Origin: Stegostoma tigrinum
Lineage: Eukaryota
Assembly: GCF_030684315.1 (NCBI RefSeq)
Contig: NC_081376.1
Location: 18,333,018-18,397,017 of the forward strand
Length of the DNA: 64,000 bases
Direction of reading: 5' to 3'
Both the position numbers and the translations under genes were made by a program. Below, piece after piece: positions 1 to 64,000 of this stretch. Within the stretch, counting starts at the first letter, position 1. Each line of letters opens with the position of its first letter. Under the pieces are notes generated by a model. The model saw only the letters and a list, made by a program, of their open reading frames with translations, was not told the DNA's origin and did no database searches.

Positions 1-1469
1 GCTGACCATGGTTCCCACTCAGCTAAGTGAGTCATGTGACAATATGCATGACTAAATTAAGCTTGCATAGATCCCTTGATGACATTGATGGCCATGGCTT
101 AGATCAAGCCCAATAGACTCATGCGTTAAGCCACCTTTTCCCTTAGGTGCCCTAACTTCTCCATGCATTGTCACTGCAAAAAGATAAAATCTCATCTCTG
201 CATCTCTCAATCTAGCTCTTTCTCCCCCCAACTCAGTGAAATCCCTTACCTCCCTCAGCGATTCTCCAATATGGAGTGTTTTAAAGACACATATTTATGT
301 TTCCCCCTTCTTTAATAACCCAATTCTTCCTCCTCTCACATTTTCATCCAAAGCACAGGGATGTCTAATTTTTTTGAAAAAGTCAAGAGAAGAGTCACAT
401 GTTTGACAGAGAAGGAGGTCATGTGAAGGTTGCTCACAAATGTAGCTGATGGAACAGAAAGAGGGAAGTGACATGAAGCAGGCAGTGCTCGTGGGAGGCT
501 GATGCCCATCCAGAAATGAGGAACTGAAACAACGTCAATAGGAAAATATTTCACACAAATAGAATAGAAAGAGAGAATTCCTTTAGTGGACCTCAGATCA
601 TCCTGGTCTAGACACATACAATAGTAATGGAGGTGTTAACAAAAGGGTAGCAATTAATCTCTATCAACTAATTCGACACAGATCCCAATGAGATAAGTAA
701 ATCGCCAGAGGTGAAGGCCTTCAGAAACCTGAGTGCCAAAACTACCAGCCCTCCTAATCACTTAACCTCCTTCAACCCTACACCACACTGGGATACCTCT
801 ATTCCATTACTTCTGGCTGCTTGTCCCAACACTGTTTAAATTGCTGCACCATTTGTGATAGGGCCTTCAGGCTCTGGAATTCCCTCCCCGAACCTCTCAT
901 CTTTAAAACACGGTATGAAACCTCCCTTTAGGTTCATGCTTTTGCTCATTGGTCCTAATGTTTCCTGATGCAATTCAGAGCCTATTCAGGGACAATGCAC
1001 ATTGGAGGAGTCTTTAAGACATGCTACTGGGTTAAAGGTTCTTTAGAGACACTTAACCCATGATGATGGCAGGAAGGCATCACTGTTATGTACATGCTCC
1101 TGATGGGAATCTGTCTTACAAGGGGCCCTTTACTTTCCCAGTGTTTACACTAGAGGCTTTAGGGCCAAACCGCACTTGCTTAACTATCAGCTGTGACCCT
1201 GTTTTTGGTAAACTTGTGCTAAATCAGATGTTCAGGTGTTCAAGGTCCACTCCAAAGATTTGGATATGTGACATAGGCTCAGACTCCAGAATCAAAACTC
1301 TTTGGTTTTGCCTCATCATGTTCTCATCAAAGTCCAGTAAAGAGATTCTCACAATCGTGGATGACACCAAGTAGCTAACCTCTAAATGAATAAAATCAGC
1401 AGCATTTTACTGCAGAAATGTCGAGCTGCACTGATGCCCGAGTGGTCTATACACTGCTCTCTGTGGCAG

Positions 1470-1815
1470 TCACCCCTACAGTCAGTATTAGCTTTATCTC
1501 AGGCTCAGAAAGTCATGGGTCTAAGTTCGACTGCACAGACTCTGACACACAATCTGGTCTGACTCTTCAGAATAAAAAATGAAAGATGCTGCATTGTTGG
1601 AGCTGCTGTCTTTCATCGAGGGAATCGATAGTGGTACGATCTGTGCTCTCAAGTGGAAGCTAAAAAAATCTCACAGCACCAGTTCAAAAAATAGCAGGAA
1701 ATCCTCCCTCGTATCGTGCCCAATAAACATCCCTCAAACAATATTACTGAAATCAAATAAGTTAGTCACCATTTCTCTGCAGTTAGTCTCATCAATGACA
1801 AAACTGGCTGTCAAC
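1470..1815 (+). mobile_element. Old tRNA-derived SINE (Deu/SacSINE-like). Related copies at about 4880-5270(-), 36270-36430, 41690-41900, 52480-53140(-), 55740-56060 and 57960-58270(-)
   Basis: Recurring head (tcagaa..gtgggttcaagtc.cact.cagagac.tgagc) and body (gctgcactgtc..aggtgc, aaattggctg) shared among the copies. Confidence 0.55.
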
Positions 1816-2639
1816 ATAGGTACAGGAGGAAGCCATTTCATCACTCCCACCCCAAGTCTGTTTGACCATTCAACATAATTTTGCCTGATTTTTGATTGAA
1901 CTCTATATATGTGCCTGTGCCTCATATCTCTCAATGTGTTTGATTAACTAAGCCTCATCTGTCTCAGGTAAGCATTTTCCAATTGATATCGCATCAATTG
2001 AGGAAGAAAGTTCCAAATCATTCACTGCTGTTCACGTGTTGGAGTGTTTCTGACTCCATTCCTCATTAGGCTGACTCACACACTTTGATTTTTCCTCAGT
2101 TCTTGATTCTGCAAATAGTGCAACAATTTTCCAGCAATTTACTTTAGCTGTTCGCCTTGATAGCTTGACAACTTTGATGAAATCACCCATTAACTTCCAG
2201 GTTTTCCAGGAAAACCGCACTAGCTTGTATTACCTCTCCTCACAATTCAACATTTATCGTTCTGATAAACCTGCAGCTGTATTCCTTTAGAGGTCAATAT
2301 ATTCTTCCTAAAGTGTGGTGCCTATAATACAATGGGTTAAGACTGATTGTGTAATATGCTGATGAAACTCAATATACATCACAGGATGATATAATGTCAC
2401 CAGATCTTGTTCTCCTTTGCAGCTTTGACATAAAAAGTCAGTTGCACACGGCAGAAAAAGCACTTCAGCCCATCAAGTCTGCACTGACAGTATGGCGGTA
2501 AGATGAAGCCACATTAATAAGTTTCTGAAATAAAGTTGATGCTTTTCTGACCTCAGAAGTTATTGTAAATATTCTTCAGCAGCATAATGACACAAAAATC
2601 ACATACAGTGGCAATGGGTGAAAGAAAAGATATGGAAAG

Positions 2640-3500
2640 GTCTGGTATTAGGCAAAAGTTTCAAACAGGTCACAGGTCCAAATCAAGCAAGGCCACACTG
2701 AATTCAATTGAAGTTTTACAAATTTGGCTTCACTGTGAGGTTTAAACAATGATCAAGTCAGTACACCATTGTATGCAGATAGTGGCTGCACAGAAGATAT
2801 CCTAGTTAGACAAGGGGCTGGTAAAAAAAAGGCTAAGAATGAGGAAGCAGTAAACGCACTCAAAGTTGAATTCAATCTTTGGGATAAACTACCACTGTCA
2901 AACAGGATAATAAAATGTGAGGCTGGATGAACACAGCAGGCCGAGCAGCATCACAGGAGCACAAAAGCTGACGTGAAGGGTCTAGGCCCGAAACGTCAGC
3001 TTTTGTGCTCCTGAGATGCTGCTCGGCCTGCTGTGTTCATCCAGCCTCACGTTTTATTATCTTGGATTCTCCAGCATCTGCAGTTCCCATTATCACTGTC
3101 AAACAGGCCTTATTTAACACGTGTACCCAAAAACAAGGGGAAAGTATTGATGCATTTATCAGTGATCTGTACAGACTTGCAGAGAAGTATGAGTAAGCAA
3201 ATTGAAAGAAGAACTAATCAGGTATAGAACTGTTGTCTGGTCACTTGCAGTTAAGTAATGACTTGACATTAACAAAGACAATTGAAGAGAAAAGCTGAGT
3301 TCAGGAAATAAAGTTGATTGGTTATTCAGGGTGACAGGGAAAACCATATCCCAAACATGGAGTCTGTTCATTTTAAAAGGAGAGAAATGATCAAGCAAAA
3401 ATAGGGGAGGCAGGAAACATGTGCATCAACTAATGATTGTTGGTGTCAGGGGAGTTGCCCAACTAAAGAAGCCAAAATGTCATTTTTACAAGATTTGTAC
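2640..3500 (+). mobile_element. Gypsy-type LTR retrotransposon gag relic
   Basis: QVSTPLYA..GCTEDILVRQG, FNTCTQKQGESIDAFISDLYRLAEK.E..LKEELIR and a CP.KEAKC knuckle remnant. Interrupted by the 2907-3093 mini-element. Confidence 0.7.
2907..3093. mobile_element. Fold-back (head-to-head) PLE pLTR mini-element
   Basis: Inverted copies of the pLTR. Perfect 14-bp TSD cactgtcaaacagg at 2893-2906 and 3094-3107. Confidence 0.85.
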
Positions 3501-3992
3501 TAAAGCCTAATGGTTCAATCAAGCAGTGCTTTTTCTTACCTCACCAGGCAACAATATAACCAACACTTTTCAGAGAGGACCACAGTGACAAGCTGAATTT
3601 TAATAATAAATCCACTTAAAGGGCAACACTGGCACTGCCAGCATTGTCATTATAAGAACAGCATTGCCGATATACTCTGCTGTCAGTAATGGATCGCTTA
3701 TCCCACTCAGCAACAGGCCCCCTTTGTAAATTATTCTCATACAGCCTGCCAATGCAGTATTACTATTACATCTGTAAACACACACAGCCCTCTTTCATGA
3801 ACTGCAGCAATGTACAAACACGCTTACTTCACTTGTTGTTACTGGATGAAGAGGTCCTCTGAATCTTGCAGATAGAAAGCCAACAGTTTTGTGTGTTTTT
3901 CACCCTGCCTCTTCCCGTGCTGTTTCAACCTTTTACCCTTAGAAAAGCTTTTCAACACTGCTTTGAAACTCTCTCCCATGTACACATCATAC

Positions 3993-4008
3993 AGTGCCCT
4001 CTGCTGGG
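3993..4008 (-). promoter_or_regulatory. CTCF motif
   Basis: The minus strand reads CCCAGCAGAGGGCACT, matching the CCAGYAGRGGGCRC core. Confidence 0.6.
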
Positions 4009-6870
4009 ATCATCACAAGATACAACCTCCCAACGACCTTCAAGCGAGTCAATCGGTTTAATTTGCTGGGGAGTGTATTCATTTCAGTTAACTCATTGTT
4101 TCCCTCTGAGCATATTATCTTGAAGCAGTCAGTCATCCTAAACACATGAAAATAAGAAAAGGGGCGTTTTGTACAAAAGCCATCATGGGGAAAATCTAGA
4201 ATAAGAGGATACATTCATAAAATTAAATCTAGGGCATTTAAGAGCAAGCATTTTGCTTTATTTAAAAGATAATGGCAGTGTGTAGCACATACAAGATTCC
4301 TTACAGCAGTTTTCCCAGGCTCCTTCAAGAATAACTTGCAAACCTGTGACTTTTACTACCTAGAAGGACAAGGGCAGGAGGCAGAGGGGATCACCATCGT
4401 CTGCAAGTTCCTCTCCAAGTCACAAACTATCCTGACTTGGAACAACATCACTGTTGCTGGATCAAATTCCTGGAATTACCTCCCTAACATCACTGTGGGT
4501 ATACCCATCGCAGATAAATCGCAGCAGTTTAAGAAGGTTACTGTTTCACTGCCATTGCCTCAAGGGCAATTATAACAGGCAAAAATCATGCCCACATCCT
4601 TCAAGAGTAGTAAAAGTCAATTGGAACTACTGCTGTCTAAAAAAATTTAGTGTACTTGTTCAATTACACAGAATGAACAGAACCAAGACAGATCATTGGG
4701 CCCAAATGTTCTCTGTTAGTTATTGTCCTCCACATCAGCTTCCTTTCTCAGCCCCTTTTCAGCTCACCCTATCAGCATAGAGACCTCCTTCATGTGCTTT
4801 TCTAGCTTCCCCTCAAATGCCTCAATTCTTTGTCTTCACTGCCTGCTGTTTTAACAGAAAAACCTGCATGTACATACCATTCGGAAGACAATCTAACATT
4901 TCAAAGCACTGCAGAGCCTTTTTGAAACATGGGGACTCAATGTTTCAAAATCAAAACAGCGAACTAACGCACAGTAAGCTCCCAAATGCAGCAATGTGAC
5001 AATGACAGGCTATAATTGCGATGTTTACTGAAGGAGAAACACTGTCCAGGACACTGGTTGTATCACCGCTGCTCTTTTTCAAAACAGTGCCACAGGAGCT
5101 TTCATATCCAGTGATCAGACAGATGGCATGTCATTTTAACAGTGTATCCAATGATAGCATAATTGGCCATTCTCAGCACTGCATTGGAATGTCACTTTTG
5201 ATTTTTGTACCCAAGACCTGGAGTGGGACCAGAACCTTGTGATTGCGAGGTGAGAGAGTTGCCAACAGAGCCACAGTTATTTCAAGTTCTGTCATCTTCT
5301 CACCTTCCAGATAAAGAATTCCATATTGGATTTTTTGGACTCATATTTTTGTCTCCTAATTTTGGACTTCCCAACAGGTGGAAAAATTGTTTCTATGTAA
5401 ACCATTTCAAACCCTTTCAGAATTTTTGAAACCACTCTTAGGTCACTCCTCAGCCTTTCAACTTCTAGCAAAAAACAAAACTCAGCCACCTGTAGACCTT
5501 CCCTGCTCATAATAATCACTCACTTCTGGAATCAACTTTGGAAGTCAATGATGTAGCTTCTCAAGAGCCTCTGTATTAATTTTGAAAAATGGAGATCAGA
5601 AATGCTGGAACTATCAAATGATCAATAGATTTTTGGCAGCTAAGGGAATCTAGAAGCAAGTGAGTAAATTGTGTTGAGGTACAGATTAGCCATGTCTTGC
5701 TAGAATGTCAGACCAGAACAAAGGCTGAATGGCCTCCTCCTGGATGACGATGAAGAGAGATACGCACCACAATCAGACAGGATGTACTTTCTGATTTTGG
5801 GTGAAGTTGTTTCACTGCAGTGGGATGAATAGAAATTGAACTGGAGCGAGTCAAATGGTGGTGTGCAGGAAAGATGAGCACTGATTTGTTAAATGACAAT
5901 ATAAAGACCTTGGAAAAGTAGGGGAGGGTAGAGATCAGGTGGGGTTGGGGAATGGTAGTTTGAAGGGATGAGGAGGAGTCTCACAATGTTGGTTTTTGGA
6001 AAGAAAGGCATCCAGTAATCAAGGAAAGGGAAGAGATTACAAATGCCAGGGGATCAGGAACGGAAGCCAGGTGGTGGTCAAGAGTTTATCAAAAATAGGA
6101 TCAAGGGAGCAAGAGGTGGGTTTCAGTCATGAACCAAAAGAGTATGTGGAAGTGAAATTAAATGGATGTGGTCCAATCCCATAGAAGAAAGAAAGGAATC
6201 TCCAAATTATATTGATAAAAGGCATAGAGGGAAAGCATTTCACTTCATGAAACTTTTACTGTAACAGTCAAACCAACAATCAACTTAAGAAAAACTAACC
6301 AAAGGTATTTCACTTGATAAGATGAATTTCACTTTTAATTGCCAATACCAATAAAGATACATTTTAGAAAACAGTAACCGTTCATATCATACATACATGG
6401 CTTTGCATGCAATTTCAAACTTCTCTAAAATTACCTCTGTTAACTATGAACCCTCTCATATCTCTCAATAAATCAATTCAGTTCTCAAATCATATCAACC
6501 ACAGCTGCCTTTTGTCCGCAACTGTGTCCGGAGATAATGTTAACATTGACAAGGTCCAAGCCTACACATCCTCTCTCACTTGGGTCATGTGTGTCTTGAT
6601 GTCATAGCTGTCCACTGTCACATATGAATTGGGACAAGTTGGGACGCAGTACTTTTAACTGGGTGTCTCCCTGGTTCAAATCTCTTACTCAAGGGGAAAG
6701 CAAGTAAGTGTTGATTTATTTTTCAACTGACCGACGAACAACATTCAGTGTACAGTCTGGTCCTCCAACCAAACTCTCAGCTACTTAGTATAGATGAGCT
6801 GTTCACCCCAATTTCAGGATTCAGTCCCTGTTAGTTCTCACATGCATTTTGCTAACAGATTCTGGAGTTG

Positions 6871-6966
6871 ATCGTAACAAAGTGTAGAGCTGGATGAACA
6901 CAGCAGGCCAAGCAGCATCTTAGGAGCACAAAAGCTGATGTTTCGGGCCTAGACCCTTCATCAGAG
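6871..6966 (-). mobile_element. Solo PLE pLTR (96 bp)
   Basis: Perfect 15-bp TSD cagattctggagttg at 6856-6870 and 6967-6981. Carries a CTGATGA..GAAA core on the minus strand. Confidence 0.85.
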
Positions 6967-7544
6967 CAGATTCTGGAGTTGTATTTTTTTTCTTGCAAAA
7001 ACAAAAAACTTATCTTTCTGTAGGAAGCTTTGTTTCACACCTATGAATTCTGCATCCTTTCATGGTGCCCCATTTCAGATTAGGCTAAACAAGGCACCAC
7101 CTCAATTAGCTTTATCTTTAGCTTTAAATCCTTTAACAACCTCAGCCAGAGGTTAGATTTAGCGACGCCATACCCAAGAAATCCCTTTTTAAAAACATCT
7201 TCAGTTTCAATTTGAATTTAAAGAATCATCTGACAATCAAACTTGTTGCAGATGTGTCAGCCTTCATTGTGTGCTAAGTCAGAGAGACTTAAGTAAATAT
7301 ACTCTAGTAGGTTATTCAACATGATTTTTAAAAAACTGTCCTCAGTTTTGTTTATGGGTGCTGACCGTTCATTAACATCATGATACAATATCAAATTGAG
7401 ACAGTTATCCAGTGGATTTTAGTGGTTTCATTCTCAAGTTTCAATATAAATCCAAGTAAGTGTTAATTAAAGTATTTCCTCATACTGTTGTTCTTTAATT
7501 TTAAGAAAAATGCTTTTCCCAGTTCATGGGATTTTAGTACCTGT

Positions 7545-8162
7545 TAAAAGTAGCAACACAGATCGCCTGTTGGAATGTCTGGGTTTTACTGGATTTGTAT
7601 TTGCTAAGTTTGTGTTTAGACGTGGCAGAGGAGGAAAACATGATTTGGACAGAATCAGTGAATGGGCAAATGTACAAAGGATGTAGTTTAATGCAGATAA
7701 GTATTAGTTTATCCACTGTGGTAGCAAAAATAGGAAGGCAGACTATTATTTGAATGGTTATAAATTGAGAGAGTGGTATGTTTAACAAAACCTGGGTATC
7801 CTTGTGCACCAGTCACTGAAAGTAAGCTCACAGGTGCAGCAGGCAGTAAAGAAGGCAAACTGTATGTTGGCCTTTATAAAGAGAGGAACAGGAATGTACA
7901 GGAATAATGATGTTTTGCTGCAATTATACAGGGTGTGGGAAAGCCACACCTGGGATATTATTTGCAGTTTTGATCTCCTTATCTACCAAAAGATGTTCTT
8001 TTAATCGAGGAATTTCAGCGAAGGTTTACCAAATTGATTTCTAGGATGGCAGGACTGGCATATGAGGAGAGATTGAGTTGGTTAGGATTATATTCACTGG
8101 AGCTTCGAAAAATGATGGGAGATCTCACAGCAACCTATAAAACTCTAACAGGACTGGACAGG
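7545..8162 (+). mobile_element. Degenerate CR1 RT fragment
   Basis: HQSLKVSSQVQQAVKKANCMLAFI, LAYEERLSWLGLYSLE. Confidence 0.8.
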
Positions 8163-8313
8163 ACATGGAGGTGCAGATGTTGGACTGGGGGTGGACAAAG
8201 TCAGAAGTCACACAACATCAGGTTATAGTCCAACAAGTTTATTTGAAATCACAACCTTTCAGAGTGTAGCCCCTGACTTCACTTGATGATGTCACGTGAC
8301 TTCTGACTTTGTC
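8163..8313. mobile_element. Fold-back mini-element of a third family (probable PLE pLTR)
   Basis: gacaaagtcagaagtcac (about 8193) is inverted against gtgacttctgactttgtc (about 8296). Confidence 0.5.
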
Positions 8314-9467
8314 TCTTAGGCATTGGAGGGTTTCCTCCACTGTTCTCACTGATCTACATTGGCTTCCATTCCAGCCACACTCCGATTTTAAGTTTTCCAT
8401 CCATTTTTTTCAGATCCCTTGATGGTCTCACTTATCTTTTCTACCTCCTCCAGCTTTGCAACCCTTTGCACTCTCCTAATTCAGATCTCTGGTCTATTGC
8501 TCCACCACAGTTGACAACATCTTTAGCAGTCTGCACCCTAAATTCTGGGACTTGCTCCATTCACCTCTTTGTTTCTACCAGGTCCCTTCTTTAAGATTTT
8601 TGTGGAAGAAAATAGAATAACTTTTATGACTAAACATTCAGCATTTGTCCCACTGTTTCCTTATGTAGTTTGACGTCAAGGTTTATTTGGTATCATTCCT
8701 GTGAAGTGCTTTGGGGTAATGCTGCCGAACCCTTCCTTTTAAAGAGGAGAAAACAAAATAGCACACCACTCGAAGTGCTGTGATTTAAATGGAAATGCCT
8801 CACTTTGGCAAATCAGAGCCCAAGCAGATTTAGAAAGAGTATGAGGATTTCAAGTGAACATGGGCTCAGTTCAGAGGTAATCTGAAGTTGGTTCTCGCCA
8901 GGTTTATAAGGAAGGAGAAAGAGGGCCATAATCTTGGTGCAATTAAAGGTGATAATGGTTTTAAATGTGCCCAGTTCTGAGGAAAAAGGGATCTTGGATT
9001 TCAAGTCCACAGCTCCCTAAAAGTGACCATGCAGGTGGGGAAGATGGCAAAAAAGGCATATGCTTTTACGGGTTAGGGAATTGAGAACAAGAGTCAGGAT
9101 GCCTTGTTGCAACTTTATAAGACTTTGATTAGGCCACACTTAGAATATTGCATTCAGTTCTGGTTGTCACATTATGGAAGGATGTGGGAGTTTTGAAGAG
9201 GGTGAAGAAGAGGTTTACCAGGATGCTGCCTGGATTAGAGGGTATGAGCTACAGGGTGAGGCTAGAAAAACTCAGGTTGTTTTATTCACAGGAGCAGAGG
9301 CTGAGGGGGGAGATTGATAGAAATCTATAAGATTATGAGATGTGTAGATAGGGTTAATGTCAGAATCTTCTGCCCAGAGCTGAAATGTCTTACAACTGGG
9401 GAGATTGATTTAAGGTGAAAGAAGTAAAGTTCAAAGGAGGTGTGAGGGGCAAGTTTTTACAGCCAGT

Positions 9468-10521
9468 TCCCCCTCGTTCTCACACATCACCCTACCAACC
9501 TCCGGATACAACGCATCATCCTCCGACACTTCCGCCATTTACAATCTGACCCCACCACCCAAGACATTTTTCCATCCCCACCCCTGTCTGCTTTCCGGAG
9601 AGACCACTCTCTCCGTGACACCCCTGTTCGCTCCACACTGCCCTCCAACCCCACCACACCCGGCACCTTCCCCTGCAACCGCAGGAAATGCTACACTTGC
9701 CCCCACACCTCCTCCCTCACCCCTATCCCAGGCCCCAAGATGACATTCCACATTAAGCAGAGGTTCACCTGCACATCTGCCAATGTGGTATACTGCATCC
9801 ACTGTACCCGGTGTGGCTCCTCTACATTGGGGAAACCAAGCAGAGGCTTGGAGACCGCTTTACAGAACACCTCCGCTCAGTTCGCAACAAACAACTGCAC
9901 CTCCCAGTCGCAAACCATTTCCACTCCCCCTCCCATTCTTTAGATGACATGTGCATCATGGGCCTCCTGCAGTGCCACAATGATGCCACCCGAAGGTTGC
10001 AGGAACAGCAACTCATATTCCGCCTGGGAACCCTGCAGCCTAATGGTATCAATGTGGACTTCACCAGTTTCAAAATCTCCCCTTCCCCAACTGCATCCCT
10101 AAACCAGCCCAGTTTGTCCCCTCCCCCCACTGCACCACACAACCAGCCCAGCTCTTCCCCCCCACCCACTGCATCCCAAAACCAGTCCAACCTGTCTCTG
10201 CCTCCCTAACCTGTTCTTCCTCCCACCCCAAGCTGCACCCCCATCTACCTACTAACCTCATCCCACCTCCTTGACCTGTCCGTCTTCCCTGGACTGACCT
10301 ATTCCCTCCCTCCCTCCCTACCTCCCCACCTATACTCTCCTCTCCACCTATCTTCTTTTCTCTCCATCTTTGGTCCGCCTCCCCCTCTCTCCCTATTTAT
10401 TCCAGTTCCCTCACCCCATCCCTCTCTCTGATGAAGGGTCTAGGCCCGAAACGTCAGCTTTTGTGCTCCTGAGATGCTGCTTGGCCTGCTGTGTTCATCC
10501 AGCCTCACATTTTATTATCTC
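9468..10521 (+). mobile_element. 5'-truncated Penelope-like element (Neptune-type): Zn-finger + GIY-YIG + pLTR, inserted in a CR1
   Basis: PCNRRKCYTC linker, NVVYCIHCTRCG..LYIGETK..RF.EH..HF..QEQ..TLQPNGIN; pyrimidine-rich tail and a CTGATGA..GAAAC terminal repeat. TSD tttttacag(c/a)cagt at 9454-9467 and 10522-10535. Confidence 0.9.
10428..10455 (+). ncRNA. Minimal type I hammerhead ribozyme core in PLE pLTR
   Basis: CUGAUGA-a-GGGU(cuag)GCCC-GAAA-C-GUC. Same core at 15776-15803, 37967-37994 and 53692-53719(-), and with a stem II mismatch at 62739-62766. PLE pLTRs are known to carry minimal hammerheads. Confidence 0.75.
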
Positions 10522-11142
10522 TTTTTACAGACAGTGGTAGGCAGATTCGATAGGGACATTTAAGGGGCTTTTAGATAAGCACATGACTATGCAAGGAGTG
10601 GAGGGATCTAGACCGAGGGCAGGCGGAAGGGATTAGTTCAGTTTGGCGTCATTGTTCGGCACAACAGTTCTAAGGACTAGCTGCAGTCAGTATTTCAGTG
10701 GGATGTTTCAGCTTTTCTAGGTTCAGATGGCTACACCACTGAGCGGTGCTGTCGAGTAGAGTCGTGTGTTCATTTCAGCCCCTAATTCTGATGGAACAAA
10801 CAGGAATTGGCGAAAGGTTTAAATTAAAACGAAGGTACTTTTGTCAATTTCCCTCGTTAAACTGCCAGCCTTCATGTAAATGGCGTTGATCTGTGAAGTT
10901 TCAGGTACATCTCGGCTGTATTTTATGAATACTTTTCGGGCCTCAAGTTTCTCCCAGTCTCAAGTTGAACTGTCTTCGGGAAGGGTGAGGGGTGTTGCTG
11001 TTCAAATTGAGACCGTCGGCAATCCGAGGCCCGAGATTATAATTTTTAGAGATAGCGCTGGGGTTTGTTTTTAAGAGCAAAGACTCACTAGAGTTACGAT
11101 TCCTAGGTTTAAACCCTCTCACTGAGACAGAACAGGAAACGC

Positions 11143-11158
11143 GGTGACATCTGCTGGA
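11143..11158 (-). promoter_or_regulatory. CTCF-like motif
   Basis: The minus strand reads TCCAGCAGATGTCACC, one mismatch from the CCAGCAGATGGCAC core. Confidence 0.4.
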
Positions 11159-12654
11159 AACGCAAGTATTAACATGAGGTAAGATGCAGTATTGACATGT
11201 TGTTCAGCCACTGACACAAAACAGCAAGAGAGCAAGTGGACCTGAACTGCTCTGGTCAGTCCTGCAATGTAACAGCCAGTCTGCAGCGAAAAAAAAATCC
11301 AATTTATTGCACATTTCTACAACATTCGAAACATCCTGGACAACCAATGTTTTTTTTAAATGCAGGTCTATTATAAAATAGCAAAGGCATTAATCAGTTT
11401 GTAACAGTAATGTGATAGTGATAAGTTTTGATATACTAGATTAACAGTAACCTGTGACATAAAGGACTCCCTTGCTCTTGTTTCAAGTGGTGCTGACACA
11501 CTTACTTACAGGGCAGGCTGGCCTTAGTTTTATCATTTCACCTGAAAAACTGCAAGTCCAGTAGTGTGTGGCTTACTCGTGTGATCATGTGCTGAAAATG
11601 ATATTATGTCTTGAGAAAAGATCTTGAACCTCTGACCTTTGGATTCAGAAGCAAGTGCGCTGTGGACAGTATTGGTCACCTTATATAAGCCAGGATGTAA
11701 ATGCAGTGAAAACATTTATCAACCCTGTGACTGAATTTTTGAGGGTATTTTGGGAACTTTTGAGAGCAAATTCACAGGTACAGTGTACTTCGAATGCTAC
11801 TTCTCAATTAGAAAAATAGTTTCTATCTAACCTATTATGTTCCTGTTAACAGCTTGAAAATTTTAATCAAACCACCACTTAATCTTCTCCAGGGAATGGA
11901 ATCCCAATTTGTGAAACCTCTTGTCAAATGCAGATAGCTTTCTGGTAAATTTACATGACACTCCCTCCAAAGCCAGTATATCGAGGTGCCCAGAACTGAA
12001 CAGGGTACTCTAGATGTGGTCCCATCACAGATTAGTATGGCTAAAACATGACTTCCAAGTCCCCACCCTCTATTCTACTTCCCTAGACAGAACATCCAAC
12101 ATTCCATTAGACTTTCTGATTTTTTTTTTAACCTTTTCATGGCCCCAGAAGATCCATGTACCATGACCTCCCAGACTCATCAGACCTCCAATGTTTCTCA
12201 GTTTTCACCATTTAGTAAGTCTTTATATTTTTGTTGAATCCAAAGTGGATGATTTTACATTTTCCTTTTTGAAACCCATTTAACTCAATTGTCCACTCAT
12301 GTAATATAGCAATATCATTCTATAATTTTAAGCTGCCATTAGCACTGTATACAATACCATCTATCTTTATATTAGCAGTGTGCATTCAACATGGGAGGGG
12401 CGATGGTGTAGCAGTAATGTCTCTAAACTAGTTACAATATACCTAGAATACTGAGAACAGTTTTGGTCTCCTTGTCGCAGGAAAGAAATGCTGATGTTGG
12501 AGGCAGTTCAGAAAAAATCCACAACATTGATTCTGGATATGAAGGGATTTTCTTGTAAGGAAAGTAGATTGGGCTTGTACTTGAGTTTAGAAGAATGAGG
12601 GGTGACCCATTTGAAACGTACAAGATTCTTAGAGGCTTGACTGGGTAGATGTGA

Positions 12655-13862
12655 TGAAGTAGATGAGAGTAAACCGGTTGATGTGGTGTATATGGATTTC
12701 AGCAAGGCGTTCGATAAGGTTCCCCACAGTAGGCTATTGTACAAAATGCAGAGGAATGGGATTGTGGGAGATATAGCAGTTTGGATCGTAAATTGGCTTG
12801 CAGAAAGAAGACAGAAGACAGAGGGTGGTGGTTGATAGGAAATGTTCATCCTGGAGTCCAGTTACTAGTGGTGTACCGCCAGGGTCAGTGTTGGGTCCAC
12901 TGCTGGTCATCATTTTTATAAACGACCTGGATGAGGGCGTAGAAGGATGGGTTAGTAAATTTGCAGATGACACTAAGGTCGGTGGAGTTGTGGATAGTGA
13001 CGAAGGATACTGTAGGTTACAGAGAGACATAGATAAGCTGCAGAGCTGGGCTGAGAGGTGGCAAATGGAGTTTAATGCAGACAAGTGTGAGGCAATGCAC
13101 TTTGGTAGGAGTAACTGGAAGGCAAAGTACTGGGCTAATGGTAAGATTCTTAGTAGTGTAGATGAGCAGAGAGATCTCGGTGTCCATGTACACAGATCCT
13201 TGAAAGTTTCCACCCAGGTTGACAGGGCTGTTAAGAAGGCACACAATGTTTTAGCTTTTATTAATAGAGGGATTGAGTTCCAGAACCAAGAGGTTATGCT
13301 GCAGCTGTACAAAACTCTGGTGCAGCCACACTTGGAGTATTGCGTACAGTTCTGGTCACCACATTATAAGAAGGATGTGGGAGCTTTGGAAAGGGTGCAG
13401 AGGAGATTTACTAGGATGTTGCCTGGTATGGAGGGAAGGTCTTACGAGGAAAGGCTGAGGGACTTGAGGCTGTTTTCGTTAGAGAGAAGAAGGTTGAGAG
13501 GTGACTTAATTGAGACATATAAAATAATCAGAGGGTTAGATAGGGTGGATAGGGAGAGCCTTTTTCCTAGGATGGTGATGGTGAGCACGAGGGGGCATAG
13601 CTTTAAATTGAGGGGTGAAAGATATAGGACAGATGTCAGAGGTAGTTTCTTTACTCGGAGAGTAGTAAGGGAATGGAACGCTTTGCCTGCAACGGTAGTA
13701 GATGCGCCAACTTTAGGTACATTTAAGTCGTCATTGGACAAGCGTATGGACGTACATGGAATAATGTAGGTTAGATGGGCTTCAAATTGGTATGACAGGT
13801 CGGCACAACATCGAGGGCCGAAGGGCCTGTACTATGCTGTAATGTTCTATGTTCTATGTTCT
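12655..13862 (+). mobile_element. Young 5'-truncated CR1 LINE (RT C-terminal half + 3'UTR)
   Basis: 323-aa open frame with GVPPGSVLGPLL, SKFADDTK, HLEYCVQFWSP and LERRRLRGDLIETYKI. Ends in a (gttctat)n tail. Nested in an older CR1 (about 12420-12650 and 13863-14185). Confidence 0.92.
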
Positions 13863-14199
13863 TTGTTAAGTAGTTTCTCTTTGCCCTCTGATCCTGGACC
13901 AATTTGCATAATCTCAGAGTAGGAGTAGTTCAGTTGAGACAGAGATGAGGTGAAATTTTTCCAAGGGTAGTGAATCTGTGGAATTCTTTACTGCAGAGGG
14001 CTGTAGAGGCTGTGTTATTAAGTATATTCAAAGTTGAGACAGACAGATTTTTACTCTGTCAGGGAATCAAGTGTTATGAGGAAATGGCCGGAAAGTGGAG
14101 TTGAAGATTTTCAGATCAGTCATGATCTCACTGAATGTCCTAGCAGACTCAGTGGGGCTGAATGGCCTCCATCTGCTCTTACATCTTTTGTATTTACAG

Positions 14200-15305
14200 A
14201 AATCTAACAAGCTTGAGGATTGGGAATAATTTCTCATTTGGAAAAGGAAGTTGATTAAGAGGGAATAAATATAGTGCGAGAGCAAACTTGCAAAGGATAT
14301 GAAAATGTGTTTAAAAAATTAATGAAGACAGATGTCTGTTATAATCTGAAATGGAAGAATTTATAATGAAGATCAAGGAAATGACTAACATTCAAACAAC
14401 TGTTTTAGTTCTGTCACAAGAAAGACAAAAAATACTTTCATGAAAAACTAGGGTACCAAGAGTCTAGTGAGGAGGAATTAAGAAAATTAGAATGTGCTAG
14501 GGAAATGAAAGGGGCTGAAAGCTTCCTAAATCTCCAATGCCTGATAATCTACATCCCAGAACGCTAAAGGATGTGGCCCTGGAAAAAGTGAAATTGACGG
14601 TTGTCATCTTCCAAAGTTTTGTAGATTTTAAAACAATCCTGGCAGATTGTAGGGTGGCAAAGGTAACCCCATATTTTAAAAATAAAAGGAGAAAACAGGT
14701 GAGGAGGAAAAGAAAAAGCATCAGACAGATATTTGGATTTTTCAGAATTCATTTGATGAAATACCATATAATATCTTAGTATGCAAAATTAAAGCATGTG
14801 GGATTGGTCACAATATCCTAGTGAGGAAACAGTAGAAAGAAATGGATCATTTTTGATGCGAAAGGTGGTGAATGATGTGGTACAATAGGGATCAGTGCTT
14901 GGTACACAGCTATTCTCAGTACAATCAATGATGTGGATGAGAGAATCAAATGTAACATTTCTGATTTTGTTGCCAGCACGAAATATGGTAGGATTGTGAG
15001 TGCCGAACATGATGTAGAAAGTCTTTGAGATGATTTGAGGTTGAGAGTATGAATAAGGGTGACGTTCTGTACTTCTGTGGGAGAAACGGAATGGCAGGTT
15101 ATTATTTAAACATTGATTGGGGAATGTTGATGTGCAGAGTCCTTGTACACTAATCATTGAAAGAAGTATTCAGGTTCAGGAAGGAGTTAAGAAGGCAAAT
15201 GTTATGTTGGCCTTTATTGCAAAAGGATTTAATACAGGAGCAGGGATAGCTTGTAGCTGTACAGGGGATTGGTGAGACCACACCTGGAATATTTGTGCAG
15301 ATTTG
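14200..15305 (+). mobile_element. Highly degenerate CR1 ORF2 (resumes about 16360-16790)
   Basis: PDNLHPRTLK, W/CRVAKVTP.FK and gggatcagtgcttgg remnants. Confidence 0.65.
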
Positions 15306-15309
15306 ATTG

Positions 15310-16350
15310 AAACTTATACCTAAGTACAGTGAAAAGCTTTGTTTATGAGCAGTACAGGCAGATCATAGTAAGCAAGGATGTTCAGATTAAAAATACTTAG
15401 AGGCGTACAGGTTGTATTGCACAGGGTGTGTGCTTGATCAATGTTAGCAAGACCAGCATTATTTGAGATGACAGAGTCCATTCATCAATCTAAAAACAGC
15501 TGAGAAGAAGCTGTCCTGAACCTGCTTGTGCTTCTGTATCTTCTGCTTGACGGAAAAGGTTGTACGAGGTTATTACCGGGTTGAGATAGGTCCTTGATGA
15601 TGTTGGCAGCCAAGCCGTGGAATTGAGCTGTGTAAATGGAGTCCATTGATGGAAGAGGATCAGAGATAATGGGAACTGCAGATGCTGGAGAATCCAAGAT
15701 AATAAAATGTGAGGCTGGATGAACACAGCAGGCCAAGCAGCATCTCAGGAGCACAAAAGCTGACGTTTCGGGCCTCTGATGAAGGGTCTAGGCCCGAAAC
15801 GTCAGCTTTTGTGCTCCTAAGATGCTGCTTGGCCTGCTGTGTTCATCCAGCCTCACATTTTATTATCTTCCATTGATGGAAGGTTGGCTTCCGTGATTGT
15901 CTGGGCTGGGCACACCATCTTCTGTTGTTTATTACAGACCTGAACAGAGCAGTTGCCGTACTTTGCTGTGATGCACCCAGACAGTACGCTTTCAACTGTG
16001 TAGCTGTAGAAGTTGGTGAGGGACCTTACGGATGTACCAGATTTCCTGAGCCGCCTGAGGAAGAAGAGACATTGTTGGCCTTCTTGACCGTTGCATCCAC
16101 ATGGAAGTCAAGGACATATTGTTGGTTATCATAACTCAGTGACACTTTGCACTCTCTACCCTCTCAACCTCAATTCTATTGATGTAGATGGGGGCACGTT
16201 CTCCTCCTTTCTTTCTGAAATCAATGATCAGTCCTTTAATTTTTCAGATGTTGAGAGAGAGAGGTTGTTATCATTGCACCATGTCACCAAGCTGCCTGTC
16301 TCCCTTCTGTATTTTGACTTGTCATGTTGGACATCTGTCTCACTTATGGT
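15310..16350 (-). mobile_element. Rex1/Babar-like LINE 3' fragment
   Basis: The minus strand reads HVDATVKKA(fs)QCLFFLRRLRK, typical of the Rex1 RT C-terminus. Interrupted by the 15656-15868 mini-element. Confidence 0.65.
15656..15868. mobile_element. Fold-back PLE pLTR mini-element inserted in a Rex1-like LINE
   Basis: Near-perfect inverted arms of about 80 bp. Perfect 14-bp TSD tccattgatggaag at 15642-15655 and 15869-15882. Confidence 0.88.
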
Positions 16351-16789
16351 GGCAACACAGTTGTAGTCTCCTTACCTGAAAAGAATATCTTTTTGTAGAG
16401 GGAGTGCAGCAAAATTTCACCAATCTGATTATTTGAATGGTGGGATTTAATACTTTTTGGAAGAAATTCAATTGAAAACTTAACTGTTAAGACAGAAAAG
16501 GCAGGATTGTTGTGTAAGGACAGATTAGACCGACTGGACCTATATTCACTTGAGTTTAGAAGAATGGGAGAGCATCTCATTGAAGCATATAAAATTCTGC
16601 ACACAGGAGTGACGTTTAGCCTGGCTGGAGGGAGGGGTGGGAGTGGGTAATGTTCTAAAACTGGGAGATGGGGGCATGGTCTACAGATGTAGGTAGGCCA
16701 TTTGGGATTGAGAGGAGAAGAAAGTTGTTCATTTAGAGGGCAGTAAATATGTGGAATTTTCTACCACAGAGAGCTGTTGAGGCCAAGTC

Positions 16790-19700
16790 CATAAGACCAT
16801 AAGATATAACAGCAGAATTTAGGCCATTTGGCCTAATGAATCCACTCCACCATTCGATCATGGCTGATATGTTTCTCATTCCCATTCTCCTGCCTTCTCC
16901 CTGTAACCCTTTTTCACCTTCCCAAACAAGAACCTATTTCTGCCTTAAATGTACTTAATGACTGGGCCTCCACAGCCATCTGTGGCAATGAGTTCCACAG
17001 ATTAACCATATTCTGGCTGAAAAAAATTCCTCCTCATCTCAATTCTAAAGATCGTCCTTTCACTCTGAGGCCCTTTCCTAATCTCTCCTAGTGGAAACAT
17101 CTTCTCCACATCCACTCTATCAAGGCCTCTCAGTATTTCATAAGTTTCAATGAGATCTCCTTCATTTTCTTGAACTCTATGGAATACAGACCTAGCGTTC
17201 TCAACTGCTCCTCATATGACCAACACTTGATTCCTGGGAACATTCTTATACCCCCTCCAATACCAACACATTCTTCTTTTGATACAAGGCCCAAAACTGC
17301 TCACAATATTCCAAATGCAGTCTGACCAGAGCCTACAGACTCTCAACAGTACATTTCTGCTTTTATATCCTAGCCTTCTTGAAATGAATGCTAACATTGC
17401 AGTTGCCTTCCTAACTGCCAATTCAACCTGTATGTTAACCTTAAGAGAATCCCAAGTCCCTTTTGTCCTTCAGATTTCCAAAGTCTTTCTCCATTTCGAA
17501 AATAATCCACATCTCTATTCTTCCGACCAAAGAGCATAACTTTACATTATATTCCATCTACCACATCTTTTCCCATTCTCCTAGCCTATCCAAGTCTTTC
17601 TGCAGCTTCCCTGCTTCCTCAGCACTATCTGCCCTTCCACCTATCTTTGTGTCATCTTGAAACTTAGCAACATGGCCCTCAGTTCCTTCATCCAGATCTT
17701 CGTTGATATATAATGTAAATAGTTGTGGTCTCAACACCGACCCATGCAGAACTCCACTAATCACTGGCTCCCATCTTGAAAAAGACCCCTTTAGTCTCTC
17801 ACTCTGCCTCTGCCAGTCACCTAACCTCTATCCATGCCAGTACCTTATCCCTAACAACTATGGAATCCTATTTAGCAGCTTCCTGTTTGGCAACTTGTCA
17901 AAGGCCTTCTGAAACCCAAATAGATCACGTCTGCTGGCTGTACTTCATCTAGCTTGCTTGTTACCACTTCAAAGAATTTTGACAGATTTGTCCGGCATCA
18001 CCTCCCTTTGATGATTGGGTATGCTGACTCAGCCCTTTTTTTTTTAAAACCATGCACTTCCAAGTACTCTGCAATCTTATCCTAAATAATGGGCTCTTAA
18101 ATCTTACCAATGGCCAGGGTCACGCTAACTGGTCTATGATTGCCCAACTTCTGCCTCTGTCCCTTTTTAAGCAGGGGCATTACATTAGCCATTATCCATT
18201 CTTCTGGGACTGTCCCTGACTCCAATGATTCCTTAAAGATCACCATCAATGCCTTCACAATCTCCTCATCTGTCTCCTTCAGAACCCTGAGGTGTAGTTC
18301 ATCTGGTCTGGGTGATTTATCTACCTTCAGACCATTGCTCTTCTCCATACCTTCTCCTGAATGATGGCCACTGTACTTACCACTACTCCCTGACTCTGTT
18401 GAAGTTCTGGTCTGCTACTGGTGTCTTCCACCATGAAGATTGATGCAAAGTACCTATTCAGTTTCTCCATTATTTCTTTAGTCCCTGTAACAACACCAGC
18501 CTCATTTTTCCAGCAGTTCAATATCCACTCTTTCCTCTTTCTCACCATTTAGATGTCTTAAAGAAACTCGTGTAATCTTCTTTTATATTACTAGTTAGTT
18601 TACTCTCATATTTCATCTTCACCTTCCATTATTGCTTTTTTAGTTATCCTGTGCTGGTTTTTAAAGGCCTGTAGCTCCCACTAATCGTCGCCACGTTGTA
18701 TGCTTTTTCTTGTGCTTTCATGCTGTTCCTGACTTCCTGCATCAGCCAATGGTTGCCTCATTCTCCCCTGCAGATGTTTCTTTTTACTTGGGGTGAATTT
18801 CTGCTGTGGCTCCCAAATTAACCCCAGAAACCGCTGTCATTGCTGCTCCACTGTTATCCCTACTAGGCTCCCCTTCCAATCAGCTCTGGTCAGCTCCTCC
18901 CTCAGACCCTCTTTCACTTTTTGCTATTGATTTAAGCTCATTTCTTACTAATAAGGCAACCCCTCCTTCTCCGCCCATCTGCCTGTCCTTTTGATAGAAT
19001 GCATACCCTAAGATATTTAGTTCTCAGCCCTGAACCCCTTGCATTCATGACTCTGTGATACCCAAAATGACGTACGCCCCAATTTCAATCTGCACCATAA
19101 GCTCATTTACCTTGTTTTGTATTCTGCATACTTTGAAGTACAACATCCTCCGTCCTGCATTGATTGCCTCCCTTGTCATAGTTGTTCCAACATCTGCTGA
19201 AGTTAGATTCCTGAACCGTTCCATACTGTCACATCTGGAAATTTTAATGACCTCTGCTGAGCACCCACTCCCTCCACCTTTAGCTTTTTCCACAATTTTC
19301 CATGAAACTGAACCTATCCCCATACTATTTAAAGCCCTATCTATAGCCTTAGTTATGCGATTCACCAAGACTCTGGTCCCTATATGATTCAGGTGGAGCC
19401 CATCCCATCAGAACAGCTCCCTCCTTCCATAGTAATGGTGCCAATGTCCCATTAATTCAAATCCATTTCTCCCACACCAATCTTTAAGCCACATGTTTAC
19501 CTGTTCAATATTGTTGACCCTGTGCCAATTATCTTGTGGTTCAGGTAGTTACTCAGATTACCACCTTTTTGCTTCTGAGTTTTAATTTAGCCCCTAGCTG
19601 CTCATATTCCCTCAGCAGAACTTCTTTTCTCTTTGTACTTATGTCGTTGCTACCTTGTGGACCACAACAACTGGATCTTTCCACTCCAACTCCTGTGCGG

Positions 19701-19955
19701 CCTAAATAAGATATCCTGAACCTGGGCACCAGGCAGTTAACGCAGCCTTCAGGACTCTTTCTGAAGGGTCCCAACCCGAAACGTCGGCCTTCCTGCTTCT
19801 CTGATGCCGACTGGCCTGCTGTGTTCCTTCAGCTCCACACTGTGTTACTTCAGGACTCTTGACCCTGATCACAGAGAACTGTGTCAATTCCCCTGACTAT
19901 ACTATCCAAATTACAACTAGACTTCTCTTCCCCCACACTTGAATGGCTCCCTGTA
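16790..19955 (-). mobile_element. Long degenerate CR1 (ORF1 esterase-like, APE, RT, tail)
   Basis: GSNDISTKRKEVLLREYEQLGAKLKLRSKKVVI (ORF1); IQNKVNEL..ILGITES (APE); KSPRPDELHLRVLKE, GVLHGSVLRPQLF, KFQDDTK (RT); (tcttatgg)n tail at 16790. Confidence 0.88.
19760..19847 (+). mobile_element. Solo PLE pLTR inside CR1 ORF1
   Basis: 13-bp TSD cttcaggactctt at 19747-19759 and 19848-19860; contains gaagggtcccaacccgaaacgtc. Confidence 0.8.
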
Positions 19956-20327
19956 ACCACTGAATATATACATAATATATAAGAAAAATAAATAATTATA
20001 CAGATGCTAAAGGCATCAATGGGTATGTAGAGAGAGCGGGAGTTTAGTGTTGAGTCAGATGATCTGCCATGATCATTGTAATGGCTGGGCCCCCTCAATT
20101 AATCAAGTGGCCCCTATTTTCTGTGATTCTACCTGTGATTCCAGATCCATGGAAATGTATCATAACAGTCCTCTGAAGTGACTTGGCTAGGTCACTAAGT
20201 TCAAGGGCAATCAGGAATGGTAAACAAAAGCTGTCTTTATTATTTACAATCACATCCTGTGACAGAATAAAGTAAAAAAAAAATTTCTGACATCAAAATT
20301 GTGAATAAATAACTGAGGTCTCAGAAC

Positions 20328-20622
20328 ACTGGCTCAGTGGTTAGCACTGCTGCTTCACAGCACCAGGGGTCCAGGTTAGATTCTGCACTCCGGCAACTGT
20401 CTGTGTGGAGTTTGCACATTCTCCCTGTGTCTGCGTGGGTTTCCTCCCACAGGCCAAAGACGTACAGGCTAGGTGGATTGGCCATGCTAAATTGCCCGTA
20501 GTGTTAAAGGGATGTGTAGATTAGGTGTGTCCTAAGGGGATGGGTCTGGGTGGGATGTTCTGAGGGTCAGTGTGGACTTGTCGGCCAAAGGGCCTGTTTC
20601 CACACTGTAGGGATTCTAAGTC
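20328..20622 (+). mobile_element. HE1/V-SINE (tRNA-derived)
   Basis: A-box ggctcagtggttagcac, V-domain gtgtggagtttgcacattctccc..gtgggtttcctcc and a CR1-like tail. Confidence 0.85.
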
Positions 20623-23119
20623 TAACAGTTCCTCATGGATCACTACTTATCATCCTGCCAATGACAGTACCTTTCCTTTATCCTGGATTAGCTGACTGGC
20701 AAATTTCCTGACTAGATCAATAATTTGTGCTCAATTTTGGGACCTGAGCAAACAGATTCTTATGAGAGACAGTCTGTATAAATAACATATATAGACATTC
20801 GCCTGTCTGCTTCTTTGGTCGTCTCTTCAAAAAAAATTCAATCAGGGCTGCTGAGCATTACCTTTCCTTTACAAATCCATCCTGGTTCTTTCTTGATCTG
20901 CTAAAAACTTTTCAATTTGTTCAGTCACCCTATCTTTAATGACAGACTTTAGTAATTTCCTAGCAATAGATGTTAAACTAATTAACCTGTGATTTCCCCA
21001 GTTCCCCTTTCTTAAACAGTGTAGTAAAGTGCATATTTTCCAACCTAAAGGAACGGATCCCAAATAAATAGTTTACACATTCCCCAACACTATCACTCCT
21101 ATATTCTCACCTTTTAAGCCTGGAACAGAAACCATCTCTTCTTGGGGGTTTATTTTTTGATGTCATTATTTTCTTCATTTGTGACTTTTTTTTGTGGAGA
21201 GTCAGGTGGATTTACAGCACAACACCTTTTGGCCCAGTGCAAGTCGGTTATTTTAGTTATGTTAATTGTGTAACTCCCTGTCCTGTTGCATTATTGGTTT
21301 CCCTGGATATCCAGCAGACTGACGACTTTCTCCACAGTAACTACTGATCGTAAATATTCAGCGTGTCCTCCATTTCCTCATTTCATTGAAAATGTCAGAA
21401 TTATCAGTTAACATAGGATTCACATTGTTCTGGACCACCCTCTCTTTCCAAATAAATGGAAAAACCTTTGTGATTTTGACATTCTTTGCAAGTTACTTCA
21501 CATTCATTCATCCTTTTTGTAACTCTTACTATCTGCTGTACCACCCTTTACTATGTTGCATCTTTGCCATTTACCAGGATGTGTCCTTTAAAGCATTTTC
21601 ATATGCTTTCTTTTACTTTTTATGTTGTATGCTCCTTCTTTCATCATCTGCAGAATTTATTTGGCAAATAGACCACTTGCTCCTTTGGTATATGAATAAT
21701 GTTTTGAATAATCTCATGAAAGGTGCTACAAAAATGCAATATCTTCCTTGTAGCTGTTTTGAAACAACTTTAGATACTTCAAAGTAGTTTAAGAGTCAAC
21801 CATGTTGGTGTAGAATGAGAATCATGTATGGGACAGATCACACAGACACAGATTTCCATTCCTAAAGAACATCAGTCTTACAAACATCAGTTCTTTTCAA
21901 TTGTAGAATTTTAAAGTCAAATTCTGAAGTTTCTATGTTGGAATTTGAAGTTACATTCAATGAGAACAAATACTTATTTATATAACACCTTTAACATCAC
22001 AAGATACTTCACGTGAGCATGATGACACTGAGCCACATAAGGTGATATTGTTAGGTTTTAGGAAATGTCTTCGAGGACAGTGAGATAGAAAGGTTTGTGG
22101 AGGGAGTTCCAGAGCTGGTGTTCTGGACTCTGTATGCCCGTGTGAATTAAATCAGTCAACTAGCATATCCTGTCACATGATCTAATGTGCACTTGTAGGA
22201 GGAGGAAAGAAAATACAAAACTTGAATCAATAGTCATCTCTCACCAAATGAACGTTCTCCCTTTCTTCTTCCTTTCATCCGTGTTCTTACGATTGATCCA
22301 GTTAAACAGTGAAGCTCAGGTACAGGGGAGGGCATAAAAGAACATTCTCCGCACACACAGCATTTATTGTTCAATAAGTGAAGATACTGGGATTGAGAGG
22401 GGCCATGTCACTCTGTCTGTGCAGCAGTGATTTGATATGGTCTCCAGTGACAGGGTTTGTTGTTCTGGGAGGGACATCTCTCACCTCTCAGCAGCTGCTT
22501 CAACAAATATTACCCTGCTGCGGAATGTATGGAAAGGAGCTGTGTTCACTAAAGGATTACACTGCAACTATGTGCTACATGACACCCTTAAATTGAGAAT
22601 CTCAAGGGATTTAAGAGATAAATAATGGATATTCAGGAATAGGTACCAACAGGTATCTGATTAAGAGTTGAGGGACTATTTAGAATAGTGGATTTGAAGT
22701 TATAGGCTGCAATCCAGTCAGAGGTGAGACAGTATTTGGTTCATTCTTTGTACACAGTTCTTGGAGTCCTTGAGGTGTAATTGTTTCTGTATCTCCTATG
22801 AAGGTCATGGAGTCCTGTACAGAGCAGTGATTGTCACTGCAAATTATTGTTCCACTGACAGCTTAGACCAGACCTGTGGCTTACCTGCGATCTATACTGG
22901 TTAGCTTGTTAGAGTGTAGAATTTCAATACAGAAATGGACCATTTGGCTCATCTGGTCTAAGCTGATGCTCACGTATTACTAACTACTAGTATTACTAGT
23001 TAATACGAGACAGACCTGAGATAAGGGGAGCATTTTCAGGCTGGCAACCTGTAACTCATGGAGTGCCACCAGGATCACTGCTGGGGCTACAGTTATTCTC
23101 AACATATGTCATGCACTTG

Positions 23120-24368
23120 GAAAGGCAAGGACTAATTAGGGATAGTCAGCATGGCTTTATATGCAGGAAATCGTGTCTCATGAACTTGAGGAAGTAACAA
23201 AGAGGATCGAGGGCAGAGTGGTGGACGTGATTTGTGTGGACTTCAGTAAAGCATTTGACCAGGTTCCTCATCCTAGACTGATTACCTCTATGGAACATAG
23301 GGAGAACTAGCCATTTAGATACAAAACTGGCTTTGAGGTAGAAGACAAATGTAGTGGTGTTTGGGTTGCTGTTCAGAGTGGAGCCTGTGACCAGTGATGT
23401 GCCACGAAGGTCAGTGCTGGGTCCACTGCTTTTTGTCATTTATACAAATAATTCAGATGTGAACATCGGAGGTATAGTTAATAAGTTTGCAGATGACACT
23501 GAAATTGGAGGTATTGTGGACAGTGAAGAAGGTTACCTCAGAGTACAACAGGATCTTGATCTGATGGGCCAAGGAGTGGCAAATGGAGTTTAATTTAGGT
23601 AAATGTAGGGTGCTGCATTTTGGAAAGGCAAGTCAGGGCAGAGATACATGAGGAACCTTGTTCCTGAACAAAGAGATGTTGGAGCATAGGTTCATAGTTC
23701 CTGGAAAGTAGAATCACAGGTAGACAGGATAGTGAAGAAGGCATTTGGTATGCTTGCCTTTATTTGTCAGTGCACTGAGTACAGGAGCAGGGAGGTCATG
23801 TTACAGCTATACAGGACATTGGTTAGGCCAGTTTTGGAATACTGCATGCAATTCTGGTCTCCCTGCTATGGGAAAGATGTTATGAAACTTGAAAGGATTC
23901 AGAAAAGATTTACAAGGATGTTGTCAGGGCTGGAGACTTTGCAACATAGGGAGCGGCTGTAGTTGCTTTCCTTCGAGCATCAGAGTGATGGATGATTTTT
24001 TTTAGAAGTTTATAAAATCATGAGAGGTATAGATAGGGTGAATAGGCAAGGACCAAGGGTAAGGGAGCCCAAAATAAAGGGCATAGGTTTAAGGTGAGAG
24101 GGGAAAGATATAAAAGGAACCAAAGCGGCAGTGTTTTCGCACAGAGAGTGATGGGTGTTTGGAATGTGCTGTCAGGGAAATGGTGGAGGCTGGTACAGTT
24201 ACAACACTTAAAAGGTATCTGGATGAGTATATGAATCGGAAGGGTATAGAGTTATATGGGCCAAATGCTGGCAAATGGGACTAGATTAATCTAGGATATC
24301 TGGTCAGCATGGACGAGTTAGACCAAAGGGTCTGTTTCCAGGCTGCACAGCTTCATAACTCTGAGTCT
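23120..24368 (+). mobile_element. CR1 RT/3'UTR fragment
   Basis: SVLGPLLFVIY, KFADDTEIG, RPVLEYCMQFWSP. Confidence 0.85.
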
Positions 24369-24462
24369 TATGTTAATGTACTAACACTAAGTTTATGGAT
24401 AAAATAAAAATAGGTCAGCAGGCAATAGGAAGGATGACACAAGTAGTCACTTCAGGGATATA

Positions 24463-24660
24463 GAGATAGTAAGAAATACCGATGCTGGAGTCAGAGATAA
24501 GAGTGTAGAGCTGGATGAACACAGCAGGCCAGGCAGCATCAGAGGAGCAGGAAAGCTGATGTTTCAGGTCAGGACCCTTTTTCCTGAAGAAGGGTCCAGA
24601 CCCGAGATGTCAGCTTTCCTGCTCCTGATGCTGCCTGGCCTGCTGTGTTCCTTCAGCTCC
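24463..24660. mobile_element. Fold-back PLE pLTR mini-element (older variant) in a CR1
   Basis: Inverted arms gagctggatgaacacagcaggccaggcagcatc / gatgctgcctggcctgctgtgttccttcagctc. Imperfect TSD cttca(ga)gggatata. Confidence 0.75.
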
Positions 24661-25465
24661 CTTCAGAGGGATATATTCAAGTTAAGGAAGGTGGTATATA
24701 AAGTGGGAAAATACTTTGGCTGGAAGAATAAAAGATCTGAATATTATGGAAATGGGGAAGAATTACAGAAAGCTGCAACAGAGGGAGTGGGGGTCCTTGT
24801 GCGTGAGTCACAAAATGCTAGCATCCAAGTTCAGCAGGTCATGGGAAAGGCAAATGGACTGTTGGCCTTTTGTTTCAAAGGGAATAAAGTATAAAAATAG
24901 GAAGGTGTATAAAATTATACAAAGACAGTCATCAGACCACAACTGGAAAACTGAACAGCTTTGGGGCCCTTTATCAAAGAAAATATCCTAGCATTGGAGG
25001 AGATCCAGAGAAGGTTCACCACGTTGATACCATGTAGGGACAGACTGTCCTATGAGGAGGGCTTGAAGTTTAGAAGAATGAACAACAGGTTTAATGCAAC
25101 ATTCAAAATTCTAAGGTGACCAGAGACAATAGATGTGGACATGTAGCTTTCCCCTTTGTTGAAAAGTTTCAGCAGAAGGCATCATCTCAGAATAAAGGGT
25201 AGCCCATTTAAGACAGATGAGGAGAAATGTCTTCTGAGGGTAGTAAATCTGTGGAATTCTTTACCATGGAGGGCTGTTGAAGCTGTGTCATGAATCCATT
25301 TCAGCCTTGAATATATTTAATGTTTACTCTGTAAGGGAATCTAAGATTATGGGGATAAGAGAGTATAGCTGAGTTGAGGATTATCAGATCAGCCATGATC
25401 TAATTGAATGACAGTGCAGACTTGATGGGCCAAACGGCCTACTTCTGCCCCTCTGTCTGATGGTC
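24661..25465 (+). mobile_element. Degenerate CR1 3' fragment
   Basis: QVQQVMGKANGLLAF and a CR1-type 3'UTR ending in ...gatggtcta. Confidence 0.7.
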
Positions 25466-25587
25466 TAAATCCCCTTCCATCATTCCTCATCTCGCTCCTG
25501 TTAATACATCATTCCTTTCTCTCACTTGGTTTTAACCTGACAGCATCAAATTCCTCTAACTGCATGGTTGGAGTTTTCTTTTTCGAG

Positions 25588-25703
25588 CTGGGTGGTATAT
25601 GAGCACAGGAACTTTACATGCTGAAGTCGAAACTGTTCTTGAGGGAGACTCACTGAAAATTGAATCAGTCAAAATCCTTCAAAGTGGCTTCCTTAAAAAC
25701 TAA
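25588..25703 (+). pseudogene. Possible beta/gamma-crystallin-superfamily pseudo-exon
   Basis: ttttctttttcgag|C TGG GTG GTA TAT GAG CAC AGG AAC TTT ACA = WVVYEHRNFT, then a stop unless a 1-nt frameshift gives AEVETVLEGDSLKIESVKIL. Confidence 0.3.
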
Positions 25704-26569
25704 GTCACAGGGTGTCACACCAGAGTGTATCATGCGAGTCACTAAAACCAAACCAAACCCACAGGTCCTGTTCTAAAAACAGAATTGCTAAACTTTGCCC
25801 TTGACTGAGGTTCCACAGAACAAGCTGCATTACAAACCTACACACCTAGTTTCTTTTCCAGTGATAGAATGAGAACTCTTTGCAAACTGCTCCCACGACT
25901 TTCACATTGATGTTTAGATGTACACAAGATGGTCATCTTTATTTTCCATTTGGAATGCCTAATTTGCAAACACTCCTACCTTCCACCTCCCCAAAACAGC
26001 CAAAGCGTTTACCTGTGCCTCAGTGGGTAGTTCCCTCTTCTGAGTCACAGTATTGTGGTTTGGAGTTCTGTTCCAGAGACTGGAGTACACAATCTAAACT
26101 TGCATTCTCAGAGGAAATGTTCTATTCAACATGCTTGCAGTTGGCTTATTGCACCAAGCATTTCCTCAAGATGAGCTGAGTATTTATGTAATCCTACAGA
26201 AGATTGTTTGTGATCCTACATTTGAGAAGGCTATAGTGCACTGCATGTAACTACATGAGGCATCTCTGTTGTATTAACTTTTTAAATTGAATTTATCTTT
26301 TTATTTTAAATATCCTTTACTTGGTTAACATGTTTAAATTACTTTGGTTTTCATTGGTTTGTTGTAGCAAAAGTTTGAAAAATTGAAGTCTTGTCCAGCA
26401 ATTCTCTTTCCATTAGGGTCAAAAACATGTGACCTTTGAAAAGTGACCAGTCTCTGAAGCAATGGTGACGTATGAAATGTTAAAACCAAGGCCCTGCCTG
26501 ACCTTTCAAACAGAACCACAACTGGCTGTTTTGTACAGCACAGAAGATCAAAGTGCATTAAATAAGTAG

Positions 26570-29500
26570 TACCGGGGCACAGATAGGCATTTCTGTGGCT
26601 GCGAGCGACTCCCCAGATGTGTACTGCCTCCACAGTAACAGGGTGAAGGATGTCTCTGAGCGGGCAGGAGACATCCTCTAAAGAGTGAGCATCCAGAGGT
26701 TGTGATCCAAATTGGTACGAACACCGTAGACAAGAAAAGTGATGAGATCCTGCAAAAAGAGTTTAGGGGTAGGGTAGTAAGTTGAAAAGCAGGATGTTTA
26801 GGGTTGTAATCTCTGGATTACTCCCTGTGCCATGTGGCAGTGAGGCTAGGGATAAGAAGAGAGTACCACTAAAAACATGGCTAAACAGCTGGGAGGAGGG
26901 AAGGCTTCAGGTATATGGATCATTAGGATGTTTTCCGGGGAGGTGGGACCTGTGCAAGAAACAGTTGCACAAATATCCTGGCAGGAGGTTTGCTAACGCC
27001 ATTCAGAAGGGTTTAAACTAGTGTGGCAGGGAGGTGGGAACGAGAGAAGTAGGTCAGTAAGTGAAATGATTGAGGAGAAATCAGACTCAGGCCTGTAAGG
27101 CTAAGAGGAAGAACAGACAGGGAGATGTTACTGAACATAACAGGACTGGGGTCTGAAGTGTATTTGTTTTAATAATGAGGAGTATGACAGGTCAGGCAAG
27201 TGAGCTTAGTTATATGTATTAATCCAAGCTCTATGATATTGTAGCTATTACAAAGACTTGGTTAAGAAAGGGACAATTTGGCAGCTTAAAAGATTTAGAT
27301 GTTTTAAGTGTGATAAACCCTGATAAACAACAGGGTTCTTGTGGGTGCTTTCAACTCCCCTCAATATTGATTGGGACTCCCTTAGTACCAGGGGCTTGGG
27401 ATGGAATAGGGAGGGGTGGGTGGATTTGTGAGGTGCATACAGGATGGTTTCTTGAAGCAATATGTAAACAGTCCAACTGGGGAAGTGGCCTATTAGATCT
27501 GGTATTAGGGAATGACCGAGCCCGGCCAGGTCGAAGTTTCAGTGGAAAATGGGAGCATTTTGTGAACAGTGACAATAATTCTGTACATTTTGAATTATTT
27601 ACAGGTAAGGATTAGAGTAGGTCTTGGGTGAAAGTACTAAAAACTGTGGGGAGGGTAACTACCACAACATTAGGCAGGATCTGGGGAAGTGTCGATTGGG
27701 GGCAGCTGTTTGGAGGGTAAATTCACATGTCATGTGGGAATCTTTTAAGGCCAGTTGCTTAGCATGCAGGACCAGTATGCTCCTGTGAAAATCAAGGATA
27801 AGGATGGCAAGATTGGGGAACCTCGAATGACAATAGAAATTGTGAGCTAGTCAAAAAGAAAGGAGGCATCCATGAGGATTAGGAAACTGAAGACAGACAG
27901 AGCCCTTGAAGAATATAAAAGAACTTAAACAAGGAATTATGAGGGATAAAGGGGCCATGAAATAACCTTGGAAACAGAATTAAGGAAAATCCAAAAGCAT
28001 TTTATCCGTATAAGGAGCGAGAGGGTAGCAAGGTCCACTCAAGGACAAAAGAGAATTTACACACGGAGCTGGAAGAAGTGAGTAAGGTCCTTAACAAACT
28101 TTATGTATTAGTACTCTCGAAGGAGAAAGACATGGCGGTTGTTGAGTCTAGAGAGGGTTATGTTGATGTTCTAGGGCATGTTGCTATTAAAAAAGGTAGT
28201 GTGGGTGTTTTGAAAAGCAATAAAGTAGATCAGTCCTATGGACCTGCTGGGATCTATCCCAGAATGGTGAGGAAAGAAATTGCTGGGGCCTTGAATGAAA
28301 TCTTTGTATCCACTTTAGTCCCAGAAGATATCCTATAGGACTCGAGATTAGTCAAGTTGTTCCTTCAAGGAGGAGAACAGGGATAGTAGAGGACATTACA
28401 GGCCAGTGACCCTTATGTTAGTGGTAGGAAAATTATTGGGAGAAGATTAGGGACAAGATTTATTCACATTTGGAAAAATATATGGACTTATTAGCCACAG
28501 ACAACATGACTTTGTGCAGGGAAGGTCATGTCTCTCAATAAAAACCGAAAGAATTGCAGATGCTGTAAATCAGGAACAAAAATAAAGTTGCTGGAAAAGC
28601 TCAGCAGATCTGGCAGCATCTGTGGAAGAGAAAACAGTTAACGTTTCGGGTCTGGTGACCCCCACCCCTGAGACCTGCTGAGCTTTTCCAGTAACTTTGT
28701 TTTTGTCATTTCTCTCAAACTTGGATTTGAGTTTTTTTTTGAAGAAATGATAGAGACAATTGATGAGAGAAGGGTGGTGGATGTTGGATACATGTACTTT
28801 AGCAAGGCCTTTGACAAGGTCCCTTGTGGCAGGCTGATACAGGTGAAGTCATATGGGATCCACACAGTGACCTGGTAAGATGGATAGAGAACTGGCTTGG
28901 TTATTGAGGACAGTAGTGGTGGAAGGGGAGTTTTTCCAACAGGAGGTTTGTGACCCATGATGTTCTTCAGAGATCAGTGCTGGAGCCGGTGTTGTTTGTA
29001 ATGATTGGGAGGAGAAAGTACGTAGTCTGATTAGTAAGTTTGCAAATGACATGAAGATTAGGGGAGTTGCAGATAATGAAGAGGATTGCTAGAGGATACA
29101 GCAGAATATAGGTATGATGATGATTTGGGCAGAGAAACAGCAGATGTAGTTTAATCCAGACATGCAAGTTGATACATTTTGGAAGGTCTAATGCAGCAGG
29201 GATATTTAAGTATGTGGCAGAACCCTTAGAAGCATTAACAAACAGGGATCTGGCGTACAATTCCATAATTCTCAGAGTAGTAACACAATTGGATAAGGCA
29301 TATGGCATGCTTACCTTCATTAGTCAGAGCTTGGAGTATTAAAAACTGGTAAGTCATGTTGCAGCTGCATTTAGTAGGGCTACTTTGGAATTATTCGTAC
29401 ACTTCTAGTCACACTACTGGAAGGATATGGAGGCTTTGGAGAGGTACAGAAACAATTTGCCAGGATGTTGGCTGGCTTGGATGGCATTAGCTGTGAAGAG

Positions 29501-29905
29501 AGATTAGACAAACTTGTTTTATCCTCCACACATTAAAGTCAGAGGCTGAGGAAGCGACCCAATAGAAATTTACAAAATTATGAGAAGCACAAATAGAATG
29601 GATAGTCAGTCTTTTTTTGCTAGAGTAGCAACGTAATGACTAGGTGACATAGTTTGAAGGTAAATGCAGTAAGATTAAATGAGATGCAAGAAAGTTTTTT
29701 TTTTAAAAACTGAGGTTTGTAATTGCCTGGAGTGAGCTGCCAGAAGTGATGATAGATGCAGATCCAGTAGCAATGTTTAAGAGACATCTTGACAGATGCA
29801 TGATTAGGCAGGGAACAGAGACAGAAGCTTTTTAAGTTTAGAAAGACCATGTGTCTTGGTGGGTCTGAAGGGCCTTTTCTCGTGCTGTACTAAGCTCTTC
29901 ATTCT
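26570..29905 (+). mobile_element. Near-full-length degenerate CR1
   Basis: ORF1 SGNH-like segments (HPEVVIQIGTN, RVVISGLLPVP), APE end (LLDLVLGN, SDNN), GPAGIYPR, RT remnants and 3'UTR. Confidence 0.85.
28539..28704. mobile_element. Fold-back mini-element of the second pLTR family in CR1 ORF2
   Basis: aaagttgctggaaaagctcagcag is inverted against ctgctgagcttttccagtaacttt. 14-bp TSD gtcat(g/t)tctctcaa at 28525-28538 and 28705-28718. Confidence 0.78.
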
Positions 29906-31892
29906 AAGAACTCTGGCTCTGAATGAAATATCATAGCATTCTATTCGGCAGGTTTTGTTAGTGGTACCTCCCACTCTCAGCAATAGGTTAAAGCAGCAAG
30001 TCCCAAGTCTCCCTCAGCTGCAACAAGAATTGAACCTGCACTGTTAGGATAATTCTGTTTTACACACTAGCCGTTTAGTCAGCTGCTTAGAGAAAAGCTC
30101 TCCTGGCACTAATTCAAAGAACAGCATTCTGGTTCTCCCCAGTACCCTCCTATTTATTCCTCAACCAACATCACACCCATGGCAATTAGTGGAAACTTGC
30201 TGTGTGCAAGCTTACTGCTCCATTTTCTACATCAGTACCGCACTGGAAATAACTTAGTTGTTAGTACATTTCTTTCAACATAATCCTCTTCTGAAGCCCC
30301 AGGGGATATTTTATGATAAAAGCATTGAAAGTTGTTGTGAGGGCAAAACACAGAAGAAATGTATGCTGCACTTGAGATGTATGTGCCCTGATAATAACCA
30401 AGCCCCGTCCAATGGTAGCGAATAAATCGGCATGAACCAAACAAGAGGTTGACTAGCATAGTGGATGCAGCCAAATTAGTTTGAGCCTGAATGATGAAGA
30501 GAAAGCACACACAACGTGCAGTCAGTTTCCTTTCTCGAAACTTGAATGTTTAGATTACCATTTTGGTAAAGTGTGCTGATGAGCTAGAAGCAGCACCAGT
30601 TTCTGCTCACTTTGCACTTTTGGGAGGAGGGTGTGATGGGGAAAAAGATGATTAATTTTGTGCACATGTTCATAATTTACAGATTGTTATATACTTGTGA
30701 TAGCTTATAGAATACTGACATTTGATTACCAGCACACCATCCCCATTACGGTCACTGGCACTCAGGAAACTAAAGGATTTTAATTGGAATTGCTTCCTTT
30801 TTAACAAAACTGGTTCAATTACACATTGCCAGTGGCAGCTCTGGGTGCAAATAATGTTTGTCCCAAAATGTCCCTTTGTTCCCCTTCCACTTTCCAATTC
30901 TCCCATCACCACCGAATATGTCAATGCCACCCTTTTCAGGAAAAGCCTTCCATGATTCAGGCTCAAGCCTTGGGCAGCATCCTCAGGACATACTCATTCG
31001 ACGCGGCCACTCTATCCAACACAGTCGATCTTCACACAAGTTTACAAAGAATCATATCGACTCGAGTTCAGAGCTAAATAAAAAATATATCTTTTGTTTT
31101 ATGCAGCTTGCCAAAGGACAATTGTACACATTGCTCTACATTTTGTTTGAGAAAGACAGGACAGCAAAAATAAAATGTTTGAAAGACAGACATTCAGTAC
31201 TCAAAAAGTTTTCAAAAGGTATACTCCTAAGTCTTTGTTGGGTGTGGATTACTTTCCCATTCAATACTTGAACAGTTGTTGAGACCAGGAGAATTAACCA
31301 CGGCAAGTTACATTGGAACATAAAGGAGCAGGAATAGGCTATTCGGCCCTTTGAGCTTGTTCCACCATTCAATACAATTATGGCTGATCTGGTTCTGGTC
31401 TCATCATGCTTCCAGAGTCTGAACAGTACACAGATTTCAGTTATGGATGTCTTTCTTTTCAGCTTTCAGGCAAATTAACTCTGAAACAGTGCCTCTTGCA
31501 CACTGGGATATTGGGTGTGAATCTGGGGTTCAGATCTAGGCCCGGCTTCAAGACACTTTTTCACCCACCCCACAAGTTTTTTTTAAAAGTTTCAGATTTG
31601 CAGGTTTTCGCAAGCTTGAGGGCTCATTTTGAAGTCCTAGCTTTATAATGTTCAGGAGATGCCCTAGTTGAATGGTGAATATCTCACCATTAGATACAAT
31701 CTCAAGAAGGTGAGTTGATTAAGGGCATTCCCTCACATAGAGCAGGTCATTCAGATCAATTCAATTAGCTCATGCCTCATGTCTATCTTAGCTTCAACTA
31801 CCTATCTTGGTTCCATAACCCATCAATGCCCTTGCCCAACCCTTCAGCTGAAAGTTCCAATGGAAGACTAGAAAGACAGAAGTGCCAAGGAC

Positions 31893-32279
31893 CTAAGAGT
31901 CAGATGACTTGACAATGGTGATGACACTGGTGGTTGGAGTGGGGCCCTTGGCCATAGTCCGAGCATAGTTCTGGAGGGCTTCGTACTTGCACCGCAGACC
32001 ATCGAGTTCCAATCTCATGTTGGCATTCTCTCTGGTCAGCTTTGCCACCTCCTGCTGGAGGTCAGCCCTCTGTCGCTGCAACTCCTCTTTTTGCGTCACA
32101 CGTTTGACCCGGCAGCTGGCTGCGTAACCTCGGTTCTTCAGTGTCCGCCTACGCTGCTTCAGCTGAATAATCTCCTCTTTGCTCAAGCCTCGCAGGTGTT
32201 GGTTCAGCTCTCGGACTGTCATGGAGACCAACTCCTGGTCACTGAGTGTCAAGGCATTTTCACCGACCTCCTTCTTAAC
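31893..32279 (-). CDS. mafk: Small Maf bZIP transcription factor (MafK/MafG-like), last coding exon (128 aa + TAG)
   Basis: Translates [31 protein letters not shown]...[28 protein letters not shown]...[13 protein letters not shown], i.e. the small-Maf extended homology region, basic region and zipper. Acceptor (minus) tctgattacag|GTT at 32281-32280, phase 0. Family is certain; mafk versus mafg orthology is not. Confidence 0.93.
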
Positions 32280-33664
32280 CTGTAATCAGAAAATACTTTC
32301 AACTTGTTGTCTTTCCTTCCCTAACCTGTCTGCTCACTAGCGCTCTCAAGCACTATCTTTTAGGAAACTTGACTTCTCACCAATAAAGAACTCTGCTCAG
32401 TCTGCACCTGAAAACATCACCAACAGTACACCAGGGCTGCAGAATGTACTGTCTGCAAATTATGATCCCTACTGATAGTTATATCGAACAAGTCTAATCC
32501 CAGAGGGAGACCTGGCTGACAAATTTACATTTTTTTCCATTTTGTTTATACTGGCGGTCACTACCTGTACATACTCTCAAGAGGCTTCTTGACGCTTCAT
32601 TAGGCTACTTTAAATAGAATGTCATTAACTGAAAGCCAAAACAAGAGCTATGTTACGCGATATAACTAATTTACCCCAACAATGTTACAGACACTGAGAC
32701 CTCAGTGAAGATTCCAACCCAACCACCGCACCCCGAATGCTAAAGCTTCTAGCTCAGTTGGCATGGATGTAATTGGATTTTACAGACTTCTTCTAACTGA
32801 CCTCTAAGCACCTTCAGAGAAAATCTGTGCATTTTCATACATTCAGCTTTCTGAATGTTTCTGGCCAGCTTCCATACTGGAGTAAACACAGGCAGACTAA
32901 CTTACTGACATTGTAGATGCTTCGATCTCAACTGCTGCATCTCTAGAGACCTTGTTGCTGTGAAAAAGTCCACTTTTCTTTCTTTTTATTACTTTGAATG
33001 GTTAAACCCCAGCTTGACTACAGAGCTGTAAACACTGACTAAAAATGCACGTATAAGCAAACCTGAGATTTCCTGGCAGCAAAAAATCCTAAATTCATTA
33101 ATAAAGCTAAAACTGTGTCCTTCCCCTCCACCTTCTAAACTAAGACAATACAGAAGTACAAATCAGACTTAAAGCTGACATCATTCCTTCATTTAATTCC
33201 ATCTCATTCCCAAATAACAATAGATTGTGGAGCTCCATCATTCAAGACATACTGCAGCAATTCACCAAAGCTTTTCAACACCCCCTAAATACATGATGAT
33301 AGGTATGAGAACATCATATGCCATGTGCTGCAATGCCAAACACTAACACTGTGTGTTTGGGGTGGTTTGCTGCCTTCATCCATTTGCTTTGAGTAGGCTC
33401 AGGGTTCACAGAGGTTGAGGAATACCCTGTTGAGGCTCTTGTCTGAATCAATTACAAATTTAATGCATTATAGCAGGTTACATTGGTAGACATTTATAGC
33501 TAAAATGTTGGGGTACAGGGAGCATTTTGAAAATCTGTTGCAGCCCACTGAAATATTTAGGAATGGAATTATACAGTCAAACAAGCAGGTTCCTGAGAAG
33601 GAGCAAAAACTACTGAGCCATTGAAGAGTAGCAAATAAGACAAACATTTTTTAAAAAAACTCAC

Positions 33665-33700
33665 CTTTGTTGCTTTGCTTCCTTTGGGATTAGCCGTCAT
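33665..33700 (-). CDS. mafk: Small Maf first coding exon (MTANPKGSKATK); whole exon 33665-33740 including 40 nt of 5'UTR
   Basis: ATG at 33700-33698, 12 codons, donor AAG|gtgag at 33664, acceptor gtgtttgcag at 33742-33741. The 36-nt first coding segment matches vertebrate MAFK/MAFG (MTTNPKPNKALK / MTTPNKGNKALK) and joins in frame to the next exon. Confidence 0.92.
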
Positions 33701-35706
33701 TACCCCAGCAACATCAGAGATTAGAGAGACAGAAGTACACCTGCAAACACCACAAAATAAGAAGCATAAACGATCATTTCAGTCTTTCATCATTAAAACA
33801 AAAGTGAGCAGGGAGTGGTTCTTGTGGTGCAATTCTTATGTCCCAACCTCCGAGCCAGGAGGCCTGGATTCAAGTCTCACTTGTTCCACAGGGGTGTAAA
33901 ACCCATCTCTGTACAGGCCGATTTGGAAATATGTGAAACAAAATCGGCATCTTCCTTTCCATCAGAGAACTGTGCTGGTACACCTTTCATTGCTGAGGTA
34001 GCCTATATAGCTCAACCATCTCAGCAAACTTACTGATATCCCTTCAGATTTACAAGTTTTTCAATAAACAGCCAGAGTTTTCCATTGTACACATTAATTA
34101 GAGACTATGCAGGATCTTCCAAATAAAAAAGAAGTCACCTCAGGAACGTCCAAGCCTCAATGGCCCCATTGAGACAGCCACTTACAGCTGGGTCACCAGT
34201 CTTTCAATTGGCCTTGACAACTTAGACCAGAACAGCATCTCGGACAAAGCAGCCCACTCTAAACATTTACTCCTTCTGTACTAGTACCTCCTGGCTGCAA
34301 TGTGTATTCGTATGATGCACTACAACTCATATCTACTCCCAACCCTGTGATCTTTAGCCTTCATAGGGTTGACAGTAGCATGAGGATGGGAACAACAGCA
34401 TCTTCAAATCACAAATCCCTCTGTTTGGTCACACAATCAATCATTCTGTCAAAGCAACTGGGACAAAACTTCCCAACTAAGAGTACTGTGGGACTACTTT
34501 CCCCATTTGTAGGAGTTCATCAACCAGCAAAGTCAGCAATGCCACATCCTAAAGTAAATTACTTTGAAAGGTGCGTGTCTACGGTCCTGATTATTACCCA
34601 ATGAAGCTCAGTATTGTATAGAGCTGCTGGGTAAGGAAGGGATTGGGATTGGCTAAGCAAGGGCAGAGAGGACCGGAAGCCCCTCTGTAGCTGTACCCAG
34701 GCTGAGACAATGACATGGACGAAAATACTGTGTCCCATGGGGAGCATGTGCCCATCTTCCCACTCCAATGTCGATGCCCAATTTCATGACAAGACCAGAC
34801 TGTGACAAAGAGAACTTTCAAGTATATAGCACTTTTCAGAAACTCCGGATATCCCACAGCACTTTACCATTGCCATAAAGGAAATATTGCTCACTGGGAG
34901 TGTTTACCTTATTTAATTGGCTACCGTGCAATAATGATCAGATCATTTGCTTTAATTGCACTGGCTGATAGGCAATTAAATGTTCAGGACTCAAGGACAA
35001 ATTTCCCTGCTTTTTCTTTGAAGTATAGCATCGTGGGATCTTTTACATGCACTGGTGAAGGCAGATACAGCCTCAATTTAATATCATCCCAAGAACAATG
35101 CGACACTTCAACACTGCAGGAAGCAACAGTCTAGAGTTTATGTTTAAGTACCTTTAGTGGGAAATGCATCCAGATCCAATCACTCCCAAGCAGGTCCTAT
35201 TACTGCCAAAGTCCTAGTGCTGTGGAGGTCCCTTCTGGGGACTACCTGCCCCAAATTGAATCTTCATTGGGTTTCTAAGCCTCTGCAAGAACGTAATACT
35301 AAATTAACCCACATCACAGCCGAAAATGGGAATGTTTTCACTCCCCAAAATAGTATGGAGCATGATAATTTATAAATTGCACCATCCCTCACTATTTTTA
35401 AACTGTATTGGATAGAACTAGCAGCTCCCTCTGGCTGTTTTGTTGGGGTGTCGGGGTGATTGCTTTGTTTGCCCAGCATAAAATGCCAAAGCTCAAACCA
35501 TTTGCTTGTAGATGATTAGATTAAAGGATCAGGAAAACCAAAAGAGAGAGACATTTAAAGCAAGTTCCCCCACCCAAATACCCTCAAAAAGAAAGAATGG
35601 AAAAAATGAGACTACAAATAAACAAGAACTGCATTTAAAATGGAAGTGGTAGACGAGTGGGAGTGAGCATTTGGTGGTGTTACATGTGAGGCACGTTGTA
35701 ACTAAG

Positions 35707-35723
35707 CCCCCCCCCCCCCCCCC
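35707..35723. repeat. Poly-C run (17 nt)
   Basis: Seen directly. Confidence 0.9.
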
Positions 35724-37351
35724 AACTTATTTACATACAAACTTTACAGCAATAGACCACATCCTGGAGATCAGTGATTGTGTACACCCAAACAAACCTT
35801 TCCACACAGACTGCAACATGCCTTCCATTTTAAATGCATGACTGTCTTTGCTGCTTTGCATTATGGCTGTGGCAAATGTCACTTGAGCAAATGATAAAGC
35901 TTCCCACCTTCCCTGCAGCCCTTACCCTGCTCATACCATCGCAGACCAAGAGTTACACAAGCTTTGTATCCTGAAGCCTTGATCAATTCAGAACCGTTCG
36001 ATACCAAGCACTTCCTCTCTGCTGGATCTCCGTGTTGGTGAATACATTGATAACCCAAAGTCAGAGAAAATGATCTGGAAGATCCAACTTTGATTCCCAC
36101 TATTTGCTAAAGCCAGCAATAACAACTCACATTTACAAAGCACCTTCAATGGACCTTTAAAATCTTCTACTTTTCATGCTCAATCTAAATCATTCAATCT
36201 ATAATCAAGTAGTTAAACTGACCTAGCAACAAGTTTTGGAATACAACACCGTAAGCAGAAACAAGGTAGAGAGCATTCTAGCATCCAAATCAAAGGCTTT
36301 GGATTCAAGTCCCACTCCAGGAACATGTGCTTAAGATCTTAATTGAGATTCCAGTGCAGAAATGAGAAGGTGCTACACTGTCAGGGGTGCTGCCCTTCAA
36401 CTGAAGTGTTAAATTTACACCCTGTAAAGTCACCATAGTCCTAACAGGCCAGAGGGCTGTTCTTTTATTAGAGACAGATGTCTGGTGGTGGTCTAACCTG
36501 TGTTTCAGCCCACCTCAAGCAAAGGGAGAGGTTAGGAAGGAGAGAACTTCACGGTATCCTCAGCCAATGTGGGAACTGAGCCCACGCTGTTGTCATTACT
36601 CTGCATTGCAAATCAGCCATGCCAATTTAGCTAACCGAAACACCCTATACATTCCCATAGGTGGATAGAACAGATCTCTTTCGCTCTTGTGCTTTCTACA
36701 TTACAACAATAGCTATGACTGTGAAGTTCTTTGGCAGCTCTTGAGTGTGAATGTTGTTTTAATAATGAGATGTTTCCTTTTTGATGCCAATCATTGAAAT
36801 TCAAACAAATAAACTTCCAAGTTGTCTATCTTCACTGTGAGCTTGGTTCTTTTACATTTTCAGAACCGTTATATAACTATTAGCATTACAACAACCCCTG
36901 AAGAACCAGGTATTCTCGCCTCTAAAGTAATTCTTTCACCTGATCATTTAATTAATTCTTCAAAAACAGAAAAATAAAGAATAATTCTATTAAAGTTGGT
37001 CAAATACAACTGCTCAGTGAATTTGACCTGGTTTTCTAATTGGCCCTGTTTTGTCAAATACTCGACTGTTCTTGATTTAATGGTTTCCAAGAGATTGGCC
37101 ATATGAGGATTAGAATAACTGATGGTCAGTTACCTAGTTGTGCCCCTCTCCTTTCCTTGAGAAGAGAGAATCCATACGTCAGCATATCTGGAACAAATGG
37201 GTATAACCTTAAAATTAGAGCTTAATCATGGTGGGGTGTGGTGGCGAAGTCAGGAAGCACTCCAATGCACAGAGTACTGGAAATCTGTCCAAAAATGCTG
37301 CTGAGCCTAGGGATTAACTGAAAATTTCCAAACTGAGATGAATAAAGCCGG

Positions 37352-38059
37352 TGTGTATACTGCATCCACTGTACCCGGTGTGGCATCCTCTACATTGGGG
37401 AAACCGAGCAGAGGCTTGGGGACCGCTTTGCAGAACACCTCCGCTCGGTTCGCAATAAACAACTGCACCTCCCAGTCGCAAACCATTTCCACTCCCCCTC
37501 CCATTCTTTAGATGACATGTCCATCATGGGCCTCCTGCAGTGCCACAATGATGCCACCTGAAGGTTGCAGGAACAGCAACTCATATTCTGCTTGGGAACC
37601 CTGCAGCCCAATGATATCAATGTGGACTTGACCAGCTTCAAAATCTCCCCTTCCCCTACCGCATCCCAAAACCAGCCCAGTTCGTCCCCTCCCCCCACTG
37701 CATCCCAAAACCAGTCCAACCTGTCTCTGCCTCCCTAACCTGTTCTTCCTCTCACCCATCCCTTCCTCCCACCCCAAGCCGCACCTCCATCTCCTACCTA
37801 CTAACCTCATTCCACCTCCTTGACCTGTCTGTCTTCCCTGGACTGACCTATCCCCTCCCTACCTATACTCTCGTCTCCACCTATCTTCTTTTCTCTCCAT
37901 CTTTGGTCCGCCCTCCCCCCCCTCTCTCCCCTTATTTATTCCAGAGCCCTCTCCCCATCCCCCTCTCTGATGAAGGGTCTAGGCCCGAAACGTCAGCTTT
38001 TGTGCTCCTGAGATGCTGCTTGGCCTGCTGTGTTCGTCCAGCCTCACATTTCATTATCT
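37352..38059 (+). mobile_element. 5'-truncated Penelope-like element (GIY-YIG end + pLTR) in Maf intron 1
   Basis: Near-identical to 9790-10520. TSD tgaataaagc(c/t)gg at 37339-37351 and 38060-38072. Confidence 0.9.
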
Positions 38060-38384
38060 TGAATAAAGCTGGGTATTGCTGGGGGGGAAAAAAAAAGGGA
38101 CACATTGAGGTTCTTTTTCTCTCTTGCATTCATCAGAACAGACAAAAATTCCAAATTTCAAAAGGAACAAAAGCTTACTGTGCATGAGAAAAGGGTGCTG
38201 ACTGGTTGGCCAGTGGATTCTGATTGGTTTAGGTGTATTCATGGAGAACACACCATAGTAGCGTTGTCTCTAGTTGTTATTTAATTAAACAGAGCCTAGT
38301 CATTTGCTTTCTGTTTGCAGAATACAGGGTCTTACCCCAAAAGGATTTTGTAACATTTATGTCAAGGAGGGTAAATGGATTCTC

Positions 38385-39010
38385 TAAGAGATGTAGGAGC
38401 GGAGGTAGCCCATTCAGCACAACCTGTCTGCTCAGCCATTCGATGAAATCAGGCCTGATCTAATGATCCTCAGCTCCAATTTCTTTCTATTTCTCGACAA
38501 CTGTTGATACCATTACCTTTTCAGCCTTGAATACACATAACAACCAAACCTCGTCAGCCCTCTGGTGAAGAATTCAACAGATTCACTACTTCAGAAAAGA
38601 AATTCCTCCTCACTCTCTCTGTCTTAAATGGGAGATGTCTGACCCAGAGGGGATGCCCTCTGGTTTTCTCTTATGGGAGTGTAGGACAAGTCTATCAGCA
38701 TCAACCCTGTCAAACCTCTTAAGAATCTCATAGGTTTTATAAAGGTCTCCTCTTATTGCTCTAAATGCTAATAAATATAAAGGTCAACTTATACGACCTC
38801 TCCTTTATAAAGAAGATCCCCCCCATACCCAGAAACAACCTAGAGAACCTTCTCAGGACTTCCTCCAATGCCAGTATAACTTTGCTTTGATAAAGAAACC
38901 AAAATTGTTCCGATTAATGTCTTGTGTGATTTTAGCAAAAAAACTTTACTATTTTGTACTCCATTTCCTTTGAAATGAAGGCGTTTGAAATCAGCTCCAT
39001 TTACCTGCTG
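38385..39010 (-). mobile_element. Degenerate CR1 3' fragment
   Basis: Homologous to the 16800-17400 CR1 3' end. Confidence 0.7.
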
Positions 39011-39428
39011 GTATGCATGGGGTTACAGCTATAGAGAATCCCCCTCCAAAAACACACACTTCATCTAACATTGTGTTTGAGCTGTATGAGTTCACACAGA
39101 TACATGGGACCATCTGACTCAATCTCAGCAGATGCACTCATGCAGAGAAGTGGACTAGACCATGTATTAGATGACAAGACATAGAACATATAGCATAGGA
39201 ACAAACAGGAACAATTTATGCTGTAATTGCTTCCAAAACTACTTCATCTCATATTACGTACAATCCATCTGCTATATTTAATTTCCTCCATATCTGTTTA
39301 ACTAATTGCCCTGTAGGGGCTGATCTGTTTCCAGGTAAATGATTTTTGAAATGCTTACCAGATATGAAGAGAGGAGATGTGTTCTGCCAGAAGTTGCATG
39401 AGGGAAAGAAAGAAAGAAACCTATGAAA

Positions 39429-39429
<1 letters not shown>

Positions 39430-39461
<32 letters not shown>
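39430..39461. repeat. (CA)16 microsatellite
   Basis: Perfect CA run. Confidence 0.97.
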
Positions 39462-39465
<4 letters not shown>

Positions 39466-40469
39466 ATCCGGTCCAGCTAGAGCAACCAATTTGCTAGTAT
39501 TTAAACCACAGCATAGACTCCCTGAAAATGCAGAATGCAATTTTATTTATGCAGTGTCTTGCCTGCCAGACCAGACTGAGGGGTTCTGAGGCAACTCTTG
39601 CCCCACCTCTCAAAGCCACTTTTACTGTGTTTGTTTCTTTGCTGTCCATCCCAAACATCCCTCAGAAACCCCAGGGAGGGAATCCAATGGTCACCCTGGA
39701 AATAACAATTGTTGTAATGTGCCACTATTGTAAGGATTTTGAGGGAGCAACCTGATCCTCAATGCAGCACACTATAGGAATTGTTAAAAAAATTCAGTGA
39801 ATACAAGAAAGTTGGTCCATCCTCATCTGACAAACGTTTAGATAGACTGGGGGTGTTTTCTCTTAAAAAAAAGAGAAGTCCAAGACTAGATATAATTGTG
39901 CATAAAGCATGAATCAAATACAAAAGCTGGTATTCATTTCAAGTTAAATGGGCAAAGGCGCACAGACTAGTCAAGTAAAGAAAAAGGCTCAAGCTGGGAT
40001 CAGGATGCATTCTGCTGAAAGAGTGAAGCTTCCACTGATTTAAAGCCGAGATGTGAAAGAACCTATCCTCAGGGAGAAGAGTGAGTGTTAGAAATTCTGT
40101 CAGGCTGCTAAAAGGTGAGAGAGCGAGAGAGAGATGAAGTGGATATGGAGGAATTTAAATACATGGATGAGACTTAAAATGGACCTGCTGCTGGGCAGGG
40201 AGCCATGTATATCAAGGAACACAGGTCAGATACAATTGATGTTGAAAGGAAACAAGAATGCCTCAATCCACAGCAAGCTAAACATTCCACATGAATGTAG
40301 AAATACAGGCAAGCCTAAATGAACCCCATCGTATCAGAACCATGAGTTACCCTATAGGCATGCTCCAGAAGAACCAACATTCTATTCTGGGTTTAGGGTG
40401 GCTGCTGACTTCAATCATCCTACATGTTACATTCTTATGAAGCTACACCTCAACTCCCATTTGTGTTTC

Positions 40470-41270
40470 ACAATGTTTTAATACTAGGTCCTTTGCTGTC
40501 TGCAGTATACGTCAATGATTTGGGTCAACATTCAAGAGGTATGATTAGGAAGTTTGCAGATGATAGAAAAAAAAGTGGCCAAGTGAAGAAGTAAACTGAA
40601 GCCTGTAGGAGGACACCAATGAACTGGTTAAGTGGATAGATAAGTGGGATTTAGAACTGAATCCTGAGGGGTGTACATTAATACCACTTGCAAAGGCAAA
40701 ACAAGTATAAGATTAGTAGGTTACTGAGAAGTAAAGAAGACCAGAGGAAATTCGGAGTACATATTCACAGATCCACAAAGATAACAGAACAAGTAGCTAA
40801 GGAAACAAACAAGGCACTTTCTTTGCTGAGGCCCAGAGCATATAGAAATGGGAGGTTATGCAAGAACAGTTTAAAAACACGTGAGGCCAGCTTTAAACTA
40901 CTGTGTAAAATTCTGTCCATCCCATGATAGAAAGGATAGGAATATGTCCAGAGGGGGAAGGTTCCCAAGCATGTTGCTGCAGATTGAACTTATCCTCTGA
41001 CAAACGTTTAGATAGACTTGGGGTGTTTTCTCTTAAAAAAGAGAAGTCCAAGACTAGATATAATTGTGCATAAAATTAGGAAGAGTCTAGATAGAGTGAT
41101 CAGAAAGGATCACTTTCCTTTGGCGGAGAGGTTATAGAATTAAAGGTAACTTGTTTAAGGATTAAAGAGGAGTGGAGTAAATCTAGGTGATGGTAGTCTG
41201 GAACTCTGTCTGAAGAGGGTGGAGAAGCAGAAGTCCCTCAACATATTTTAAACATACTTGCATTGCACTT
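40470..41270 (+). mobile_element. Very old CR1/L2-like RT fragment
   Basis: aagtttgcagatgat (KFADD) near 40550 and downstream CR1-like remnants. Confidence 0.55.
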
Positions 41271-44200
41271 ATATAGGACCTTCCACAAATGCAGAATGTT
41301 ACATAGTGCTTTACAGCCAATTAAATAATTGTGAAATGTAGTCACAGTTGTCAACGTAGAAATTTGTGTACAGTAAACTTCCACAAACTGTGTTGCTGAG
41401 ATGTCAAATACTTCAGAGCTATAAACCCAAGAGACGGTAGGCCAATTAAATTGGAAAGAACTGCTCAGCCAGCACAGAAATAGTCGTCAACTGGTCTCCT
41501 TATGTACTGTAGATGTTTATGCTTGGGCTTAAAAATCAGGCAATACTGCTAGGTTCTCATCGTGCAGGATGCCAGAAAGACCCTAACATTTCAACTCAAA
41601 GTCAATGGTGTCCGATTGTTGAAATGTTAAGCTGCTGTGATGCTTCAGTTGCATATGTTCTGTGATGGTAATACTAATAGTTGATTGCGGCTAGAGTGCA
41701 GAAGTTAACACTCTATGCTGAGTCAGTAAATAATGGGCTCAAATGCCATTGCAAGGACTTGAGCACATCTGGGTTCACATTCCAGACAAGTACGGAGAAA
41801 ATGTTGCACTGTCAGAAGTATCAAATTTCAGATAAAGCTTTAAAACCAGGAATCCATCTGCCTTGTAGATAGATGCAAGATGTCCCACAGCACCGAGAGT
41901 TCTCTCTGGTGCCTTTGGCATTTTCCCCTCGGGATTTTCAAAAATCCCTTGCCAGTAAATGAAGTACTTCTATTAAATATATAGCTATGGTTGTAATGTG
42001 GGAAATGCAGCAACCAATTCTCACATGGCAAGCTCCCACAAGCATCAGACTTATTTTTAATAATTTGATTGATGAATAAACATTGGCCAGTGTTGTCACT
42101 AGCATTTAAAGTACATTGTTCCAATCTTTGCGACCTCTTACAACCTTCCAAAGAGTGGGAAGTCCAATAAGATGATTCTGAGATATATTGGAACCTTTAG
42201 AACAGAGGATATGTCCTAATACATCCAAATGATAAAGAGACAAAGAACAAGGACAGTTCAAGCAAGAAAATTTCAATCTCGTCCTTACCAAGTTTTGATA
42301 TTTGCTTGTAAAGCTGCTTTAACGTAGAAACAAACGCAAGAAAGTGGGGAGGAGAATGTAAAATATTTATTAAAGGGATAGAAGAATGAACATGATAGGT
42401 GATAATGACTAACAGCTTGTTTGGAGTGATGGGGTTCAAGATGATTTACAAAAAGGTGGGAATTTCGATAGATTAGGACCGAAGCAGCAAAAGATTGGAC
42501 CAATGATGGCGTGACGAGTAGGCTACCCAGCATACCACACACAGTGGAGGATTAAGGGTCTCAGGAGCCTGTAAAGAACTGGAAGATGATATTGTAGAGG
42601 CATTTGAATACATAACAAGACGCTTATACATTGAGGGTCTAGGAGAAAATAAGGCCAGTGTTAGTCAGGGGAAAGGAGATAATCAAACAGGACTTGCTGA
42701 CAGACATTTGAAGGTTTATATCAGATGAACAATATTGAGAAAAGCAATAACAAGCTTTCGTTTTATGGAAAGTAAGAGTATATTGGTATGGAAGGGGCAG
42801 GTGTGCCTTGCATTCCATGTTGGGGAACTAAGGATTACAGCTGTTCGTACGGGGCCAGAAGAGATTTGATCAAGATTGAAATAAATGAGTCAGACAGCAT
42901 TAGAGGAGAGAAATGGAGTTTGAGTTTCAGTTGATTACCATTCATCAAGTACAATGGAAGGCCATCAACTCAAAATGTTAACTCTATTTCACTGCACAGA
43001 TGTTGCGAGACCTGCTGAGTATTTTCAGAATTTGCTTTTATTTCAGATTTCTGGCATCCACAGTATTTTACTTTTATATCAGAATAGGATGTGCTGAAGT
43101 CACAAAGTAATTTGAAGACATGGCAGAGGATGTGCAATGAAGAAATGCCTCTTGTCTCATCAAATCCATCAGATAATGGAAAGATCCAGGTGAAGAAAAC
43201 TTGTCCGCCTGGAAAAACTTAATAATCCTATTATAATATTTAATGTTTTCATGGTTTCTGCTTTCTCTTGCATTCAACTTCCTTGAGTAGTGAACAATAG
43301 GATCAATTATTCACAGTGAATCCATGTTAAGTGCTATAAAACTAACAGCACCCAAAAACACTGCAGATGCTGGAAATCTGAAATATAAACAAAGTGGTGG
43401 GGATATAAACTAGCAGATCTGGACTGTGTTGAGAGAAAGAGAGTTAACTTTTCCACATCTTGAATGACTTTTTCAGTATGCCAAGTGCTGCAAGTATCAG
43501 ACTTAAATTAACAGTCAATTACAGTAATGAACTGTATCGGCTGAGGAGAGATTTTCCTATTAATACTGATTCAGCCAAATAATAATGCTCAACGATTTAA
43601 AGATTGAAATAAAATGATGTTATTATGTTCTCCATTAATCTTTCACTGTCACGTTGAATCTACAACAGAGAAACTGGCCATTTGGCCAAAGACTCCAGAC
43701 AAGTCACTCACACTCCCTTTTCAGCAGAGCCTTTTATTCCTTTCCCCTTTGTGCCTTTTTCTAGCTTCACTTTTGCTGCAACTATTCTGTATAGTAGTAT
43801 GTTCCAAATTCTTTCAGGTTTCCTCCGACTTCATCTTATATTGTACATAGGAACAAGAATAGGTGTTAACTGGCAAATAACAACAAAAACAGGGAAGGGC
43901 TAAACTTTGACCCTAATCATTACTAAGGTTTGTAACCTAGAGACATGGACACAATAACATTTAACATCTCACAGGCAAAAGACACCACCTGATGCCTGCA
44001 TGTGTATGTAAACGGTCAGAATATTAAAGGCTAATACTTCTCATTAAACAGATCTCTTCTTTAATAACATTTGTAAAGAAATACATGAAAATCCTTCTGA
44101 CAGATTCACAATACTGGTGCAATTAGACACCAAACCACATAATTCATCAACCCACACACCCACAACATTCTCCTAAAGTGGCATAGCTGAGCAATGAGTC

Positions 44201-45280
44201 ATTGTTTACAGCACAGTAACTGCACAAAGTCAGAAGTCCAACTGTAGACATAGAACATATATTCACCCAGCATATATTTAAATGTATCAAAAAACTATGC
44301 ATTGGCACTAATCACGACTCAGATACGGGTGTATTATAAACTCAGCCATTTCTAGAGTTACTGACTATGCTGATAGAATTGAGATTGCAGAAAGCACCAG
44401 AACAAAGTGATGAGTCATCATGTTTACCAAGGATTTAGCTTACTCAGATACTGCATGTATGCTGGATTAGAGTCAGACCACAAATATGCATTACCAACAG
44501 CAGAAAGCAAATAAATTGAAAGTTGACCACTGTTAACATTGTACATTATTGCATTTTGTTTTTGACTTTGAAGGGGTTTAGATGCAAAATGCAGATAAAT
44601 GATAGATCAGTTTAGAGCTATAGAGCCATACAGTACGAAAACAGACACTTTGGTGAAACCATTCATGAAACCATTATCCCAAAATAAACTAGTTCCACCT
44701 GCCTGCACTTGGCCCGTATCCCTCCAAACCTTTTTTTATTCATGCACTTATCTAAATCTCTTTTAAACGGTACCCATACATATAAACGTCTGTAGATATT
44801 TCAGGTTATTTAACTAATAGGCTTGGATAAGCTGCCCTCCATGAACTTAGTTCCTTCTAGATCTGGAATGTGATTTGTTCCTGCTCAGAGAATGACAAGT
44901 GCAAAGAACAGACCAATCAGAAAGTCAGGACTCACAATACATTCTTGAATATAGGCCATAATCAGAAGCCACAAATATAAAAAGTCTGAAATTGATGATA
45001 ATTTTCTTTTACACAGTATCATAGAATCCAACATTCTTGTCCAATACCCAGTTTCTCTCCTCATGCCAGTCTCTTTCACAGTATCCCGAACACTGGGGTC
45101 ACTTTCAGCGTTCAGTCGCCTAATACCATCTTTCTCTCAGAATATTCATTCTCTGTCCTGAAACCTGCTCCCTTACGGTTTCTGCCAAAGTCTCCCAATG
45201 CCTATTTTCTTTCCCAGTGCTCACTCTCTCCCGTTGCTCACACCTAGTGCCCTTGTTCTGTGCCTATGCTTTATTTATAA

Positions 45281-45520
45281 GGGTGGCTCAGTGGTTAGCA
45301 CTCCTGCCTCGTCGTGGTAAGGACCCAGGTGCAAATCTACCCTCTAACCACCTTCTACTTGTGTCTGGGTGGGTTTCCTCTGGGTGCTCAAGTTTCCTCC
45401 CACAGTCACAAAAGATGTGTAGGTTAGGCCATTGGTTGGATAAGGTAAGCTGCTCTTTGGAGGATCAGTGTGGACTCAATGGGCCAAGTGACCTGCTTTC
45501 CACTCTGTTGGAATCTAATG
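45281..45520 (+). mobile_element. Degenerate HE1/V-SINE
   Basis: gtggctcagtggttagcact...gggtttcctctgggtgctc..tttcctcccacagtc. Confidence 0.75.
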
Positions 45521-45979
45521 ATATCCCAGTCTTTCAATGCCTGTTCATTGGACCTTGTGCTGTCTGTTTCAGAACCTCTCTCTGAGTCATACGTTCTCTG
45601 TCTCTCTCCCTGTTCCCCCCAGAGCTCTCACACTCTCTCTTCCTAGTGCCAGTGCTTTCTGTCTGGGTCTATTTCTCTTTCCCAGTGCCCATTATACACT
45701 CACTCTATCTTTCTCTCTCTCCCAGTGCCTATGCTGTATTATCCTTCTCACTCTCTCCGTATTTCTCCCGGTGTCCAGTCTCTCTTGTGCTCACCCTCCC
45801 CGTACTCCCTATCGCTTTGTCTCTGCCTTTTGACTATTTTCCCACGGCCTATCCTCAGCCAGTGCCCACCATCTTCCAGTATCCATGCTATTTCGCAGTA
45901 TTTCAATGCCCGCAGTCTCTCCCAGTTACTGATTATGAATAATTGATTACAGCAGGACAAACACGTAGATGAAGAAGCA

Positions 45980-46170
45980 GGCCCCTCGCCGGCCGGCAGT
46001 CCGCGCCCCTACCTGTTGGGAACGCGCTGTCTCTCCTTCTCTCGGTGCGGTCCCTCACTCACTCACAGAAGCCAGTTCCGGGAGCGCTGACGTCACCCGC
46101 TGTTTGCCCATGTGACTTCATTCATGAACATTCCGGCAACGTCACAGGGACCTCAGGTGGCGGGAAAACG
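45980..46170. promoter_or_regulatory. Small CpG-rich promoter / probable non-coding exon 1 of the Maf gene (possibly bidirectional)
   Basis: About 17 CpGs in 190 bp against a CpG-poor background. Perfect CRE TGACGTCA at 46088-46095, E2F site GGCGGGAAA at 46159-46167, ETS cores TTCCGG at 46076 and 46131. Minus-strand donors CAG|GTAGG at 46012 and GTGAGT at 46066/46062. An abrupt AT-rich flank starts near 46190. Confidence 0.7.
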
Positions 46171-47094
46171 AAAATAATCCCCAAAGGAAAGAAATACTGA
46201 ATATAAAGTTCATATCAAATACTTAATTTAAGTTATATAATTATTACTCAGTCCAAATGCTAAAATACTACGTTTAAAATATAGAATATAAAAATGTATG
46301 AGCAATATAAATCTATTACATAAAATTTTTAAGTAATTGATATGTGAAGCTGAGTATAACTTATATGCAGGCTGCTAGGTGAAACACAGTATTGAATATA
46401 AGTTATATACAGTGTGCCATATGTAAATTCTTTATTCAATTCTGAATATAAATGAGTCTTTCACATAAAATTGGAAAAATTGTGTGCAGAAAATCAAAGA
46501 TGTTAACCTAGATTCTTTGTACAGCAGGCAGAAGGTAGAATTCTCTGGCACAAAGCAAATTTGAAGCAAATTTCGTAAATTATTTTGGAAGAATGAGTTC
46601 ATTGAAGAGAAATGCTAAAGGCTACCACAAATGTATAGTGGAGTGGCGTCAGACTGGATGGGTCATGTGGTAGGTGAAGATAAACACCAGATCTGAAGCC
46701 GTGCTATAAGTTGTATAAGTTTTTTGGATACTTAAACAGTGATGGTATCTTTAAATGAATGAATGGTAAATCCATCTTCTCTAGCTACTTTAAGGGTGGC
46801 CACTCGATTCAAGTCACAGCTGACATTAAACTTCATGGGAAGTTTAGTCAACCCTCTGATGTAATGTATAAGGAAGATGGGTGGTACATAAAAGGGCATA
46901 AGAAGTAGTCAAATTGGCACTTAAACCCCCATGGTTCACTGACATCCTTCACTTACCATGCTCATTGGGCCTAATTGAAGATATTACTGCAGTCACCAAC
47001 AGAGCTGATTTTTTTAAACGATCAGAAACCTATATATTTCCGACTCAGAGGTGTTAGTGTTACAACCAAACAACAATGATTGTTTAACAAAAAG

Positions 47095-48625
47095 TGTCCT
47101 CTTTGTAGGTTACGTGGAACAATCCCTCTTCCGTACCTACACTGGCCCTAAACCCCACCTCTTCCTCCGTTACATTGATGACTGTATCGGTGCCACCTCC
47201 TGCTCCCAAGAGGAGCTTGAACAGTTCATCCACTTCAAAAACACCTTCCACCCCAATCTCAAGTTCACCTGGATCATCTCTAACACATCCCTCACCTTCC
47301 TGGACCTCTCTGTCTCCATCTCAGGCAATCATCTAGAAACTGACATCCATTTCAAGCCCACAGCTACCCAGAATACACCTCCTCCCACCCACACTCCTGC
47401 AAAAATTCCATCCCCTATTCCCAATTCCTTCGCCTCCACCGCATCTGCTCCCAGGATGAGGCATTCCACTCCCACACATCCCAGATGTCCGACTTCTTCA
47501 AGGACCGCAACACCCCCCCAAGTGGTCAAGAATGCCCTCGACTGTGTTTCCCGCAACTCGTCCCTCACAGCCCGTACCCGCCATAACCGCGAAAAGAGAA
47601 TCCCCTTTGTCCTCACATACCACCCCACCAACCTCCGGATCCAACTCGTCATCCTCCGACACTTCTGCCATCTACAATCCGACCCCACCACCAAAGATAC
47701 TTTTCTATCCCCACCCTTGTCTGCTTTCCAGAGAGACCACTCTCTCCGGGACTGCCCTGTCCGCTGCACACTCCCCTTCAAGCCCACCACACCCAGCACT
47801 TTCCCCTGCCACTGCAGGAAGTGCTACACTTGCCCCTACACCTTCCCCTCACCCATATCCTAGGGCCCAAGAAGACTTTACACAACGAGCAGATGTTCAC
47901 CTGCACATCTTCCAGTGTGGTATACTGTATCCACTGCACCCGGTGTGGCTACCTCTAAATCGGGGAAACCAAGCGGAGGCTTGGGATCATTTTGCAGAAC
48001 ACCTACGCTTGGTTCACAATAAACAACTGCACCTCCCAGTCACGAACCATTTCAACTCCCCCTCCCATTCCTTAGACGACATGTCCATCCTGGGCCTCCT
48101 GCCGTGCCATGATGATGCACCCGAAGGTTGCAGGAACAGCAACTCATATTCCGCTTGGGAACCCAGAAGCCCAATGGTATCAATGTGGACTTCACAAGCT
48201 TCAAAATCTCCCCTCCCCCCACTGCATCCCAAAACCAGCCCAGCCCGTCCTCGCCTCCCTAACCTGTTCTTCCTCTCACCTATCCCCTCCTCCGACTTCA
48301 AGCTGCACCTCCATTTCCTACCTACTAACATCATCCGGCCCCCTTGACCTGTCCATCCTCCCCAGACTGACCTATCCCCTCCCTACCTCCCCACCTAAAC
48401 TAACTTCTACAGGCTCCATCCCCGCCCCTTTAACTTGTCTGTCTCCTCTCCACCTATCTTCTCCTCTATCCATCTTCGATCCGCCTCCCCCTCTCTCACT
48501 ATTTATTTTAAAACCCTTCTCCCCATCCTCCTTTTCTGATGAAGGGTCTAGGCCCAAAACGTCAGCTTTTGTGCTCCTCTGATGCTGCTTGGCCTGCTGT
48601 GTTCATCCAGCTCTACACCTTGTTA
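47095..48625 (+). mobile_element. Penelope-like element fragment with RT C-terminus, thumb, GIY-YIG and pLTR (frameshifted)
   Basis: FLRYIDDC RT motif, HPNLKFT, LTFLDLSV, RIPFVLTYHP, then the same 3' end as the other copies. The hammerhead GAAA is mutated to AAAA. Confidence 0.9.
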
Positions 48626-49190
48626 ACCCGTACAGGCACATTTTCCATTATGGAGTCAGTTAACACTGATCAGGAGAATGCCTGTCCACCAGCTATAAAG
48701 AACATAACAGGATTGTGATGAAATAAAAACCAATAGTCAGATTGGTGCAGCTGTGATAACACTCAAATAGCTCACCACCACAAAGGCAGAACAACCCACT
48801 TGATTAGCACCTCAGCCACCACCGTAAGTGTTCATTCTCTTCACTACTGAGACACAGTGGTAGCAGAATATACCATCTACAAGAAGCACTGTAGTTACTG
48901 ATGAGATTCGAAAAGGCTGGTTTCCCAGAGTAAGAAACAGTTCACTACTGTGCTGTCTGGAAGATTGTAAATGACACAGAACACATAAAGATTAGAGCCT
49001 AGACTACACTGGATACACACAATAAACGAAATGTGGACTGAAAAAGCAAGCACAATGTAATCTTACAACCAGTTTACAACCAGGATTATGAAATAGGTGA
49101 AGAATGAAAGCTAGAGAAATCTTACTGAGCTCTGTCCCCAAAAGCCCATCCACCCATGACATCATGATCTCCATCACAGAGAGTAAGCAG

Positions 49191-49975
49191 TGTTGTGAAG
49201 TTGGGTAGAGTACTTGTGGATCAGGAAGCAGGAAGTTAGAATTTCGTGTTTGTAAAATGCTAATGGTGGTGGGAAAGCATTGTGTGGTCCCTTTAAAAGA
49301 TGATCTGCAATTTGAACCAGGCACTTACATACCAAAAACCAATCAAATTTAAATCTAATGGTTTTGATAACATAGGACCAATCCTATTGTAAAAAATATT
49401 GATATGTCATCAAGGGTATAAAAAGAAGGGGGCAATTGGACAAAGTAGCAGAGCTAACTGCCAGAGTTAATAGTTATCAGCTCTCAACAGAGTCTCTCAC
49501 AGACTCTTCTAGATAATAGAGAAAGCACATCTAAATAACAAAGGTACTTACAGCACAACTTGTGAATATTCTTGACCAAAGAATTTACGGAGAAGGCATA
49601 GAGCATTCCAGAAGAAATGTAACCTGGCTGTAATTTTGAGAGATTAAATTCTGTTATTTTTAATATAAAAAGAACATGTATTTATTGGGAGAGCGTACGA
49701 TTAGAATCTTGTTTCATTTGGGAATAGTTAAGTCGTGAAAGGGAGTTTATTCAGTTTGTTAATAGTTTAGTTAATTTGTTTATTGTTAAATAAACAAATA
49801 AATTATTACTTGTTGATGGTAAAGTGACTGTCAGGGATTTATTTTATTTAACCAGTAGAAGTTGTGGAAAGGCAGGTTACACTGCTTTTGACATTCCTTT
49901 TACAGATTATACAGCAAGGCACCTCTTTGAGGGTTTTAGTTCTCAGAGCAGGGAGTAAACCTACATTTTATAACA
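49191..49975 (+). mobile_element. Solo LTR (785 bp)
   Basis: TGTTGTGAA...TTTATAACA termini (TG..CA, imperfect inverted repeat), 4-bp flanks gcag/ggag, two CCAAT boxes, TATAAAA at 49417-49423 and AATAAA at 49789-49794. Confidence 0.7.
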
Positions 49976-52900
49976 GGAGGCAGGTCTTGAATCCAGCAGA
50001 ACAGGGATTGAACCCTGTGCTATTAACGCCAGCCTGATCCTCTCCAACCAACTGAGCCAACAAGTCTCCCAAGGAGTTCAAGTTGCTGTGGTAGCATATA
50101 CTTTTACATGCACATCGTATCCTGGAGCTATGGACAGTGATGGTAGAAGCTTCAATTTTATTTCATCACGTGAATATCACCTTCGCATACTGCCTATCAT
50201 TGGCATATGTTGAAAGGATTTATTGGCTGTGTTATGAATACACTATTCCTAGCTTTCAAATGCTGGAGTGGTATTTGGACCTGTAGCCTCAGTCTGAAAT
50301 GTATTACTGTGTACCACAAGACTTTTCACAACCTTAAGATATTGCAAAATGCTGTACATCTAAGCAAGTCCTTTTCAAGGAACAAAATCAGAAATTGCTA
50401 ATTTGGGTCCTGTGACCCTTCTTCAGAACTCAATTCTATATATGGCTATACTCATCACACATTTGACCAATAGTTTGGAAATGCCTCATTTAGTGATGAA
50501 ATCACTTGCTCAAAATAGTAAATCGTAAAAGCTGTGCAAACCAACATTTTATGAGATCTAGGTGTCATCAGAGCCTGCCCTTAGACCTAATTCTGTCCTT
50601 CCTCCAGTGCTGTCCCAGTCTTCCCCCACCGATGGGCCTGCCTGTATTCTATAAAGGAATATTTATCACAAGATTTCTCATTTACATTAAGCTTTTGATT
50701 GGGATCATTTATGGCATGAATTGTCTGAATCACAAAAAGACAATATAATAATAAAAATTAAATACACATATTAAAGCAACAAAATCAGGTTTATGTCGAA
50801 TGGTAGCTGGAAAATTAATTCTGAGTTCAATTCAGAGGTGAAATTATGGACTTAAATTTGGCATATAAATTCAAGTTGCATAAATAAATGAAAATTAAAT
50901 TGGTACCTTTGAAACTTGTAGACATAATCTGTAGATAATATCTATTTTCAATAAACATAGAGAAAAGGTACCACAGAAAGCACAGTTTCAAAATTAAAAC
51001 AACATGAGTTGTTCGGCATTGAAGAGGGACACCCATCCCAGACTTGGTCTCATGGTCCTAGCATTATTTAAGTTTATTCTGAACAATCAATTACCCTGAA
51101 TATAGGATACATTGCAATCAGTTTACCTGGAATAAATTCTTACAAATAGCACATAGTCTGTTTTCAGTGCTGGCCGATGGACAAGCACATGCCAGGTCAA
51201 GGGGAGAAATCTTTGCTCTTTTTTGAACTACTATCATGGGAGTTTATTTTATGCCCATCTAAGACGGACAATGGAGTATAAACCAAAACTATTGAAACAC
51301 TCAGGGTCTGGCAGCACCTGTGGAGCAAGAAAAAAAATTAACGTTTCAAAACTTGTTTTTTTTTGTTTGTTTCTGTTTTTGTTTCAGATTTCCAGTATTT
51401 TGCTTTTGTGATGCAGCCTTGGTTTAACATTGCACCCAAAGGCAGCACCTACAGACCATCAATACTACATTTGAGTGTCAACCATGCTTTTGTGCTCAGA
51501 TCTCTGGAGTGGATGTGTTCCTCCGTCTTGGAGTTGAGGAAGGGATATGGCAGGAAGGTCTTTGAGACCAATCAGTAGGCTTGTTTGAACTAATTACTGT
51601 TCATAAAAATTCCTATGTCATTGTGCATCATTTTACTCCATTGCAACTCAAAGGCATGTACTATAATCAAGGTAAGTGGCATAGTATTTATTGGACTGAA
51701 ACACTACTTGTCGTAAATAGAAGTAACAAAGCAACAGATTTACCAATTACAATGTACTTCTCGCCTGAGTAATTGAGACATATAGCGCAGGAAGGTGAGA
51801 GACGCTAGTCTGACTCTGTGCAGTGTTAATCAGTCTTGGTGATAACACTGGTGAGAGGGTGGTTGGTGCACTTGTTAGTCAGAGGGAAGAAATTAGATTC
51901 TTTCTTTTGATCAATTTCCACCAATCCCTTTTGGATAGATGTTTATGTGAAGATTGGGTGAAAACAACGATAAGATTTAACAGAAAATCCTTTTGCTGTC
52001 CCTCTGTTAGTGCAGTAAGATGGTTTGTCATGCTCTATATCAAGATTCATGTGTGATATGGATGAAAGTCACTTGGCTGAATCAAAATTTCACAGCACAC
52101 TGGAGTCCATTTGACCATTGTACATGTGCTGACTCTTTCAATCAGTTCTTCAGTCAGCACCATCTCTCCCTCTTCCTGTTTTCTCCCTACAATTCTTTAA
52201 TTATCTAAGTCACATTTGAAATATTTTCGTTGATTCTGCTTCAGCTATCCTCTTCAGACAGTGCATCCCAGATCATCACAGCATACAGTGTGAAAGAAAC
52301 TCATGTGTCCTCAGGCTTTTTAGCCAATCATCTTTGAATTGTGTCTTCTGTTGGTACCTCCCCCACCACATGAACAATTTCTCCTTATTTATTCTATCAA
52401 CATTTCTCAGGAGGTACGATGAGCTACTAAAAAGTACTTTGAGCATTAGGGAGAGGAGGAAAAGGTTCTTGGGTTCTAAATTCAGGATGTCTTATCCAGT
52501 CAGTGGTTTACTTTTGAAATGTAGTCATTGATGTACTGTGGAAAACGTGGCAGCCAACGTTTGCATAACAACTCCCACAAACATAATCTAATGATGATCA
52601 GATAATCTGTCTCTGTTGCTGATTGTATGGGAAAACTCCACTGCTTTTCTTCAAAATTTCCTATTTTTTATTTCTTACCATAAATAGAAGTAACAAAGCA
52701 ACACATTTACCATTGAGACATATAGAGCAGGAAGGTGAGAGATTCTGGTCTCATTCTGTGCAATGTCAATCAGTCTAGGTGATAGTGCTGGTGATAGAGG
52801 GTGAAATTTTTTTTAAATTTTACCAATTTTTCTAAATATCCTGTTCAGAGATGATTATCACACATCTCTGAAGCAGGTGGGACTTGAACTTGGGCCTCTT

Positions 52901-53629
52901 GGTCTAGGGGCAGGAACACCACCACTGCACCATTAGTGGGCCCTTTATGGGATCTTTTGCATCCAGCTAAGAAGGTAGACTTAGTTTAATATCTCAACCT
53001 CGTCCCAAAAACAGCATCCCAATTCCATCTTAGTACTGCAGTGGAAGGTCAGTGAAGAGTTTTGTATTCAAGTTTCTTGAGGGGACTTGAACCCACAATT
53101 TTCTGAATGAGAAAAACAGTGCTACCAACTGAGCCATAGATAACCCGATAGAGGAAGAAATACATGAAACGTTTGTATACATTTACTATGTTCTAATTCT
53201 CTACAGAGTACAAAAACAGAAATTGCCAGAGAAACTCAGCAGGACTGGCAGCATCTGTGGGAAGCAGAGGTAACATTTCAAGTTCCGTGACTCTTCATCA
53301 GTTTCTCCAGCAGTTTCTGTTTTTGTTTCAGATCTCCAGAATCCACAGTTCTGTGTTTCACATGTAGGGTTCAGTTCCTTTCAGTTGCAATTCCTCTCTT
53401 GAGAGCTCAACATTCAATGGCTCAGTACCACCACTAACAGGAATGTGATAGTACTACATCTCAGTGCCTGTTACTTATAACAAATTGTCAGTTTCTGTGC
53501 AGAGAGAAACACGGTTTAATATTTCAGGTCTTTCATCAGATCTGGGAAAAGTTAGAAATGTAAGAAGTTCTCAGTAAGCAAAAGTAACAAGGGTGGGAAG
53601 ATGAACAAAAGTAAATGCCTGTAATTGGT

Positions 53630-54829
53630 TAATAAAATGTGAAGCTGGATGAACACAGCAGGCCCAGCAGCATCTCAGGAGCACAAAAGCTGACGTTTCG
53701 GGCCTGGACCCTTCATCAGAGAGGGGGATGGGGTGAGGGAACTGGAATAAATAGGGAGAGAGGGGGAGGCGGACCGAAGATGGAGAGAAAGGAAGATAGG
53801 TGGAGAGGAGAGTATAGGTGGGGAGGTAGGGAGGGGATAGATCAGTCCAGGGAAGACGGACAGGTCAAGGAGGTGGGATGATGTTAGTAGGTAGGAGATG
53901 GAGGTGCGGCTTGGGGTGGGAGGAAGGGATGGGTGAGAGGAAGAACAGGTTAGGGAGGCAGAGACAGGCTGGGCTGGTTTTGGGATGCAGTGGGTGGAGG
54001 GGAAGAGCTGGGCTGGTTGTGTGGTGCAGTGGGGGGAGGGGATGAACTGGGCTGGTTTTGGGATGCCGTGGAGGAAGGGGAGATTTTGAAGCTGGTGAAG
54101 TCCACATTGATACCATTTGGCTGCAGGGTTCCCAAGCAGAATATTGAGTTACTGTTCCTGCAGCCTTCGGGTGGCATCATTGTGGCACTGCAGGAGGCCC
54201 ATGATGGACATGTCATCTAAAGAATGGGAGGGGGAGTGGAAATGGTTTGAGACTGGGAGGTGCTGTTGTTTATTGCGAACCGAGCGGAGGTGTCTGCAAA
54301 GCGGTCCCCAAGCCTCCGATTGGTTTCCCCAATGTAGAGGAAGCCACACCGGGTACAGTGGATGCAGTATACCACATTGGCAGATGTGCAGGTGAACCTC
54401 TGCTTAATGTAGAAAGTCATCTTGGGGCCTGGGATAGGGGTGAGGGAGGAGGTGTGGGGGCAAGTGTAGCATTTCCTGCAGTTGCAGGGGAAGGTGCCGG
54501 GTGTGGTGGGGTTGGAGGGCAGTGTGGAGCGAACAAGGGAGTCACGGAGAGAGTGGTCTCTCCGGAAAGCAGACAGGGGTGGGGATGGAAAAATGTCTTG
54601 GGTGGTGGGGTCGGATTGTAGATGGCGGAAGTGTCAGAGGATGATGTGTTGTATCCGGAGGTTGGTGGGGTGGTGTGTGAGAACGAGGGGGATCCGCTTT
54701 GGGCGGTTGTGGGGTGTGAGGGATGTGTTGCGGAAAATGCAGGAGACGCGGTCAAGGGCGTTCTCGACCACTGTGGGGGGAAAGTTGCGGTCCTTGAAGA
54801 ACTTGGACATCTGGGATGTGCAGGAGTGA
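53630..54829 (-). mobile_element. 5'-truncated Penelope-like element
   Basis: Reverse complement of the same family (FKDRNFPPTVV, RIPLVLTHHP, NVVYCIHCTRCGFLYIGET), with the pLTR at 53630-53720. Confidence 0.9.
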
Positions 54830-55081
54830 AATTCCTGCTTCCTCAGCAGAGAACTAAAAGGAGCTCTAGAAGATTGGTGCACAGAATCCTCTAATAAAGA
54901 CAGCTGTAGTGAAGTGAGTGTCACATTTCTTTCACGTTATGTCCCAGAGAATAATGAACAGTTACATTTTGACCTTGTGCTAGAAGAATTTCTGAAGATT
55001 ACTTTCAACCTCATGGGGAGGCAATAGCGTAGTGGTTTTATTGGTTGACTTTTCATCCAAACACCCAGCTAATTTTCTGAG

Positions 55082-55279
55082 AGGAAAAAAATTACAGATG
55101 CTGGAAATCAGAAGCAACACAGAAATTGCTGGAGAAACTCAGCAGAGAAAAGTGCTAATCTTTTCTTAGCTAAAATCAGTTCTGAAGAAGGGTCACTGAA
55201 CCACAAACATTAACTTTGCTTTTGGTCCACAGATGCTGCCAGATCTGCCAAGTTTTCCCTGCAATTTCTGTCTTTGTTT
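55082..55279. mobile_element. Fold-back mini-element of the second pLTR family inside a SINE
   Basis: Arms cagaaattgctggagaaact and agttttccctgcaatttctg, with a CTGAAGAagggtca core near 55182. Similar copies at about 42950-43070, 43350-43480, 51275-51400 and 53208-53357. Confidence 0.65.
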
Positions 55280-58200
55280 CTAATGTTTGAACCGGAGTTT
55301 GAATTCCACCATCGCGGATGGTGCAACTTGAATTAAGAGTCTAATTCTGACCATGAAATCATTGCAAATTGTCAGGAAAAACCCATCCTATTCACTAATG
55401 TCCTTTAGGGAAGGAAACTGGTCTAGCCCATACGTAAACTCCAGACCAACCAACAATGTGGTTGATTCTGGTCATTTAAGGATGGGCAATAAATGCTGGT
55501 CTAGTCAATGATATCTACAACTTGTGAGTGAATAAAAACAACTATGTTTACCTACACTGGAAGATGTTACAACACACAAGAACAAGGGAGCAGGAATAGT
55601 AATTTAACCCCTTGATCCTGTTCTTACACTCAGTTAGATCGTGGTTGATCTGCATCTTAACGCTTTGGTTCTGTAATCTTCACACCATGCTGAACAAGAG
55701 GTCTTATGTATGACCTTTGGCACATCTACAAAATGCCTTATGCTTGACTTAGCTGCTAAAACTTGCACTTCTGAGGCAGAAAATTGTGGGTTCAAGTCTC
55801 ACTACAGAGACCTGAGCTTAAAATCCATGTTGTCACTGTAATGAAGTACTGAAGGAGTGCAGGAATGTTTGAGTTTGGGATGAGACATTCAAATTTGTCA
55901 GACTAGTCAGGTTACTTGGTGCTATTTCAAAGAGCAGAGGAGTACTCCTCTGTGTTCTTGATCAATATTCACCTATCACCTAAATCAGATCATAGGGTAA
56001 TTATATTCCTGTTTGTAAGATCTTGATTGTATGTAAGTTGGCTGTTGCATTTCCCTCCTCAAAACTGTCCAGATATGTGTTTTGAAAATATTTCAATAAG
56101 TAGCTGCAAACAAATCCACTTTCTAATTCAAGTTAGCAGTTTCATAGCAAAAACTTAACAAATCAGAAAACAGAATTTTGCATGTTTTCAGAAAAATGTC
56201 TTTATTTACAAAACTATTTCCACTAATACATCACAACAGTAAGTTTGGAATTTGAATCTTTTTATGGTTCAAGTAACCTTGTCAGATCTGACAAATTGTA
56301 CAGATCATCGTTTAAAAAAAAACACATGAAAATTGGTTAGACACTGAAGGAGTACCAGTTTAGCTACACTGTAGCAAGTTCATCATTGACTAACATTCAG
56401 TGAGAACTGCAGTGGTAACTTAGCCTTAGTCCAACACAGAGTTAGCAGTTTAGTATTATTGTTTTCCCCCAGTAATAATCTTATAAAGGACAACAGTTGA
56501 ACTTGACTCCAGAATTGCAAGCCACAGAACTACCTAGTAGCCACATCCTGCAATTATTCTGCCACAGCTGACAGCAAAATTGAATGGGAATTGTTGATAG
56601 AATTCGTCACAGAATCCCTATGGTGTGTAAACAGGCCCTTTGGCCCAACAACTCCACACTGACTCTGAGCATCCCACTCAGAGCCATCCAATCTAGCATA
56701 ACCAATTTGTAGTCTGCACATCTTTGGACTGTGGGAGGAATTGAACCCAGGTCCCTAGTGCTGTTAGCCACCGGGCTGCTGAATACTTAAACCAATAGCA
56801 AGTAATTGTTGAAGTTGTGGAGAATCTTTGCCCACTGACCCAACATCCCAAAGACTCTGGATCCCATGGAAAATTCTTCTCCCACCCCCATCCCACTTTT
56901 TTAAAAAAAATAATTATAAAGTCATCACACCAGTCCACTAAAGAGGGAGAGTGCTTCATTGACTGTACATTTATTTTTGTGAAACTATAAGAAGCATATT
57001 AAGTTTTATCTTTATAGGGATATAGTTCAGCAAGGAAAGGTACGGCTTTGCTGACTTTCTAGAATAATGGTGACTTTACAATAAATTGTATTTTGGGCAT
57101 TTCTAAAATCATTGTCAAGCCTGTAACTGGTTAACCAGAGTATAAAGTAATTTGCAGGCAATCCAAATCGTCATGTGCCTCACAAAATTAAGATCTTTAA
57201 TTATAAGTCACTATTAGTCATTGTTCATGAATTGGGCAAAGCTGCACGACATCCAGAATGCCCATAACAACCCTAGCCTTTTTCTTTAATTCCTTCATGA
57301 GATATGCATGTTGCTGGCTGGACCAGTATTTATTGCCCATTTCTAATTGCTCTTGAAGGTGATAGTGAGCTGCTTTCTTGAACATTGCAGTCAGTTTGCT
57401 GTAGGTAGACACATGCTATTAGTTAGGGAGGGATTTCCAAGATGGTAATAAGAACATAACATGGAACACAGGGTTACAATCTTAGAATAAGGGAACCGTC
57501 CAAGAAGAGAGGTTTGTTTTACTCTAGGATTATGAATGTGTTGAAATTCTGAGAGATTTTGGAATTTTAAAGGATTGAGGAATATGGGAATGGTTTGTGA
57601 AAGTAGAAGGCAGCCTTGGTTGAATGGGCGAGTTGGGACAAATGGCTTATTTCAACGAGTGACAAGAGAAGGCTGCCTGAATATTGAGCCTCCTCTACTA
57701 TTTAATATCATTTTCACTTTGCTCCAACTCCTTTATTCAACAAGACCATGGTTATCTCCTATTTCAACGCAATCTTTGCACACTGTCACAAGATCCCTCA
57801 ATTTCCTTCATGTTCAACCTATACAGATCTCATTCTTGAATGTATTCAATTACTGAGCATACATAACTCTTAAGTTAGAGAATTCAAGGTTCAGTATCCT
57901 GAGAGATGATCATTTCCAACCTTAAACAGTAAATTTTCCAGAAATATTGAATTGGCTTAAAGAAAGATTTGTATTTGTATCAATGTGCTTTATGTCCAAT
58001 GAAGTACTTTAAATTATATTTAATGTTGTAATGTAAAGCAGCCAGTTTTCACACAGCATTATCGCAAACCACAACAATATACTTAGCCAAATAATTTTCT
58101 TTGAGTAATATTGCTTGAGGCATACATATTGGCCTGAATTCTAGGACACTCTCCTGTTCTTCCATAAGTATCATGGGATATTTTCAGACAACTTGAGAGA

Positions 58201-58635
58201 ACAGCTTGAGCCTTGGATTAATATCACATCTGAAAAACACCTAACAGTACCACGTTTCATCAGCACTAGAGCGAAAATGGGAGGTTTTGAAATTTGAAAG
58301 GCTCATGGTAAATGCACATTAATTCATTTTAACAAGGCATAACGTGGTACACTGAGGAAGGTGCTGTGTTCATGTCAAATGTGTCACACCTCTGTTGAGA
58401 TGTTACTACAAGATACTTGTCAAGTCAATGGCTGGAGAGAAGATGCTGGATCTGAGTGAATCAAATGATCACTGTGACGGATATTCGGTAGTCAGGTGCT
58501 GCAGACTAACACAATAACTTCAACCAGGCAGTAAACCCATGTGGTGTATGGATTATTTATTGTGCTTTTAAGAGTCAATTTTACGTTTGGTCCTCAAGAA
58601 TGAAGTTTGTACTCACTCATCATAGTCTTATTGCA

Positions 58636-58669
58636 AACTAACAAGTTTTTTTTTGGGTTTAATCCACAG
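58636..58669 (+). promoter_or_regulatory. Branch point / pyrimidine tract / 3' splice acceptor upstream of METTL4
   Basis: aACTAAC, then a T-run, then ccacAG ending at 58669, 231 nt before the ATG. Confidence 0.5.
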
Positions 58670-58900
58670 ATTTCCATATTGGCATTTGGAAGTTTCAGGT
58701 TTACAACCGAAGTAGCAGCTAATGATCTGCTGAAAACAGATTTCTTTATATACCTTTCAAACAAGTGACAGTGGAGGAGAGACAGTGGGGAAAAGGGAAG
58801 TGGGCTAGTTATTGGTGAAGGAAGAGTTTGAGTTAGCAGAGAGTGGAAGCAGGAGACGACGCTCAAGCAAACTCTGTTCTTGCTGCAAGCGTCGGGAGTG

Positions 58901-60181
58901 ATGTCTGTGGTCAAGAGTGACTCTGTGGGATGGCTACTGGATCACCAAGCCTACATCAACCAGTCGTACAGATGCTGCCATCACATTCCACCTGATACCC
59001 GATGCTGTCGATACATTTTCAAGGCAGCATATTTTGACATTGAGAAGCCCCATATTGGTGACACAGAATCAAAAGAAGACCAGGAGCCAGTGGGTGGAGA
59101 TTCAAGACCAAAAGGCAGAAAGCGCAAGAGGAAAAGTCATGCACTGAACCAAGGAGAAGTAGACGCAGAAGAATACCACAAACAGGTCAGCCTGACTATT
59201 CGGAATGGCACTAGAAAGCTGATAGAGCAAAGCACAGTCTCAAGGATACCAGTTGGAAGAGAATGCATTAAGAGACAAATCACTCCAGTGGCTGCCGACT
59301 CTATGTTGGTGGAGCTCTGCTCAATGGCAAAGCAGATGACACGTGAGCAATGCCACTCCGTGCAGGTAATTAGCAATGAGGCAGATTCCATAACAAACCT
59401 GAATCTGCTCGGCCACCTTACTGAGAATAGCACAGACTGTGCAAGAATTGTGATGTTGATGGGGCAGAGGTACTTACTTCCACCACACTCTAGCTTCCTC
59501 CTGTCAGACATCTCCTGCATGGAACCCCTCTTGGGCTACAAAAAATATGACGTGATTACTTTGGATCCACCCTGGGAAAATAAGTCAGTCAAGAGAAGCA
59601 AAGGCTACAGTCACCTCTTCCCTTGGCAGATCCAACAGATTCCTGTGCCAGCACTCTCAGCTCCAGGCTGCCTGGTGGTGAGCTGGGTCACCAATCGGCA
59701 AAGACACCTGCGCTTTGTCAAGGAAGAGTTATACCCTAGCTGGTCCGTTGACGTAGTTGCAGAGTGGCACTGGGTGAAGGTAACCCGGCATGGAGAGTTT
59801 GTGGTCCCTTTAGATTCCACCCACAAGAAACCCTACGAGATCCTGGTTCTCGGCAGGTATAAAGGAAGCCCAGAAAGACAAAATGGAGAACATGTCACTG
59901 AAACAATCACAGTGCCTGACCACAAGCTGCTGGTCAGTGTTCCCTGTCTCCTTCATTCCCACAAGCCACCATTAGGGGAGGCACTGAAAGGATTGACTAC
60001 TCCAAACCCTGAATGCCTGGATCTGTTTGCCCGAAATCTGCAGCCCGGATGGACCAGCTGGGGGAACGAAGTACTTCGATTTCAACATTTGGACTACTTC
60101 CAGGAGTTAAGCACAGGAGGAGATAGTGACTGCTGTATTCTCAGACAGTCATCTGCACAAGTCATTTCTCCTTCTTGTTAA
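58901..60181 (+). CDS. METTL4: METTL4 N6-adenine methyltransferase (MT-A70 family), single-exon ORF, 426 aa
   Basis: Starts MSVV..GWLLDH like human METTL4 (MSVV..GWLLDH). Contains KRKRK..NQGE, LMGQRYLLPPHSSFLLSDISCM, catalytic DPPW (59564-59575), WVTNRQRH, EWHWVKVT, HKKPYE, HSHKPPL and LFARNLQPGWTSWGNEVLRFQH. No stops or frameshifts. AATAAA at about 60318-60327. Confidence 0.96.
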   Translation: MSVVKSDSVGWLLDHQAYINQSYRCCHHIPPDTRCCRYIFKAAYFDIEKPHIGDTESKEDQEPVGGDSRPKGRKRKRKSHALNQGEVDAEEYHKQVSLTIRNGTRKLIEQSTVSRIPVGRECIKRQITPVAADSMLVELCSMAKQMTREQCHSVQVISNEADSITNLNLLGHLTENSTDCARIVMLMGQRYLLPPHSSFLLSDISCMEPLLGYKKYDVITLDPPWENKSVKRSKGYSHLFPWQIQQIPVPALSAPGCLVVSWVTNRQRHLRFVKEELYPSWSVDVVAEWHWVKVTRHGEFVVPLDSTHKKPYEILVLGRYKGSPERQNGEHVTETITVPDHKLLVSVPCLLHSHKPPLGEALKGLTTPNPECLDLFARNLQPGWTSWGNEVLRFQHLDYFQELSTGGDSDCCILRQSSAQVISPSC

Positions 60182-60596
60182 CAGCATCAGTGCTATCACG
60201 GTGGGTTCTTGCAAAGAATGAAACGGGGTTGTGGGGTGGGGGGGGGGGGGTGCGCTGGCACTTCTTGCTAGGAGGTAAAATATTAATTTTAAATTTACAT
60301 TGGATAATGGAAAAACAATAAATAAAAATATTTTTAAAAATTGATTTTTTTCATCTTTCAGGGGAGGGAGATTCCTGTTTGAAATCTGATTCTCACCAAG
60401 AATTTTATCATAATTCATGACCTCCATATCGCAAAGTACTTTCCAATCAGCAAAGCATTTTTGAAGGTGCAGTCAGTTGTAGGATATGCAAAAGTCAATT
60501 TTAACATGAGGTCCCATCTGTAACAGTATGATGGCACTGTAGCTAGTGTCTCTATCTTTAAAGGTGAAGACCCAGGGTTCAAATCCCACCTCTTCT

Positions 60597-61015
60597 ATAA
60601 TAAGACCATAAGACATAGGAGTGGAAGTAAGGCCATTCGGCCCATCAAGTCCACTCTGCCATTTAATCATGGCTGATGGGCATTTCAACTCCATTCTCCC
60701 CACAGCCTTTAATTCCTTGTGAGATCAAGAATTTATCAATCTCCGCCTTGACGACATTTATAGTCCCGCCCTCCACTGCACTCCATGGCAATGAATTCCA
60801 CAGGCCCACCACTCTCTGGCTGAAGAAATGTCTCCACATTTCCGTTTTAAATTTACCCCCTCTAATTCTAAGGCTGTGCCCACAGGTCCTAACTGTGCCC
60901 CGCCTAACTGAAACAACTTCCCAGCGTCCACCCTTTCTAAGCCATACATTATCTTGTAAGTTTCTATTAGATCTCCCCTCAACCTTCTGAACTCTAATGA
61001 ACACAATTCCAGGAT
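60597..61015 (-). mobile_element. CR1 3' end
   Basis: SLEFRRLRGDLIETYKI, FFSQRVVGLWNSLP and a (tcttatgg) tail. Confidence 0.88.
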
Positions 61016-61487
61016 CCTATAATGCCAGAATAGGTTGTTTTAAAATACCTATGGCAATGTGATGAACACGTAACTTGTTCTAGTGATGTTAGGTAAGAGA
61101 TTATATATTTGCTGGTGCACAAGAGAGGAACCCCCCCATTCTCTTTGAAATAATGCAGAGAAATAGTTAACATGCATTTCTTTTCAATATTTCTCAAAAA
61201 ACCACTACTTCAGATATTGTGGTACTCCTCACTGCTGTATTGGAGCATCAGCCTAGATTATGTGCTTAAGTCTGTGGAGTGGAGATTGAAACTAATCTTT
61301 CACTCAAAACAGTTCTACACAGTAAGCCAGGGTTGACGCTTATTCCAAATATCATCTCACTGCAGATAACTGATATTTCCACAAAGGAAGTGGTGCACTG
61401 TCGGGTTGAGTTGCTCTCCTGAGGTAGTATATTGCTTCCACACAGCAACTCCTGACCAGAGACATAAATGCCAACAATTCAGCATCA

Positions 61488-62590
61488 ATAAAATCAGAAA
61501 ATGCTGGAGAGACTCAGCAGGTCAGGTGCATTGGTGGGGAGAGAAACAAACTTAATGCTTCAGTTTTGTGGCCTTCCAGCAGAACTGGAGAAAAGTTAAC
61601 ATGTAATAGAGCGAGGATGAGGAGTCAGACAAAAGGATAAAAAGTCAGGGGATATGGAATGAGGGAAGAATTGGTTTTATAGGGCTGAAGGGAATGGTAA
61701 TGAAACAAGAAATTAAACAAAAGATGGACACAGAGCAGTGTGCTGCTGACAATGCAAAAATAAAAAAAAACAAAGCTAAAGAAAAAAGTAACAAAAAAGA
61801 CTAAGCAGAGATTGTGGACTGAAGTTGTTGAAATCTGTATCAAGCTGCAAGGCTGTGAAATACCTAACTGAAACAAAGGTAGTTCTTCTGAACCTTTAAC
61901 AAGCAGGAGAAAGACAAGTGTCAGCATGAGGAGAATGACAATGACCAGAGGCTTATAGTCATGCTTCAGGACCGAAAAGGTACCCAACCTGTATTTGTCT
62001 CCCCAGTGTGAAAGAAACTGCATTCTGAGCAAATACTTCTTACAGTCTAATCTGCTGTAAGTACAAATAAATTGTTGTTTCATCTGAAATGAGTGTTTAG
62101 CACTTTGGCTAATGGAGAGAAAGAGAGGAGGTTGAAGGGAAAGTGTTACATCTGCATTTTTATGGAAAGGTGCTGTGGGAAGGGAACAGTGTGTTTGGAA
62201 TGGAACTGGGTTTTACAGAGTGAATGATCCCTTTGATGTAGTGAAAGGTGAGGACAACAAAATTGTGTTACATGATGCCATCATGCTAGAGGTGGCAAGA
62301 AACGGTCTGTTGAATACATAAGCTGGTGGAGGTGAACAAAGTCTAGTGAAGGTACAATGAGTGAGTCAAGGATGTAACGAGTAGGGTGAAAAATTGAAAG
62401 CAGTTCAGGTACACTTGGTATCACCTCCTATTTGGAAAAAGGGAGAGGAATTAAAAGGGTGAATTGTTGAACAGGGTCAAATAAACAGGCAGAGGAGGAT
62501 GTTGGTTGATAGAAACTGGTTGAGCTTCTGTTTAAGGAAGAAGCAGTGAGCCCTCAAACCATCATGCATGGGGATTAGCATTTGGAAAGA
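61488..62590 (-). mobile_element. Old degenerate Penelope-like element of a second subfamily
   Basis: The 3' end resembles the 'gaaattgctggagaaactcagcagg' pLTR family. 62090-62330 aligns loosely with the PLE linker region at 54420-54660. Confidence 0.55.
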
Positions 62591-62612
62591 AAGTGTCAAG
62601 TTGCTGGTCTAA

Positions 62613-62827
62613 GAGATAAAGAGAACTGCAGATGCTGGAGAATCCAAGATAACAAAATGTGAAGCTGGATGAACACGGCAGGCCAAGCAGCATCTCAGGA
62701 GCACAAAAGCTGACACGTTTTGGGCCTAGACCCTTCCTCTGATGAAGGCTCTAGGCCCGAAACGTCAGCTTTTGTGCTCCCGAGATGCTGCAAGCCCTGC
62801 TGTGTTCATCCAGCTTCACACTTTGTT
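62613..62827. mobile_element. Fold-back PLE pLTR mini-element
   Basis: Inverted arms. 15-bp TSD aagttgct(g/c)gtctaa at 62598-62612 and 62828-62842. Confidence 0.85.
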
Positions 62828-64000
62828 AAGTTGCTCGTCTAACTGGATTCTGTGATATCAGTGCTAATTAGCAAACTACAACTGCCAACAGCTACCTTGA
62901 TAAATAATCAAGAAAAATACATTCCTATTCATGACTGTATCAGAGGGTTATCCTAAACTTGTTGCACTCTTGCAATAACCCTGTTTTCCATTGAAATAAT
63001 GCAAGTATCAAAATAGCAGCAAATAATTTTTTAAAAATTAACAACCAGACAAAAACAAAGTAAGACTCAGAGTCCAGTTGCTTCATAACAAAATTAGTCA
63101 TACAGTTCATAGCCCATAGTCATATAGTGTATACAATTATTCTTCCACTTTCCCCACAAATATTTAAATGCATTCACAGTCATTTAAACTAGAACGACTC
63201 CAATCCTTTAATCAATTTATAAAGCTCTACTTCCTGTTATAATGAAGAACGTAAACATGATGTAAACTGCTTAGGGATCCTGAATCTGGCTCAGTAGTTG
63301 CTGATTTCCTACAACAATTAGTTCTTGAAATTAATATAGTAGCGAGCACAAACAAACAGTTAACTACATGAGAGGTGGGCATAATTTGTGATTAGTTATC
63401 TGCTTTTCAGTATTTGCCTTTAAATTTGTAAATTCAGGGCCTGGCATGGAAGGATCACTTACCATCCGTACCTCCCCAAACAGCATCAGTATTGGTTATA
63501 CAGCACAGCAAGAGCACAAACACTGAACAGTATTCTTCTATTCACTGTCAAACTTAGGGTACCTGTTTGCTCAATTATTGTCCATTATTTAGCAAAGTGC
63601 ACAATAGAGTATTGTGTCCAATTAGACTGATCTAATCCGAATGTGCGTTCTCAGTGGTGTCCAAACACGTTTTTCAATCCAATAAAACACAACTTCCTCC
63701 CTTTTTGTTTAAAAACACGTCTTGGCATTTGTACGCCCACCATGTTGGAGGATGAAGGAGTCACAAGTGCAATGAGGCCACGTAATGTCAGTAGTTGTGG
63801 GCACAGACATCGGGAATGCATCACTATAAATTGTTATTTCTTTTAGCCAGAGTAATATTTTAATCAATCATTCATGAGGTGTCTGGCACAGGTGAGGTCA
63901 GTGGTTATTACCCATCCTAACTATACATGTGACAGTTGCCTTGGCCTTCTTGAACCACCAAAGTCTGAAAATTGAAGGTACTCCTGCACACTGCTGTTGG

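Follow-up and report, generated by a model that had tools for sequence, protein, structure and literature searches.

Repeat-only insertions of a Penelope-like element in Stegostoma tigrinum: solo and fold-back copies with distinct junctions and clustered 5' ends

The 64-kb stretch of the Stegostoma tigrinum genome analysed here (hereafter the window) contains seven insertions of 88–215 bp, all of them at the coordinates first given, in which nothing is present but the terminal repeat of a Penelope-like element (PLE). Positions within the repeat are numbered from the cleavage C of its hammerhead motif, which is taken as 0. Three insertions are fold-backs of family A: 2907–3093 (tail arm 2974–3093, −23 to +96; tailless arm 2907–2973, −2 to +63), 15656–15868 (tail arm 15656–15775, +106 to −13; tailless arm 15774–15868, −29 to +65; 2-nt microhomology) and 62613–62827 (tail arm +99 to −22; tailless arm −29 to +62). 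Family B is represented by the fold-back 24463–24660, with a tail arm reaching about −21 and a tailless arm that begins somewhere from −27 to −31 and stops short at about +48, and by the plus-strand solo repeat 19760–19847 (about −28 to +62), the core of which has a 3-nt deletion. The solo repeat 6871–6966, on the minus strand, extends from −29 to +62 with 4 extra nt. In the family C fold-back 28539–28704 the tail arm reaches helix II and is followed by a few filler bases and a short tailless arm.

Each of the seven is bounded by a target site duplication (TSD). The earlier note had counted six clean ones; all six have the claimed length of 13–15 bp, but only four are exact, namely 2893–2906/3094–3107 (14 bp), 6856–6870/6967–6981 (15 bp), 15642–15655/15869–15882 (14 bp) and 19747–19759/19848–19860 (13 bp), whereas 28525–28538/28705–28718 (14 bp) and 62598–62612/62828–62842 (15 bp) have one mismatch each. 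The seventh, 24450–24462/24661–24675, is imperfect as described (13 bp, the right copy having 2 inserted nt). Five older family C insertions were also delimited: the solo repeats with tail 42955–43071 (plus strand) and 43336–43477 (minus strand, 5' end at about −28), and the fold-backs 51273–51415 (tail on one arm), 53208–53360 (tailless arm to −27) and 55085–55279, the arms of which are separated by about 35 nt, possibly of family C UTR. A TSD search of these gave none for 42955–43071, 51273–51415 and 53208–53360, none convincing for 55085–55279, and for 43336–43477 a weak 12-bp candidate with 2 mismatches and a score not above the null. Overall, the TSD score was at least 10 in 8 of 17 intervals tested as against 3 of 150 random position pairs; the nine intervals below 10 are 24463–24660 (score 9), two long copies and six old family C intervals.

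The window also holds four long copies of the PLE. The copy at 9468–10521 (plus strand, 5'-truncated) comprises a linker zinc finger, the GIY-YIG region, a C-rich 3' UTR and the terminal repeat, and lies in an older repeat that appears LINE-like by eye. The copy at 37352–38059 (plus strand) is likewise 5'-truncated. As had been claimed, both share the TSD length of the short insertions: 9454–9467/10522–10535 is of 14 bp and 37339–37351/38060–38072 of 13 bp, with one mismatch each. The longest copy, 47093–48628 (plus strand, 5' end not fixed), is frameshifted and includes the C-terminal part of the reverse transcriptase (RT), linker, GIY-YIG, UTR and terminal repeat; the fourth, 53630–54860 (minus strand), is 5'-truncated at an approximate position. 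The TSD search gave none for 47093–48628 and none convincing for 53630–54860. None of the four carries an inverted arm, and none of these family A copies has a 5' repeat.

The region 47018–47860 matches RVT_1-bearing proteins of PLE layout (best E 3e-93), and the RT region shows 37% identity to P0005 over 390 aa (tblastn). Across 82 aa, the segment 9757–10206 shows 51% identity with the C-terminal end of P0012, a PF01541-bearing protein, and alongside this GIY-YIG match VVYCIHCTRCGFLYIG was read in translation. A Pfam search of three PLE fragments returned no families. Together with the hammerhead repeat and its tail, the RT and GIY-YIG matches indicate that the parent is an endonuclease-positive PLE. 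Its linker zinc finger, CNRRKCYTC in ORF 9446–9943, has the form CX5CxxC. In the available text of PMC8557442, a CX2-5CxxC zinc-finger-like linker between RT and EN marks Neptune or Nematis, and the linker here is of this type; the PLE clades reported in vertebrates in the accessible part of bioRxiv 10.64898/2026.07.22.740005 are Neptune and Poseidon.

The terminal repeat is predicted to encode a minimal type I hammerhead, which in the copy 9468–10521 occupies 10428–10455 on the plus strand (core 10428–10434, helix II 10436–10447, predicted cleavage after 10455). An Rfam search gave seven weak matches, all below the gathering score and with no hammerhead among them; those of miRNA type reflect the hairpin shape. 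The ribozyme call is therefore based on the motif, together with the published account of minimal hammerheads in PLE repeats (PMC4209133). By motif scan, the core CTGAnGA...GAAA is present in three of the four long copies, the fourth having a mutated GAAA. The short insertions had been described as hammerhead-bearing; this holds for three of the seven, with intact cores at 6964 (−), 15776 (+) and 62739 (+), but not for the other four, in which the core is mutated or the insertion is cut inside it. A search with a 20-nt repeat motif found no viral loci and two metagenome loci, which were judged to be chance matches confined to the motif (19–22 nt).

All eight fold-backs in the window have different junctions, including the three of family A, which are the directly comparable ones, as differences are to be expected in any case for the remainder, which come from other families. 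The expectation of a distinct junction per copy, as in independent truncation, was thus borne out, and that of a shared junction from one replicating mini-element was not. With arm bounds set by hand, a tail of 30–45 nt is present on exactly one arm in 8/8, and the motif TTATCT is common to both end sites of the repeat. This one-sided tail matches the pattern of inverted copy and tail published for PLE insertions (available parts of PMC3846280 and PMC8557442). The fold-back arms do form very stable predicted hairpins, −64 to −165 kcal/mol on either strand for the five fold-backs among the seven insertions (z = −23 for 15656–15868), but they are asymmetric, one arm always bearing the tail; the earlier note had proposed such hairpins as possible sources of siRNA or ADAR substrates. 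In six of the eight, each arm holds sequence absent from the other, and two templated strands are therefore needed.

This asymmetry bears on the proposal, made for rotifer Penelope elements and argued for in the accessible text of PMC3846280, that a tail-bearing cDNA folds on its palindromic hammerhead and copies itself. The insertion 2907–3093, with a hairpin junction exactly in register on helix II and arms sharing one variant base absent from other copies, fits such self-priming better than the joining of two cDNAs, and 28539–28704 is compatible with it too. Yet in six of the eight fold-backs the tailless arm extends further 5' than the tail arm, and therefore neither arm is a copy of the other. 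As a general explanation, self-priming appears very unlikely to us.

Sequencing run X1, the deepest, was examined for 5' ends and joints. Among 5' loose ends that have long flanks of unrelated sequence, the one with most support is at 10427 (839 contigs; median of 255 letters; agreement 0.37); clipping in the alignment of a sister subfamily with a different UTR just upstream accounts for part of the sharpness of this peak. Among the joints listed (15 of 279 rows, some joints being uncounted, so that a shared junction could be hidden), the sole joint that goes back is at 10426, two of unstated kind are at 10424 and 10426, and the best opposite-strand joint has 3 contigs and a depth of 141; a near-palindromic junction is especially prone to be absorbed as mismatches.

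The earlier note had offered, as one possibility, a non-autonomous retrozyme-like RNA; the corresponding reading here is a short retrozyme-like or SINE-like RNA that replicates itself by means of the PLE enzyme. A short RNA of defined extent would leave fixed ends like these (−29 to about +65), repeat-only arms outnumber long copies by 10 to 4 in families A and B, and the summed contig depth in run X1, which is not a copy number, is about 38 million over the repeat as against 3.6–12.4 million over the body and UTR; moreover, retrozymes derive from pLTRs (available text of bioRxiv 10.64898/2026.07.22.740005). Against this, no common fold-back junction was found in the window or among the joints listed for run X1, head-to-tail arrays are absent from the window, no copy there begins at the ribozyme cut site, and the solos 6871–6966 and 19760–19847 have no tail. 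Family A arms are as near to the long copies (mostly 0–3 differences per 65 nt) as to each other and give no indication of a separate lineage. Solo or head-to-head units, four of seven without an intact core, speak against a retrozyme as well, and we regard such an RNA as very improbable.

The 5' ends are not distributed as in ordinary random truncation: there is a wall at about −29. Of ten tailless family A and B strands in the window, five have their 5' end between −27 and −31, the interval from −32 to about −660 holds no such end, and the TSDs directly abut −29. This pile-up lies at the edge of the hammerhead core, some 29 nt 5' of the cut site, and includes the leading long-flank loose end of run X1 at 10427. 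Simulation of truncation with constant hazard gave a chance of 5e-6 to 7e-3 for this wall, in a test designed after the cluster was seen and with the ambiguous end of 24463–24660 entered as the single value −29. Omitted from the count were 53489–53540, 61486–61582 and the tailless arm at 55176, because family C UTR is apparently kept upstream. A splice acceptor was rejected as the cause, as family A has no AG there and the TSDs adjoin −29 (family C does have CAG just upstream of the core), and so was hammerhead cleavage, which predicts ends at +1.

Two other explanations address the wall. The insertions could be dead-end products in which RT works through the 3' repeat of a tandem RNA and stalls where the hammerhead meets the C-rich 3' UTR. 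A long polypyrimidine tract does begin at the wall, which is also the 5' edge of the hammerhead fold, the long copies show that the enzyme is able to pass this border, and no second priming site is necessary. But two family C copies with a different UTR have the same border (−27 and −28), and the 122-nt region has no unusual predicted stability (z = +0.8), so that a stall seems unlikely. Alternatively, the short elements might all be solo repeats produced by recombination between the two repeats of former full-length insertions, with or without the adjacent inverted copy. This would account for the fixed 5' end and the retained TSDs, and the full layout described in the available text of PMC3846280 is an inverted repeat, a repeat, the ORF and a repeat. 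However, none of the four long family A copies has the 5' repeat that this would use, the homology is only about 95 bp, and several short copies look young, with arms differing at 1–2 of 65 positions and exact TSDs; we give recombination very little credence.

Thus, we consider it probable that the short insertions are independent dead-end products of PLE target-primed reverse transcription, each with its own junction. This retains in outline the earlier suggestion of truncation or template-switch products, with the wall at −29 in place of random truncation. In vitro, the anole Poseidon enzyme nicks and extends both DNA strands and reverse transcribes from two nearby RNA sites, the interval between which is the tail (accessible part of PMC11167929). 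In the shark, staggered nicks 13–15 bp apart would give the TSD; the near priming site (+62 to +65) would be used at one nick and the far site (+96 to +106) at the other. A single cDNA alone would leave a solo repeat, and two cDNAs, joined with 0–2 nt of microhomology within or close to the quasi-palindromic hammerhead, would produce a head-to-head fold-back. The lack of inverted arms on the four long copies counts against this explanation.

As for the stop at −29, there is perhaps slightly less than an even chance that it represents the RNA 5' end, the enzyme priming at the 5' repeat and running off after about 95 nt to give a strong-stop-like product. Against run-off counts the start site in D. 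virilis, more than 100 nt upstream of its hammerhead as deduced from PMC2377424 and PMC4209133. More tentatively still, and with the balance of our judgement against it, the short insertions could be fossils of a Penelope strong-stop step, in which the cDNA primed on the 5' repeat and ended at −29 would either be inserted, solo or as a fold-back, or jump to another repeat and give rise to longer and tandem copies.

These insertions bear on how PLEs build their pseudo-LTRs, inverted copies and tails. Very many repeat-only insertions in one genome amount to a statistical record of where priming starts, how far apart the nicks lie (13–15 bp) and where synthesis stops. Should the wall mark the RNA 5' end, this would suggest that a target-primed element has an LTR-like strand-transfer step; if not, the insertions would be ordinary debris, with the supply of long hairpins to host transcripts as the sole side effect. 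A rarer joint, from +65 to +1, falls precisely at the position cut by the hammerhead and would represent a first trace of ribozyme-cleaved RNA serving as a template in vivo.

Canonical endonuclease-positive PLE insertions, as described in the available parts of PMC3846280 and PMC8557442, consist of a pLTR, an adjoining inverted 5'-truncated copy and a 30–40 bp tail. The shark insertions resemble them in the head-to-head inverted repeat, the tail at one end, the TSD, the position of the junction, close to a palindrome at the repeat's 5' terminus, and the heavy 5' truncation, and differ in being repeat-only, in the clustering of 5' ends at −29 and in TSD length (8–10 bp in the rotifer examples). 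Poseidon PAc of Anolis carolinensis (accessible part of PMC11167929) likewise has a repeat with a minimal hammerhead, a tail lying between two end sites, and insertions that keep the hammerhead uncleaved. Its ORF starts in the hammerhead, whereas both ATGs of the shark repeat reach stops within 14 and 28 codons, and the CX5CxxC linker of the shark element is lacking in Penelope/Poseidon. Metazoan non-LTR retrozymes (available text of PMC7229834 and bioRxiv 10.64898/2026.07.22.740005) are similarly protein-free, related to type I hammerheads and derived from PLE repeats, with TSDs of more than 4 bp. They are organized head-to-tail with a ribozyme in each unit and form circular RNA; none of the seven shark insertions is head-to-tail, and four have a broken core. 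The retrozymes of the bioRxiv report include chondrichthyan families. A published account of shark repeat-only fold-back PLE insertions, or of a PLE strong-stop step, was not found in a search that covered mainly the text of open-access papers. In retroviruses and LTR elements, minus-strand strong-stop DNA is a short cDNA of fixed length, made by run-off at the RNA 5' end, and it can in principle be transferred to the 3' repeat. In the shark element, run-off and transfer of this kind may take place; retroviral strong-stop synthesis is tRNA-primed, whereas here priming would take place on nicked target DNA.

All seven short insertions consisting only of the terminal repeat (88-215 bp), as described in the earlier note, were found in the window. 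Of the six target-site duplications (TSDs) it considered clean, four are exact at 13-15 bp, but two contain one mismatch; that of 24463-24660, given as imperfect, is 13 bp long, one of its copies holding 2 extra nt. The long copies of the Penelope-like element (PLE) do have TSDs of the same length (14 and 13 bp in two copies), although each with one mismatch. A TSD score of at least 10 was obtained for 8 of 17 tested intervals versus 3 of 150 random pairs. Fold-back copies had also been proposed to form hairpins on either strand, and folding predicts this for both strands in five of five (-64 to -165 kcal/mol). Profile scanning of the window gave 25 matches to the repeat, including three further old fold-backs of family C, one of the three terminal-repeat families (A, B and C). 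In element sense, 11 of 12 positions in the TSD of a solo repeat (6856-6870) match the element's own tail, possibly through target-RNA pairing or by chance; no comparable match was seen by eye in the other TSDs.

The 3' part of a PLE ORF, comprising an RT and a GIY-YIG domain with a CX5CxxC linker between them, is present in four long copies, each of them truncated at the 5' end and lacking both a 5' repeat and an inverted repeat. Among proteins, the long repeat is most similar to sequences from Stegostoma and Chiloscyllium, so a carpet shark is the likely host. The linker type is described as separating Neptune/Nematis from Penelope/Poseidon (PMC8557442), and because the CX5CxxC linker is present, the parent element would group with Neptune or Nematis. 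A minimal type I hammerhead, predicted to self-cleave, opens the terminal repeat and matches the published description of PLEs, in which it is expected to be active only as a same-strand dimer (PMC4209133). Numbering starts from its predicted cleavage C (window 10455 = 0) in the long reference copy, 9468-10521 (plus strand). The region from 61486 to about 62090 (minus strand) is probably a long decayed family C copy; an endonuclease-like frame noticed by eye near 62000-62090 was not detected by tblastn. In family C copies (53540-53560, 55170-55178, 61582-61600) a branch-point-like motif and a pyrimidine tract occur together with a CAG two bases 5' of the hammerhead core, an arrangement like that where an intron ends next to the hammerhead of D. 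virilis. The D. virilis start site is reported in PMC2377424.

In all eight fold-backs exactly one arm extends to +95 to +106 (arm bounds set by hand), and strands lacking the tail stop at +62 to +65, with one exception at about +48. This one-sided tail corresponds to the published PLE pattern of an inverted copy plus a 30-40 bp tail (PMC3846280, PMC8557442, PMC8969392). The idea of a junction shared by one replicating mini-element finds no support in the window, where the junctions differ in eight of eight and are unique per copy; in family A the inner ends (tail/tailless) are -23/-2, -13/-29 and -22/-29. Since in six of the eight each arm contains sequence that its partner lacks, neither arm there is a copy of the other. 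Self-priming is compatible with two, 28539-28704 and 2907-3093, the latter hairpin being exactly in register.

Contigs of four sequencing runs (X1, X6, X10, X16) were aligned to the reference copy, 302,146 records aligning in X1. The best opposite-strand joint among those listed for X1 has 3 contigs (depth 141), compared with depths across the repeat that sum to about 38 million. Because this concerns 15 listed rows out of 279 and some joints were uncounted, it weakens a shared junction and does no more. In X1 the summed depth, which is not copy number and includes sister subfamilies, climbs by a factor of three to ten on entering the repeat, where the other three runs also show a rise. The sequence running past +65 into the tail occurs in X1, X6 and X10, and X10 holds a single fold-back contig, at 10430. 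The best-supported X1 joint among those listed, 10520 to 10456 (depth 545 + 129, kind unlabelled), brings the +65 end with 4-5 tail letters to +1, the predicted cleavage position, and could be a template jump from cleaved RNA. Another, 10466 to 10426 ('goes back 41'; 2 contigs, 3-nt microhomology), would leave one strand with two complete hammerhead cores spaced by 41 nt, a candidate dimeric ribozyme.

The 5' ends pile up at about -29, the edge of the hammerhead core. Of the ten family A/B strands that lack a tail, five stop within -27 to -31 and one at -2, and the remaining four are long, reaching about -667, -987, -1150 and beyond -1500; a constant-hazard simulation, post hoc and with one ambiguous end fixed at -29, gives such a cluster a chance of 5e-6 to 7e-3. 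In family C, one copy ends at -27 and another at -28. Among X1 5' loose ends with long unrelated flanks the best supported is 10427 (-28; 839 contigs), a peak sharpened by clipping of a sister subfamily, and X6 has 12 contigs at the same spot. Joints at -29 to -31 comprise one that 'goes back' and two of unlabelled kind. An RNA 5' end is the likeliest origin of this pile-up, at a little under an even chance; it competes with a stall at a C-rich UTR and with recombination between repeats. A fixed repeat start was partly foreseen in print, because a palindrome at the repeat 5' end is already described for rotifer elements (PMC3846280).

We consider it very likely that the short copies are independent, non-replicating products; the complete mechanism (target-primed reverse transcription, two start sites, joined cDNAs) is favoured with appreciably less assurance. 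Each copy would most likely be a separate product of target-primed reverse transcription. By analogy with the anole enzyme, and given the junctions seen here, the TSD would come from staggered nicks, the one-sided tail from two start sites and the fold-back from the joining of two short cDNAs close to the hammerhead. That enzyme was shown in vitro to nick both strands, to extend each of them and to start at two RNA sites, one on either side of the tail (PMC11167929).

The surrounding vertebrate DNA is rich in LINE remains. A small Maf bZIP coding exon (PF03131) lies at 31893-32285 (minus strand), and repeats at higher coordinates may sit in the upstream intron of this gene, in which case fold-back hairpins would enter small Maf pre-mRNA. 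An MT-A70 ORF at 58832-60181 (plus strand), a 449-codon stop-to-stop frame with no intron break that we take to be METTL4-like, is possibly a retrocopy.

The insertions are real and for the most part ordinary, and they offer one mechanistic lead that could be tested. The family may already be present in repeat libraries; a search of article text found no publication describing fold-backs made only of the repeat in sharks, nor one describing a strong-stop step, and a term search of PMC12602865 gave nothing further. Non-LTR retrozymes are described as repeats arranged head to tail, each unit with its own hammerhead, that give rise to circular RNA (PMC7229834; bioRxiv 10.64898/2026.07.22.740005), whereas none of the seven insertions is head-to-tail. 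Their description as hammerhead-bearing applies to the three that keep an intact core, but not to the four in which it is broken. Head-to-head copies have their cores on opposite strands, and none of the seven starts at +1. For these reasons the retrozyme-like nature suggested earlier fails as a membership; what is seen is an insertion structure already known for PLEs, here in a shark family.

Follow-up and report, generated by a model that had tools for sequence, protein, structure and literature searches.

The closest described case to shark METTL4 is the SYCP1 retrogene of amphioxus, which, as outlined in its report (PMC5803294), resembles it in having a single coding exon at a new site, a multi-exon parent that was lost, a new spliced 5' UTR and a head-to-head neighbour. 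Parent loss, UTR exons and a promoter shared with CHIC have been demonstrated for SYCP1, as described in PMC5803294, whereas we infer the corresponding steps for METTL4, which also differs in that the promoter of its neighbour, MAFK, lies 12.5 kb from the coding exon. In mammals, orphan retrogenes include TRMT12, LCMT2, RNF113A and MARS2 and, as these are summarized in the two surveys, they are like METTL4 in that the retrocopy succeeds a lowly expressed housekeeping parent and is under strong purifying selection; TRMT12 and LCMT2 are RNA or protein methyltransferases, and RNA-modifying enzymes are among the known cases (PMC3548309, PMC4772013). Human METTL4 writes m6Am30 in U2 snRNA via its DPPW motif (bioRxiv 2020.01.24.917575). 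It lies beside NDC80, as the initial annotation of this locus had stated, and according to PMC2774331 the two genes use a common promoter, to which CREB binds. Judged by titles and abstract openings, none of the papers found by searching describes shark METTL4 as a retrogene, and the main text neither of PMC3548309 nor of two 2026 vertebrate-wide retrocopy preprints names METTL4, although the supplementary tables of the preprints may list the copy. The METTL4 gene described here is a real, very old and apparently undescribed case of a known process.

The locus was analysed in a stretch of 64,000 nucleotides of the Stegostoma tigrinum genome (the window, contig NC_081376.1), together with four sequencing runs (designated by X) that were aligned over 45000-61500; these come from relatives, none from S. 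tigrinum itself, and are RNA by guess only. The METTL4 features are the following.

58645..58669, + strand: likely 3' splice site of a 5' UTR intron, a T-rich tract and CAG (sequence; relatives' contig ends)
58670..58900, + strand: 5' UTR portion of the coding exon, 231 nt (sequence; contig ends in X2, X1 and X4)
58901..60181, + strand: METTL4 CDS, 426 aa, single exon (ORF, Pfam, homologue search)
59111..59134, + strand: basic KGRKRKRK patch, putatively a nuclear localisation signal, spanning an ancestral intron position
59546..60070, + strand: MT-A70 methyltransferase domain, residues 216-390 (Pfam)
59564..59575, + strand: DPPW catalytic motif, residues 222-225 (sequence, alignment)
60317..60322, + strand: AATAAA polyadenylation signal inside an A/T-rich patch (sequence; X1 contig end at 60302)

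In the ORF list of the window, the METTL4 frame runs from 58901 to 60181 (+) free of stops and frameshifts, and its best homologue is 86% identical across the full length (E 1e-252), so that it is not a chance ORF; the initial annotation had described a 426-aa METTL4 in one uninterrupted ORF with an intact DPPW, and both points hold. The protein is identical to NCBI protein P0145 and NCBI annotates the gene under the ordinary METTL4 name. The clustered database places the window protein (P0145/P0146) under a 53-aa lysine-rich ENA representative to which it is unrelated, with the result that homologue searches pass over it. Relative to X1, X2 and X8 (the runs spanning the site) and to Chiloscyllium and Hemiscyllium, residues 110-114 (59229-59240), in a variable linker, carry a 27-nt deletion that keeps the frame and is specific to the window species.

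All the sequence features tested place the protein in the METTL4 subfamily of MT-A70 (PF05063). The MT-A70 domain is found at residues 216-390 with an E of 4e-37, and the best solved-structure match is by far METTL4 itself (PDB 7CV6, E 2e-43), with other MT-A70 structures at 1e-6 to 1e-8 and METTL3 at 1e-5; the protein is closer to METTL4 than to METTL3, METTL14 or MTA1. The active-site residues given for Arabidopsis METTL4 in the structural report (D233, Y247, R278, K322, F361 and K364; PMC9512776) align to D222, Y236, R266, K309, H352 and K355 of the window protein, each of which is invariant in 20/20 elasmobranch METTL4 proteins. These include the hallmarks of the subfamily: the Phe-or-His of Gate Loop 2 (H352), the pocket lysine K355, Y236, R266 and K309. 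The domain, DPPW and substrate-pocket residues are common to window, human and Arabidopsis METTL4. The shark enzyme likely does the known job, N6-methylation of Am30 in U2 snRNA. Compared with amniote METTL4, the N-terminal region is shorter, and the window protein has a Cys-rich C-terminal tail. What sets it apart from known METTL4 genes is the single coding exon and its position beside MAFK rather than NDC80/YES1.

The ancestral intron state was deduced from exon borders read in pairs of protein isoforms, not in exon maps. A single residue directly ahead of KRKRK distinguishes duck METTL4 isoforms X1 and X2, the skipped part of an eagle isoform reaches as far as this border, and amphioxus X2 and octopus X2 skip a piece of 21-23 aa that extends from KRKR to EYH. 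Following HKPPL, duck X3 is one residue shorter and the sequence of amphioxus X3 departs from the others. A partial lamprey model begins at the KRKRK border and terminates at the HKPPL border. In window numbering, these borders put introns at about codon 73-75 (duck, eagle, amphioxus and octopus, with the start of the lamprey model), about codon 94-96 (amphioxus and octopus) and about codon 358-359 (duck and amphioxus, with the end of the lamprey model), and the window CDS reads through all three. Matching positions in birds, amphioxus, octopus and the lamprey model indicate that the introns predate vertebrates, so that multi-exon METTL4 is the ancestral form and the window copy has lost its introns. 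In agreement with their absence from the coding sequence, a hand count of entries named as coding isoforms gave 0/19 for elasmobranch METTL4 vs 24/32 for bony-vertebrate species. In Mobula hypostoma METTL4 there is one Lys fewer at 214/215, a point at which the length also differs among bony vertebrates; a slip in an A-run is the simplest explanation, and an intron at that point is a possible one.

The initial annotation had called the gene intronless, which is true of the coding sequence and probably not of the entire gene. Ahead of the CDS, a polypyrimidine tract is followed by an AG that finishes at 58669. Run X2 has a contig with its first letter precisely at 58670, one of run X1 aligns from 58668, preceded by 142 non-matching letters, and one of run X4 starts at 58680. 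These three runs come from related species and are RNA only by guess; the tract and the X2 and X1 boundaries argue for a probable spliced 5' UTR with its acceptor at 58669/58670. In run X8, from a third shark, a 7,072-nt contig is colinear through the acceptor, the entire CDS, which is unbroken, and the 3' flank, and is therefore DNA or unspliced RNA. In several species, one and the same METTL4 protein is listed under two to four or more RefSeq accessions, a pattern that would fit alternative untranslated exons. These accessions and the presumed RNA contigs of relatives are the signs that the gene may be expressed; no run recorded as RNA lists the stretch, which says nothing about expression. 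The 5' UTR contains one upstream ORF, of 3 codons, at 58722. At the other end, both the AATAAA and the A-rich patch at 60310-60340 (21 A and 8 T in 31 nt) that had been pointed out are present, the former at 60317. Since the patch encloses the AATAAA and another X1 contig (again from a related species, guessed RNA) stops at 60302, 15 nt before it, the best interpretation of the patch is that of a 3' processing region of METTL4; the idea that it was the leftover poly(A) tail of a retroposition was rejected, and with it the value of the patch as evidence for one.

Upstream of METTL4 lies a small Maf gene on the - strand, which is MAFK, its two coding exons translating exactly to the NCBI entry for Stegostoma tigrinum MafK, so the two genes are divergent (head-to-head). 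The MAFK features are the following.

31893..32279, - strand: final coding exon of MAFK, bZIP_Maf (Pfam, protein match)
33665..33740, - strand: MAFK exon carrying the start codon (33700) (protein match)
46013..46121, - strand: likely first exon/promoter block of MAFK, with a full CRE (TGACGTCA) at 46088 (skate match, donor, CpG o/e 0.9)

The block at 46013..46121 matches the N-terminus of skate MAFK X1 at 12/13 codons (E 1e-5) and is closed by a donor, CAG|GTAGGG, at 46013; its CRE is one of two full CRE sites in the window. The stretch 46083-46121 (-) is non-coding promoter sequence, conserved between shark and skate sufficiently to match a skate MAFK model that was mis-extended into it. Further on, the stretch at 43691-43786 (-), which is interrupted by a stop in the window, resembles the N-terminal extension of Chiloscyllium plagiosum MAFK X1 (E 2e-5) and could be an alternative 5' exon of MAFK.

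There are hints, and hints only, that METTL4 may share the promoter in this block with MAFK. A length of 4,332 nt is given for a Logan contig with full skate METTL4 (P0007) and again for one with spliced skate MAFK (P0286), the remaining contigs listed being of 1.4-2.8 kb (METTL4) and 1.1-3.4 kb (MAFK); should the two listings be one contig, the METTL4 and MAFK transcripts would overlap at their 5' ends. Together with the conserved promoter block and the binding of CREB at the human METTL4/NDC80 promoter, this hints at a tentative scenario, to which we give rather less than even chances, in which the sole U2 m6Am writer of chondrichthyans would be a retrogene that left the bidirectional NDC80 promoter, took over the MAFK promoter, with its CRE, on the strand opposite to MAFK, splices across about 12 kb with 5' ends overlapping those of MAFK, and has been kept since before the chimaera split. 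If true, one bidirectional promoter would have been exchanged for another, and modification of a splicing RNA would be tied to MAFK regulation. With an approximate donor matrix, no strong + strand donor was found at the MAFK promoter (best scores of 3.2-3.3 at 46669 and 46765), and a donor-like CAG|GTGGCG near 46152 scored below the cut. The top-scoring + donor, at 51671, was not called because it adjoins a bin without cover in 4/4 runs. No METTL4 exon upstream of the acceptor was located.

Besides the window species, 20 chondrichthyans were found to have METTL4, and MAFK could be placed in 16 of them (Cetorhinus, Carcharodon, S. canicula and Pristiophorus being outside this set). Using METTL4 and MAFK contigs of identical size and the order of RefSeq accessions as markers, linkage was found in 16/16. 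Identical contig size accounts for 14: Chiloscyllium plagiosum, Hemiscyllium, Heterodontus, Mustelus, Scyliorhinus torazame, Heptranchias, Mobula birostris, Hemitrygon (through an unnamed cluster member), Hypanus, Narcine, Pristis, Leucoraja, Rhinoraja and Callorhinchus. Accessions no more than 6 apart were found in 11 of the 16, which brings in C. punctatum and M. hypostoma; in Mobula birostris the accessions are consecutive (XP_072124497 / XP_072124498). For Callorhinchus, where both genes are on a contig of 16,789,714 nt, Pristis, with a gap of about 1000 between the accessions, Heptranchias, S. torazame and Hemitrygon, linkage means the same contig, not adjacency. The same comparison gave 0/3 in bony vertebrates (Bufo bufo, Acipenser ruthenus and Caretta, all with contigs of different size, the two Caretta entries possibly coming from different assemblies), and Microcaecilia has METTL4 and MafF on a same-size contig, which shows that equal size is a weak marker on large chromosomes. 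Exon structure was read in DNA for the window genome and the X8 contig, and is extended by inference to rays and Callorhinchus. In Rhinoraja, the same protein (P0127), named METTL4-like, is present on two contigs, either a recent duplicate or an assembly duplicate.

The simplest reading of this distribution is a single origin of the METTL4-MAFK arrangement in the chondrichthyan stem. A narrow reading of the lineage-specific relocation that had been proposed does not agree with an arrangement reaching from carpet sharks to rays and Callorhinchus: the event is class-wide and much older than first thought. Holocephalans split off about 410-420 million years ago and, if this date applies, METTL4 is older than the mammalian orphans, from which it also differs in gene and lineage.

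Several observations support purifying selection on the single-exon METTL4, as far as sequence comparison can tell. Mean identity among the 20 elasmobranch proteins is 0.88-0.89 in catalytic blocks vs 0.58-0.60 in linkers. Bony vertebrates show this profile too (0.79-0.80 vs 0.34-0.40). The CDS diverges less than the flanks, both in X8 (9.8% vs 14.1%, p 0.006) and in X1 (4.0% vs 6.6%, p 0.010), with flank pieces that are few, partly UTR and selected by the cut of the alignment tool. In a neutral simulation, copies free of stops numbered 24/5000 at 9.8% divergence and 5/5000 at 14%. The 20 elasmobranch proteins form one clade (100/100), with subgroups that follow species groups and branches not longer than those of bony vertebrates, as expected of a sole METTL4 copy. 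Callorhinchus METTL4 joins them with an SH-aLRT of 94, on a long, GC-biased branch; this sequence (P0292) is labelled partial, has a Gly/Ala/Pro bias and evolves fast (branch 1.39). It also carries a low-complexity insertion just ahead of the DPPW strand, and the DPPW and C-terminal motifs are kept.

The rest of the window is rich in decayed repeats, as had been noticed at the start: retroelement fragments flanking METTL4 are broken, repeat copies are 65-99% alike, and a truncated LINE reverse-transcriptase fragment at 12641-13766 (+) has its RVT_1 split over two frames, with an open stretch of 325 codons. A repeat of 0.7-1.2 kb is present in four copies (9468-10520, 37348-38060, 47459-48638 and 53616-54836), 77-93% alike, with a shared short terminal unit that recurs many times in the window; the repeat is very abundant in the aligned runs, and no Pfam family was found in three of its ORFs. 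A VEFS-Box match at 14519-14776 (+), with an E of 4e-4, was below the cut-off, lies in apparently decayed LINE sequence and was taken as chance. No host-gene Pfam family was found in 142 ORFs (139 on the + strand in 1-31800 and 3 repeat ORFs). Exons of INTS1 and TMEM184A, which we take to be the human neighbours of MAFK, were not found by eye in the three + frames of 60181-64000, and splice-flanked ORFs gave nothing convincing.

We consider it likely that an orphan METTL4 retrogene replaced its multi-exon parent in the chondrichthyan stem. A spliced METTL4 mRNA would have been reverse transcribed, probably by LINE machinery, and the cDNA would have been inserted beside MAFK before sharks, rays and chimaeras split. 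A new promoter would then have been captured via a new 5' UTR intron splicing to 58670, the multi-exon parent would have been lost from the NDC80/YES1/ADCYAP1 site, and the retrocopy would continue as a SAM-dependent m6Am writer of U2 snRNA. Ancestral coding introns have been lost at all three positions deduced from the outgroups, and the location differs from that of the multi-exon orthologue. As far as the locus was inspected, neither a target-site duplication nor a poly(A) relic was identified, and neither is expected to survive such age. Retroposition followed by purifying selection, as first suggested, is supported by the domain-shaped conservation, the lower divergence of the CDS and the lost introns.

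Of the two outcomes originally offered, a relocation or a second copy, relocation is favoured. A multi-exon parent surviving elsewhere in cartilaginous fish genomes, unannotated or missed, is improbable in our estimation, even though most retrogenes coexist with their parent (PMC4772013, in its general account) and homologue searches do miss real METTL4 members: the true Callorhinchus orthologue ranked outside the best 120 of 1492 matches and the window protein was hidden by clustering, so a parent could be missed too. Against it, no second chondrichthyan type was found among those best 120 of 1492 matches, the cluster look-ups and 150 representatives, and a search with the N-terminus of Callorhinchus METTL4 matched only itself. 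All the elasmobranch rows among the matches listed (10/10), with the cluster members, are the MAFK-side gene where testable, and 17/18 NCBI elasmobranch entries bear the plain METTL4 name, not '-like'. Among the representatives, 5 of which were traced to named entries, 42/150 scored nearer shark references, 41 of them by no more than 20 bits at low identity, and the only one clearly closer to shark than to bony references is Callorhinchus METTL4, on the MAFK contig. The ordinary branch lengths of the elasmobranch proteins also speak against a second copy.

About as improbable, perhaps marginally more so, is that recombination with its own cDNA stripped a never-duplicated gene of its introns at the original site, and that this gene was separately translocated to MAFK at the DNA level. 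The end state would be the same, insertion hallmarks are absent now, and the original first intron might survive as the 5' UTR intron; this route nevertheless needs two rare events against the one, plus a loss, of retroposition, has to remove together three traceable introns spread from codon 73 to 359, and would have moved METTL4 with no other host gene among the 139 + ORFs in 1-31800. That the single coding exon beside MAFK is the ancestral state of jawed vertebrates, with introns gained and the gene moved in bony vertebrates, had been foreseen as a challenge to retroposition and is very improbable: position alone gives no direction of movement between two sister groups, yet the intron positions that birds have in common with amphioxus, octopus and the lamprey model predate their split. 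A recent processed pseudogene yet to decay, the other challenge foreseen, might be imagined from a single-exon CDS among retroelement debris, and is the least credible of all, given orthologues open in the 20 other species (sharks, rays and one chimaera), invariant active-site residues, a constrained CDS with domain-shaped conservation, and a species-specific 27-nt deletion that preserves the frame.

The proposed replacement by a METTL4 retrogene gives no sign of new biochemistry. Few retrogenes are on record as having replaced their parent, and this one would join them as a very old case spanning the whole class, the second likely chordate one resembling amphioxus SYCP1. As a rare genomic change, the move would group sharks, rays and chimaeras together, and orthology assignments based on synteny will miss METTL4 in cartilaginous fishes. 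These animals also offer a natural test of whether METTL4 needs introns, coding isoforms or co-regulation with NDC80.
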